From NCBI GenBank assembly GCA_905178155.1, contig CAJINV010000026.1, forward strand, positions 64,973 to 109,665: a DNA stretch of 44,693 nucleotides, in the 5' to 3' direction. This document shows positions 1-44,693 of this stretch, piece by piece (positions within the stretch are counted from its first letter, which is position 1; the number at the start of each line of letters is the position of its first letter). This stretch comes from Amoebophrya sp. A120. Taxonomy: Eukaryota; Protista; Dinoflagellata. Under the pieces are notes generated by a model. It had not been told where the DNA came from. It searched no databases and saw only the letters and a program-made list of their open reading frames with translations. The translations under genes and the position numbers were made by a program.

Positions 1-170
1 AGAATACAATTTTTGCTACGCAGAGAGGACATTTGTCATGCGGACTAGGCATCAAGATGCCCTCAGAAAATCTGTGATGCTAGGGCATGCATCACAGACA
101 TCATGGGTCATGGAAAACCTGCATGACAAGTCTCAGAATCTTCCAGACCCAGACACTTTTACATTTGATA
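1..170. mobile_element. TIR introner, family A (truncated by window edge)
   Basis: Ends CTTCCAGACCCAGACACTTTTACATTTGATA. Confidence 0.85.
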
Positions 171-3100
171 AAGCGACGCTTTATGCAGTTTCTCGTCCTC
201 GGCGAGTTCCTGTAGCCGCTGCGTTAAGAGCATCCGCTCGATGGAAGATCCGTATTTGTCCGTGTTGTTTGTGGAATTTGTCGCGTTTTTTTGCTGCAGC
301 AAGTACTGGTGCTTGACCGCTTCCAAGTCTTTATCTTGAATCAGCTTTTGAAACGGCGGATCGGATTCCAAGGCTTGCAGGAATCGCTTCTATCATTTGT
401 AAAAACGTCCCCACACCAGAGTCAAGATCGGAAGTCTGCTAGACAAATCAGCCAGCGTTGGTTGTTTGGCATGACAAGTTTGTATTCGTAGTGTAGTTAT
501 CCTGTTTGGGTAGTTCAGCAGCATCACAGATCTAGTATATCATTGCTGATCATAGCATCACAAATTCCAAAACACAACTAGAAAATGCTTCTCTTGGCGC
601 TCCGCATGACAAACTTTTCTGGCATGCAGATTTGCATGACAACTCTGGGGTGGACACGTTTTTACTCAGAATAGCTTCTTTTCGTTGCCCATCCGCATCA
701 GGTAGAGTCTGCTGTCCTCCAGAATCTGCAACACCCGACCGCTCTTCCGACTGATTTTGTGAAATTGCAGTTCCAAATTCAGCGAGTCGTAGTTGAAACT
801 GGTGGAGAACAGCTCCTGCAAGGCGATTTTCGAAAGCGACAGGGAAAGCTCCTGCGCGTCGTAGCTCTTGGCGCAGGACTGTAAGCGTCGGATAAGATAT
901 GCAGAAAAGAAACTGCGTAAGCGTGTACTTTCTAATGAAGGAATAGCATGACAAGTTTGCCTTGCATGACACAGAAAACCTGTCATGCGTAGCTAGTACG
1001 TGAAAACACGTATGAAGCCAGCCTCTGACGCATGTCCAGCATGACAGGTCTAAGTGTCTTGCATCGTCTGGGCCTGCAACACAAAGTTACACTTACACAG
1101 TGTTTTTCTTGGATATCAAAACGTCAGAAACACCGCGTAAGCCGTTTCCTTGAAAAGATTTGTTGTTCAACAGCGCGGAGATCCTGCCCGCCTTTGACAG
1201 CTGTTTCTTCACGTGCCCGATCGTATTCGCGAGAACGGTGGGGGATTCGTGGCTGTTCATGCCTCCAGTTTTCGACTTCGCGTACAAAGCCGCTGTTTGA
1301 TATTTTGATACCACGAAATCGAGGTCCGCCAAAGCGTGCAGTTTGATCAACGTCGGGTAAACCCGTTCGTAGGACAGCTCACCAGAGGTGATCGACACCG
1401 TTTTCAGCAGAGCGACCTTGCAGGTGTCCAGCAAATCGTAAAACCGATCAAATTTCTTTTCGTGCACGGCAAGTAAGCATTTCCCGATCTGCACTTGGAA
1501 GTCCTCATGTTGGGAAGACAAGCTCCCCGGGCCGTCGTAGTGATACACCAAGTTGTATGAATTGCGAAAATGTCTGGGTCTGGATGATTGCCAGATTTGT
1601 CTTGCAGGTTTTTCATGACCCATGAGGTCTGGTATGTAGGACATAGCATGACAGATTCTGCGAGACCTTTCTAATCCCTATCCTGCATAAGAAACTGCCT
1701 CTCGATTAGGTCAAAAGTGCAGAAGTTTTGGCAATCATGCAACACAGTTTTTTGCCTGATTCAGATTTAGCATGACAAGTTGCAATCATCCAGACCCAGA
1801 CATATTTGCATTTGATAGGTTCTGGTGTAAGTTTTCATAAAAGCTGTTTCGCTCCCGTGGGTTCTGTATCAAATGCAAAAGTGTCTGGGTCTGGAAGAGT
1901 GCAGACTTGTCATGCATATTTTCCATGCCCCAAGAGGTCAGGAATGCAGGATCTAGCATGACAGATTCTGCGGCGTCTCTATCATGCCTATCCTGCATGA
2001 GAGACTCCCGCTCATGTTGGTCAACAAAAAAGGACAATTTTTGGTGATCACGCAACACAGATTTTTCTGTGATCCACAGGACGCATCACAAATTCCATCC
2101 TCCCAGACCCAGACACTTTTGCAATCCATATTCTGATTGCCAGAACAATTCGGTGCTGACGCAGACGCGGCTAAACTGGTGGAGGAGAAATTTGCAAACC
2201 CGCCTGGGTTGACCGAACTCGCCGTGCCGAACGCCCCCGGCTTGTTAAAATTCGTTAAAGATTCTTGCTGCACCCGAATGACCTGCTGGCGGATTTATCA
2301 AATGTAAAAATGTCTGGGTCTGGAAGAATGCATGTTTGTCATGCTTGTCTGGCATGACTCTTAAATCTGTCACGCACGTTACCCAAAAGGTCCACTTTTC
2401 TGTGATGCAGAAACGCAGATTGTCATGCAGAAAAGGCAACACCTAGAAGCTCAGAAACTTGTCATGCTGAGCCAGCACTTGTGGCCTCATCATGAGACGC
2501 CGCCCAGCATCACAAGTTTCCAGACCCAGACATTTTTGCATTTCATAGGATCTGTTGTTGAATGATATTCGCCGCGGATTTCTTTCCACCGCCAGCATTT
2601 GGAGGTACTCCGCCGCCCGCATTGAAGATCCCTCCGATGGAGCTATTAAACGCTGGGCTTGCGTAATTCGAAGTGATGTAGCTGCCCGCCACATTGAACA
2701 GCTGCGACGTGTTGCCGCCGTGGGCGAGGTATGCATTGCAAAAGCATCGCACTACGTATAGATTGCATTACAAATTTGCTCAGCGTGAGAACTGGAATTT
2801 GTCATGCTTTTTTACCTTAAGCACAAGATTTGTCATGCGTAATTACAATTAGTACGAGTGCGATACTTTTGCACAGGATACAAGACCCATCCCAGAATTC
2901 CGGCTGTTATACTCGTGGGTCGTGATGGCCCCGAATTGGACCGATTTCTTCACCGGCTGTCCTGTGGAGGGCTGGTTTAACATATTTCCGCCGTCGGAAA
3001 GGTTCGGCTTCAAGGCACTGGAGCTACTACCCCCGCTGGTCGTTGTCCCGTTGTGTAACATCATCCCTGGCGGCTTGATGTTCGAAGCAAGCTCCTTCTG

Positions 3101-6100
3101 CTTCTCTTTCTGTTGCGCCGCCTGCTCCTTCGCCAAGGTGGGGAGGAAAGCGCTTGTTCCTGTGTATCAAAATGAAAAATCCCCCCTCCCCATATCAAAA
3201 GAAAATCAGAGAAAATTTCTGATGCTGGATTTGCGTACACAAATGAGGTCTGTCTTGCGGTAAAGAATTCTGGGCAGATTCTTAGGCTGTTTAGGTGCGC
3301 AAGGGTCTAGCTGTTTAGCATGGGAAACGCCTGCCCCGTAGGCCAAGCAGCATGACAAACCGCATCCATAATGCGGCGCATCCCTCACCGCTTGCCTTTT
3401 TGCAAGACAAAAATGATTTGTGATCACAAATCTGCATCACAAATTTCGGAACGGATGCCTTCTCAATACGGGGAGGGGGGATTTTTCTTCACGATACTGT
3501 GGCGTAACTCTTCTGTGCGGAATTGCCCGCGGACCTGATATGTTGGGAGGAAAGTAAAGGTGCGTTAATCTTCACACGCCTAATTCATCCTCTTCGCATT
3601 GATGCAAGTACCCAAGTCAGTGTGGCCCCAAGTAGAGTGTCCGCTGTGGACGACAAAATAATCACATGGAAATGCCTCAGCGACTCTGCCAGCGGTGGGG
3701 GTGAGTCCCACACTCTCGGCGTGGTTCAAGGACGCACAAACAACAAAAAGTATCCAAGCCGTCGTGGTATGGAGATCATTTCTCTCCTGGCCTGGGCGAC
3801 AACTCTCCGCGCCAGCTGTCCAAAAAATGACTGCGGGAGCTCATGCGAGACGCCAAAATGCGCAAGGCATGTCGCCCGAAACAGGGGCGGACGTCTGTGA
3901 CTTAGGCAACGGGAAATATTTCAAAACAAGAGAACGCCCAAAAGTTGAGCAGTTGGCGCTTTTTGATAAACGCGACCCAACGGCGCACCCTTGTGGACCG
4001 CTGGGCGACCGCTCATTGTCGCAGCGGTCACCAAGAGACGCGCCGTCCCCCCGTGCTTCCGTTTTCTTGCAACTCCAGAACTTTTCTGCACACAAACCCA
4101 AAACGAAACCCCCAAACAACCAAAAATATACAAACCTGCATGGCACGGAGGTCATTTCTCTGTTGGCCTGGGCGACAAGGCTCCGCGCCAGCTGTCCAAA
4201 AAATGACTGCGGGAGCTCATGCGAGACGCCAAAATGCGCAAGGCATGTCGCCCGAAACAGGCGCGGACGTCTGTGACTTAGGCAACGGGAAATATTTCAA
4301 AACAAGAGAACGCCCAAAAGTTGAGCAGTTGGCGCTTTTTGATAAACGCGACGGGACGGCGCACCCTTGTGGACCGCTGGGCGACCGCTCATTGTCGCAG
4401 CGGTCACCAAGAGACGCGCCGTCCCGCCGTGATTCCGTTTTCTTGCAGCTTCAGAGCTTGTCTGCACAAAAGCCCAAAACGAAAATCCCAAACAACAAAA
4501 AATATACAAAGCTGCATGGTATGGAGATCATTTCTCTGCTGGCCTGGGCGACAAGGCTCCGCGCCAGCTGTCCAAAAAATGACCGCGGGAGCTCAAGTGG
4601 TAGACCAAACTGCGCAAGTCATGTCGCCCGAAACAGGGGCCAAGCCCTGTGATTTAGGCAACGGGCAACATTTCAAAACAAGAGAACGCCCAGAAGTTGG
4701 GCAGTTGGCGCTTTTTGATAAACGCGACGGGACGGCGCATCCTTGTGAACCGCTGGGCGAGCGCTCATTGTCGCGGCGGTCACCAAGAGACGTGCCGTCC
4801 CGTCGTGATTCCGTTTTCTTGCAACTTCAGAGCTTTTCTGCACACAAGCCCAAAACGAAACCCCCAAACAACCAAAAGTATACAAACCTGCATGGTACGG
4901 AGATCATTTCTCTGCTGGCCTGGGCGACAAGGCTCCGCGCCAGCTGTCCAAAAAATGATCGCTGGCGGAACTGCCAGCAGCCAAAAGTGATCAAAAAGTT
5001 GCCGCAAAGCACGAGGGCGGTCTGCGTTTTCAAAGATGCAGCAAGATCTGCGATGCCAAAAAAATGCGAATGTCCCGAATTTCCCTCCTGTTGTCAATCA
5101 CGAGCGAACGGCTTCCGCTAGCGGACCGCACACAGCGGAAGCCGCACGAAACATAGAAACATGAAAATCCCACAAATAGAACAAGAAGTTGAATACCTAG
5201 ACAAACTCGCATGCGCCTTGAGTTCCTTTCTGATGTTTGGCGGCACAAAGGCCCGACTGTGTTCGTTCATCATGTCATCCGAGTCCGAGTTTTCATCGTC
5301 TTCTTCATCTATCTTCCTAAATTTTGTCCCAGATAGGTTCGTCGCCAGTTTGTTGCCCCCCGCCCCGCGCAGCCCCGACCCCTGCAGGTGCCTTGGCGAA
5401 TGATCCTGCTGAAAGGATTGTTGCCTCCGGAGCTCCCGGGGCAGTTTAGAGTTCGTGTCTGCCTCGCGTCTCTCTGTGTCGCCGAGAATCGCCTGTTGCC
5501 GCATCAGGACTCGTCTGTGCTTCTTCGTGCTGTTCGGGATATGCGCGATATCGTGCGAAAAAAGTGCTTCACTAGAGGAATTTATATTTATTCAGCGTGA
5601 CTTTCGCATCACTCTACTTCACAAGCTTGCTCTACATGAAACAGAATGGAATTTGCCACGCGAGGTTCCACCTACGGGAATAAAACAACGGCGTAGCAAT
5701 CCACTGTCTTACGTCATGTGTAGCGAGACAAACACTTCTGGTTCTGCGATGTAACATTTTCCACCTCCGCACCTACAAGTTTACAGTGAAGCCAAATTAT
5801 TTCTTTGCGATATTGCAATGCGCTCGATTCTTGCTGTCCTGCCGAAAGCGCCGACCCGGGGGATTGCTTCGAGTAGATCCCAGACTCGTGTTTCTGCAGG
5901 GTGGAAAAATTGATGGCATTCTGCAGATTTTTGGAGCTTTTTTCGTTAGAGTCGAACACCTTCTCCGTAGCTGCTTGCTTCCCACCGTCCGATGGTGTGT
6001 ATCACATGCAATTGTGTCTGGGTGTGGAAGGATGCCAGACTTGTAATGCTGAAAGCTCATGCTCCCAAACTTTGTATTGCGTGTTGCAGAATGCTAGTGC

Positions 6101-9100
6101 TAGTTTTGTGTCATGCAAAAACGCAGTTTCTCATGCGTATTTCACCACACAGGACCGTTCAAAAATTTGTCATGCTTGGATGCGTACTCTAGTCATTTTG
6201 TCACTCATGTATTAGCATGACAAGTTTCAACATCCAGACCACACCCAGACATATTTGCAGTTGATAGTGTGTCGGGGATCACGATGACCTCGTTGTCCGG
6301 GTTTGGCCGCTTCAATGAAGTCTATCTTGTGCAAAAACGTCCCCACCCCAGAGTTGTCATGCTAAACAAAATAATTTGTAATGCGCTTGCGCAGCTCCAT
6401 GAGCGGCATTTCCAATCGTGTTTTGGAATTTGTAATGCTATAAACAGGATGACAAAGTGGCTGTCTCATGCAGCTTCCCTGGCTAACCAGCACTACACTG
6501 CAGAGGCAAACTTGTCATGCGCAACTCCCACAACTTGGAGATTTGTCTAGCAGATTCCCCATCTTGATTATGGGGCGGGGACGTTTTTACTCAGGATAAA
6601 GTCGAGGAATTTGTCATGCCCTGCTGCATCTGCGGCTCCTGATTACCAGGACTATGGGGCTCTCAAACGTTACATTTTCAACTGTTACATGATTTGTCGT
6701 GCAAAACTACCATGAGCCACCAGACAATCAAGCCACCTCGCATGACAAATCCCCGAAGGGCTAAACAGCCCCTAAATCTGTGCCGGATTTGTGATGCGAG
6801 AGTTGCAAGCTTGCCCCTTTCACTATTGCGGTTCTTGCAGCACAACTTCATGTAACAGTTGAGAATGTAACGTTTGGGAACGCCATAAGGACCACCGGCG
6901 CCTTGTAGTGGTAGCACCGATGGGGCGTAGGGCGACGCGACCGCACCTGGAGGCATGTTGGTTGTTGTGTTTCTACCGAACAAGTTTGGCAGAACAGCCG
7001 CACCGGACCTCGTCATCTGCTGTTGCTGCGCATTCGTTCCAGCATTCATTCCAAAAACCGACTGCTGCGCGAAGGTGGACGGTTGCTGCATACTTTGCAA
7101 CCCGCCCCCGAACGCCTGCGCTCCGTGATTACCTACCCCTGGAACTGCAACTGGCGCGCCACCAGGACGCTGCATCAGCGACTGCGCTTGAAGATGTTGT
7201 TGCCCAGGAAATTGAAAGCTGTTTCCAGTTTGATAGTGCCCGAAACCTACGGCGGATCTCCGTCTGTGGTTGTAGTCGGCTGGGTTGTTGCTCAGCGCAG
7301 GCTGTATTAACCCTTGATTGCCGGCACTAGTGCCCAGCATGCCAGGCACCATCCCCGGAAGAGGATGGCCATTTTGTCCCATCACCAAGCGATTGACAAC
7401 GGGTTGGTGGAGGTTTATTTGCTGTTGATGCCCGACAAACCCAGCACCGAATTGCGCGGGTTGCGGATGTTGCACCAGCATTCCGGGCTGCAGTGGTTGC
7501 TGCGGCATGTTATTTCCGAGGCTGTAGGCTGGTTGGTGGGCGACGCCAACGTTGTACGAAGAAGATGATCCACCCGGGTGGTTGTGCGCAAGAAACTGCT
7601 GATGATGTCCACCGCCGCCCTTGACTCCAGCATAAATCACCCCGCCCTTCTGCTGCTGCATCTGCATCTGCTGGCTGTTGGTTAAGACCATCGTCCCTCC
7701 GGGGTACTGACTTCCTCCGGCTAAGCTTATCCGGCTGGCTATCAAAATGAAAACTTCCCCCGCCCCATACAGAAACTGGAAATTTGTGATGCTGATTTGC
7801 GACCACAAGTCGCGTTGTCATGGTAGAAGGGACGAAAAGGCGCGGACTGTAGTGACAGGAGGCAACTGGAAGTGGGAAACAACATGACAAATTGCCTGGA
7901 GACAAGGCCGCAACCTCTGCGTCTCTTGCCCTTCTAGCAATACAAGCAGATGCGTGCACGCAAATCCAGCATCACAAAGTTCCTGTCCGATATGGGCAGG
8001 GATGTTTTTCCTCACAATAATGGCGTTCAGCGAGGTGTTTTGTTTCAGCTCCTCGTCGCGTTCCTCTTCCAGATTCAGCCCGTGCTTCTTCATCAGCGTG
8101 TTGTCCACGAAGAGGGAGATATCAAGAGAAAAAAGCGCCACAGTTACACACTCTGATGGGACGAGACAAGCAAGACAGACAACCTCTGTGGTCATGCAGG
8201 AAATTCTTGTTGCCAACCCCATTGGATTCGTGTTTTCCCGTACAGGTTTTCTTTGCCATGTCGAGCTGCAACTTTGTGGTGCAGAAACTCCTCCAACGAA
8301 TGATGTGTATACTGTAACACTTTTTTCCTGTGATAGGAGATCTCCTTCGTCAAAGGGTTGTTTGCGTTGTCCGGAATGGAGTTGGTGTCGTCCGGGATGT
8401 ATCAAATGCAAAAATGTCTGGGTCTGGAAGGATGGAACTTGTCATGCTGTCTTTGGATTCGAAAAAAATCTGTATTGCGTAAGCAGCGAGAGGAGTCCAG
8501 TTTCTGCTACGCGGAGGGGGTATTCCTCAAGCGGTAGACGCATCGGAAAGCCCTCACAAAATCGGTGAAGATGCTGGGTCATGCATTACAGGCGTCATGA
8601 GTCATGCAAAATGTGCATGACAATTCTTCCAATCTTCCAGACCCAGACACTTTTGCATTTGGTAGGATGTCTTTGATCTCCCGGTCGAAGCTGTACCACG
8701 GCCAGCCTTGGTGCGGATCCGTGTCGCGCTTGGAAATGAGATCGCCCAGAGTGTCCCAGCTGGACAGCCGCCAAGCCGCCTCGGCTGCGTATTTGGACAA
8801 AAACATCGCCGCCGCGTCGGCGGACGTGAACCCGTTTTGGTCGATATAGTTTTCCGGGTGGAAGTTCTGGAAACTGGTGTTCTCCGCTTCTGTGGTCTGT
8901 TCCGTGGTAGAGTGGTGCTATTGAGCGGAAACGCGCGCTGCCCTGCTTATTTCCATAGGTACTGACTCGTCTCTCAAAAGCAACTACAGGCGGCCCTTCT
9001 TGCGCCAGGTCAGAGAGATCGAGGGCACAGAGAGCTAGGCAAGAGGGACAGGGGCGCCAGGCGCTTCCCTCCCGCTGCAGCTTCGACAAAAACCCAAGGG

Positions 9101-12100
9101 GGCGGGCCACCCACTCGCGTGGCAGGTCGACAAAAACCAGGAGCGAGGGGCCGCCTTATAGGCATTCCGACAAAAACCAAAGGGGTGCGCCTTATGGCTA
9201 TTCCGACAAAAACCCAAGGGGGCCGGCCACGCACTCGGGTGGCAGTTCGACAAAAGCCAGGACGGAGGGGTCGCCTTCTCGGCATTTCGACAAAAACCAA
9301 AGGGGTGCGCCTTATGACTATTTCGACAAAAACCCAAGGGGGCCACGCACATGCGTGGCCCCCTTGGGTTTTTGTCGAGCAATCGCCCCCAAAATCGCCG
9401 GGCTCCGAACCTGTTCTGCCTGTTCCGGGCTTTTCGCAACCCCGTCCCAGCTCTGCCGGCGTCCCTTCAACTGGAAAAATTGCCGGGAAGACGATTCTCA
9501 GCGCTGAGAATCGTCCCCAAAATCGCCGGGCTCCGAGCCTGTTTTGCCTGTTCTGGGCTTTTCGCAACCCCGTCCCAGCTCTGCCGGCGTCCCTTCAACT
9601 GGAAAAAATGCCGGGAGGACGATTCTCAGCGCTGAGAATCGTCCCCAAAATCGCCGGGCTCCGAGCCTGTTCTGCCTGTTCCGGGCTTTTCGCAACCCCG
9701 TTCCAGCTCTGCCGGCGTCCCTTCAACTGGAAAAATTGCTGGGAAGACGATTCTCAGCGCTGGGAATCGTCTCCAAAATCGCCGGGCTCCGAGCCTGTTT
9801 TGCCTGTTCCGGGCTGTTCGCAACCCCGTCCCGGCTCTGCTGGCGTCCCTTCAACTGGAAAAATTGCCGGGAAGACGATTCTCAGCGCTGAGAATCGTCT
9901 CCAAAGTCGCGGGGCTCCGTGCCTGTTTTGCCTGTTCCGGGCTTTTCACAACCCCGGGCGGCCCAGCTCTGCCGGCGTCCCTTCAACTGGAAAAATTGCC
10001 GGGAGGACGATTCTCAGCGCTGAGAACCGTCGCCAAAATCGCCGGGCTCTGAGCCTGTTTTGCCTGTTCCGGGCTTTTCGCAACCCCGTCCCAGCTCTGC
10101 CGGCGTCCCTTCAACTTGAAAAATTGCCGGGGAGACGATTCGCAGCGCTGAGAATCGTCTCCAAAATCGCCGGGCTCCGAGACTGTTTTGCCTGTTCCGG
10201 GCTTTTCGCAACCCCGTCCCAGCTCTGCCGGCGTCCCTTCAACTGGGAAAATTGCCGGAAAGACGATTCGTAGCGCTGCGAATCGTCCTCAAAATCGCCG
10301 CGCTCCGTGCCTGTTTTGCCTGTTCCGGGCTTTTCGCAACCCCGTCCCGGCTCTGCCGGCGTCCCTTTAACTGGGAAAATTGCCGGGAAGACGATTCGCA
10401 GCGCTGAGAACCGTCTCCAAAATCGCCGGGCTCCGAGCCTGTTTTGCCTGTTCCGGGCTTTTCGCAACCCCGTCCCAGCTCTGCCGGCGTCCCTTCAACT
10501 GGAAAAATTGCCGGGAAGACGATTCTCACCGCTGCGAATCGTCTCCAAAGTCGCCGGGTCCCGAGCCTGTTTTGCCTGTTCCGGGCTTTTCGCAACCCCG
10601 TCCCAGCGCTGCCGGCGTCCCTTCAACTGGAAAAACTGCCGGGACGACGATTCTCAGCGCTGAGAATCGTCTCCAAAATCGCCAGGCTCCGAGCCTATTT
10701 CGCCTGTTCCGGGCTTTTCGCGACCCCGTCCCAGCTCTGCCGGCGTCCCTTCAACTGGAAAAATTGCCGGGAAGAAAATTCTCAGCGCTGCGAATCGTCT
10801 CCAAAATCGCCGGGCTCCGAGCCTTCTTGGCCGCTTCCGGGCTTTTCGCAACCCCGTCCCAGCTCTGCCGCCGTCCCTTCAGTTGGGGAAATTGCTCGGC
10901 AGACGCTGCGAACCGTCTCCGGAACCGTCAGAATTAGGCCGCCGGCCGCAGCTTGCCGGCGTTCCCGACCCCCTGCCCCGCTTCTCTGTTTTTGCCCCTT
11001 CCTGCGTGTTTTGACTTTCGAAGACCGCAACCCGCGCGAAGGCTTTATCCAGTAGCGCGAGCTGGCAGGCGATTCTACTTACAGTTGTGGGCTTCGCTCG
11101 GGTCAAGCTACGCCTGGCCTGGAGTTTTCAGCGCACGGACGCAAAAAACGAGCACAAAAGCTGAGCGCTTTTCTGCTCGCTTTCAACAAAAAGGGGCCTG
11201 CGCGTGCTGATCAAGCATAACCACGGGACCTAGTTCATCCATCGAAGAAAATATAAGTAAGTACGCATGACCAAAACCTCCCTCTCAGTATCTATACAAG
11301 GGCACGCGCCGTCTTTCCGATCGGATAGGTCACCTGCGTTGGCCAAATCGTCGGAAACCAGCGGTAGGACAAAAGATCCCGCGTTCATTGCGCTTGCCGG
11401 TGTGGCGTTTCTCGCGTTCCGCGGGCGGTCCATGCCGAAAGCCGGAGAGGAAGCGTCCTCGAGGCTCGGAAACAGCAGTTGTGGGGTTCGCTGCATATAA
11501 TAATTACCCGGATGTTGCTGCTGGTGTTGGAAGGTGACAAACTGACCAGTTGGGCCGCCCCCGCCCAGTGAAGCAGAACCAGCAGGTACCGCAACGCTCT
11601 CCAACATCAGCTGGTGGTTGTTCAGAAGCGTCCCTCCGCCCGCACCGAAGCCATTTGCTGGTGCAACGCCGAACCCACTTCCGAATTGCAACAGCATTTC
11701 CCCGTCGAACCTTACGTTGGAGCAAGTGGATAAGCAGTTCTCGTAGTGCCGGCTTGCCAGCAGACACCGCACCACGCCCGACCACAGCGACGGCATCTTG
11801 TGCTTCGGCTCCGTCGCGAGTCTTCGGAGATACAAGTGGAGCGCGTCCTGCCACTTTTCCTGCAGTTCTGTCCTCAAAACCGCGATCACCGGGCCGGAAA
11901 CCTTGCACAGCTTCAAAGCACCAAGAGCGTTGTCTTGATTTTGCAAAATGCGGTGCAGCCGCTGCAAGTTAAACGCCGCGGCTTCATCCAAATCCGGCTT
12001 CCCGAGAAGAAATTTCGACCAGCGGGTCAATATGGCGTGCCCACATGTTAGTCGTGTTACAACCTCAACTGTTACAATAGAATCTGGATTTTGTCCTGCA

Positions 12101-15100
12101 TGAGTCGTGCCCTGATGGGTAACATAGTTAGAGAGTCTTGCGCTTCTTGGAATACAAATTTTGTCGGGTTTCAGTGCGGTTTGTGGCTCCGGAACTTGTC
12201 ACGCGTAATCCTGTGAGAGTACTAGGCGAGATAAAGTTAAAAGCGCTCTTCTTATGCATCACAGATTTCCATATTCTATTGATTGCAACCTTTGAGATTG
12301 TAAACAACATTTGAGCAGGTCATAGTCAAGAGCACCAGCTTCTTCCCGCCAGTGGGGCATACCCAATTCGTCCTGTCATCGAGGCGCTTCTTGTCGATCG
12401 CGTTCAATGATTTGACGTCGTTGTCCTTCGTCAGCGCAGACACGTCGTAGTGCCTCGTGTCGGCGAATTTTTTCAGGTACTTTTCCTCCTTATCGTCCAG
12501 CGCCGGTTTGTCTGCGGCTCCCGCGGCGTTGTCGTAAAAATCGTCCGGCGAACTCGCGCCGGTATCAAATGCAAATTTGTCTGGGTCTGGAAGAATGCAA
12601 CTTGTGATGCTTGGTTTGGATTCCAAAAAACTCTGGATTGCATGAGCAACAAAGGCAATGTAATTGTTGCTACGCGGAGAGGTGGGCATTTGTCATGCGG
12701 AGTAGGCATCAAGAAGCCCTCAAAAAATCTGTAATGCTAGGGCAGGCATCACAGACATCATGGCTCATGCAAAACGCGCATGACACGTCTCAGAATCCTC
12801 CAGACCCAGACATATTTGCAATGCATAGCCGCCCTGATTCGGCAAAATCTTCGCCGCCGCTGCGGAAGCTTTTGACCATAACTTTTGCCGTTCCTTCTTA
12901 TCGCAAGAAAAAACTGTTTCACTGTGAACTTGTGATGCAGAAAATGGATCGCAGACGTGTGTGTCATGCTACACATGCACGCCAATGGATTTCTAGCTGT
13001 GTTTTCCCTTAGGAACCCCGCATGACAGATTTTCAGTGTCATGCGTAACAAACTTGTGATGCAGATTTTGCAAAATCACCACAGTGAAACAGTTTTTTCG
13101 TGGGATACTTCTTGGCGGACCGGCTTTGCGTGTAGTTGTCCTGGCTGTAGGCCTATGGATTGCAAAAATGTCTGGGTCTGGAAGGTTGGAACTTCTTGGT
13201 TGGTTGGTTGGATAGCGCCTGTCGCCGGTGCAGGTCCCGCCCTCCATCGATTGCGATCCGGAGTAGCCGGAACACAAGGCCCTAGTGGCACAATCGATCG
13301 ACGAAGCCCTTCTTGTGATGCTAAGTTTGGACTCTAAAAAATTCTGTATTGCATGACCAGCAAAAGGAGTCCGGTTTGTGCTACGCGTGGAGGGCATTTG
13401 TCATGCGGAATAGGTATCAGGAAGGCCTCTAAAGATCTGTGATGCTAGGGCTTCCATGACAGACATTCTGTGTCATGCAAAAACACCATAACAAATTTCG
13501 GATTCTTGCAGACCCAGACATTTTTACATTTGATAAGGCCCCGCCTTGCGAAGCCGCGACCAGATCGTCGTTTTCCGGGAGCATGCGCTCGAAGACGCCC
13601 TGTGAGAGTGCACTACTCCCCCTCCCCTTCATTTGTGATGTTGCTCAAACAGCAATACAAGCGTCGGCAAGAATGCAGGTTTTGCATGACAAAGTCACCC
13701 GGGATTGTACTGCTGCTTGAGCTTCCGGAACTTGTCATGCGAAGAGTGCCAAGAGGCAAAGGATAGATTTTGTATTTTGCATGACAAATGAGGGGGAGAT
13801 GGAGAGGTGCACTCTCATACGCCCTGCTCCAGGTACAGGAGAGCCCGCGCGTGGGCCCCGATCCGTTCGGCTGCCTGGACTAAGCTGCCGCGGTTCAAGG
13901 ATTGCAGGATAGTGTTCAGGCGCTTCAAAAGTTTCAGGTTGTTGTTCATGGCGTCGCAGATGATGCGCGGGTTGAGATATCGAGGGGGGAAACTGTGGTC
14001 CCCACAACCTTGTTAACTCGCAAAGAGAAAACTTGGGATGCAAGGGGACGAAGGCGTCGAAACAATCTAAAAAGTGATCGACTTCCTGAAGCGCAAACAG
14101 GATGAGTAACTATTTTTCCAGATCGGTTTTTTCTTGCCGATCTGGAAAATTCAAAAAGTTGCCCACTTCCTGAAGCGCAAACAGGATGAGTAACTCTTTT
14201 TCCAGAGCGGTTTTTTCTTGCCGATCTGGAAAATTCAAAAAGTTGCCGACTTCCTGAAGCGCAAACAGGATGAGTAACTATTTTTCCAGATCGGTTTTTT
14301 CTTGCCGATCTGGAAAATTCAAAAAGTTGCCCACTTCCTGAAGCGCAAACAGGATGAGTAACTCTTTTTCCAGAGCGGTTTTTTCTTGCCGATCTGGAAA
14401 ATTCAAAAAGTTGCCTACTTCCTGAAGCGCAAACAGGATGAGTAACTATTTTTCCAGATCGGTTTTTTCTTGCCGATCTGGAAAATTCAAAAAGTTGCCC
14501 ACTTCCTGAAGCGCAAACAGGATGAGTAACTCTTTTTCCAGAGCGGTTTTTTCTTGCCGATCTGGAAAATTCAAAAAGTTGCCTACTTCCTGAAGCGCAA
14601 ACAGGATGAGTAACTATTTTTCCAGATCGGTTTTTTCTCGCCGATCTGGAAAATTCAAAAAGTTGCCCACTTCCTGAAGCGCAAACAGGATGAGTAACTA
14701 TTTTTCCAGATCGGTTTTATCTTGCCGATCTGGAAAATTCAAAAAGTGGCCCACTTCCTGAAGCGCAAACAGGATTAGTAACTATTTTTCCAGATCGGTT
14801 TTTTCTTGCCGATCTGGAAAATTCAAAAAGTTGCCCACTTCCTGAAGCGCAAACAGGATGAGTAACTATTTTTCCAGATCGGTTTTATCTTGCCGATCTG
14901 GAAAATTCAAAAAGTGGCCCACTTCCTGAAGCGCAAACAGGATTAGTAACTATTTTTCCAGATCGGTTTTTTCTTGCCGATCTGGAAAATTCAAAAAGTT
15001 GCCCACTTCCTGAAGCGCAAACAGGATGAGTAACTATTTTTCAAGAAGTGCTCGATGCACTTCCTGAAGCTGAAAAACTAGCTTTTTTCGACCGGCAAGA

Positions 15101-18100
15101 TATAGCGAGTATCTGTTAGCACTCTTTTTCAAGGTGAGCAAAGCTGTGGGGACATTTTGTTTGCAGGTGATACGATCCACTGTCCGGTAATTCCGTCACG
15201 GTCCATCTCCAGCAGTTTGCTCCGTATTTCCCCTATGCATTGCAAATGCCCCTGAGTCCTCGGGAATAGAAGTTGAACTTATGATGCTGGTGTTGCATTT
15301 CCGTAGAGTCTGTATATTTGCCCAGCCAGAAAAAGCGGCGCCGCCTTTATTGTGCATGCCAAGAGAAAAGTAGAGAAGTTTCATTTTGCAATGCGGGCTA
15401 CCACATATGAGTAGATTGAGGGCAGCTACAGAGCGAAAGAACGGGTCATACTTACAATCTGGGTAGTGCTGCACTGGAATGATGTGTCTGACTCGTCCAC
15501 GACTCAGCGTCACAAGTTCAGTTTCCCGACCCAAACATAGCACTGCACTGTGGATACTCCCCTGAGGCTCCCACGTTTCGGAATCGATGACAAAATTCCC
15601 TTCACAACAAATCATTTCTTGTTCAACTGAAAGACCGTCCAGCCAGGTTATGAACTAGGAGTAGGAAAAAGTTGGAAAAGCAGTTTCCTAGGAGTTGCAG
15701 CTGCATGCATACACGAGACTTCATCTTAACAGTTCATCTCGACCACGTCCACCTCCACGTCCACCCAATCGTACTCTACAAAATATGTTGACCGTTTAGC
15801 GTTTAGCCCGCGTGCTGCGTCTAACCTAAAAAGGCGCTTTTTATGAAAATTCGCAAATTCGCCAGGCCCGGATACTGCAAAACGCATCGAAAAAAAAAAT
15901 CGCCTCCCCGCCACGTGTGAGGCCCCCATCGGGTGGTCAAAATGGCGAGTGACCTCAAACACCCAGGAATGAAATGGTCCCCCATGATGCATTTAAACAG
16001 AATTCTGCGCACGACACAGACCTGAAAGAAACGACGATCCGGGCAGGTCCCCAAATCGAATGGTAGACGACACAATAGGGCGTGGGCGTGTGAAACGGGC
16101 ATGACAAAGACAAGCTCGTCTTCGTTGCTAGTAAATGCAATAAACTGTGCTTCTTAAAACTGCTTTTTCGTTTTCCATTTTCCAACATAAACGATCGCAG
16201 CAAATCCACGACCTCGAATACCGCCGAGTTCGCTATGACCTGCTCAAGTGCTACAATCTAAAGTGCTGTTACAACGAATAGAATCTTTCTGTATTTTGCT
16301 ATTTGTCTTGCATGAGCAGCATGACAGACACACAGAATGTTTCACTTTTTCGCAATACAAGTTTCGCCGGAATCCCATGCGGTTTGGGACTCCAGAACTT
16401 GTCATGCGTAGTCCACTGAGAGTAGGCCAGATCATCCAGTTTTTGCATCACAAATCTGCATCTCTCTTGTAGCGTTTGAGATTGAAGAAATACCTGAGCA
16501 AGGCATATTCGCTTCCACGTTATCCAGCTCCAACAGCTGTTCCAGCCGTAGCCGCAAATCCTGCAGCGCACTGGTCGCGGACTTCAGGAAGCTTTGTCCT
16601 GACGCTTCCGACTGCAGGTTGTCGCTGGTCGTGGTGTTGGCCGGCTTCAGTTTGTTGTTCACTTTGGAACGGGACGAGGTGAGGATATTACCTCCCGAGA
16701 CATCTCCGAAGGCGCCGGGAACATTGCCCATGCCCGTCAACGGGTTTATGATGCCGCCCGCTGCACCGGAAATCCCCCCGCTCGCCGTGCTGGCGTAATT
16801 CGATAGAGACGGCGTCGCTTTCGCCTTCTGCACGAGGATAATACGCAGTAGAAACGGCGCAAGGTACCTGGCTAACGCCAGGTTGTGCGTTTTGATGACC
16901 GGGTAGCAACCGATGAAAATTTGCGCGGAATGGTAAGTGATAGCCGCGTTGTTGAACAGCGTCTCGTTCTTTTCCTTCGCAAGGATGTTAACCTGGATAA
17001 TCATCCACCCGACGAGTTGCCGGAAGTTGGTGCATTTACTGCTCGTGTACTTCGCAATTTCGTCCTTGCTAAAAGCGTTGGAATTCGTGGTGCCAGGCGT
17101 TTCCAGCGGTTTGTTGTCGAACGGACTTTGCTTTTTCGACTTGTCGTTTCCGAATATGGACCGTACAAAAATTTTTCGCCTAGTCAGTGATTTCCTGGCT
17201 TTGCATCAGAAAATTCCTTGGCGTCGTGCCTTTTATTTGTCTTGTATTGCAGAAACACTAAAGGGGTGGAATCGGAATTCACTAAACGCTAATTAGTTTG
17301 ACTGTGATGCGTTTCTACGCATGACACACATTTTTGTGTTGCACAAGTGCCTATGAGTGCTGACCATGGTGAACTTTTCTTTGTTCTTGGATACCGAATT
17401 TCGGCGTTTTGTTATTCGCGGAAGAGGACGCGGAGGCGGAGTATACAATGCAAAAGTGTCTGGGTCTGGAAGGATGCGATTGCGGGCTTGAACTTGTGAT
17501 GCATGCTTAGATCAGACAAAAATCTGTCATGCTTGGACAGCGAAACGGCCTTCTTTTCCTGTCGCCGAAAGAAGGCGTTTGCCATGCGGATTAGGCATTG
17601 GGAAACCGTTTCAAAACCTGTCATGCTAGGCCTTGCGTGGCACACCTTCTGTGTCAACCAGACACAGCATCGCAAATCTCAGCAATCTTCCAGACCCAAA
17701 CATATTTGCATTTGATACGGAGCTTGGGTTGTCACCATTGCCCGCAGCTTTACTTCCCGTCCTTTTGCTCGCCTTGCTCGCTCCAACAATCTCCTCTTCG
17801 TCGATGACATCCATGGGCCCTTGGAAATCGTATGCATTGCAAATAGGTATCGCACTCGTATAAATGCATGACAAACAAGGCCCACCCGAGCGTGGGGACA
17901 GGGTCCCCACGCTGGGGCCTTGTGCCCGTCCCTAGTGGCGCTAGTGGGGGAAGGGTGTTCGACATCGGGGCAGACAGCGTCCGCCCCTCGCCTCACACCA
18001 GGCGCGCACGTGGTGGCTCAGTGCGCGAAGCACTAGTGGGGGAAGGGTGTTCGGCATCGGGGCGGACAGCGTCCGCCCCTCGCCTCACACCAGGCGCGCG

Positions 18101-21100
18101 CATAGTGGCTTAGTGCGCGAAGCACTAGTGGGGGAAGGCAGGGCGTTCACCCGTCGCGGTCACCTCTCAAGGTCACCTGTCAGGGTCACCCGTCGAGGTA
18201 ACCTGTCGAGGTCACCTGTCGAGGTCACCTGTCGAGGTCGCCTGTCAAGGTCGCCTGTCAAGGTCACCTGTCGCCGGGGGTATGCGTTACCAGAACCCGG
18301 AAGTCAAGCAATGTAAATATTAATTCCCTCAGCATGAGAAATGAAATTTGTATTGCGGATTTACCTTCAGAAAATGAAAAAAACTTGTAATGCATGACTG
18401 CAATTACTACGTCGAGTACGATACTTTTGCACAGGATAAATCGTGCAGCCCTGCAATCACGTCTTCCCCGGGTGGGACCTCCGTGCCCCTCCCGCGCAAT
18501 TGATACGAGCTGGTCAGGAACGGCAGGAGCTGCTTCTTTACATCCTCGCTGAAATTGCCCATAACCCTTTTTTTCAGGTCACTGGGTGGCAAATTTTTGA
18601 AATATTTGTTCCCCGTCGTCGCTATGCAAGGATAATTTCCTGTACTGTGCGTCAGCAGGAGGTCAATCTCAATGCTTATAAATATATAATCCTTACATGA
18701 TATCCCGTTGTAACTAGAAAAAAAAGCACTACAAATTTCGCTCATACGGTAGAGCCAACGAGAGTAAGTACAACTACGATTTTCCATGCAAGGCAAACAC
18801 CATTGGCACATGTGCAGATGAAATTTTCTCTTGGATAGCCGTGTTATTTCTACCGTTCCCCCTGCCACCGGCAGAGGCTTGCAGCTTTTGCTCCCTTTCC
18901 ACCCTCTGCTCATCCACGTGCGCCGCGTTGGTGACATCACGGAGGACCTTCAAGATCTGCTGCGCCGCATAGTGGTACACTTTATCTTTCGCCAAGTTTG
19001 GCGCGATGAAGTCGCGGAGGATCACGATGCAGATTTGCTTCTCGCAGTGCTGCGTGAAAATCCGGTACTGCTCTTCCAGCACCCAGATCCGCTTCGGGTA
19101 CTGGTTCGATTGCGCCATCTCCTGCTGCAGCAGGACGTTGTTGCTGACGAAGGGCAGGCCGCCGCGGTGCCCCAGTTGCTCCTTTGAAAGCCGATTTTTG
19201 ATGCTGTGCGTAACCATCTTTTTCACCTGGTTGTCGTTCATCTTCCGGTTGGTTTCCGTGAACGCAATGCACCGTGGGTCCTCGGACAGGGATTGCGACC
19301 AGAGGATGTTGACCTCCCGCTTCAAAATGTGCTGGTCAAAGTTCGCGCCGTTCGGAATGATTTCCAGCGCGTGAACGGTGTCAGAAGGAAAAAGCGCTGC
19401 CGCTATGTTGAATTTCGAAAACAGGAAAGCCACTGGCCCCGGGCCTGGGTGCGGGTTCTTCCACAGAGGCAGGCGCGCTCGCGCAATCCACACAGCAAAC
19501 GAAGGGGCCCGGCCGCCCAGTCACTCAGACGGGGCCGGGCGGCCTCGTCGCGACGGACTCTGATCAGAGTCCAGCAAGATGCTAGCTTGGGGCCTCTCCA
19601 AGATCAGAAGCCACCCCCAAAACGCCGCAGAGCTTTGTCGAGTTTTTGCAGCGTTGGAAAAAATCACCAGAGGGGGTTTTGTGTGATTTGCAACCCGCAA
19701 AAGCTTCGCGCGGAAGCGCCCAAAACCCAGCCGAGCCCCGGAGAGCATCGAAAAGGAATTTCCGAAGTCGAGCCGGCCAGCTTTTTTGTCGAGTTTTTGC
19801 AGCGTTGGAAAAATCATCAGAGGGGGTTTTGTGTGATTTGCAACCCGCAAAAGCTTCGCGCGGAAGCGCCCAAAACCTAGCCGAACCCCGGAGAGCCTCC
19901 AAAGGAATTTCCGGAGTCGAGCCGGGCAGCTTTTTTGTCGAGTTTCTGCAGCGTTGGAAAAATCATCAGAGGGGGTTTTGTGTGATTTGCAACCCGCAAA
20001 AGCTTCGCGCGGAAGCGCCCAAAACCTAGCCGAACCCCGGAGAGCCTCCAAAGGAATTTCCGGAGTCGAGCCGGGCAGCTTTTTTGTCGAGTTTCTGCAG
20101 CGTTGGAAAAATCATCAGAGGGGGTTTTGTGTGATTTGCAACCCGCAAAAGCTTCGCGCGGAAGCGCCCAAAACCTAGCCGAACCCCGGAGAGCCTCCAA
20201 AGGAATTTCCGGAGTCGAGCCGGGCAGCTTTTTTGTCGAGTTTCTGCAGCGTTGGAAAAATCATCAGAGGGGGTTTTGTGTGATTTGCAACCCGCAAAAG
20301 CTTCGCGCGGAAGCGCCCAAAACCTAGCCGAACCCCGGAGAGCCTCCAAAGGAATTTCCGGAGTCGAGCCGGGCAGCTTTTTTGTCGAGTTTCTGCAGCG
20401 TTGGAAAAATCATCAGAGGGGGTTTTGTGTGATTTGCAACCCGCAAAAGCTTCGCGCGGAAGCGCCCAAAACCTAGCCGAACCCCGGAGAGCCTCCAAAG
20501 GAATTTCCGGAGTCGAGCCGGGCAGCTTTTTTGTCGAGTTTCTGCAGCGTTGGAAAAATCATCAGAGGGGGTTTTGTGTGATTTGCAACCCGCAAAAGCT
20601 TCGCGCGGAAGCGCCCAAAACCTAGCCGAACCCCGGAGAGCCTCCAAAGGAATTTCCGGAGTCGAGCCGGGCAGCTTTTTTGTCGAGTTTCTGCAGCGTT
20701 GGAAAAATCATCAGAGGGGGTTTTGTGTGATTTGCAACCCGCAAAAGCTTCGCGCGGAAGCGCCCAAAACCTAGCCGAACCCCGGAGAGCCTCCAAAGGA
20801 ATTTCCGGAGTCGAGCCGGGCAGCTTTTTTGTCGAGTTTCTGCAGCGTTGGAAAAATCATCAGAGGGGGTTTTGTGTGATTTGCAACCCGCAAAAGCTTC
20901 GCGCGGAAGCGCCCAAAACCTAGCCGAACCCCGGAGAGCCTCCAAAGGAATTTCCGGAGTCGAGCCGGGCAGCTTTTTTGTCGAGTTTCTGCAGCGTTGG
21001 AAAAATCATCAGAGGGGGTTTTGTGTGATTTGCAACCCGCAAAAGCTTCGCGCGGAAGCGCCCAAAACCTAGCCGAACCCCGGAGAGCCTCCAAAGGAAT

Positions 21101-24100
21101 TTCCGGAGTCGAGCCGGGCAGCTTTTTTGTCGAGTTTCTGCAGCGTTGGAAAAATCATCAGAGGGGGTTTTGTGTGATTTGCAACCCGCAAAAGCTTCGC
21201 GCGGAAGCGCCCAAAACCTAGCCGAACCCCGGAGAGCCTCCAAAGGAATTTCCGGAGTCGAGCCGGGCAGCTTTTTTGTCGAGTTTCTGCAGCGTTGGAA
21301 AAATCATCAGAGGGGGTTTTGTGTGATTTGCAACCCGCAAAAGCTTCGCGCGGAAGCGCCCAAAACCTAGCCGAACCCCGGAGAGCCTCCAAAGGAATTT
21401 CCGGAGTCGAGCCGGGCAGCTTTTTTGTCGAGTTTCTGCAGCGTTGGAAAAATCATCAGAGGGGGTTTTGTGTGATTTGCAACCCGCAAAAGCTTCGCGC
21501 GGAAGCGCCCAAAACCTAGCCGAACCCCGGAGAGCCTCCAAAGGAATTTCCGGAGTCGAGCCGGGCAGCTTTTTTGTCGAGTTTCTGCAGCGTTGGAAAA
21601 ATCATCAGAGGGGGTTTTGTGTGATTTGCAACCCGCAAAAGCTTCGCGCGGAAGCGCCCAAAACCTAGCCGAACCCCGGAGAGCCTCCAAAGGAATTTCC
21701 GGAGTCGAGCCGGGCAGCTTTTTTGTCGAGTTTCTGCAGCGTTGGAAAAATCATCAGAGGGGGTTTTGTGTGATTTGCAACCCGCAAAAGCTTCGCGCGG
21801 AAGCGCCCAAAACCTAGCCGAACCCCGGAGAGCCTCCAAAGGAATTTCCGGAGTCGAGCCGGGCAGCTTTTTTGTCGAGTTTCTGCAGCGTTGGAAAAAT
21901 CATCAGAGGGGGTTTTGTGTGATTTGCAACCCGCAAAAGCTTCGCGCGGAAACCCCAAAACCTAGCCGAACCCCGGAGAGCCTCCAAAGGAATTTCCGGA
22001 GTCGAGCCGGGCAGCTTTTTTGTCGAGTTTCTGCAGCGTTGGAAAAATCATCAGAGGGGGTGTCGTGTGATTTGCAAACCGCAAAAGCTTCGCGCGGGAG
22101 CGCCCAAAACCTAGCCGAACCCCGGAGAACCTCAAAAGGGGTCTCCGGAGTCGAACCGGGCGGCTTTTTTGTCGAATTTTTGCTGCGTCCCTTGCGTCCC
22201 CCTCTGATACATACTGTGATATATAATCAAGCCGATCCGGGCCGGCCCACGGAGAACCTCGGGTCTCTCGATAAAAAATGCAGAAGTGAAAAGATGGCAC
22301 TAGCTTTTTCCTTCTGATAGATACTCCTGGAGGCCTTCAAATTCGCGAGGCTTTGCGCCGACGGCTGGTGCTGCATCCCGGGTACGTCCGCTGCCTGGTT
22401 CGCAGCAAGAGTCGTAGAGGCAGCGGCGTCTTTCTGCGCCGCTAGTGCGGTCGCATTCCCTGCAGCGGCGGGGACTTGCTGCACGATCTGCAGTTGCTGG
22501 GACCGCTCAAACTCCACCACCGTCTGCAAGTCCATGGCACCGACCAAACCGAAAACGCTGGCGCACAGCACTTGGTCCTGCATCTCCCGCTTCGTGCAGA
22601 AGTGCTGCTGTTGCTGCGTGATACCAGTCGATACGTTTTTCGCCGCGCCCGTGGTCGCAAGTGCTGTGGTGCTGGCGTCCTCCGCCGCGGTGAATTCGTT
22701 TCCGTCTGGCTCGTCTTGAATCGAGTCTTCCTGGTTCGCGCCGGCGCCAGAGCTTGCAGAAGAACTTCCAACACTTCCGCTGCCGACCGACCGTACTAAA
22801 GTCGTGTATCAAATGCAAATATGTCTGGGCCTGGAAGAATGCGAGATCTGTCATGCTAGTCTGTCACGACTCGTTAAATCTGTCATGCACGTTACCCAAG
22901 AGCCCCATTTTGCTGCCATGCAGAAACGCAGGCTGTCATGCAGAATAGGCAACACCTAGAAGCTCGAAAGCTTGTCATGCTGAGCCAGCACTTGTGGCCT
23001 CTTCATGATACGCCACCCAGCATCACAAGTTTCCAGACCCAGACATTTTTACAATCCATATCGTGGAAATCTTCACCATCAAACGCAGCATGTTCTGCAC
23101 CGCCGCCGGGTGTCTGTCTTTAAACATTTCGCATCAACTGCAAAAAGGTCTGGGTCTGGGAGATTGCGAGATTTGTCGTGCTAGCCTGGCATGTCGACTC
23201 GGAGCTCTGTATTGCTGTCATGCAAAAACGCAGTTTCTCATGCGGAGTACTCAACTCAGACCCACGGCAAACCTTATCATGCTGGGCAGCGCATTACAGT
23301 GCTTTTGCGATTCCCTCCTTTGCATCACAAGTTTCCAGACATCCAGGGATATTTGCAATCCATATTTCGAACAGGTCGACAATTTTGCCGTCACTCGTCT
23401 GCAAAATCAGCCGCTGGTCCAAATCCAGCAAGTTCCGGACTCGCTGCAGTGCCGCCGCGGTCCCGTGCTGCGGGTATCCTCAGGAAAAACGTCCCCACCC
23501 CAGAGTTGTCATGTTGGGAAGCTAAGGGCTGGGCGTCCCTGTCGTTCTCTAAACCTTAAAACGGTAGCCACGCAGATTTGCAATGACAAGGACATTTGTG
23601 ATGCGCATATTCATGGTAGACATTTCCAATCGTGTTTTGGAATTTGTGATGCTGTGAAAAGGATAAGCACATGGATCTGTGATGCGACTGCACTTGCTAG
23701 CCTGCACTACACTACGGAATGCAACTTGTCATGCGTGACTTACAAGACTCCTAGGTTTGTGTTGCAAAGTCCCCATCTTGACTATGGGGTGGGGACGTTT
23801 TTACACAGGATAGCGGGCTCTCGAGGTTCTCGATCACGTGCAGCATCTTCTGCTCGTAATATCCGGAGAAAAAACATCGTCCCTTGCAATTTTACATGAA
23901 CACTTGCAATTGCTTATGTGCATCCCGCCCACGAGAGGCATTTGCAATCCTCGCGTTTGGGCATTTGCAAAGAGGATATAGGAGATGGCTTCGTGATAGT
24001 GATACGACTGCCCTTTATAACGCGCACTACATCAATACAGAGCCGAACTTGTCATGTATGATTCCCAAAACTGTTCTAGATTTGTGTTGCAGAGTTCCCA

Positions 24101-27100
24101 ACTTCTTGACTATGGGTCGTTAAATAGCCTTAGCGGCGTAGTTTTTACTCAGGATACGTAATAGGGGTACTTTTGCAGCTTCTCCTTCTCCTTTTTCAGC
24201 GCGTCTTGGACGGACGTGCACAAATCGCGCAAGTAATTTTTTCTCCGCAGGTCTTTCCAGTTGGACAGTGGTAAAGACTCGACCGCATCTAATTTCCCCG
24301 GTTTGGTCCGCTCTGCACACATGTTCCCAACAATGGTGTTCAGCAGTCGCAAGGCCATAAAGGGGCTGATATCCCCACACTTCGGATAGGTCGCCGCGAC
24401 TCGCTTCACTTCCGCCGGGAGATTCTGCTCCGCGTTAATACTTCCAGCATTAGCATTTCCACCCGACGTCGTCACGCCCTTGCGGACAGCACTGCTGTGC
24501 GCGGTCGGCAGCTGCGCTTGCGTGCCCGTGGGGATACCGGCTTGCGTCGCGGAAGTGTGCAGCACGTTGGAGATCCCAACCACTTTTCGGCCAAGTTTGA
24601 TCAGGCTATCCAGTTGCCGGCGCATTTCATCGTTGTATTCCTTCCAAAACTCTTCGTCGGTCAGCACGCGCCCGAACTGCTTTGTATGAGAGTGCATAGC
24701 CCCCCCCTTTTTTTGCTTCGTTTGAAATGTATGTATCAGCAGCAACAGAAGCAATGCCAAATGTAGCTTCGGCATGACAACCTCAAACACAAATTGTAGT
24801 AATGATTCAGCGCGACGCCCCGAAACTTCTTATGTAAACAAGGCGTCAAGACAATGCGTGGATTCGCTGGTAATTCGCACAAAGAACAGATGTTCACGAG
24901 CAGGAAAAATTGTGCACTTTCATACTTCAGGTTGTCGTGTTTGTACATCGCGTCGTGCGCTTCCGCAATGTTCAGCAATTCCACCACAATCGTCGGGTAA
25001 TGCGGCTTATGCATTGCAAAATTATCGTCCTTAGTACAACTAGCATGAAAGCCGCTTGCACAAGAAGACATACAGTTTGTCATATGAAAGCCGCTTGCAC
25101 AAGAAGACATACAGTTTGTCATGCAGACTCAGGTATTAGCAACCAGATCTGTTATGCAAGTCCAGAATTTGTACATACACCTGCGTTATTTTTGCACTAG
25201 ATACGGCTTCAGCTTCTCGCTGGCGGTGGCCTGCACGAACACCACCCAGATCGTACTCAGTGCGTAGTACCCCTTCCACCGGTCCGTTAACTTCTGCAGG
25301 AACTCCAGAATTTTCGCCGTGTAGTTGTCTACTTTGGAGACTTGGAAAAAGCTCGCCACGGTGAGGAGCAGCTCGTGGTAGTTGATGGCCTGGCGGCTGC
25401 ACAGCGCATCTTGCATATGCAAGAAAAAAAACTGTGCAAGTGTAACTTTCTATAGAGGAATAGCATCACACGTCTGCTCTGCATGACACAGAAACTCTGT
25501 CATGCGTAGTTAGTACGTGAAAACACGTACGAAAAAAGCCTCTGATGCATGTGTCTAGCATGAGAGGTGATAAGTGTTTTACATGCGACTGCAACACAAA
25601 GTTGCACTTACACAGTTTTTTTCTTGGATATTGCACCGCGAACGTGTAGAGCATCTTGCTGTTTCGGTCGTCGGACTTTTGCAAGCTGGAACCGTTTTTC
25701 TCCGCCTTCGTCCGGTGGTAGACGAAGCTGCGCGGGATCGGTTTCTGAAACAGCGTCTCATACTCCAAAAACGACTCGTTGGTGGGGGACTGGATCAAGA
25801 TCGTTTCAAAAATGTCCAAAATGTACAGAAAGTTCTCCTCCAGGAGTTTCTGCAATGGAGCTATTCGGAGCGTCATGCTATTCGCGAACGCGTTCGCCTG
25901 CGGGTTGGAGGCTCCTGTGCCGTCTTGCTGCTGTTGTACCAGGGCAGTCGAAGCGATGGAATGCGTGTGGCTCTTTGACTTCCGATTAGTATCGGGGTCA
26001 AGAGGACCTCCTCCCACCCTCTGCTTCTTCAACATCACGGCCCCGAGCGCGCCGCCAAACGCATTCGATTTGTTCGGCCTTTTCAGGCTGCTTTTGCTGC
26101 CTGTAAATGTTCCGCGGGCGTTCAAAAGTATCCGGAGCAAAAACGTCCCCACCCCAGAGCGAGGATGGGGATCTCGCAACACAAGTCAAGAATTTTTGGG
26201 TGTCAAGCATGACAAGTTCGTCTCTGTATTGTAGTGCAGTTTAGCAAGTACAGCCGCAACGCAAAATCATCTACACATCCTGTTGACAGCATTACAAAGT
26301 CCGAAACACGACTGGACAGGCCTCTCATGGGGATGCGCATTACACATCTTCGCGTGACTGCAAATCTGCATGACAACTCTGCCGTGGGGACGTTTTTTCA
26401 TCTCAGCATAAAAAGTTCCTCTTCATCATCGTCCCCGGTGAGGTCGTATGGATTGCAAAGATGTCTGGGTCTGGAAGAATGCAACTTGTGATGCTACTTT
26501 TGGAATCCAACAAAATCTGTATTGCATGAGCAGCAAGAGGCGTCCAGTTTTTGCTCCGCGGAGAGGGGATTTCTCGTGCGGGATAGGCAGCAAGATGCCC
26601 GCAAAAAAATTGTGATGCTGGAGCATACATCACAGACATCACGGGTCATGCAAAACCTGCATGACAAACCTACCAATCTTCCAGACCCAGACATTTTTGC
26701 ATTCGATAGGTCGATGGGGCCGTCCTTGCCGGAATCTTCGTCGAGATTTTTCTTGGCCTATCGCAAGAAAAAATAATCCCCCCTCCCCATATTGACCAGT
26801 GACGTTTTCGAAAATTTGTGTAGCTGATTTGTGGCCACCAATCATCTCTGTGCTGCATGAAGGCAACTCCACAGGCTCCGGCGCATTCTACAGGCGGTCT
26901 GTCATGCTGTTGCTCCTACAGCGTAGACGTGTGTCATGCTAAGCGCCTAGACCAAAACCTGTCTACTCAGGCTTCATATGGGCCTGCAGTCCTCGCCAGC
27001 AAGACAAATCTGATTTGTGTACGCAAATACAGCATGAGAAACTTCGTTGTGATATGGGGAGGGGGGATTTTTCCTTTTGATATGGCCAACATCATGTTCT

Positions 27101-30100
27101 CCATAAGCTCCGCACACCGATTCAGATAAGGCACTGTATCCAACTGCAACTGTCTCTGCCGCCACAGCACCAAGCAGGCAACTTTCCCGGTGAACGCGGA
27201 CGTTAACTGCTCGTTGGTCACCGTGTTCTTCAAGATTTGCCTTTTCAAGTACTGAAACGCCGCAATCCGCTGTTTGTCGTTCGCACTGATAAGCTCGTAC
27301 AAAATGAAGGGTAAAAACAGCTCCAGTTCCGATAACGCCGTCTTCTCGGTGTTCAAGTGATCGAACTGGTTGATCGCCTGCTTCAAAAAGTCGTCGCTCG
27401 TCATCTTGTATGCATTGCAAAAGAAGTTGTATCTTACTTGTACTACTAATCGCAGGCATGCATTACAAATCTTCTTCTTCAGCTAAACCTGCAATACAAC
27501 AAATTCCATTTCTCATAATTCTGAGGAAATTTGTCATGCGATTTCGACTAATACACGCTACTTTATTTGCAATCCATATCTTCCCCTGCTCCGCTGGATT
27601 TCTCTCCGCGTTGGCCTGGGCGACGTTTTGGAGCAAGACGTTGCCCTGCTGCGCCAGCCCGTTTCCAGTGCTAGAGCTGTTGTTCGTAATGTCGAGCTAT
27701 CAAATGCAAAAATGTCTGGGTCTGGAAGATTTTATAGACTTGTCATGCGGGGTTTGCATGACCCATGATGTCTGTGATGCACGTCCTAGCATCAAAGGTT
27801 TTTTGAGGGATTGTTCTTGATGCCTATTCCGCATGACAAATGCCCTCTCCGCGTAGCAAAAATTAGAATCTATTTGCTGCTCATGCAACACAAATTTTTT
27901 AGACATCCAAATGCAGCATCACAAGTTGCATTCTTCCAGACCCAGACAACATTTTTGCATTTGATACGAACCCCCCAAGCGGGATTTCGACGGGCTCGCC
28001 CGATACTAATTGCTGCATCAGCTGCGTCGAAGAGCACGCGGCCGCCATGACTTGCTGCACGATGACAGACTGCTTCGCAACTTTCAGTTGCTCTTCGGTT
28101 GTTGTCGCAAGAAAAAAGTGTTTCATTGTTTTGCAAGTTTTGCATCACAGGTTTGTTCTACATGACAACGAAAATTTCCCAGGCAAGGCTGCTAAGGGAA
28201 TAGAACGCGGTTAAAAATATACTATCTGGCATGTGTAGCAAGACAAACCCTTCTGAGATACTGATACATTTTGTGCATTACAAGTTTACACCAATGAAAC
28301 AATTTTTTTCTGCGATAGTTGTCTCTCGATTTTTGATCTGCACTGGCAACAGCGTCGAGCCGGAGTCCATGATGTAATCGCTCGTGTTAAACAGCATGCA
28401 GGTAAGGCTGGACTGTTGGCTGTCGTATTCCTCGCCCCCGTTATCTGAGTTCTGGGAAGATAAAGTGCTATTCATCAGAGACGAATCTTGCTCGTTACTC
28501 ATCATCTGCAATTGTTGCATGCCTAGCAGCTGCTCCTTCATCTTCTTTTTCTTCTCGTTCGCATTCGTAATCGGCCCGTTCATTCCTATTTTCGTCTCGT
28601 TTTCCCCGAACGGAGCGTCGAGGAAGAGGCCCGCGCGGACCAGGTTCAAATCGTCCACCACGGACAAAAGTTCGGTCATGGATAAATTCATGCTCATGCA
28701 CAGCTTGCACAGCTGGTTCATCGCGTACACACCCGGTAAAATCGCGTCCCTCTCGTCGTTGCTCGTCTTCGTCCCGAAATCGGCGTTGCACAAATCGTGC
28801 TCCTCGTCTAAGTGGGTGAAAATGATTTCCAGGTACCGGCAGAGCGCCCGCTGGAGTAATCCGTCCCTCGGTGCGGAAATCGCCAAGGTTCGAAGCATAT
28901 GCATCGCAAAACTATCGCACTCGTACTAATCGCATTTATGCATTACAAATCTCTTTGTCAAGTGAAATCCGCATTACAAAACGCATTTCTAATGCTGAGG
29001 AAATTTGTCATGCGATTTTTACTAGTACGATATTTTCACTTTTGCAGTGCATAAAGTAGCTGCTTGGATAGATTCAACGTCCCGAAGAGGAATTCCATTT
29101 CTGTCAAGTACCGTCTAGAACTTTTGAGCTGGTTCGAGGAGTTATTCAGTGTGCCGAGTTGAAAGCTGTCCGTGTTCTGGAAGTCCGCGCTATCTTCCAG
29201 AACCGACATGAATATCAAAATGAAAAAAGACCCCACCCTATACTCGATAAGACAATTTGTGTTGCTGGATTTGTGTTGTACACAAATTTTGTATTGCAGC
29301 AAGAGCTGCTTGTTGGCATATTCTAAGCCCGTTCGGGTACTACGCATCCGGCTAGCAGCTGCGCATGAGAAACAGCTCTGACATAGGGGAAAACGCATGA
29401 CAGACTGGCTGCGCAATGTGTTACATGGGTGCCGTTTGCATTGTACGCAAGACAAAGCTGATTTGTGCTCACAAATCAGCATCACAAGTTTCCTCTTCGA
29501 TATGGGGAGGAAGGATTTTTCCTCACAATATTGAACACGTCGTTGTCAACATCGTCAACCTGGACCATGTATGGATTGCAAATATGTCTGGGTCTGGAAA
29601 CTTGTGATGCTGAGTGGTGAGTAGTGAATTCTCTGGAATGCACAGCCAAGCATGAGAAATATTTGCGCGGCTTAGTGTTGCGCTTTCCGCATGACAAACT
29701 GCGTTTTGCATGACAAGCAAAAGGGTGTCTTCTTGGACACGCATGACAGACTCCTCAGTCATTCCAAACAAACATGGCAAACCTTGCATCCTTCCAGACC
29801 CAGACATATTTGCAGTGCATACCATGGATTCCGTCACCACCGTATCCGGAATGAAGCAGTACCGGCTCGACTGCATATGGCCTGGTCAGCAGCGGAAACA
29901 ATCTCCACGAATTGGAAGTGTGCATGTTTGTTGTACGACTCTAGCCCGATGGTTCCTAACTAAGATGCCCAGCCTACATAAAAAATTCGCCACATCGTTC
30001 CGAACTCCGTTGTCGAGGTTCCGAGCTGACCCCTGGAGGTTCCGAACTGACCCCCAAAGGTTCCGAACTCGCGTCCGAAGCTTCCGAACTCAGGTCCGGA

Positions 30101-33100
30101 AATTCCGGAGGCGAGTTGAGTGGTTCCGAACTCCATTCCGATGGTTCCTAACTAAGATATCCAGCCTGCGAACAAAAATTCGGCACATGGTTCCGAACTC
30201 ACTTATCGAGGTTCCTAACTGGCCCAGGAAGGTTCCTAACTGACCCCCGCAGGTTCCTAACTGGCCGTCGAAGGTTCCAAACTCGCGTTCGCGGGTTCGG
30301 ACTTCGCTGTTTGGAGTTGGGGTTTGGGTTTCGTATAGCTTACCATGGTAATAAACTAAGTTTATTACCATGGTAAGCTATACGAAACCCAACAACCACT
30401 CTGGGTGTAGTTTAACTACACCCAGAGTGGTTGTGCCACACAGGAGCTGGACACATGATCCGCCTTTTGAAACACAAATTTTTCCGGTTCACATTGTTCC
30501 AGCTGGTGAGACCTCCATACTGCATGTAATAGCTGTCTTCGTCGGTGTTTACAAAAGAAATACGGTCTCCGTCGGTTTCGAAGCAAGAATTGGTGATCCA
30601 GCCATTGTCGATCGCGATGTAGTGCGCCTGTACTTGCGCCTGCTGCTTCGCGACAGCTTCCAAGTCTACTTGCGGTGGTTGTAGAGTGTGATCTGCCGGA
30701 ACAGCCGCAGCGCCCGACGCAGCAGCAGCTCCTTGTCCTTGAGGGGCGATCTTATTCCCCAGTCCATTCTTGTACACTTTCTTGTACGGTATTTTCACCG
30801 CGAACCTGCGGCAGTTTGGGCCGAACAAAGTGTCCTTGATGTTCGTGAAAATCCCGGACTGGTAGTAGCAGTGGCAGTCGTTCCAAACCGTGCAGTCACC
30901 GAGCAGTTCGAATCTGAGCAACTGCGTTTTCCGTTCCGTCTGCCTCGCTTGAAAATCCTCGGTGCCGGTCGATTGATAGAGAGTAAGGACCCAGGGGTCC
31001 TGTTCCTCGTCCGGCTCAAAATGTTGTGTGCTGTGCTTCATTTTGTTCTGGCCCCCGGGTAGAAGCAACTCCCCTGTAGGAGAGTCGTAGTCCGTATCAT
31101 TCGTACTTTCGGATCCTGGACTGTGGTACTCTCCTGCAGCTGTACCGCCTTCCGCCGCTTCGCTGCTTTTCCACAGCGCGTTTTTCCTCGCTTTTTGGAG
31201 AACGGAAAAATATGCGCTGCAAAAGTATCGTACTCGTCGTAATGGTAATCGTGCATGACAGGTTTATCTCTCTACGCAGCTTAACAGCATTACAAAATTC
31301 ATTTTTCGTGCTGACCAAATTTGTGCTGCGATTTCTACTAACTGGCGCGATGGCGATGCTCTTGCAATGCATAAAAAATCCTTCAACGCGATCTCCCTCT
31401 TCGGTAATGGGAGGGAGGATAAGCAGGCCAGGAACGTGTTGGACTCGAGCAGGCGGTAGAGGAGCTGCGGTTCTTTCGAAGCTACTTTCGAAAACAGCAA
31501 GCTTGAATTCGTCCCAACCTCCAGCTCGTCCTCCACAACCACCATCGACCGCAACCTCTTCACGCAGCTCCGGATCAGTTCGCTGTTCGCCGTGATTTTT
31601 CCACTCGTACTAGACACGCAGATCGTGACTAAAAATTGAATCGCGGAGTCTCGAAAGCTTCGCGCGGCTCTCGTCGCGGTCGCAGGTTTCACAAACTATC
31701 CTATTTGAAAACGTCCCCACCCCATTACTATCTATTATATTCATGCGAAAAAAGAGGTCTACAGAGGGTCGAAGGGAGGTGGCCGAGAGGTCAAAAAGAG
31801 GTCAAGAGAGGTCAAAAAGAGGTCGACAGAGGTGGAGAGGTGGCGCGGGAGGTCATTCGAGGGGGTGGCCGAGAGGTGGCGCGGGTATAGCCAGCCGAAC
31901 CGTTCACCCTAAAGCCGCGCCTATGGGGGACGGAGGTGGCCGAGAGGGTCCCGAGAGGGTGCGTGAGAGGGGAACAGAGGTGCCGAGAGGTTGCGCGAAT
32001 AAGGGCGAACCTCTCGCGCACCCTCTGGGCCACCTCTCGGCCACCTCTGCAGACCTCTAACGGCGAGTATAGCCGGACTATTAGCAACACCTCTCGGGAG
32101 AGGTCAAAAAGAGGGTCTGCGAGAGGGTCAAAAAAATCCGAATCCCCCCGGCACGCGGCCGATTTTGTTGGGGCTCTTTCATGACGCAGGCCCACACCCT
32201 TTCGCGCTCCCCTCTTTCGCCACCCTCTCGCGCATCCTCTCGCGCACCCTCTCGCGCCACCCTCTCGCGCACCCTCCCGCGCCCCAGTTCTGCTTCGGCA
32301 CCTACGTCGAGGCGGCTTCTCTTCGCCCCCGAGCTTCGCTGTAGCTGCCCCCTGCGCATAGCGCCTGAAGGCGCGGGAAGCGCGCAGGAGGCGGCGCGGG
32401 TTGACATGGCGCAAACCGGCGCCAGTACTTCCTTCGACCTGTCACCCTGTGCGCAAAGCCCTGGCGTTGCGGCCCGATCCGCAAATAGTCCTGCCCCGCC
32501 AAAACAGCCGCGCGCCCCGGCGTCAGCCGGGGCATGGCTGGTAGTTGTAATGCAAATCTGCACGCTGAAAATGTTACTCATGCGGAACCTCATGAGAAGC
32601 AGCTTCTAGTCGTGTTTTGCAATTTGTCATGCTCCAATCAGCATGGTATGCTAGGTCTGTGATGCAGCTGCTGGGCTAGCTCAAACAGCACTACACTACG
32701 AATCCAGATTTGTGATGCAAAACAGCCAAAACTTGTGGATTTGTCTAGCCGATTCCCCATCTTGACTATGGTGTGGGGACATTTTTACTCAGGATACAAA
32801 CGTGAACAGCTTCTGTTGCTGATCGAACAAATCGGTCAGCTGCTTCGCGCCGTTATTTTCACCAATGAAGTCTTCCTTCGCTTCGCGGATCGTCATAAGG
32901 AGTAGACCATTCACTTCCTCAAAGTGGCTGTATTACAGTGAAAAGTGCCCCCCATCCCCAAAGTGGCAAAAATTTGTGATGCGAAATTTCCAAATGAAAA
33001 CTTTTTGTCATGCATGAAAGGAATATGAATCTTTCTGATGCAGATTCTAGCGGTGTTTGTGTTTCGCGTCGCTTGCATGACAAGCACCGCTCTTATTGGG

Positions 33101-36100
33101 ATCTTTTGCAATGCAAATTTTTGCTATTCACGATCGGAAATCTGTGATGCTGATACGATGCAAGAGGGCGCATGTTTCATTTGGAAAGGTTTGCAATACA
33201 AATGCTTTCAAGTTTAGGGGTGGGGGCATTTTTCATTGTAATAGGCTGCAGAACTGCTTCAGTATCCTCGTGAACTCTTCTGTGTGCGTGGAAACTAGAT
33301 TATTCCTCGCGATAATACTCCCGGTCGTCGCTTTCTGGACTGTATGCTGCGCCGGGACGAAGGGAAATTCATTCGCCGGGACTTTCGTGAAAAGGCATTT
33401 CTGGTACTGGGTGAGGAGGCTTGACGCTGTTGCACTTGAGCTTGTCATGCCAGATTGCAAGCACGCCATGTTGCCTCCTGCACAGTCTATCCCTGGCTCC
33501 GTTTCTTCTTCCGGTTCTTGGAATTCCAAATCGTCGTCTGCTCCAGCAACGGTGTCAGCGACAAAGTCTTCCGCAAACCTATCTTCCACATATTCCAAGC
33601 AACTCCTTCGAATAGAATGCGACTTCGTGTGCTGGTGATGCTGTGCGAAGGCTTTACTAGCGGAGGCTCGCCCTGCTGGTGTGCTACCTTTCGCAGCTGT
33701 CGCGGCACAGTGCTTTCTGCTCCCACCAGCACTTCTGACGCTTGTCCACAGAGTCGGGAACGCGGGTAAGTTTTCCATGATATCTACCGCCCTCCCCGCG
33801 GTGCCGAATTTCAACAACCGAAGTTGGATTTGTTGCAAAACGGTGGAAAATTTTTCCAACAATTGTGTCCGGTTAAACACAAACCGGAAAATTCGGTACT
33901 GCTTCTTCAACTTTTCCTCGTCTTCTTCAAATACCTCGATCGCGGAATTGCCGTCCCGAAAGTGGTTCTTGATCAACCTCGTGATCTCCGAGAAAAGCAA
34001 GTCATCCGCCACAGAAATCTCGGTTTGCTTCAGAACTTTGTAATCCGCCAAGCCATCGTCGTCGTCGTCGGACGAGGCGGTGGAGTTTTTATGCGACTTG
34101 GACTTGCTGTCCTGCTTTTGCTCAACGACAGTTGCACCTTGATCGCCGACTTGGTTCTGGTTTTCTTTGCTGCTTTTCCGCGTTGTGGAGGCTCCTGCTC
34201 CTGCGGGCTGCTTCTTCTTGATGTTCATCGTCGTCCCTCCACTAGAAGTTGCGCCGGCGAGCAAAGGGAGCTGCTGGTGGAGTGCGCCGTCTGCTGCCAT
34301 CTCCACGTGGTCTTCGCTGTCTCCCCCAGCACCTGCGTCGTCGCCGAACCCTCGGTCGAAGTACTCTTCGTCTGAGTTGTAAAAGTCAGCCGCTCCGCAA
34401 CTTCTATCGTCAAAGATATCCTCTATCCCCAGCGTCAGGTCATCGGCCTTCAACTCTTTGTGATTTTCCAAGCAGGCGGAAACGCAGTCCCAACACGCGA
34501 TTACGATGTCCGCGACGAGAGGCTTTCCGGTGGCGTCTGCCTCGTTCAGAAACGGCTTCACCACTTCGATCTTCTGTTTTAAAGAAACTGCCGGGAGGAT
34601 GGCGAGCAATTGCAACAACTCGTGAAGCAACGTCGTGAAAACCGTTAGCTGCTTGTTCGCTATGGTCGCGTAATTATCAACTGCAAAAGTATCGTACTCG
34701 TATGAATGCAAGACAAATTCCCTCAGCATGAGAAATAAAACTTGTAATGCGGATTTACCTTGAGAAAAAGATTTGCGATGCATGATTGCAATTACTACGA
34801 GTACGATACTTCTGCACAGGATAGTAATGTTCGGCGTTTGAAGATGTTCTTGTCACTCCGGTTTGATGTTGTAGCTCCATCCCGTCTCTGTGCGCGGCAC
34901 TGATCATGGGCACGAGGAAGTTCAGCAGAAACCGGTGGAAGTATCCTGTGGAAAAGTATCGCACTCGTACTTCTAATCGCAGTCATGCAAGACAAGTTTC
35001 TTGCTCAAGCTAAATCAAAATCAGCATAAGAAATTCCATTTGTCATGCTGAGCGAATTTGTATTGCAATACTACGAGTACGATACTTTATTTGCAGTGCA
35101 TAGGATTTCAGTCGGGTCGATGTGAATGTAGTGCAACGGATGAAGCGACGCGGGCAGGGGATCTCCTGCTATCAAGTGTAAAAATGTCTGGGTCTGGAAG
35201 AGCACAACTTTGTCATGCACATTTTCCATGATCCGTGACGTCTGTGATGTATGCCATAGTATCACAGATTTCTTGAGCGCTTATCTATGCGCATCCAGCA
35301 TGACAAATGCCCTCTCCGCGTAGCCAAATTTGAATCCTCTTGCTGGTCATGCAATACAAGTTCGTTTTAGCATCCAAATGCAGCATCACAAGTTTGGCTC
35401 TTCCAGACCCAGACATTTTTACATTTGATACCTGCCATCGTCACACGGTCTTCGACGCTTTGATGATGTTCCCCAAATAAATACGCTCCGCTGCCGGCTG
35501 CAAAATCGTTCCCCCCTGTCCTTTATGCATTGCAAAAGTGGCGTACTAGTAGTAATGGCATGGCAAATTGCCTCAGCGTGGGATGGCAAATGGAATTTGT
35601 CATGCTATTTTACCTTGGGATGGAGATTTGTCATGCATGTTTGCAATTACTACGAGCACGATACTTTTGCACAGGATATCCTTATGAGTTGTAGAATTTT
35701 GCAGATGAAAAAGAAGCTCTCCTCCGTAACCTGCTCTGACACAACATCTCGCGCAAAACGTCGCTGCCCCTCACCTTCCTGGTCTTGAACAAATTCGCGC
35801 TCGGCCAGCTTGAACGTCGCAAAACAGGAACTCACCAGAATTTTCAGCTGCCGTTCCACGGAGCAGCGAAACATATCCACGATCGCATACGGGTCGTAGG
35901 GCTTCACAGGAGGGACAGGGAGTGCAACGCCTGGCCCCAGAAATAAATGCTGATCTACTTCGTTGTGCATGATGTTGATATCAACTGGAGCCCCGATTTT
36001 GATTTTGTTCGCGAACAAGTCCTCCACATAGCCGGTATTTGCATCTGCGCTGAAGAACTGCTCCAGCCTCCGCGGGTACGTGATCGCAATCCGCATGTCT

Positions 36101-39100
36101 TCCTCGAATGTTTCCCTTTCCACGCAAATTTTCTGCTTTTCGAACAGCTTGTAGCCCGCACTCGTTTTGTCGGGGAGTAAGTTCGTTCCGGGATTTGTCG
36201 AGAACTTTGCCTTTTCCCGCAACACTTTTTCAAAGTGCGACGCGAGAAAGGGGTCGAGCTTTTCTTCGTAGAAAGTCGCGAGGGAAGGGGTCGGGATCAA
36301 AAGTCTGCTATCAAATGTAAAAATGTCTGGGTCTGGAAGAGTGCTACACTTCTCATGCATATTTTGCATGACTCAGGATGTCTGTAATGCATGATCTAGC
36401 ATCACAAATTTTGTGACGGCTTCCTGATGCCTCTACCGCATGAGAAATGCCATTTCGCCGTGGCAAAAACTGGACCCCTTTTGCTGTCCATGCAATACAG
36501 ATTTTTGTATTATCCAAATGCAGCATCACAAGCTGCATTCTTCCAGACCCAGACATTTTTGCATTTGATATCTGCTCTCGCGGTCGAGGTGGAGCGAGCC
36601 ACTACCTGTTCCAAAGCGGCTCTGGTCGTAGTCGTGGTGATATGCATTGCAAAAATATCGTACTCGTATAAATGCATTACAAATTTCCCCAGCATGAGAA
36701 ATGAAATTTGTCATGCGGATTTACCGCAAGAAAAAAATTTGTAATGCATGACTGCGATTACTACGAGTACGATACTTTTGCACAGGATAGGTGATCGTGG
36801 TCGCCGATGTGATGTTGTCCGCCAGCAAGATGATGAACCCCACCTACAGTATCATTACACCCTCCGCAGAAAATCGAAAATGCCCTCGGCAGCAGCCGGT
36901 ACAGAAAGCGTACTAACGAGAGTGCGAAGAGACCGATGTGGCCTGGCCCGAGCAGCCGCGAGTCGAGGTTGAACTGTAGAGATTTGTCGAACATTCTCAG
37001 TTTCAATGCGTCATCTCGGCTTTTATCGGCGGAGGGAAGGATAGCAGCCAACCGGTTTTCCAAACCGTGAACAGTGTTTGATGCTTGCTCGTCCCCCGTC
37101 GCTTCTAGTACAGACGCAAAAATTTCTGCCTTGTCAGACCCCGGCTCCGGCTCCTTTTTTCCTAGATTTTCTGCCGCTAGTGCAATCAGCGTTTCTTCCA
37201 CAAGTGGCCGGATATTGGTGCAGGAGGAATTCCTGCTCCCGCGATTTTTAAACGCAGCTGTCGTCGTGCGACCTGGAGTCGACGTCCTTACTGCTGCGAC
37301 TTGCGCTTGCCCCATCACGTGGAAGTTATTTTGCAGGAGAATTTTCTGCTCCCTTCTCAGCAAAAATTCCCAGTATTCCAGCGCCGCAGCAGAGAGACCC
37401 TCGTCGCAGGACAAGCTCGCTTTTAGGAGGTTTGGTAGGTTTTTTGGCAATAGAAAGATCTTCGAGTTGATCATGTGCTGGTCATCTATATCGAGTTGTG
37501 TTGCGGTATTCATCGTCATCCCTTGGTGTTGAAAACCTTTCATCTCGCGGAGAAGGTTTGCGACGCCGGATAAAGACTTTTCAACCTGCTCGCCAACATC
37601 CCCACCTCCACCGGGAATCAGCTTGTAGAAAGACTTCAGTGCGTTTCTCGTTTCAATCTTCTCATCGTGGATAATATTTACATCGAGAAACGTTTTCCAA
37701 CAGATCTGCTGGGTCAGGGAAACAACTGCGAGCGCCTCCTTTTTCTTTTGAAAGGTAATCAGCTTGTGCTGCATGTTGTCGGTTGATGCAGCCGCGCCGC
37801 CAGGACGACGAGTCGTTGTTGTTCCGAGCGTTTGCCACAGCGACCCGTCACAGGCCGCGTACAACCCGTGCGAAGGCGTGGCGCAATTGGTCAGAAAATC
37901 GTCCAAGCTGTGGAGAATGGTGGATAAATTCAGCTTATCCCCAACGTGGATCCTTTTCTTCTTCACCTGAGCGAGTCTGTGGGTGATCAGCTTTTTCAGG
38001 ATCTTGAACAGGCTGAAAAGCTGGTGCTCGGGCGGCCGGGAGGCGGACAGGTGAGGACCACTGGACGTCAAGAGCTGGCTTGATGTTCTTGTTTCTCTGT
38101 CCACGCTAGACTTATCCTGGTCGTGCTGCCCAACGACCGCAGAAGTACTAGCAGGTCCTACGGAGTCACTAAAATCCAACATCTTGCAGCGCTGAATCTC
38201 CGCAATTTTGCACAGGTATCCCATCTGGTCGTTCAAGAATTCATCTAAAAACTCACTTTCAGAAAAACCGTTGTTCGCCCCGGTATTGTCTTTGTCGTCA
38301 GGGAAAACGAAGAAAACCGCGTTCACCGCGTGAAACAGCGCTTCAATCAGCGAGAATGTCATGCCTTCTGTCGCGGGACCTCTTGGGTAGAGGTGGAGCT
38401 TTTTAGTACCGCCAGCATCAAGAACTCCCGTAGTACCTCTGTGGAGGCATTTCCTGTGCTGCTTCTGCACCTTCTTCTTTTCCTTCCCGAAAAGAGCCAG
38501 AACGCAGTGCAATACTTCAAGCAAAATGTCCGTGGCTGAAGTTTTTCGCATCACCGATTTGTTCTTCTTGGCGTAGAGGTTCTCGTCGATTCGGATCAGT
38601 TCGGAGTTACTTTGAGCATTGGTGCCAGGCTTTCGAACCAAATCAGCAACCACTGCAGTGTTGGTCGAAGTGCCGGGGAAGAGACTCGCGGAGAAAGAAG
38701 AACTGGCCTGCTCGGATTTCTTGGTCTTCTCCCGATGAACTTGTTCCGCATTTGAAAAATCCAGACCAACGCGCTCGATCTGCAATTTTCCCCCAAACGG
38801 GAGTTTATCCGATTTGAATTCGCGGCAGATCATGGTGATTAGGTCGGAGATGCGGATCATGGCGTTTTCCAAATTCGTCTTGAAAAGCGAGATCTTCTGG
38901 TCGACTTTACCCTGCCCGCCCTGCCCCCCGCCCTTCCGGCTGGTCGGGAGGTTCGCGAAGAGGTGGGTGAAGCTGATGGCTTTGCCCAGGCCTCGTTTTT
39001 CCAGAAGCTCCTGCTGCTTCGCAGTATTGGATGCACTAGACGAATTGTTGCTGGACGCACTACTAGTACTCGCGATCAGGCTGTTGACGATAAACGGCTC

Positions 39101-42070
39101 TTGGAGAAGCTTGGCAGATCGGGTGAAGAAGAGCATGGATTCGAGACCACTAGAACTACCACAACCGTGGCCGTTGGAGTCTTCGTCGGTGAAGATATTG
39201 TCGTCTTTGGCTTCTCTATTCATCTTTACGTCGTTGAACTTTGTGAACTCCAGCTCGGAGTTTATGCCGAAGTCGTGGTCACCAGCAAAATTCCGATACC
39301 CTGAGTAAAAACGTCCCCACGCCAAAGTTGTAATGCAGATTTGCAAAGACAGCAAGACTTGTAATGCGCATCCCCATGAGAGGCATTTCCAATCGGGTTT
39401 TGGAATTTGTGATGCTGTGAACAGGATGAGCAGACGAATCTGTGATGCGGCTGCACTTGCTAGCCTGCACTAAACTGCAGAGTGCAACTTGTCATGCGTG
39501 ACTCACAAAACTCCTAGGTTTGTGTTGCAAAATCCCCATCCTGACTCTGGTGTGGGTACGTTTTTACTCAGGATATCCGACCGGATTTCTTCTTGTTCCC
39601 CTGAAAAATATGCTCGGGGACTTTCAGTTTTGGTGGGTGCTTTTTCTGCAGCAAGTCAATGTTACCGTGGCGTACGTAAAGAATTCGCAACTTGGAAATC
39701 GCCTCGACGCAGTCTATGCATTGCAAATATGTCTGGGTCTGGAAGCGCGGAAGTTTGTCATGCTCGGCTAGCATGACTCTCAAATGTGTCTTGCACGTTA
39801 CTTACCCCAAAGCTCCAACTTTCTGTCATGCAAAAAGGCAGCTTGTCATGCTGAATAGACAACACGTAGCAAATCATAAACTTGTCATGCTGAGCCGTCA
39901 CTTGTGGCATCCTCATGATTCGCCACTCAGCATCACAAATCTCCAGACTCAGACATTTTTGCAATCCATACAGTCCTCCAGCAGGCAATACACCAGATTC
40001 GACGTGTTGAAGCTGGTCGCCGTGCTGGAATCGTCCGCCAAATTGTGTTCGATATGAACTGCAAAAGTATCGAACTCGTAGTAATTGCAGTCATGCATTT
40101 ACAAATCTTTTCTCTTGAAGTAGATCCGCATTACAAATCTTATTTCTCACGCTGAAGAAATTTGTAATGCATTTATACGAATACGATGCTTTTGCAGTTC
40201 ATATTCGATGTGAAACAACAAATTTACCAGGACCTGCACGACCAATTCCGGTCGGTACTGCTGGGAAACCGGTAGAACTGCTTCCGCGATGTGGGCCGAA
40301 GCGTTGGCAATGGGCGGCTGCAGTATCTCGTGCCGCAAGTAGAAATTGTCTTCCTCGGCGGGGAGACTCTGCTGGTAGAACAACCTGACGGAAATGTGGA
40401 AGCGTTGCGTTTTTGATTTTTTCGATTAGAAGAGTAATTCGCGACTTAGTTCTGAAAAGAAACTTATGGTTAGAACCCGACCTGACTCTGATGCTTTTTA
40501 TATCAACATGCTTTTTTCAAAAAATGTTTATTCCATAAAATGCTTTTCATCTTATTTCAACGGTCGAGCTATATTTTTCTAATTTTCACTTTCCGCTCGG
40601 GGAAGGTGAATAAAATGATTCAAAAAATGCTTCAATGCATGAGGGCTGCAGCAGATGCAGGCTTGAACGCTGTAGCCGTCACGCACAGATACAATATCGT
40701 GCGAATCATACCCTCGCGATTTGAGATTTTAAAAATCAAAGACCATACCGTGGAACGCTACATACCCTCGCGATTCCACTTTTCGTATTTTTCGCGATGA
40801 AAATTTTTAAGTACTATATAAGAAAACTTCATACCTTCCATACCCCGGCAGCGCTTTCAAAATGCAGTAGGCCATGAAGGCGGGGAGGTTCAAGCTCGTG
40901 AATACTTCTTTGCCCTGTTCGAGAAAGTCTTTCATCAAACACAAGCACTTCGCCGCATTATGGTGTTTGACTTCCACTTCCAGCTGTGTTGCGGTACTTG
41001 CAGCGTTATCGCATGTCCTGTTTTCCTCCTGTGCAGCTCCAAAACCCGCACCACCTCCCACGACCGGTTGTTGCGGCGGCGCCTTGTAGAAGGGTGCGTA
41101 TTCAAAGGCGTAGCGGAAGAGAACGTTTTTCACGATGATTTTTTTCAAACTGCTATCCTGAGCAAAAACGTCCCACCCCAGAGTCAGGATGGGGATTTTG
41201 CAACACAAAGCTAGGAGTTTTGGGAGTCACGCATGACAAATTGCGCTCCGCAGTGTAGTGCAGGTTAGCAAGTGCAGCCGCGTCACAGATTCATCTGCTC
41301 ATCCTGTTCACAGCATCACAAATTCCAATACACGATTGGAAATGGCTCTCATGCGGATGCGCATTACAAGTCTCCCTGTCTTTGCAAATCTGCATTACAA
41401 CTCTGGTGTGGGGACTTTTTTACTCAGGATAGCTGCTTCGAATCGCACTCGTGGAATTCAGATTGTTATCCGCATTTATCGCGTTGTAGTCCACGAGATC
41501 CCCCCCGTTCATCTTCTCAATGGCGGACACCAATTTCTCCGCGTCCAGGTTCAACGGGAGCTTGTAGCAAGAGTCTGGAATCGACTCGTCAAACAGCTCC
41601 GTGATCTGCGGCCAGTTTTCCGGAACCTTCCACCCCGTCGTGCTACAGGTGGGCGGCTTCGCGATGCCCGGAGCGGTTGCGCTGGCGATATAGCCAGTTG
41701 TAGCACCTCCTGGTGGTGGTGGCTTCATCGTGTTCTTAACATTGTTCGCAGCTGCTGTAGGTGCTGACAATGAAGATGTTGCGCCAAGAAGCTGTGGGGT
41801 CGACGAGCCCTGCTCGGTAGTCTGGAGATTTTTAGTTTTAGCACCACCACGACCCGCACTGCTGCTGCTACTACTAGTACCGCTAGTACCACTACCCGCA
41901 GCCTGCTTCGACGCCTTCCTTTTCGATCCAGATGGTTGCGCCGGTTGAGCTTTTTTTCCTGTTGCTTCTTTAGAAACATTGCGACTGGACTTTCCGGAAG
42001 CCGTTCCGCCGCGAGCGCCTGGCGGGGGGTCGGGCCCGTCGCTCCGCCCGCTCCCGGAGTTGGAAGTCAT
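1..42070 (-). CDS. ATR: Giant multi-exon ATR/Mec1/Rad3-like PIKK kinase gene (HEAT region and part of FAT domain; 3' end and kinase domain lie beyond position 1)
   Basis: ATR-like motifs in the expected order: LCASVFGLVGAMD, YHYAAQQILKVL, FSEDVKKQLLPFLTSSY, IFIGCYPVIKTHNLALARYLAPFLLRIIL, LVQAAERIGAHARALLYLE, AAEAAWRLSSWDTL, FQVQIGKCLL..FYDLL..SYERVYPTLIKLHALADL (compare human ATR as recalled: EAAWKLSQWDLV, WSVRLGQLLL..FYDSL..SYQRGYEYIVRLHMLCELE). Exons in transcript order, each including flanking 5-bp repeat copies: 41432-42070, 40835-41153, 40204-40384, 39971-40052, 39576-39714, 36790-39296, 36571-36640, 35679-36308, 35431-35523, 35103-35169, 34824-34941, 33244-34674, 32797-32930, 31374-31696, 30513-31210, 29822-29881, 29531-29569, 29054-29212, 28318-28897, 27967-28102, 27579-27697, 27083-27408, 26709-26758, 26411-26446, 25631-26128, 25204-25415, 24925-25007, 24157-24684, 23813-23859, 23365-23474, 23061-23131, 22301-22806, 18838-19402, 18439-18622, 17718-17830, 17394-17441, 16508-17154, ~16148-16233, 13820-14008, 13536-13600, 13108-13153, 12828-12898, 12325-12562, ~11278-12030, 8665-8917, 8336-8399, 8020-8119, 6888-7739, 6599-6652, 6267-6322, 5813-5999, 5197-5548, 3497-3534, 2881-3164, 2548-2729, 2131-2295, 1818-1866, 1116-1555, 674-897, 171-390. 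Confidence 0.85.
391..673. mobile_element. TIR introner, family B
   Basis: TATCATTTGTAAAAACGTCCCCAC...; direct repeat (DR) GCTTC/GCTTC. Confidence 0.9.
898..1115. mobile_element. TIR introner, family C
   Basis: TATGCAGAAAAGAAACTG...CAGTGTTTTTCTTGGATA; DR TAAGA/TCAAA; frame restored. Confidence 0.85.
1116..1555 (-). CDS. ATR: FAT-domain exon (FQVQIGKCLL...SYERVYPTLIKLHALADL)
   Basis: Core of ORF 1093..1644; strongest ATR-like motif in the window. Confidence 0.9.
1556..1817. mobile_element. TIR introner, family A
   Basis: TGTCTGGGTCTGGA TIRs; DR AGTTG/GGTTC; frame restored. Confidence 0.88.
1867..2130. mobile_element. TIR introner, family A
   Basis: DR TTCTG/TTCTG. Confidence 0.9.
2296..2547. 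mobile_element. TIR introner, family A
   Basis: DR GGATT/GGATC; interior similar to 22807-23060 and 39715-39970. Confidence 0.9.
2730..2880. mobile_element. TIR introner, family D
   Basis: TATGCATTGCAAAAGCATCG...CGATACTTTTGCACAGGATA; DR CGAGG/CAAGA. Confidence 0.88.
3165..3496. mobile_element. TIR introner, family E
   Basis: TATCAAAATGAAAAATCCCCCCTCCC...; DR CTGTG/CTGTG; frame restored. Confidence 0.9.
3535..5196 (-). other. Canonical GT-AG intron containing the 376-bp repeat
   Basis: CTAG|GTATTC...TATCAG|GTCC; in-frame join ...LSRSAGNSAQ. Confidence 0.75.
3735..4958. repeat. Tandem repeat, 376-bp unit, about 3.2 copies
   Basis: Equivalent ORF starts at 3945, 4321 and 4697. Confidence 0.92.
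5549..5812. mobile_element. TIR introner, family C-like, with degenerate DR
   Basis: TATCGTGCGAAAAAAG...TTTCTTTGCGATA; DR CGCGA/TTGCA (1 of 5) but 5-bp removal restores frame. Confidence 0.75.
6000..6266. mobile_element. TIR introner, family A
   Basis: DR GTGTG/GTGTG. Confidence 0.9.
6323..6598. mobile_element. TIR introner, family B
   Basis: DR AAGTC/AAGTC. Confidence 0.9.
6653..6887. mobile_element. TIR introner, family F
   Basis: TATGGGGCTCTCAAACGTTACATTTTCAACTGTTACATGA with inverted counterpart; DR AGGAC/AGGAC. Confidence 0.9.
6888..7739 (-). CDS. ATR: Q/G/P/N-rich low-complexity exon inserted within the FAT domain
   Basis: Core of ORF 6678..7808; in-frame joins translated through 6599-6652, 6267-6322, 5813-5999 and 5197-5548. 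Confidence 0.8.
7740..8019. mobile_element. TIR introner, family E
   Basis: DR CTGGC/ATGGC. Confidence 0.88.
8120..8335. mobile_element. TIR introner, family C-like
   Basis: TATCAAGAGAAAAAAG...CTTTTTTCCTGTGATA; DR GGAGA/GGAGA. Confidence 0.88.
8400..8664. mobile_element. TIR introner, family A (right end GTA)
   Basis: DR GGATG/GGATG. Confidence 0.9.
8665..8917 (-). CDS. ATR: FAT-domain exon (AAEAAWRLSSWDTL)
   Basis: Frame of ORF 8579..8806, open back to CAATAG| at 8918. Confidence 0.85.
9084..9378. repeat. 120-bp repeat built of CGACAAAAACC subunits, ending in a perfect 27-bp-arm hairpin
   Basis: Units near 9084, 9204 and 9324; arms 9323-9349 and 9352-9378. Confidence 0.88.
9381..10890. 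repeat. Tandem repeat, 128-bp unit, about 12 copies
   Basis: AAAATCGCCGGGCTCCGA at 9391, 9519, 9647...; the unit holds the palindrome CGATTCTCAGCGCTGAGAATCG. Confidence 0.95.
11278..12030 (-). CDS. ATR: FAT-domain exon (ELQEKWQDALHLY...GVVRCLLASRHY)
   Basis: ORF 11230..12030; donor position approximate. Confidence 0.8.
12031..12324. mobile_element. TIR introner, family F
   Basis: DR GTCAA/GTCAA. Confidence 0.88.
12563..12827. mobile_element. TIR introner, family A
   Basis: DR GCCGG/GCCGC. Confidence 0.9.
12899..13107. mobile_element. TIR introner, family C
   Basis: DR CTTCT/CTTCT. Confidence 0.9.
13154..13535. mobile_element. TIR introner, family A, with nested 110-bp insertion
   Basis: DR AGGCC/AGGCC; insert 13199-13308 flanked by CTTCTTG repeats. 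Confidence 0.9.
13601..13819. mobile_element. TIR introner, family G (left end TGT)
   Basis: TGTGAGAGTGCAC...GTGCACTCTCATA; DR CGCCC/CGCCC. Confidence 0.88.
13820..14008 (-). CDS. ATR: Exon at the start of the FAT domain (LVQAAERIGAHARALLYLE)
   Basis: Hand translation, frame not shown in the ORF track; resembles the ATR LAxASFRSKAYTRAVMHFE segment. Confidence 0.85.
14009..16147 (-). other. Probable canonical intron containing the 84-bp satellite
   Basis: Acceptor TAACAAG|GTTG follows an in-frame stop; donor uncertain; extra exons in 15050-16150 not excluded. Confidence 0.45.
14069..15041. repeat. Tandem repeat, 84-bp unit, about 11.5 copies
   Basis: ACTTCCTGAAGCGC at 14081, 14165, 14249...15005; 13-bp stem TTTTCCAGATCGG/CCGATCTGGAAAA. 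Confidence 0.95.
16234..16507. mobile_element. TIR introner, family F
   Basis: TATGACCTGCTCA...TGAGCAAGGCATA; DR TTCGC/TTCGC. Confidence 0.88.
16508..17154 (-). CDS. ATR: Exon with IFIGCYPVIKTHNLALARYLAPFLLRIIL
   Basis: Frame of ORF 16432..17004 is open to element 17155-17393. Confidence 0.85.
17155..17393. mobile_element. TIR introner, divergent C-like
   Basis: Weak TIR; DR CCGAA/CCGAA; frame restored (KFGNDKS). Confidence 0.8.
17442..17717. mobile_element. TIR introner, family A
   Basis: DR CGGAG/CGGAG. Confidence 0.9.
17831..18438. mobile_element. TIR introner, family D, with nested ~450-bp insertion
   Basis: DR AATCG/AATCG; family D sequence interrupted at about 17876-18322. Confidence 0.88.
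18623..18837. mobile_element. TIR introner, divergent C-like
   Basis: TATGCAAGGATAATTTC...GAAATTTTCTCTTGGATA; DR GTCGC/GCCGT; frame restored. Confidence 0.78.
18838..19402 (-). CDS. ATR: Exon with YHYAAQQILKVL (ATR AYALQELL-like)
   Basis: Core of ORF 18774..19493; acceptor ACATAG|CGG inferred. Confidence 0.78.
19403..22300 (-). other. Canonical GT-AG intron containing the 149-bp satellite
   Basis: GCTA|GTGCCA...ACATAG|CGG; phases match; alternative sites possible. Confidence 0.55.
19632..22180. repeat. Tandem repeat, 149-bp unit, about 17 near-identical copies
   Basis: Identical ORFs recur every 149 bp (19877, 20026, 20175...). Confidence 0.97.
22301..22806 (-). CDS. ATR: Exon with LCASVFGLVGAMD (ATR CLGELGAIDP-like)
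   Basis: Frame of ORF 22227..22583 is open back to element 22807-23060. Confidence 0.8.
22807..23060. mobile_element. TIR introner, family A
   Basis: DR TCGTG/TCGTG. Confidence 0.9.
23132..23364. mobile_element. TIR introner, family A (left end CAT)
   Basis: DR TTTCG/TTTCG. Confidence 0.88.
23475..23812. mobile_element. TIR introner, family B
   Basis: DR GCGGG/GCGGG. Confidence 0.9.
23860..24156. mobile_element. TIR introner, family B (diverged)
   Basis: DR CGTAA/CGTAA. Confidence 0.88.
24157..24684 (-). CDS. ATR: Exon of the ATR-like gene
   Basis: Core of ORF 24149..24790; I translated in-frame joins through 23813-23859, 23365-23474, 23061-23131 and 22301-22806. Confidence 0.82.
24685..24924. 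mobile_element. TIR introner, family G
   Basis: TATGAGAGTGCA...TGCACTTTCATA; DR CTTTG/CTTCA; frame restored. Confidence 0.85.
25008..25203. mobile_element. TIR introner, family D-like, with internal ~39-bp tandem duplication
   Basis: DR CGGCT/CGGCT; ATGAAAGCCGCTTGCACAAGAAGACATACAGTTTGTCAT twice. Confidence 0.88.
25416..25630. mobile_element. TIR introner, family C
   Basis: DR TTGCA/TTGCA; close relative of 898-1115. Confidence 0.9.
25631..26128 (-). CDS. ATR: Exon of the ATR-like gene (LLEENFLYILDIFE, UME-region-like)
   Basis: Core of ORF 25466..26182; domain label is inference. Confidence 0.78.
26129..26410. mobile_element. TIR introner, family B
   Basis: DR AAAAG/AAAAG. Confidence 0.9.
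26447..26708. mobile_element. TIR introner, family A
   Basis: DR GGTCG/GGTCG. Confidence 0.9.
26759..27082. mobile_element. TIR introner, family E
   Basis: DR TGGCC/TGGCC; opposite orientation to 3165-3496. Confidence 0.9.
27083..27408 (-). CDS. ATR: Exon of the ATR-like gene (helical, FLPFILYELI...AAFQYL)
   Basis: Core of ORF 26967..27404. Confidence 0.8.
27409..27578. mobile_element. TIR introner, family D
   Basis: DR TCTTG/TCTTC. Confidence 0.86.
27698..27966. mobile_element. TIR introner, family A
   Basis: DR CGAGC/CGAAC. Confidence 0.9.
28103..28317. mobile_element. TIR introner, family C (left end TGT)
   Basis: DR GTTGT/GTTGT. Confidence 0.87.
28318..28897 (-). CDS. ATR: Exon of the ATR-like gene
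   Basis: Core of ORF 28278..28904. Confidence 0.8.
28898..29053. mobile_element. TIR introner, family D
   Basis: DR AAGCA/AAGTA. Confidence 0.87.
29213..29530. mobile_element. TIR introner, family E
   Basis: DR ATGAA/TTGAA. Confidence 0.88.
29570..29821. mobile_element. TIR introner, family A
   Basis: DR CCATG/CCATG. Confidence 0.9.
29946..30305. repeat. Degenerate 21-bp GGTTCC(G/T)AACT repeat organised as a 192-bp duplication
   Basis: CCGATGGTTCCTAACTAAGAT near 29946 and 30138. Confidence 0.82.
30324..30434. repeat. Two abutting perfect palindromes (34-bp and 21-bp arms)
   Basis: 30324-30357/30359-30392 and 30392-30412/30414-30434. Confidence 0.92.
30513..31210 (-). CDS. ATR: Exon of the ATR-like gene
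   Basis: In frame with ORF 31264..31692 after removing element 31211-31373 plus 5 bp; includes ORF 30412..31068; donor GGAG|GTCTC inferred from phase. Confidence 0.7.
31211..31373. mobile_element. TIR introner, family D
   Basis: DR AAAAA/AAAAA; frame restored. Confidence 0.88.
31697..32796. mobile_element. TIR introner, family B, with nested ~820-bp GC-rich insertion
   Basis: TATCCTATTTGAAAACGTCCCCAC...GTGGGGACATTTTTACTCAGGATA; DR CAAAC/CAAAC. Confidence 0.88.
32931..33243. mobile_element. TIR introner, family H (single copy here)
   Basis: TATTACAGTGAAAAGTGCCCCC...GGGGGCATTTTTCATTGTAATA; DR GGCTG/GGCTG. Confidence 0.9.
33244..34674 (-). CDS. ATR: Large exon of the ATR-like gene
   Basis: Core of ORF 33233..34783 between TIR elements. 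Confidence 0.85.
34675..34823. mobile_element. TIR introner, family D
   Basis: DR GTAAT/GTAAT. Confidence 0.9.
34942..35102. mobile_element. TIR introner, family D (opposite orientation to neighbour)
   Basis: DR GGAAG/GGATT; frame restored. Confidence 0.87.
35170..35430. mobile_element. TIR introner, family A
   Basis: DR CCTGC/CCTGC. Confidence 0.9.
35524..35678. mobile_element. TIR introner, family D
   Basis: DR TCCTT/TCCTT. Confidence 0.9.
35679..36308 (-). CDS. ATR: Exon of the ATR-like gene
   Basis: Core of ORF 35650..36369 between TIR elements. Confidence 0.8.
36309..36570. mobile_element. TIR introner, family A
   Basis: DR TCTGC/TCTGC. Confidence 0.9.
36641..36789. mobile_element. 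TIR introner, family D
   Basis: DR GGTGA/GGTGA. Confidence 0.9.
36790..39296 (-). CDS. ATR: Largest exon (about 835 codons) of the ATR-like gene
   Basis: Core of ORF 36761..39355, bounded by two TIR elements. Confidence 0.85.
39297..39575. mobile_element. TIR introner, family B (left end TAC)
   Basis: DR TCCGA/TCCGA; reverse-complement relative of 41154-41431. Confidence 0.9.
39715..39970. mobile_element. TIR introner, family A
   Basis: DR CAGTC/CAGTC. Confidence 0.9.
40053..40203. mobile_element. TIR introner, family D
   Basis: TATGAACTGCAAAAG...CTTTTGCAGTTCATA; DR TTCGA/TTCGA. Confidence 0.9.
40385..40834 (-). other. Canonical GT-AG intron, AT-rich
   Basis: GGAAG|GTATGA...CGTCAG|GTTG; phases match. 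Confidence 0.8.
41154..41431. mobile_element. TIR introner, family B
   Basis: DR ACTGC/GCTGC. Confidence 0.9.
41432..42070 (-). CDS. ATR: First coding exon (S/G/K-rich N-terminus MTSNSGSG...)
   Basis: ORF 41420..42070; ends at element 41154-41431. Confidence 0.75.
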
Positions 42071-43222
42071 GATGGGAAAAAATAAAAAATGTCGCTAGGA
42101 TATTATGGTGTATTTGTGAATGTTAAATACGATAGGTGATACGTTCAAGATGAAGGATCACATGATCGTCGTATAGTCTAGTACTTGACGCGACAGATGA
42201 AACGACTCCAGCGCCTTTTTTCGCAAGCAGGGATACATACCTGCGGCACCATCGTTCTCATTTCATCGAAGTGGTCACAAGTTAAGAATAGTCGCACGGG
42301 GGTAAAAATCACATCTTTGTTCTACTTCCGTTGTTATGTAGTCCATGTCGGTCGCTATGGTGAAATTCTGCCTTGCTTTTGAAGAAATCGTGGTGGAATC
42401 GAGGTAGTCACGACATCTAGTGCAGCTTCCGGCTGAATATCGTGGCAGCACTTCTATACAGCTGCAGAAAAAAAAAGATTAAAGTGGTTGTGCATGTACG
42501 AAAGGAAGCTGCAACAAGATCTTCTCTGGCTTGCGCGTACAGATGAAAATGCGCCTTTTCTCAACAGGGAGGCGAAAGCAAAAACTGTAACTGAGAGACC
42601 ACAAGCTTTTGGTACAGCTGCCCATCGAATAAAGATTCTATCGCGCAAAGAGATGCTGAATCTGCTTAGCTACTTGAGTGGCATCTTCAGCTACGCATCT
42701 TCGGACCTTTCATCTTTTCAGCACTGTGAACTACTGCGAGGTAGTACTTACTACTTCCTTGTCCCTTCTTCCTCCACATCGTCATCAACACAAAAACTTC
42801 GATCCTTCATGCCACATCAATCAATAGACGACAAACCACGGGGAACGTCGGAAGCAATGTAGTTTTAGGCTGTATCTGCCTTCAGTTTTTGCAGCACACC
42901 TCATCTTCAACTATAGTGCGCCGTCAAGATCAGCATCCACTTCGTATCACCTGTGATAGGTCCACAATCGCATTGACGTTCCAAGAAATGTGAACAAAAA
43001 ATTCCAGAACACATGTTGCTACTCGCAGGCACTACCGCTTCACGGTTGTCGGGGTGTCGCGCTTGTGGACTCCGTTCCTCCTCGCTTGCGGAGTCCAAAG
43101 ACCAGAAAACTTTTGTTAAAATAAAACAAAAAAGCTCCACTGCGGACAGCTTTTGCGGAAAATCTGGCGGCAAGAGAAACCGAAGTTAGCATCTTTCCCC
43201 CGACCTGTATCCCGTTTCCCGT

Positions 43223-43335
43223 GTTGCTATGGTTGAAACGCTTGTGTTTATGTCGGTTGCTATGGTTGAAACGCTTGTGTTAATGTCGGTTGCTATGGTT
43301 GAAACGCTTGTGTTTATGTCGGTTGCTATGGTTGA
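43223..43335. repeat. Tandem repeat, 33-bp unit, about 3.4 copies
   Basis: GTTGCTATGGTTGAAACGCTTGTGTTTATGTCG at 43223, 43256, 43289, 43322. Confidence 0.92.
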
Positions 43336-43969
43336 TGAAACTTTTCCACGTTGTTCTTCTGAATGTTTCTCACAAATTCACTTCTAATGCACGAGCCAAG
43401 ATCTTACTTCTTCGTTCTACAACTAAAAAAGGCGCACTTACGAAAACAACAGGTGGATCTTTCTTTGCTGGCAGGTCCACGAGGTGCGAGTTTTCATCTC
43501 AACAGAAAGCAAAAACCGTATCAGGGGGACAACCTTTGTTCCGAGCTGTCGCACTTGTATGATTGATTCTATCGCGGAAAGGGATACTTAAGTACTTAGC
43601 TCAGCTTCGGAATTCGAGTAACATCATCGTCTGCATCTTCAGCCATGCGCTGAACCCTTCACAACGTTCGTTGAGCTAGTCGTGCTGAGAGGTATGACTT
43701 CCTTGACTCTTCTTTCACAACATGGTCATCATCATTTGCCACAACAACTTTGATCTTTTTCGGCACATCAATCACCTGAGGACAAGATGAAACGGAGAAC
43801 ATTGAAAGAGTGTGGCTCTGGGCTTTATCAATCTGCCTCCAGTGAGCACAACTCGGTCTTGGCCACACCCACGGCCATAGCGCGCCAGCATGTTTATATT
43901 TGTTAAGTATGTTACACACGACGATAAGTCACCCGCTTCAGCGTACTTTAGAAAAGGCGCAAAGGCTAC

Positions 43970-44693
43970 TGGTGACGCGCAAGACTTTTGGCTTCAGAAA
44001 TTATCCTGCAAACCCAGAAAGCGTCTTTTTGTGCAAGATTGATCATAGCCTCCAGGATTGCAAAGAAAAAGAAACACTTTTGCGAAAAAAATTGCATCCC
44101 GAGCCGAAAACCCCAAAACCTCAGAAGCCAGATTCCCGGGGTGATTGTTGGCGCGCAAGACTTCTGGCTTCAGAAACTCTCCTGCAAAGCCAGAAAACAC
44201 GTCTTTGAGAAAGATTGACCATAGCCTCCAGGATTGAAAAGAAAAAACACCACTTTTGCGAGAAAATTGCAACCCCAACCGAAAGCCCACAGAAACTCAA
44301 AAGCAAGACTCCCGGGGTGATTATTGGCGCGCAAGACTTTTGGCTTCAGAAATTCTCCTGTGAAGCCAGAAAGCCCCTTTTTGGGGAAGATTGATCATAG
44401 CCTCCAGGATCAAAAAGAAAAAGCGCCACTTTTGCGAAAAAATTGGACCCCGAACCGAAAACCCCAAAACCTCAGAAACCAGGTTCCCGGGGTGATTCGT
44501 GACGCGCAAGACTTTTGGCTTCAGAAATTATTCTGCAAACCCAGAAAGCGTCTCTTTGGGCAAGATTGATCATAGCCTCCAGGATTGAAAAGAAAAAACA
44601 GCACTTTTGCGATAAAATTGCACCTCGAGCCGAATACCCCAAAACCCCAGAAGCCAGATTCCCGGGGTGATTGTTGGCCAGCAAGACTTTTGG
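43970..44693. repeat. Tandem repeat, 175-176-bp unit, at least 4 copies, runs off the window
   Basis: AAGACTT(T/C)TGG at 43981, 44157, 44333, 44508, 44683. Confidence 0.92.

What the first reader, a model, noticed from the sequence alone, without database searches (positions are those of the whole stretch)
1..41431. 54 transposon-shaped, non-GT-AG intervening elements precisely interrupt one conserved gene
Seen: every element runs TAT...ATA (5 single-base end variants) with terminal inverted repeats and a flanking 5-bp direct repeat (38 of 53 perfect). No consistent GT/GC donor or AG acceptor lies at or within the junctions (transcript-strand repeats include CACAC, TCTCC, TTTTT, CATCC). Deleting the element plus one repeat copy restored the frame at all ~20 junctions I translated and rebuilt ATR motifs in order. 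About 14 kb of the 42-kb gene is made of these elements. Known: similar inverted/direct-repeat introners were reported in Amoebophrya, so the class is not new, but I know of no established excision mechanism. Inference: an end-directed removal system (a modified spliceosome, an endonuclease plus ligase acting on the TIR stem, or IES-like DNA excision) runs alongside normal GT-AG splicing in the same gene.
Basis: partly seen in the sequence, partly recalled or inferred. Interest (0 to 1): 0.95.

Follow-up and report, generated by a model that had tools for sequence, protein, structure and literature searches.

The report
Hairpin introns cut at fixed offsets
In the marine parasite Amoebophrya, about 60 transposon-shaped inserts of an already described kind interrupt one ATR-like kinase gene; those tested are missing from its transcripts, every junction that can tell fits a cut one base before and four bases after the insert whatever those bases are, and the cutter is likely a rewired spliceosome guided by the insert's predicted hairpin.

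Summary
Observation confirmed and extended. The gene is an ATR-like kinase gene of Amoebophrya sp. A120. It carries 60 complete TAT…ATA elements, one cut by the window edge, and one plain GT-AG intron. Removing each element plus 5 nt gives 5,731 codons with no stop. One 5.6-kb transcript contig skips 7 of 7 elements in 1-3730, and a DNA-type run retains them. These are the published A120 introner elements (Farhat 2021), whose borders were reported as unknown. What I add: all 14 junctions with an imperfect repeat and data share one register, N|N-TAT…ATA-NNNN|N (chance 0.0005). Five of them were predicted before the data were fetched. There is no G or AG preference at the cut sites (131 elements). 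The register puts U at +2 and A at +3, as in a GUA donor. Best guess is a U1-less spliceosome guided by the stem (0.5); a Euglena-like nuclease plus ligase is close (0.35). The scan earlier noted similar hairpin introns in other dinoflagellates (unchecked).

The parts
1..42070 (-). ATR-like PIKK gene, 5' part (ATG at 42070; 62 exons, 5,731 codons in the window; kinase domain lies beyond base 1)
   Evidence: (Pfam FAT at 1117-1554, E 3e-7); four public A120 proteins match the model 390/390, 208/209, 803/803, 699/699
1..170 (-). element cut by the window edge (5' TIR only)
   Evidence: RNA contigs of X1 and X4 leave the window at 169 and go on in a frame matching the A25 orthologue
391..673 (-). 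element, repeat 5/5
   Evidence: skipped in 4 of 4 runs
898..1115 (-). element, repeat 3/5; allowed offsets -1, 0, +1
   Evidence: skipped in 3 of 4 runs
1556..1817 (-). element, repeat 3/5; allowed offsets +1 to +4
   Evidence: skipped in 2 of 4 runs
1867..2130 (-). element, repeat 5/5
   Evidence: skipped in 3 of 4 runs
2296..2547 (-). element, repeat 4/5; allowed offsets 0 to +4
   Evidence: skipped in 4 of 4 runs
2730..2880 (-). element, repeat 3/5; allowed offsets 0, +1; end-to-end hairpin predicted, z -5.2
   Evidence: skipped in 4 of 4 runs
3165..3496 (-). element, repeat 5/5
   Evidence: skipped in 4 of 4 runs
3539..5195 (-). hybrid: GT-AG intron 3535-5196 with TAT…ATA at the same register, TIR decayed (4/20), 376-bp tandem array inside; counted among the 60, element origin uncertain
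   Evidence: X1 loose end at 3536 continues at 5199
5549..5812 (-). element, repeat 1/5; offsets 0, +1
   Evidence: P0005, predicted beforehand
6000..6266 (-). element, repeat 5/5
   Evidence: P0005
6323..6598 (-). element, repeat 5/5
   Evidence: P0005
6653..6887 (-). element, repeat 5/5
   Evidence: P0005
7740..8019 (-). element, repeat 4/5; offsets +1 to +5
   Evidence: P0005, predicted beforehand
8120..8335 (-). element, repeat 5/5
   Evidence: P0005
8400..8664 (-). element, repeat 5/5, 5' end TAC
   Evidence: P0005
8919..11327 (-). 2.4-kb element with a 128-bp tandem array, repeat 3/5; offsets 0 to +3
   Evidence: P0005, predicted beforehand
12031..12324 (-). element, repeat 5/5
   Evidence: ends and frame only
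12563..12827 (-). element, repeat 4/5; offsets 0 to +4
   Evidence: P0003
12899..13107 (-). element, repeat 5/5
   Evidence: P0003
13154..13535 (-). element, repeat 5/5
   Evidence: P0003
13601..13819 (-). element, repeat 5/5, 3' end ACA
   Evidence: P0003
13978..15172 (-). 1.2-kb element with an 84-bp tandem array, repeat 2/5; offsets +1 to +3
   Evidence: P0003
15234..15556 (-). element, repeat 3/5; only offset +1 fits
   Evidence: P0003
15649..16189 (-). element, repeat 2/5; offsets +1 to +4
   Evidence: P0003
16234..16507 (-). element, repeat 5/5
   Evidence: P0003
17155..17393 (-). element, repeat 5/5, weak TIR
   Evidence: P0004
17442..17717 (-). element, repeat 5/5
   Evidence: P0004
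17831..18438 (-). 608-nt element with an internal insertion, repeat 5/5
   Evidence: P0004
18623..18837 (-). element, repeat 3/5; offsets -1, 0, +1
   Evidence: P0004, predicted beforehand
19379..22319 (-). 2.9-kb element with a 149-bp x17 tandem array, repeat 1/5, 3' end ACA; offsets 0 to +2
   Evidence: P0004, predicted beforehand
22807..23060 (-). element, repeat 5/5
   Evidence: P0004
23132..23364 (-). element, repeat 5/5, 3' end ATG
   Evidence: P0004
23475..23812 (-). element, repeat 5/5
   Evidence: P0004
23860..24156 (-). element, repeat 5/5; present whole in a DNA-type contig
   Evidence: P0004; X5 record 9
24685..24924 (-). element, repeat 3/5; present whole in a DNA-type contig
   Evidence: ends and frame; X5 record 9
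25008..25203 (-). element, repeat 5/5
   Evidence: ends and frame only
25416..25630 (-). element, repeat 5/5
   Evidence: ends and frame only
26129..26410 (-). element, repeat 5/5
   Evidence: ends and frame only
26447..26708 (-). element, repeat 5/5
   Evidence: ends and frame only
26759..27082 (-). element, repeat 5/5
   Evidence: ends and frame only
27409..27578 (-). element, repeat 4/5
   Evidence: ends and frame only
27698..27966 (-). element, repeat 4/5
   Evidence: ends and frame only
28103..28317 (-). element, repeat 5/5, 3' end ACA
   Evidence: ends and frame only
28898..29053 (-). element, repeat 4/5
   Evidence: ends and frame only
29213..29530 (-). element, repeat 4/5
   Evidence: ends and frame only
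29570..29821 (-). element, repeat 5/5
   Evidence: ends and frame only
29876..30519 (-). 644-nt element, repeat 5/5
   Evidence: ends and frame only
31211..31373 (-). element, repeat 5/5; present whole in a DNA-type contig
   Evidence: X5 record 11
31697..32796 (-). 1.1-kb element with an internal insertion, repeat 5/5
   Evidence: ends and frame only
32931..33243 (-). element, repeat 5/5
   Evidence: an X1 contig piece stops at the exon edge, joint not listed
34675..34823 (-). element, repeat 5/5
   Evidence: ends and frame only
34942..35102 (-). element, repeat 3/5
   Evidence: ends and frame only
35170..35430 (-). element, repeat 5/5; reads GT..AG at offset +1
35524..35678 (-). element, repeat 5/5
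   Evidence: ends and frame only
36309..36570 (-). element, repeat 5/5
   Evidence: ends and frame only
36641..36789 (-). element, repeat 5/5
   Evidence: ends and frame only
39297..39575 (-). element, repeat 5/5, 3' end GTA; 92% like 41154-41431 in the opposite orientation
39715..39970 (-). element, repeat 5/5
   Evidence: ends and frame only
40053..40203 (-). element, repeat 5/5
   Evidence: ends and frame only
40385..40834 (-). plain GT-AG intron (starts GTATG, no ATA at -7..-5)
   Evidence: sequence and frame; not tested on RNA
41154..41431 (-). element, repeat 4/5
   Evidence: ends and frame only

Best explanation
The inserts are the known Amoebophrya A120 introner elements, likely non-autonomous DNA transposons with a 5-bp target duplication; those tested are missing from spliced transcripts, every informative junction fits a cut 1 nt before the opening TAT and 4 nt after the closing ATA, and the cutter is most likely a rewired U1-less spliceosome guided by the predicted end-to-end hairpin. 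Shown: the elements stay in DNA-type contigs, are absent from transcript contigs, sit in both orientations, and the bases at the cut sites match background. Inferred: insertion by a transposase that makes a 5-nt stagger (none found here). Inferred: the inverted repeats pair in the pre-mRNA and bring the ends together, replacing U1 and AG recognition. Inferred: the TAT supplies +2U, +3A, +4U of a donor whose first base is free, and the 3' site is measured from the ATA. Speculative: the branch A is one of the two A's of that ATA (-7 or -5). Because the cut takes 1 nt of one repeat copy and 4 nt of the other, any insertion site in either orientation restores the frame.
For: RNA-level removal: X1 contig of 5,646 nt skips 7 of 7 complete elements in 1-3730 with 0 other letters and also the GT-AG intron 3535-5196; X2 5 of 7, X3 7 of 7, X4 5 of 7. 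DNA retention: X5 contigs span whole elements unbroken. Register: 5 RNA junctions and 9 junctions read from transcript-based public proteins share only +1; chance 0.0005 under independent uniform offsets 0-5; 5 of the 9 were predicted before P0004 and P0005 were fetched. Both orientations: 25 of 40 best hits within the window are on the opposite strand. Stem: mean pairing 0.7-0.9 over most TIR positions in 52 folded elements; z -5.2 for one. For a spliceosome: the register makes +2U/+3A invariant in 60 of 60 (the only 5' variant is at the third base); the two elements that read GT..AG do so at +1; the one with a decayed TIR is GT-AG. Farhat 2021 found 83 of 89 spliceosomal proteins and U2, U4, U5, U6 in A120 but no U1, while the strain from Karlodinium has U1 and canonical introns. 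All 9 commonest A120 non-canonical donors in Table S4 are N-T and all 9 in A25 are TT, where the repeat starts TTA. Tunicate and Stentor precedents show a flexible spliceosome and a putative branch A 5 nt from the 3' end.
Against: No trace of selection for G at +1 or AG at the end: 18 and 6 of 60 in the window, 18 and 4 of 71 in a second assembly. Non-canonical spliceosomal introns elsewhere keep preferred ends. The predicted stem pairs the TAT itself (about 0.7 end-to-end), which a spliceosome would have to open. The 5'-versus-3' asymmetry of end variants (1 vs 5) did not replicate (3 vs 3). A C bias at intron -4/-3 (14 of 23) did not replicate (2 of 14). GTAAGT, not GTAT, is the top donor-like word outside elements. 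Table S4 placements come from HISAT2 inside ambiguous repeats, so they are not independent proof. The four runs are at most 2 samples of 1 study, 'RNA' is a guess in their record, and they may share a source with the annotation. 27 of 60 junctions and 7 of 21 imperfect repeats were not tested.
Confidence: 0.5

Rival explanations
1. A non-spliceosomal system measures from the base of the TIR stem, cuts 1 nt before and 4 nt after it, and ligates the exons (endonuclease plus RNA ligase, or a dedicated transesterase), as proposed for euglenid nonconventional introns.
For: Cut sites match background composition in 131 elements. The ends are symmetric and both orientations work. The stem is predicted to include TAT/ATA. 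Euglena introns have fixed spacers of 3 nt and 5-6 nt around a paired motif, shown by knock-in, and leave as circles.
Against: It does not explain why the register coincides with the GUA donor frame (about 1 in 6 by chance) or the GT-AG hybrid at the same register. No such enzyme was searched for or found. The one end-to-start RNA joint seen has a 6-nt spacer unlike this locus's repeat, and 6-7-nt spacers exist in DNA, so it is no evidence of circles.
Confidence: 0.35
2. The element-free contigs are reverse-transcriptase template-switch artefacts at hairpins flanked by direct repeats; the cell copes in some other way.
For: Hairpin plus direct repeat is the known recipe for such artefacts (my knowledge; seen as a search listing only). 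No direct RNA reads were available.
Against: Joints with only 1-2 letters of shared sequence are skipped just as exactly (2724-2881, 891-1115), as are repeats with 1 of 5 matches. One register fits all 14 informative junctions. The A25 orthologue is collinear across two junctions. A retained set of elements would destroy the reading frame.
Confidence: 0.04
3. The elements are cut out of DNA in some life stage, like ciliate IESs.
For: TA-bounded, TIR-bearing, precise. The joint table of the DNA-type run was truncated (1,036 rows not shown) and contigs drop rare variants, so rare element-free DNA is not excluded.
Against: X5 contigs pass unbroken through three whole elements at 28-38x depth. The contig lacking the elements also lacks a GT-AG intron. 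A second assembly holds 306 such elements in DNA. No germline/soma split is known in this lineage (my knowledge).
Confidence: 0.04
4. RNA polymerase II skips the element during transcription by hopping across a DNA hairpin between the repeat copies.
For: It would also be sequence-blind and orientation-independent.
Against: Repeats with 1 of 5 matches and elements of 2.4-2.9 kb are removed at the same register. Element sequence is abundant in the RNA-type runs, although its source loci are unknown.
Confidence: 0.03

Closest known systems
Introner elements / non-canonical introns of Amoebophrya sp. A120 (Farhat et al. 2021, PMC7789003)
   Same: Same species by protein match. Repeat starts TAT + about 7 nt + AAA, 5-bp direct repeats, about 240 nt, mixed with GT-AG introns, no transposase inside.
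   Different: The paper calls the splice sites variable and the border position unknown; here one register, +1/+4, fits all 14 informative junctions. It analysed introns of 40-1000 nt only; here copies of 1.1-2.9 kb follow the same rule. The public annotation holds this gene as at least four partial proteins.
Euglenid nonconventional introns (Nomura et al. 2025, PMC12501133; review PMC11282704)
   Same: MITE-like, inverted repeats at the ends, repeats at the junction, cut at fixed spacer lengths from a paired motif, coexisting with GT-AG introns.
   Different: Motif CDG/CH'G with spacers 3 and 5-6 and a purine at exon +1, against TAT/ATA with spacers 1 and 4 and no exon +1 preference. Circles are reported in Euglena; the excised form here is unknown.
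Fritillaria borealis non-canonical introns (bioRxiv 10.1101/2025.08.15.670264; review PMC11282704)
   Same: Transposon-derived, TIR and target duplication, genome-wide; removed by a modified U2 spliceosome.
   Different: Preferred ends AG-AC/AG-AT and U1 retained; here no end preference and U1 not detected.
Classical introners of Micromonas, Aureococcus and Polarella (via review PMC11282704 and PMC12130899)
   Same: Non-autonomous TIR transposons whose splice sites come partly from the element and partly from the target duplication.
   Different: They need GT/GC/GA and AG; here 2 of 60 and 1 of 71 read GT..AG.
ATR/Mec1 kinases
   Same: FAT domain and ATR as only hits; the A25 orthologue's kinase hits ATR best (E 5e-69, Mec1 9e-54, ATM 2e-47).
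   Different: Over 5,700 residues before the kinase domain, with long low-complexity inserts; human ATR is 2,644 residues in all.

Membership tests
Amoebophrya A120 introner elements | terminal inverted repeat starting TAT, about 7 variable bases, then AAA | tested here: met
   end logos; definition
Amoebophrya A120 introner elements | 3-5-nt direct repeat at the borders | tested here: met
   5-nt repeat, perfect in 39 of 60 and 226 of 306 in a second assembly
Amoebophrya A120 introner elements | repeated families | tested here: met
   7 families cover 40 of 60; up to 95% identity to copies in other loci
Amoebophrya A120 introner elements | absent from RNA, with non-GT-AG ends | tested here: met
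   7 of 7 in 1-3730; 31 junctions in transcript-based proteins
MITE (non-autonomous TIR DNA transposon) | TIR, fixed-length target duplication, no transposase | tested here: met
   no transposase family in 33 of 65 long open frames scanned, the 32 left out being further frames of the tandem arrays
MITE (non-autonomous TIR DNA transposon) | empty site in a relative, and a cognate autonomous partner | tested here: inconclusive
   the A25 protein is collinear across two junctions but its DNA was not seen; none of 134 loci matched this gene; no whole genome held
U2 spliceosomal intron | GT/GC donor and AG acceptor | tested here: not met
   G at +1 in 18 of 60 and 18 of 71; AG in 6 of 60 and 4 of 71; background level
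U2 spliceosomal intron | U at +2 and A at +3 | tested here: met
   60 of 60 at the deduced register, but supplied by the TIR, so also expected without a spliceosome
U2 spliceosomal intron | lariat with 2'-5' branch; dependence on U2/U5/U6 | not testable with these tools
   only contigs were available for this strain
Euglenid-type nonconventional intron | fixed spacers between a paired terminal motif and the cut sites | tested here: met
   1 and 4 nt, against 3 and 5-6
Euglenid-type nonconventional intron | CDG/CH'G motif and purine at exon +1 | tested here: not met
   motif is TAT/ATA; exon +1 is G 19, C 16, A 14, T 11
Euglenid-type nonconventional intron | excised as a full-length circle | tested here: inconclusive
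   one end-to-start joint with a 6-nt spacer; 5 nt is predicted, and 6-7-nt spacers occur in DNA
Ciliate-type IES | precise excision from DNA | tested here: not met
   elements intact in DNA-type contigs of one sample; other stages not seen
ATR/Mec1 | FAT domain and PIKK kinase closest to ATR | tested here: met
   FAT in the window; kinase tested only on the A25 orthologue; no tree built

The most novel reading that the evidence does not exclude
Amoebophrya A120 has a splicing system that ignores the bases at both cut sites and measures them from a terminal RNA stem (1 nt before, 4 nt after), so any TAT…ATA transposon landing anywhere in either orientation becomes a perfect intron. It is either a spliceosome that needs neither U1, G+1 nor AG, or a separate nuclear intron-removal machine that arose independently of the euglenid one.
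Probability: 0.75. Interest if true: 0.85.

Novelty: already known. Interest (0 to 1): 0.62.

Why it matters
The elements are published, but how they leave the RNA is an open question, and the published borders were undefined. A single register turns that question into direct tests: it names the exact ends expected for a lariat, circle or linear product, predicts a 5-nt spacer equal to the target duplication in any circle, and gives two candidate branch A's. It also gives a rule for re-annotating about 30,000 A120 introns (29,850 in the paper) and for joining genes now held in pieces. If the cutter is a spliceosome, it would be one that has dropped both terminal dinucleotides; if not, it would be a second case of stem-measuring intron removal beside euglenids. 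Either way it explains how a transposon can fill a DNA-damage kinase gene with 60 copies and leave the frame intact.

Tried and rejected
No whole genome is held, so U6/U2 sequences, transposases and ligases could not be searched. No listed holder of the stretch is on record as RNA. In one search the DNA-type run swamped the joint table, so no spliced joint in 22400-42300 was listed. My first model treated 15234-16189 as one element, and there +1 gave a stop; P0003 showed two elements and an 87-nt exon, which removed the conflict. One search used a start one base off and is void. Rejected after a larger sample: C bias at intron -4/-3, and 5'/3' asymmetry of end variants; 'canonical donors here are GTAT' as a general rule. 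Rejected: the X4 end-to-start joint as evidence of circles. The element-end pattern had 0 matches in viral contigs. No Rfam family in the window. No transposase domain in long elements; the Pfam hits on 13979-14716 have zero passing stretches and come from the 84-bp array. Two exons gave no useful solved-structure hit. The register was not found in print in searches; the library lacks most subscription papers, and the figure images of Farhat 2021 (Fig. 3, S17, S19-S25) could not be seen and may bear on this.

Full report
Observation. A scan for TAT…ATA pairs with inverted and 5-bp direct repeats, an end profile built from 36 of them and local searches in the remaining gaps gave 59 elements, revised to 60 complete elements plus one cut by the window edge. 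About a dozen weak borders were chosen with the reading frame in view, so the frame result is partly circular for those; most were later confirmed by RNA or public proteins. The strict pattern occurs 31 times against 0-2 in each of 20 shuffles. 39 of 60 direct repeats are perfect; 55 elements are under 700 nt (14.7 kb) and all total 24.0 kb. Several long copies carry tandem arrays of 84-376 bp. With each element plus 5 nt and one GT-AG intron (40385-40834) removed, the minus strand reads 5,731 codons from ATG 42070 without a stop, in 62 exons, 14 of them under 60 nt.

Gene and organism. An exon at 1117-1554 hits Pfam FAT, and its only solved-structure hits are ATR, weakly (E 0.034). It matches a partial protein labelled Amoebophrya sp. 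A120 and an A25 protein with a PI3/4-kinase domain, whose best solved relative is ATR. Four public proteins match the model at 390/390, 208/209, 803/803 and 699/699. The kinase domain is outside the window: an RNA contig runs on for about 3.9 kb, and its first letters translate to a motif found in the A25 protein.

RNA or DNA. On 1-3730, four runs guessed to be RNA (at most 2 samples, 1 study) skip the elements: X1 7 of 7 in a single 5,646-nt contig with no other letters, X2 5 of 7, X3 7 of 7, X4 5 of 7; every skip is element + 5 nt. The X1 contig also jumps the GT-AG intron 3535-5196, so it is a spliced transcript. On 22400-42300, run X5 covers exons, introns and upstream DNA at about 18-44x, with unbroken contigs across three whole elements, and shows summed depth up to about 1e5 on element bins. 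Its joint table was truncated, so rare element-free DNA is not excluded.

The register. Where the two repeat copies differ, the product shows how many bases of each were removed. Counting bases taken from the upstream copy, the RNA allows {-1,0,1}, {1-4}, {0-4}, {0,1} and {0-3} at five junctions. Public proteins, whose gene models were built from transcript alignments, allow {0-2}, {0,1}, {1-4}, {1}, {1-3}, {0-4}, {0-3}, {1-5} and {0,1} at nine more. All 31 junctions covered by those proteins are compatible, and their only common offset is +1. The chance that 14 independent uniform offsets share any value is 0.0005. Five of the nine were written down per offset before P0004 and P0005 were fetched; by hand the chance that all five fit is about 0.03. 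One apparent exception, a stop at 16191, vanished when P0003 revealed a missed exon and gave the junction that fits only +1. So the intron is N-TAT…ATA-NNNN. 7 of 21 imperfect repeats and 27 of 60 junctions remain untested.

What the ends say. At that register the first base and the last two match background: G in 18 of 60, AG in 6 of 60. 134 were read and gave 306 unique elements. A strand could be called for 71 of the 292 with at least 3 of 5 repeat matches, and G was first in 18 and AG last in 4. Family members sit in both orientations. The ends are predicted to pair, including TAT with ATA, with a weaker zone at TIR positions 4-7. Two hints from the window did not replicate in the 71: more variants at 3' than 5' ends, and a C bias at -4/-3. 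One weak, post hoc trend did: repeat position 3 (exon -2, intron -2) mismatches least (pooled 20, 17, 5, 10, 13; p 0.03).

Mechanism. Shown: RNA-level, exact, fixed-register, sequence-blind removal. Inferred: insertion by a transposase with a 5-nt stagger; none is encoded in the frames scanned, though a published A120 family has TIRs and integrase-like frames. For excision I favour a rewired spliceosome (0.5). The register puts U, A, U at +2 to +4, the frame of a GUA donor. The two elements that read GT..AG do so at +1, one having lost its TIR. A120 keeps U2, U4, U5, U6 and most proteins but U1 was not detected, while a relative with U1 has canonical introns. The commonest non-canonical donors in Table S4 are all N-T in A120 and TT in A25, though aligner placement may bias this. 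Against it stand the complete lack of selection for G or AG and a stem that hides the donor. A stem-measuring nuclease plus ligase, as proposed for Euglena with spacers of 3 and 5-6 nt, is nearly as likely (0.35). RT artefact, DNA excision and polymerase skipping are each unlikely for the reasons given under rivals.

Known and new. Farhat et al. 2021 described these elements in this species, with TAT + 7 nt + AAA ends and direct repeats, and left the borders 'variable' and 'unknown' and the mechanism open. The system is therefore already known. The +1/+4 rule, its sequence-blindness and its extension to multi-kilobase copies were not found in searches.

What I saw of each paper. PMC7789003: abstract, sections 10, 11, 12, 16, 25, 32, passages, and supplement text passages (Table S4 rows, figure legends; no figures). 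PMC12501133: abstract, sections 8 and 12. bioRxiv 2025.08.15.670264: abstract and section 14. PMC12130899, PMC11282704, PMC11453091, PMC12005148, PMC9505925: passages only. RT-artefact papers: search listing only. Henriet 2019, Guminska 2021 and Roy 2023 were not read and are cited through the review. Spliceosome contact details not attributed to a call are from my own knowledge.

Verdict. Real, RNA-level, known class; new and testable cut rule; machine unresolved. Interest 0.62.

Noticed in passing
window 3535-5196: GT-AG intron that also has TAT and ATA at the element register but no TIR; may be an old element that became canonical, or coincidence.
   Followed up: partly
L050 7410-7417; L059 3422-3428: Two element ends only 7 and 6 nt apart in DNA; under the +1/+4 rule they would leave exons of 2 and 1 nt if they lie in a transcript.
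   Followed up: partly
window 1866/2130, run X4: One contig (depth 4.8) joins an element's end to an element's start across 6 letters unlike this locus's repeat; probably adjacent genomic copies elsewhere, circle not excluded.
   Followed up: partly
window 9381-10895, 14081-15046, 19634-22188, 3737-4958, 43976-44693: Tandem arrays of 128, 84, 149, 376 and 176 bp; the first four sit inside introns, and public proteins or RNA show those introns are still removed exactly.
   Followed up: partly
window 13601-13819, 19379-22319, 28103-28317: Three elements end ACA (TGT on the other strand), all at the transcript 3' end; TGT…ACA is the end recalled for Ginger/integrase-type elements, a possible clue to the mobilising enzyme (recalled, untested).
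   Followed up: no
window about 42095-42240: Putative 5' UTR intron starting GTATGT and ending CTAG just upstream of the ATG; further GT-AG-like signals at 42300-43900.
   Followed up: no
window 32711-32760 and 39537, run X8: A 2026 raw-read RNA run under the same species label lays 98 partial reads at 95-99% on element sequence and none on whole exons: another strain may carry a related, transcribed element.
   Followed up: no
direct repeats, window and L-loci pooled: Mismatches between the two repeat copies are rarest at position 3 (5 of 65; p 0.03, post hoc), hinting that exon -2 and intron -2 may need to match.
   Followed up: partly
window 172-42070: The ATR-like protein has over 5,700 residues before its kinase domain, with long Q/G/S-rich inserts; the public annotation holds it in partial pieces.
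   Followed up: partly

Follow-up and report, generated by a model that had tools for sequence, protein, structure and literature searches.

A selected and regularly spaced motif shared across introner families of Amoebophrya sp. A120

The short introners that interrupt a large gene of Amoebophrya sp. A120 carry an internal motif, GCAT[GCT]ACA in its strict form, which is real, under selection and spatially ordered. Elements of this kind were already known; the motif, its selection and a spacing rule that crosses families appear to be new here. In the published account, A120 contains about 29,850 repeated introns, and neither a transposase nor U1 snRNA was found; its introner elements end in TAT followed by seven variable nucleotides and AAA, are flanked by direct repeats and have non-canonical boundaries, and their removal at the RNA level was reported (Farhat et al. 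2021, PMC7789003). How such introns spread and are spliced where no transposase or U1 has been found is the question addressed here. The main and supplement text of that paper, figures aside, yielded no internal motif when searched, and neither the motif nor its spacing turned up in the literature passages covered (figures and some supplements aside); GCATGACA occurs in one paper as a primer. A selected motif with fixed spacing across unrelated families suggests one shared trans-acting protein.

The host gene and its elements

The window, that is, the whole stretch of 44,693 nucleotides that was analysed (contig CAJINV010000026.1), probably holds one giant PIKK-family kinase gene on the minus strand as the host of the elements (Table 1). 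Among 15 open reading frames of the window, a FAT domain within 1096-1677 (E = 4.8e-7) was the sole Pfam match above the cut-off, and the A25 homologue of the A120 protein has a PI3/PI4-kinase domain (PF00454); the PIKK reading rests on these two domains. A window exon matches a protein labelled Amoebophrya sp. A120 at 93%, with 81% of the query covered. P0001, the protein annotated in A120, skips the elements and spans only 390 amino acids of the putative PIKK gene.

Fifty-five short elements interrupt this gene. By eye, 53 were delimited (14,114 bp), one of which was extended afterwards; one added element and one decayed copy were found separately. When each element is removed together with 5 nt, the minus-strand open frames reach 2184 amino acids and 52 of the 53 junctions fall in open frames of at least 600 nt, compared with 32 and 35 junctions in the controls in which 3 or 4 nt were removed instead. 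Removing the old decayed copy at 5549-5812 with 5 nt likewise lengthens an open frame from 544 to 653 amino acids. These restored frames point to removal of the window elements at the RNA level. The element at 15234-15556, whose sites are all degenerate, is the only one whose removal joins no long frame, and it probably lies within a canonical intron. Long tandem arrays occupy 3737-4958, 9381-10895, 14081-15046, 19634-22188 and 43976-44693, with units of 376, 128, 84, 149 and 176 nt, respectively; the four of them that stand between coding blocks probably sit in canonical introns. The strict motif was absent from these arrays and from the sequence beyond 41400 in the window search.

The elements have TAT-N7-AAA ends, an inner inverted repeat specific to the family (inner TIR) and a 5-bp target duplication (TSD), and most are 140-350 nt long. 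In the wider set of 315 copies, 281 have TAT..ATA termini and 240 an exact 5-bp duplication. For 52 window elements, the duplication directly outside TAT..ATA was exact in 36, had one mismatch in 8 and was worse in 8. A GT/GC..AG register that would permit precise excision exists in only 3 of the 53. The elements thus resemble published A120 introners in their TAT-N7-AAA ends, short direct repeats, non-canonical boundaries, many families and lack of an internal open reading frame, whereas the direct repeats described there are 3-5 nt long and overlap the boundaries (PMC7789003). They also show the features of MITEs, being short, present in many copies and without coding capacity, with TIRs and a TSD of fixed length.

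Clustering of 314 element copies gave 37 clusters, and terminal 13-mers are common to several families. Within the termini (for example, 2730-2742), the conserved parts are TAT and AAA, while positions 4-10 are neutral and often unlike between the two ends. Of the common terminal variants, a single one, TAT-GCATTGCA-AA, resembles the internal motif, from which it differs by one mismatch. The family letters in Table 1 are our own and may differ from families A-H of the sequence-only reading. Family B has strict sites on one strand only, with copies in both orientations, and the C-type element at 32931-33243 has an interior unrelated to that of the other C-type copies.

Table 1. Coordinates of the host gene, the element families and selected examples in the window
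Feature	Position	Strand or orientation	Remarks
Host coding region, long, probably single, interrupted by elements	162..42094	-	open frames after element removal
Family A, inner TIR TGTCTGGGTCTGG, about 250-265 nt	17 copies in 1..39970: 1-170 (truncated by window edge), 1556-1817, 1867-2130, 2296-2547, 6000-6266, 8400-8664, 12563-12827, 13154-13535, 17442-17717, 22807-23060, 23132-23364, 26447-26708, 27698-27966, 29570-29821, 35170-35430, 36309-36570, 39715-39970	both orientations	63 strict sites
Family B, inner TIR CGTCCCCACCCC, about 280 nt	391-673, 6323-6598, 23475-23812, 23860-24156, 26129-26410, 31697-32796, 39297-39575, 41154-41431		
C-type, C-rich inner TIR, 280-330 nt	3165-3496, 7740-8019, 26759-27082, 29213-29530, 32931-33243		
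Family D, inner TIR GTATCGTACTCGTA, about 150 nt	2730-2880, 17831-18438, 25008-25203, 27409-27578, 28898-29053, 31211-31373, 34675-34823, 34942-35102, 35524-35678, 36641-36789, 40053-40203		
Family E, about 210 nt	898-1115, 8120-8335, 12899-13107, 25416-25630, 28103-28317		
Minor family G	6653-6887, 12031-12324, 16234-16507		
Minor family H	13601-13819, 24685-24924		
Minor family I	15234-15556		no strict site
Minor family J	17155-17393, 18623-18837		J-18623 without strict site
Old decayed E-type copy	5549-5812		no strict site, one 1-mismatch site; target duplication eroded
Full-design example, family A	36309-36570		duplication TCTGC, TAT-N7-AAA ends; sites -43, -75, +91, +130, +184, +215 (sign, strand; number, position in element)
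Direct-pair example, family B	39329..39367	-	31 nt apart; outer site 33 nt from end
Back-to-back inverted-pair example	73..96		16 nt apart; pair quoted in the sequence-only reading
Foreign insert of ~820 nt in the family B element 31697-32796	31726..32542 (approximate)		at motif tail

Abundance, selection and spacing of the motif

Strict matches number 157 in the window (71 on the plus and 86 on the minus strand), 145 of them with a final A or G, and GCATGACA is the most frequent 8-mer. The sequence-only reading that the motif saturates the element families is borne out: 153 of the 157 sites lie inside the 53 elements, 50 of which have at least one, compared with 3.8 ± 1.9 expected from dinucleotide shuffles of the elements (maximum 10 in 200 shuffles); shuffling the whole window gives 4.4. 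Inside elements, variants with a single mismatch (A at position 4, G at 6 or G at 7) each show ~13-15-fold enrichment, and the wider consensus is about GCA(T/A)(G/C/T)A(C/G)A(A/G)(A/G)T. Both strings quoted by that reading near 2337 and 72 are where it placed them, and the second half of the pair at 2337 is the one-mismatch variant GCATGACT. The same reading called the motif rare in canonical introns, in the upstream region and in exons, with exceptions near 6612 and 33442. Four sites (6612, 16099, 33443 and 38357) lie in the 30.6 kb outside the elements; two of them, 16099 and 38357, were missed by that reading, and their number is that expected by chance rather than a depletion.

The association also holds in a second strain. 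Metagenome contigs were searched by TIR pattern and target duplication, with the motif unused, and a contig scan by TIR only gave at least 182 stretches; 181 loci were taken from these, and the 80 listed all came from assembly JACKZZ01. This assembly represents a distinct close strain, 3-8% different in aligned pieces of L050, and the motif was found in 260 of its 269 elements flanked by exact duplications.

The enrichment persisted when common ancestry of the families was taken into account. After the sites had been masked and 16 nt cut from the ends, 17 of the 325 pairs among 26 representatives reached z >= 4, of which 11 belonged to one group and 6 were weak (scores of 22-28 compared with nulls of 13-17), and the masked interiors of different families failed to align over any length. 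Such interiors appear to be unrelated or diverged past recognition, and the families may plausibly share a remote ancestor. The motif fills the whole element and is shared by at least 14 of 17 groups whose TIRs and interiors are unrelated.

Substitution rates were obtained from tree-based parsimony counts; singleton counts saturate in large alignments. In 13 subfamilies comprising 182 copies, with locus copies chosen for exact duplications, the core changed at 0.44 of the interior rate at the tips and, on internal branches, at 0.10 of it (odds ratio 4.35, p = 1e-10). A wider set of 293 of the 315 copies, which excluded those with three or more duplication mismatches and one group of under 8 copies, gave 0.39 and 0.17; matching for trinucleotide context gave 0.41 and 0.18. 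Both parsimony counting and unsampled copies limit how far tips can be equated with time after insertion. Core bases are therefore far slower than their neighbours (0.10-0.17 internally, about 0.4 at the tips), and the motif thus withstands both of the tests, ancestry and divergence, that the sequence-only reading had set for its refutation. The central base of the motif is neutral (0.91 at tips, 1.08 internally), as is the N7 of the termini, and change in CpG columns is no faster than in the rest of the interior.

The sites are also ordered in space. Taking one representative for each of the 17 groups, the commonest arrangement was a direct pair 30-33 nt apart, present in 13 groups (null mean 2.4, maximum 8 in 5000), and inverted pairs gather at spacings of 15-17, 34-35 and 45-50 nt. 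The outermost sites stand 33-34 or 41-45 nt from the element end and mostly face outward; those of family D face inward. The steps of ~10 and ~31.5 nt would match one and three turns of the DNA helix. The closely spaced inverted pairs of the sequence-only reading are thus present, but they form part of the pattern only, given the prevalence of direct pairs and the one-stranded sites of family B.

What reads the motif and to what end

Orientation with respect to the gene has little bearing on the sites. In the window they divide into 83 sense and 70 antisense, with nine elements having no sense site and eleven no antisense site, and in 63 locus elements the numbers are 84 and 116. Because the central base is neutral and the spacings are fixed, a sequence-specific protein that reads double-stranded DNA fits best and is likely, as judged from sequence; the earlier proposal of a shared binding site readable in either orientation agrees with this. 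A mark read in RNA is disfavoured, because a site on the transcript strand is unnecessary and the old, nearly motif-free copy still restores the frame. GCAUG is an RBFOX-type RNA site, and we rejected this identity for the motif, as GCATC, GCATT and GCAAT variants are common.

On balance, we find it somewhat probable that the motif is the repeated binding site of one putative double-stranded-DNA-binding protein that is needed mainly for mobilisation, most likely an integrase-type (Ginger/IS3EU-like) transposase or a host cofactor. Several copies of this protein would bind each 150-330-nt element along a fixed ladder, in which direct sites lie ~three helical turns apart and the outer-site positions (33-34 and 41-45 nt) one turn apart. 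The bound copies would assemble a paired-end complex, with a catalytic domain working at the TA termini at a stagger of 5 nt. New subfamilies would be founded by copies whose sites are intact, which we propose as the source of the strong constraint on internal branches, and RNA removal of the element with one duplication would depend mainly on the ends and less on the motif.

Several results speak for mobilisation: the concentration of sites in elements of both strains, the low core rate on internal branches, those that have descendants, compared with tips, the 5-bp duplications, the absence of a strand requirement and the 30-33-nt pairs in most groups. There is also a candidate mobiliser in the same organism. 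A120 introner family 38, a TIR DNA element of about 808 nt with 5 copies, is annotated as 'Ginger, 5-bp TSD, TA/TA termini' and has open reading frames with integrase-like homology (Gozashti et al. 2025, PMC12130899); it shares the 5-bp TSD and TA/TA termini with the window elements, a likeness at the level of annotation, and subterminal repeats are not mentioned in the main text or supplement 8 of that paper.

Other facts weigh against mobilisation. No transposase was detected by Pfam among 140 of the 231 locus open reading frames, and none is reported for A120 by Farhat et al., who argue against transposases as general mobilisers (PMC7789003). The motif occurs across all families, whose inner TIRs differ; as differing inner TIRs are usually the mark of separate transposases, a host site is an equally good reading of it. 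Furthermore, tip rates stay at about 0.4, and the motif relaxes less than the inner TIRs do.

IS3EU and GingerRoot have TA..TA termini, as do the window elements, and IS481EU has TNT..AYA (PMC10045372, PMC6839031); because the duplications of IS3EU and GingerRoot are 6 bp rather than 5 bp, we do not claim membership in these groups. Ginger2 has a TSD of 4-5 bp (PMC10045372), the TIRs of GingerRoot are 100-150 bp and Ginger ends in TG..CA, both unlike the window elements. No subterminal motif was found in the descriptions of IS3EU, GingerRoot, Ginger2 and IS481EU in these two papers. Closer functional precedents are the Emigrant MITE, whose subterminal repeats are bound cooperatively by the Lemi1 transposase (PMC1636448), the P element, with internal transposase-binding sites (PMC7776569), and hAT, CACTA and Sleeping Beauty, with subterminal repeats as cited in the same two papers. 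Like the present motif, such repeats are short, internal to the TIRs and present in either orientation, and they keep defined distances to the ends; their arrangement affects binding in known cases. The present motif, repeated with fixed spacing and fixed distance to the ends and under selection, follows this design. In contrast, the known repeats belong to one family each, and those of Emigrant are copies of the inner half of its TIR, whereas the present motif crosses families; the present elements, unlike known subterminal-repeat transposons, also behave as introns. Multi-site ends are also found in Mu and Tn7.

A second reading is that the protein belongs to the host or has been domesticated: bound to the motif on double-stranded DNA, it would mark the element for non-canonical splicing during transcription, so that the motif would be needed after insertion as well and its carriers would be tolerated in exons. 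We regard this as possible, if clearly short of probable. The features common to all families relax least at the tips: the relaxed share is 0.13 for TAT and 0.19 for AAA, figures biased by the copy-finding procedure, and 0.27 (CI 0.21-0.33) for the motif core, compared with 0.51 (CI 0.38-0.65) for the family TIRs. The difference between motif and TIRs is 0.24 (CI 0.12-0.40), or 0.16 (CI 0.04-0.31) under the other parsimony rule, and it is not significant within family A alone. The tips include real post-insertion time, because the two L050 insertions checked are both occupied in both strains (3-8% apart) and so predate the strain split. Copies with eroded duplications gained less change in the core (+0.005) than in the interior or TIR (+0.020 each; pooled, borderline); however, with families treated as strata this age test did not reach significance (interior minus core, 0.011; CI -0.004 to 0.026). 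The scarcity of precise GT/GC..AG registers and the reported absence of U1 snRNA from A120 searches (PMC7789003) would also suit a splicing mark, and a mark read on DNA would be orientation-blind.

Against a splicing mark, constraint is 2-4 times stronger on internal branches, and low tip rates could be explained by unsampled rounds of transposition. Frames are restored, and splicing thereby suggested, on removal of the decayed copy at 5549-5812 with its one imperfect site, of J-18623 with no strict site, and of four window copies whose site is broken by an insert or displaced. The sequence-only proposal that the motif marks sequence for removal is therefore weakened: the DNA sample gave no sign of excision, no strand is required and the decayed copy restores the frame, although the residual constraint at the tips leaves room for a role after insertion, and some such motif constraint is possible. 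No abundant excised DNA form, as programmed (IES-like) DNA elimination would produce, was detected, and the DNA contigs cross the listed element-exon junctions unbranched (one sample, rare forms dropped). The RNA runs X5-X7, which do not cover the gene, gave no exon reads at 32450-42150; in L050, X5 and X6 were deep over 5914-6546 only, with additional element-copy reads from other loci, and X7 gave none. Reads of X5-X7, tens to hundreds in number, hold unspliced element copies from single other loci (at 32690-32796, 35430, 39537-39576 and L050:2994-3025), indicating that some introners are retained in transcripts.

The two readings might be combined. We advance, as a speculation that is on the whole unlikely, that a single protein, perhaps derived from a transposase by domestication, recognises on DNA, in either orientation, a phased GCA(T/A)NA(C/G)A ladder, mobilises the tens of thousands of non-canonical introns of A120 and recruits the machinery that excises them precisely from nascent RNA, replacing the undetected U1 step. 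A two-strain comparison would separate motif action before insertion from that after it; action after insertion would make the motif an intron mark at the DNA level. In either case, it offers a DNA bait and a family-independent means of finding elements and their autonomous partners.

We think it quite improbable that the motif serves another host chromatin or DNA protein (packaging, silencing or repair) that aids element survival or accessibility with no direct part in transposition or splicing. The motif is universal, works in both strand orientations with regular spacing and is in part retained at the tips, and large foreign inserts cluster at its sites (8 of 9), suggesting breaks or access; yet it is at chance level outside elements, its position within them follows the ends, and the lineages that proliferate show the strongest constraint. 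Pairing of opposite motifs in pre-mRNA or single-stranded DNA, which would fold the intron so that its ends meet, is largely disfavoured as an explanation and has very little probability. Motif-motif pairs do occur in most predicted folds, 61 of 115 close inverted pairs match at their central base (36% expected), and with flanks counted in, G-U combinations outnumber A-C ones by 146 to 109 (p = 0.024; copies not independent). However, the central base, mismatched in the other 54 pairs, is neutral, which fits reading of the sequence rather than pairing, and pairing drops beyond the 8-mer. In the core the G-U to A-C count is only 23 to 17, and no TIR zone shows a significant excess; family B has no opposite sites, with 0 of 40 motif bases paired in predicted folds. 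Neither a single sequence common to the families nor a direct spacing of 31-33 nt would follow from pairing. Neutral inheritance from a common ancestor, or a mutational sink (for example, CpG decay to TG/CA), with no present function, has next to no probability: shared terminal 13-mers and a common spacing rule make deep ancestry plausible, but the 153 sites compared with 3.8 in shuffles, the context-matched rates, the CpG columns that are no faster and the persistence of sites between spacers diverged past recognition speak against it, and the rates and unalignable interiors rule it out as the sole explanation, ancestry plus selection being compatible with mobilisation. Among the first 30 matches listed for 262 copies, no homologous flanks were shared between separate insertions.

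Foreign DNA at motif sites

The ~820-nt insert in a family B element (Table 1) has a homologue at L027:98-1201, 84% identical over 845 nt, which also lies at a motif tail in a different introner family; its sequence is free of the motif. It is possibly a second mobile element that targets the motif site. Large foreign inserts in or beside sites also occur in the elements at 13154-13535, 17831-18438 and 23475-23812 and at L042:3307-3763, L038:632-1465 and L079:571-1051. At the junction inside the motif, the L042 and L038 inserts have a (GAT/ATC)n run that is suggestive of a retroelement tail. In viral contigs, the family A TIR had no matches, and matches to the ladder pattern (L182:3020-3125 and L183:3020-3100) proved to be a GATGT/GATGC pentamer repeat between genes, unrelated DNA that fits the pattern by chance.

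For counting, 30 gap rows were used, from which 5 neighbour fusions, 17 gaps of 15-38 nt and 2 tandem duplications were set aside. The 6 foreign inserts of at least 59 nt, together with those of L027 and L038, lie within -1 to +12 of a site, L042:4473 being ambiguous; inserts are thus at sites in 8 of 9 cases compared with a background of 0.37 (p about 0.002, for a post hoc choice made by eye). This clustering may reflect breaks or access at bound sites. Both of the tandem duplications among the gap rows begin at a site.

Follow-up and report, generated by a model that had tools for sequence, protein, structure and literature searches.

Two copies of one element with inverted ends lie in opposite directions within a single inferred gene of Amoebophrya sp. 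A120, raising the question of how an insert can be removed irrespective of its orientation and where the information for its removal resides. We addressed this question in a window of 44,693 nucleotides (contig CAJINV010000026.1, positions 64,973 to 109,665), which contains 54 catalogued inserts (391..41431) totaling about 14.9 kb, or 33% of its length. These inserts are published introner elements of Amoebophrya A120 (Farhat 2021). Non-canonical introns with these repeats have been reported in A120 with RNA-seq support and with no U1 (PMC7789003).

Inverted pairs and the reading frames that contain them

Global alignments revealed that the four pairs proposed in the initial annotation are reverse-complement relatives, with identities above those of same-strand and shuffled interiors (30 bp trimmed off each end). 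The focal pair (family B) comprises elements at 39297..39575 (279 bp; TAC and ATA at its inverted ends; fully matching target duplication of 5 bp at 39292-39296 and 39576-39580) and 41154..41431 (278 bp; duplication at 41149-41153 and 41432-41436 matching at 4/5 positions). Reverse-complement identity of this pair was 92.1% over the whole length and 92.7% in the interior, versus 51.3% for same-strand interiors. The corresponding values were 76.2%, 73.2% and 53.5% for family A (12563..12827 and 36309..36570), 75.2%, 68.3% and 49.5% for family D (34675..34823 and 34942..35102), and 69.3%, 64.0% and 54.5% for family E (3165..3496 and 26759..27082). Shuffled interiors gave means of 45-46% and maxima of 48.7-52.4% (100 shuffles each). 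The TA(T/C)...ATA ends fit the coordinates of all eight elements, and TAT and ATA were both present in 49 of the 54 window inserts, whose target duplications matched at 5/5 positions in 39 cases, 4/5 in 8 and 3/5 in 7.

Taking out all 30 inserts located between 22200 and 42300, each with 5 bp, together with one assumed canonical GT-AG intron, generated a putative minus-strand coding region of 3641 codons from stop to stop (22230..42094). The assumed intron (40385..40834, minus strand) is the best candidate donor/acceptor pair and would join the exon bearing the 41154 insert to the rest of the frame; alternative pairs gave 3632-3639 codons. Retention of any single insert disrupted the frame, which fell to 3244 codons with 39297 retained and to 3446 codons with 41154 retained. 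Both focal copies are therefore located in the same frame, as the initial annotation had proposed for the transcript, although the transcript itself is deduced from that frame. Five families are represented in both directions within it: the family D elements are 118 bp apart (duplication of the second, 3/5), the family A element at 36309 is opposed by 26447-26708, and the family E element at 26759 is opposed by 29213-29530. For pairs A and E as first proposed, one member (12563 and 3165, respectively) lies outside the long frame, on the same coding strand.

A second minus-strand frame of 542 codons (162..3584), which contains a FAT domain and spans 7 inserts, matched A120 model CAD7973960.1 at 389/390 residues across 6 of them; the family E element at 3165 is taken out in the public A120 gene model. 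The A25 homologue is ATR-like, and the 22230..42094 frame probably represents the 5' portion of a gene for an ATR-like kinase. This frame had no Pfam family above cut-off, its longest exon had no homologue, and neither the FAT region nor the frames around 12563 and 3165 could be joined to it across large repeat-filled gaps. Besides the 22200-42300 stretch, four stretches were open across their inserts (7/7, 6/6, 5/5 and 5/5, after one end was corrected). Removal of the inserts is indicated by the open frames, by homology at the protein level and by the public gene model. One raw-read RNA run yielded 11 reads, with depth only in insert-bearing bins; no joint was present among the matches listed for this run or for a run guessed to be RNA.

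Register of removal and symmetry of the ends

The long frame demands removal of the insert length plus 2, 5 or 8 bp at 30/30 sites. In RPB1 (sequences L062-L064), the four junctions aligned without gaps only at +5, in 117, 117, 117 and 116 of 117 homologues, and CAD7973960.1 drops its 6 window inserts at +5. Wherever homology bore on it, the register was exactly the element plus 5 bp. For insert 1556, the first base of the upstream duplication remains in the public model. For insert 898, a leucine found in both the model and the A25 homologue rules out a cut behind the second or third base. Scoring of codons where the duplication is imperfect yielded no fixed register. In a second assembly, the duplication was exactly 5 bp and perfect in 217 of the 318 detected copies, a duplication of 6 or 7 bp was never found, and one of 8 bp was found once.

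Orientation was analyzed for 253 oriented copies from the window and the second assembly. None of the six families showed an orientation bias (35:36, 21:21, 15:17, 16:13 for focal family B, 6:11 and 7:7; pooled p=0.93). The initial proposal of orientation-independent removal is supported. The proposal that the information must lie in symmetric ends was likewise borne out, since no transcript-relative polar feature passed testing in the 253 copies, a position-4 skew being the one weak signal. The 5' and 3' ends were alike at 26/26 positions (smallest p, 0.06), with 110 versus 109 departures from consensus, and the large families have TAT-N7-AAA in common at their inverted ends. The alternative location initially offered, symmetric internal motifs, did not hold, because the focal family motif is one-stranded (96 versus 0 matches in 27 copies) and yet the orientation of that family is balanced.

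Recognition of the ends

The inserts are best explained as non-autonomous DNA-transposon (MITE-like) copies that integrate into exons in both directions. We consider it likely that they are excised from pre-mRNA by machinery that recognizes nothing but the mirror-image ends and makes its cuts a fixed distance away. The two ends may pair into a stem, or an identical motif may be bound at each of them. A cut in each duplication copy would leave a single copy's worth; the catalyst may be a spliceosome remodelled to work without U1, or else a protein endonuclease acting with a ligase.

End pairing predicted on the transcribed strand averaged 0.79 and exceeded 0.5 in 95% of the 150 copies that were folded. 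Own arms matched better than shuffled partners in 4/6 families (p 0.0005-0.02), possibly through shared descent, and arm covariation was absent in 2/6. The initial annotation expected mismatches to favor G-U over A-C for an RNA stem and to lack strand bias for DNA-level recognition. Bias was lacking (182:196, p=0.50; 54 versus 50 at conserved positions). This result is no proof of recognition at the DNA level, since the long stems fold equally well on both strands. Since the transcribed strand also had no folding advantage (76/150), RNA stem strength leaves no trace. Decay of the ends outside coding sequence gave p=0.08, with only 3 non-coding copies.

It is possible, if rather unlikely, that the ends are instead read in duplex DNA. 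A domesticated transposase or another repeat-binding protein, for example, would either mark the sites at which co-transcriptional splicing cuts or cause the polymerase to jump between the target duplications. The lack of strand differences in the type of mismatch, in the deviations of the arms, in folding and in orientation would fit, as would a repeated internal motif of 9-10 bases common to unrelated families (13.8 per kb versus 0.13 in exon flanks), its one-strandedness in family B being expected of a duplex-DNA site. However, the same symmetry is expected if transposition shaped the ends and the stems lie well above any folding threshold. A homology-dependent jump would poorly tolerate the 3/5 duplications, which still restore the frame (7/54). 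No A120 transposase was identified in Farhat 2021, though TIR elements with integrase-like frames are described in the available portion of a later paper (PMC12130899).

An ordinary U2 spliceosome of relaxed specificity, finding polar signals in the inverted repeat or the duplication, appears improbable. The polarity of spliceosomal introns, invoked initially, was overstated as evidence against the spliceosome because an inverted repeat offers the same 5' and 3' signals either way. Candidate polar signals are a U-rich tract and a branch adenosine. Each end has an A-run, so that a U-run stands close to the 3' end whichever way a copy lies; GT-AG introns occur in the same genes, and nearly all spliceosome proteins plus U2, U4, U5 and U6 are reported in A120 (PMC7789003). 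Polarella glacialis and Aureococcus have spliceosomal introners that function in both orientations, as described in the accessible text of bioRxiv 10.1101/2020.10.14.339549; according to that text, the Polarella classes depend on a G or AG within the duplication, and their orientation is biased. In contrast, the duplications of the 253 copies favored no particular base at any position, and no preference for targets was evident. GT-AG boundaries were possible in 12/253 copies and G(T/C/A)-AG in 24/253, no more than in antisense controls (12 and 29, respectively).

Programmed DNA excision at the expressing stage, as for the internal eliminated sequences of ciliates, which are fellow alveolates, is very unlikely. 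A DNA reaction would be consistent with removal in either orientation and with the exact loss of one of the two duplication copies, but A120 is not known to have a separate germline nucleus. Contigs from run X1, interpreted as DNA, are identical to the window across complete inserts (23787-25074 and 30363-31737). They also enter the focal inserts for 33 and 48 bases with no break at the duplication, and no excision joint was present among the 15 matches listed. It is scarcely credible that the inserts stay in dead genes and that the published junctions arose when reverse transcriptase jumped from one direct repeat to the other over a hairpin, an artefact that exactly this anatomy favors (PMC4176328, in the part available), since the 3641-codon frame is open across 30 inserts and RPB1 carries its four inserts in conserved stretches of intact coding sequence.

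Relationship to other introns

Complete orientation symmetry of such introns was not found in print. The fixed-distance cut proposed for Amoebophrya resembles the CAG-CTG spacer rule of Euglena, where a ruler has been demonstrated experimentally, as stated in the available text of PMC12501133. The missing GT/AG and the missing orientation bias set the Amoebophrya inserts apart from the introners of Polarella, for which the preprint text at hand gives normal splice sites, and of Aureococcus.

Inverted pairs among the inserts of the window

The family B elements at 39297-39575 and 41154-41431 are inverted copies with 92.1% identity over 279 bases in the self-comparison. Global alignments of whole elements, and of elements with ends trimmed by 30 bases, established the inverted homology that the initial annotation had described for this pair and for those of families A (12563-12827 and 36309-36570), D (34675-34823 and 34942-35102), and E (3165-3496 and 26759-27082). 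The reverse-complement relationship was confirmed for all four trimmed pairs (92.7, 73.2, 68.3, and 64.0% identity); same-strand identity was only 49.5 to 54.5%, and shuffled interiors did not exceed 52.4%.

The window contains 54 such inserts of 149 to 1100 bp, which account for one third of the sequence and fall into seven families of 2 to 10 copies each plus 12 singletons. Both TAT and ATA ends were present in 49 of the 54, and the flanking 5-bp duplication was perfect for 39, conserved at four of five bases for 8, and at three of five for 7. The small families 6653, 12031, and 13601 (numbered by start coordinate) kept TAT and not the full AAA. Short length, terminal inverted repeats, target duplication, and dispersed copies are traits of MITEs, all present here, and approximately 47 to 49 contigs of a run read as DNA (X1) had unlike flanks at several insert ends. 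Copies 13601, 28103, and 39297 end in TGT or TAC in place of TAT, and we still infer their removal. TGT ends combined with 5-bp duplications bring integrase-type transposases to mind. Inserts 17831-18438, 31697-32796, and 13154-13535, as well as one at 4014-4985 of merged loci L062/L064 of a second assembly, carry 100 to 800 extra internal bases; because their removal still restored the frame, interior length and content seem to be free. The 644-bp insert 29876-30519 contains two near-perfect palindromes (30324-30392 and 30392-30434) and a two-copy repeat.

Scanning of the second assembly, which may differ in strain, with a 21-base end motif identified at least 143 loci, approximately 80 of them with long flanks. 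Before overlaps were merged, single copies had as many as 134 long matches in 408 kb of the loci listed. Merging of the loci listed to 376 kb led to the detection of 318 copies, including 217 with a perfect 5-bp duplication, and the 271 copies with no more than two mismatches were kept. A codon model called the coding strand for 199 of these and left 72 uncalled. Calls of neighbors agreed in 112 of 114 cases among the loci listed, and a control on 24 inserts of the window that lay outside the training frame gave 23 minus-strand calls and 1 uncalled insert. The 199 copies and the 54 window inserts form the oriented set of 253 copies, one of which has an end one base off. Selection by an exact end motif favors well-preserved copies and is not expected to favor an orientation. 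In the oriented set, end positions 1 to 3 were at least 97% conserved, partly by selection, and positions 11 to 13 were conserved at approximately 87 to 95%.

Reading frame, gene identity, and removal length

The minus-strand frame stayed open upon removal of inserts with 2, 5, or 8 additional bases, and no other number between 0 and 8 had this effect. The resulting frame (22230-42094) comprises 3641 codons and spans 30 of the 30 inserts in 22200-42300, including both family B copies. Retention of any single insert broke it. Within this frame, both directions are represented in each of families A, B, C, D, and E. One putative GT-AG intron (40385-40834) is assumed, and this link is provisional, since other donor and acceptor pairs give almost the same frame length. 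Four other stretches were likewise open after removal of 7/7, 6/6, 5/5, and 5/5 inserts.

A Pfam search with 12 exons returned one family above the cut-off, FAT, in exon 1117-1554. This exon matches CAD7973960.1 of Amoebophrya sp. A120 with 100% identity, and over six inserts that model agrees with the product spliced in silico in 389 of 390 residues. ATR is the closest among solved structures to the A25 homologue of this protein. The same gene probably includes the long frame upstream; attempts to join the frame across six large gaps of the window did not close them. The longest exon (36791-39295) gave no match in homologue searches, which leaves the gene part with the family B pair lacking outside protein support. 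An Rfam search over the window gave no match. The coding stretches in 162-42094, all of them minus-strand, may together make up a single very large ATR-like gene, for which the sole public A120 model found is the 390-residue partial. Tandem arrays occupy 19634-22188 (period of ~149 bases), 14069-15046 (~84), 9381-10920 (~128), 3737-4986 (~376), and 43970-44693 (~176), and the first four sit in gaps separating coding stretches. These gaps may be large introner-bounded introns, since at least two (~8919-11327 and ~19379-22319) have TAT/TGT...ATA-like ends.

The removal length was examined in RPB1 (loci L062 to L064 of the second assembly), which has four exonic inserts. Comparison with 117 homologues of at least 1300 residues, among 120 retrieved, gave gap-free alignments at the junctions only upon removal of the element plus 5 bp (all 117 at three of the junctions, 116 at the fourth). 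RPB1 fixes the removal length and not the orientation, because its three family-assigned inserts all have one label for orientation, and the fourth reads as the adjacent insert does. At insert 1556, the public model retains base 1 of the upstream duplication copy; at insert 898, a cut after base 2 or 3 is ruled out by a leucine. At imperfect duplications, codon scoring to map the cut revealed no clear register (32 non-synonymous and 22 synonymous cases). For insert 391, the A25 homologue scored slightly higher with +2 than with +5 (579 versus 573) in an alignment that is gappy at this position. RNA over 22400-42300 (11 reads in run X5, low and patchy cover in run X8) was too thin for junctions, and the 15 joint rows listed for this interval, ahead of 2120 others, come from run X1. 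Support for removal of the inserts is indirect and comes from the reading frame, from the homology of RPB1, and from the public model.

Symmetry of the inserts and mode of removal

Tabulation against the coding strand bore out the occurrence of the same element in both directions, with no bias in the six larger families of the oriented set (35:36, 21:21, 15:17, 16:13, 6:11, and 7:7; pooled P = 0.93; window and loci listed). The 5' end and the reverse-complemented 3' end differed at none of 26 positions, and departures from the consensus numbered 110 and 109 at the two ends. Among these copies, the duplication showed no base preference, and purines were favored neither within it nor at the next exon base. 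Predicted terminal pairing of the ends averaged 0.79 (n = 150), and the transcribed strand had no folding advantage, being the more stable in 76 of the 150 copies folded.

The sole hint of polarity, a weak one, is at end position 4, where C-C exceeded G-G on the transcribed strand (52 versus 28; 62 versus 41 in 289 copies of the window and loci listed, P = 0.048). As a polarity signal this skew fails against the number of tests run; one family end gave a P value of 0.04. Family-like copies also lie within apparent GT-AG introns at ~1060-1200 of locus L041 and at 5530-5769 of merged L062/L064. The TAT/ATA ends of the L041 copy have apparently been lost, which hints at decay of ends in places that do not require removal; the comparison of end decay outside coding sequence set 58 copies against only 3, with 92 examined.

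A 9- to 10-base internal motif, GCATnACAA, occurs in all families in several copies per element, at 13.8 per kb in elements versus 0.13 in exon flanks (~100-fold; window and loci listed). The initial annotation had considered symmetric internal motifs as a source of the removal information. This part had to be abandoned: the motif is excluded as an obligatory RNA signal specific to one strand, because in family B it is confined to one strand (96:0) and because 42 of 247 copies lack it on the transcribed strand (window and loci listed). It is possibly a binding site for the mobilizing enzyme.

The reading that we favor, and hold to be rather likely, is that a machine acting on pre-mRNA would remove the inserts by reading their inverted ends and cutting at fixed distances in both copies of the duplication, comparable to the spacer rule of Euglena (PMC12501133). 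Recognition of the ends on duplex DNA, which we regard as unlikely, would fit the lack of strand bias in arm mismatches. An excess of G-U over A-C on the transcribed strand had been suggested as the mark of an RNA stem, and none appeared, with 182 G-T and 196 A-C mismatched arm positions (54 and 50 at conserved positions; window and loci listed). The pre-mRNA machine is compatible with this result too.

Removal by a relaxed form of the ordinary spliceosome is less probable still. The initial annotation had argued against it from the polarity of spliceosomal introns. Insertion in both directions does not by itself exclude the spliceosome, because introners of Polarella and Aureococcus are known in both orientations with normal splice sites; the argument from a signal in symmetric ends stands. 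A GT-AG hidden by sliding within the duplication was rejected, being possible in merely 12 of the 253 copies, as in the antisense control, and G(T/C/A)-AG was possible in 24, not above that control (window and loci listed).

Excision from DNA is very improbable: run X1 contigs follow the window base for base across whole inserts and reach into both family B inserts, which argues against excision in this sample. That no removal occurs is hardly credible, for although published A120 junctions rest on cDNA and false junctions can arise at hairpins between direct repeats (PMC4176328), the open frame and the homology evidence count as independent support for removal.

Relation to known introns and significance

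The elements themselves are already known as the introner elements of Amoebophrya A120 (Farhat et al. 2021, PMC7789003), the same organism according to CAD7973960.1. In the consulted text and supplement legends of that report, their inverted repeats consist of TAT, seven variable bases, and AAA, their length is ~240 nt, their direct repeats are 3 to 5 nt (5 bp in Fig. S19), and they occur alongside GT-AG introns. The window inserts share the A120 genome, TAT-N7-AAA, the 3- to 5-nt direct repeat, and the organization into families. More than 60% of A120 introns lack GT-AG, apparently without U1, and the same text calls the removal mode open. "Orientation" there refers to gene orientation only, and this text and these legends contain no transcript-relative orientation, single 5-bp rule, or tests of G-U and end symmetry. 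The observation holds as a genuine property of an already described system, with a symmetry that was not found in print: no report of unbiased orientation or full end symmetry was found for Amoebophrya in the text of the literature searched.

Three other systems are similar. The introners described in bioRxiv 10.1101/2020.10.14.339549 for Polarella glacialis and Aureococcus anophagefferens are transposon-derived introns with target duplications, some inserted in both orientations, that leave the mRNA unchanged. Unlike the window inserts, they take GT/GC/GA and AG from the element or duplication, require specific duplication bases, and show orientation bias in the quoted classes. Non-conventional introns of Euglena (PMC12501133, PMC11282704) likewise lack GT-AG and have paired inverted ends (paired here by prediction), a proposed MITE-like origin, and cuts at set distances from an end motif (proposed here); circular products are reported for Euglena. 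They differ by CAG-CTG, 3-nt/5-nt spacers, and a purine at the start of the next exon, whereas the inserts of this unrelated lineage have TAT-ATA ends, a 5-bp duplication, and no base preference. MITE-derived introns of Fritillaria borealis (PMC11282704) share inverted repeats, target duplications, and non-GT-AG ends, but have preferred AG-AC/AG-AT ends, a TAC target, and an adapted U2 spliceosome, whereas the window inserts have no preferred dinucleotides.

Symmetry in orientation, ends, mismatch type, and target, together with the exact removal of 5 additional bp, narrows the mechanism to reading of the inverted ends only. Such reading yields simple test substrates and an annotation rule, and the symmetry makes the mode of A120 intron removal directly testable. 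A separate machine would be a second genome-wide alternative to spliceosomal splicing, after Euglena. Tentatively, and with more doubt than confidence, A120 may have a second removal system, independent of the spliceosome and fully strand symmetric, possibly built from a domesticated transposase, that would ignore exon sequence and take out any TAT...ATA insert with exactly one 5-bp duplication. If so, such transposons would do no harm wherever in a gene they land, and this would account for the spread of tens of thousands of them through exons.
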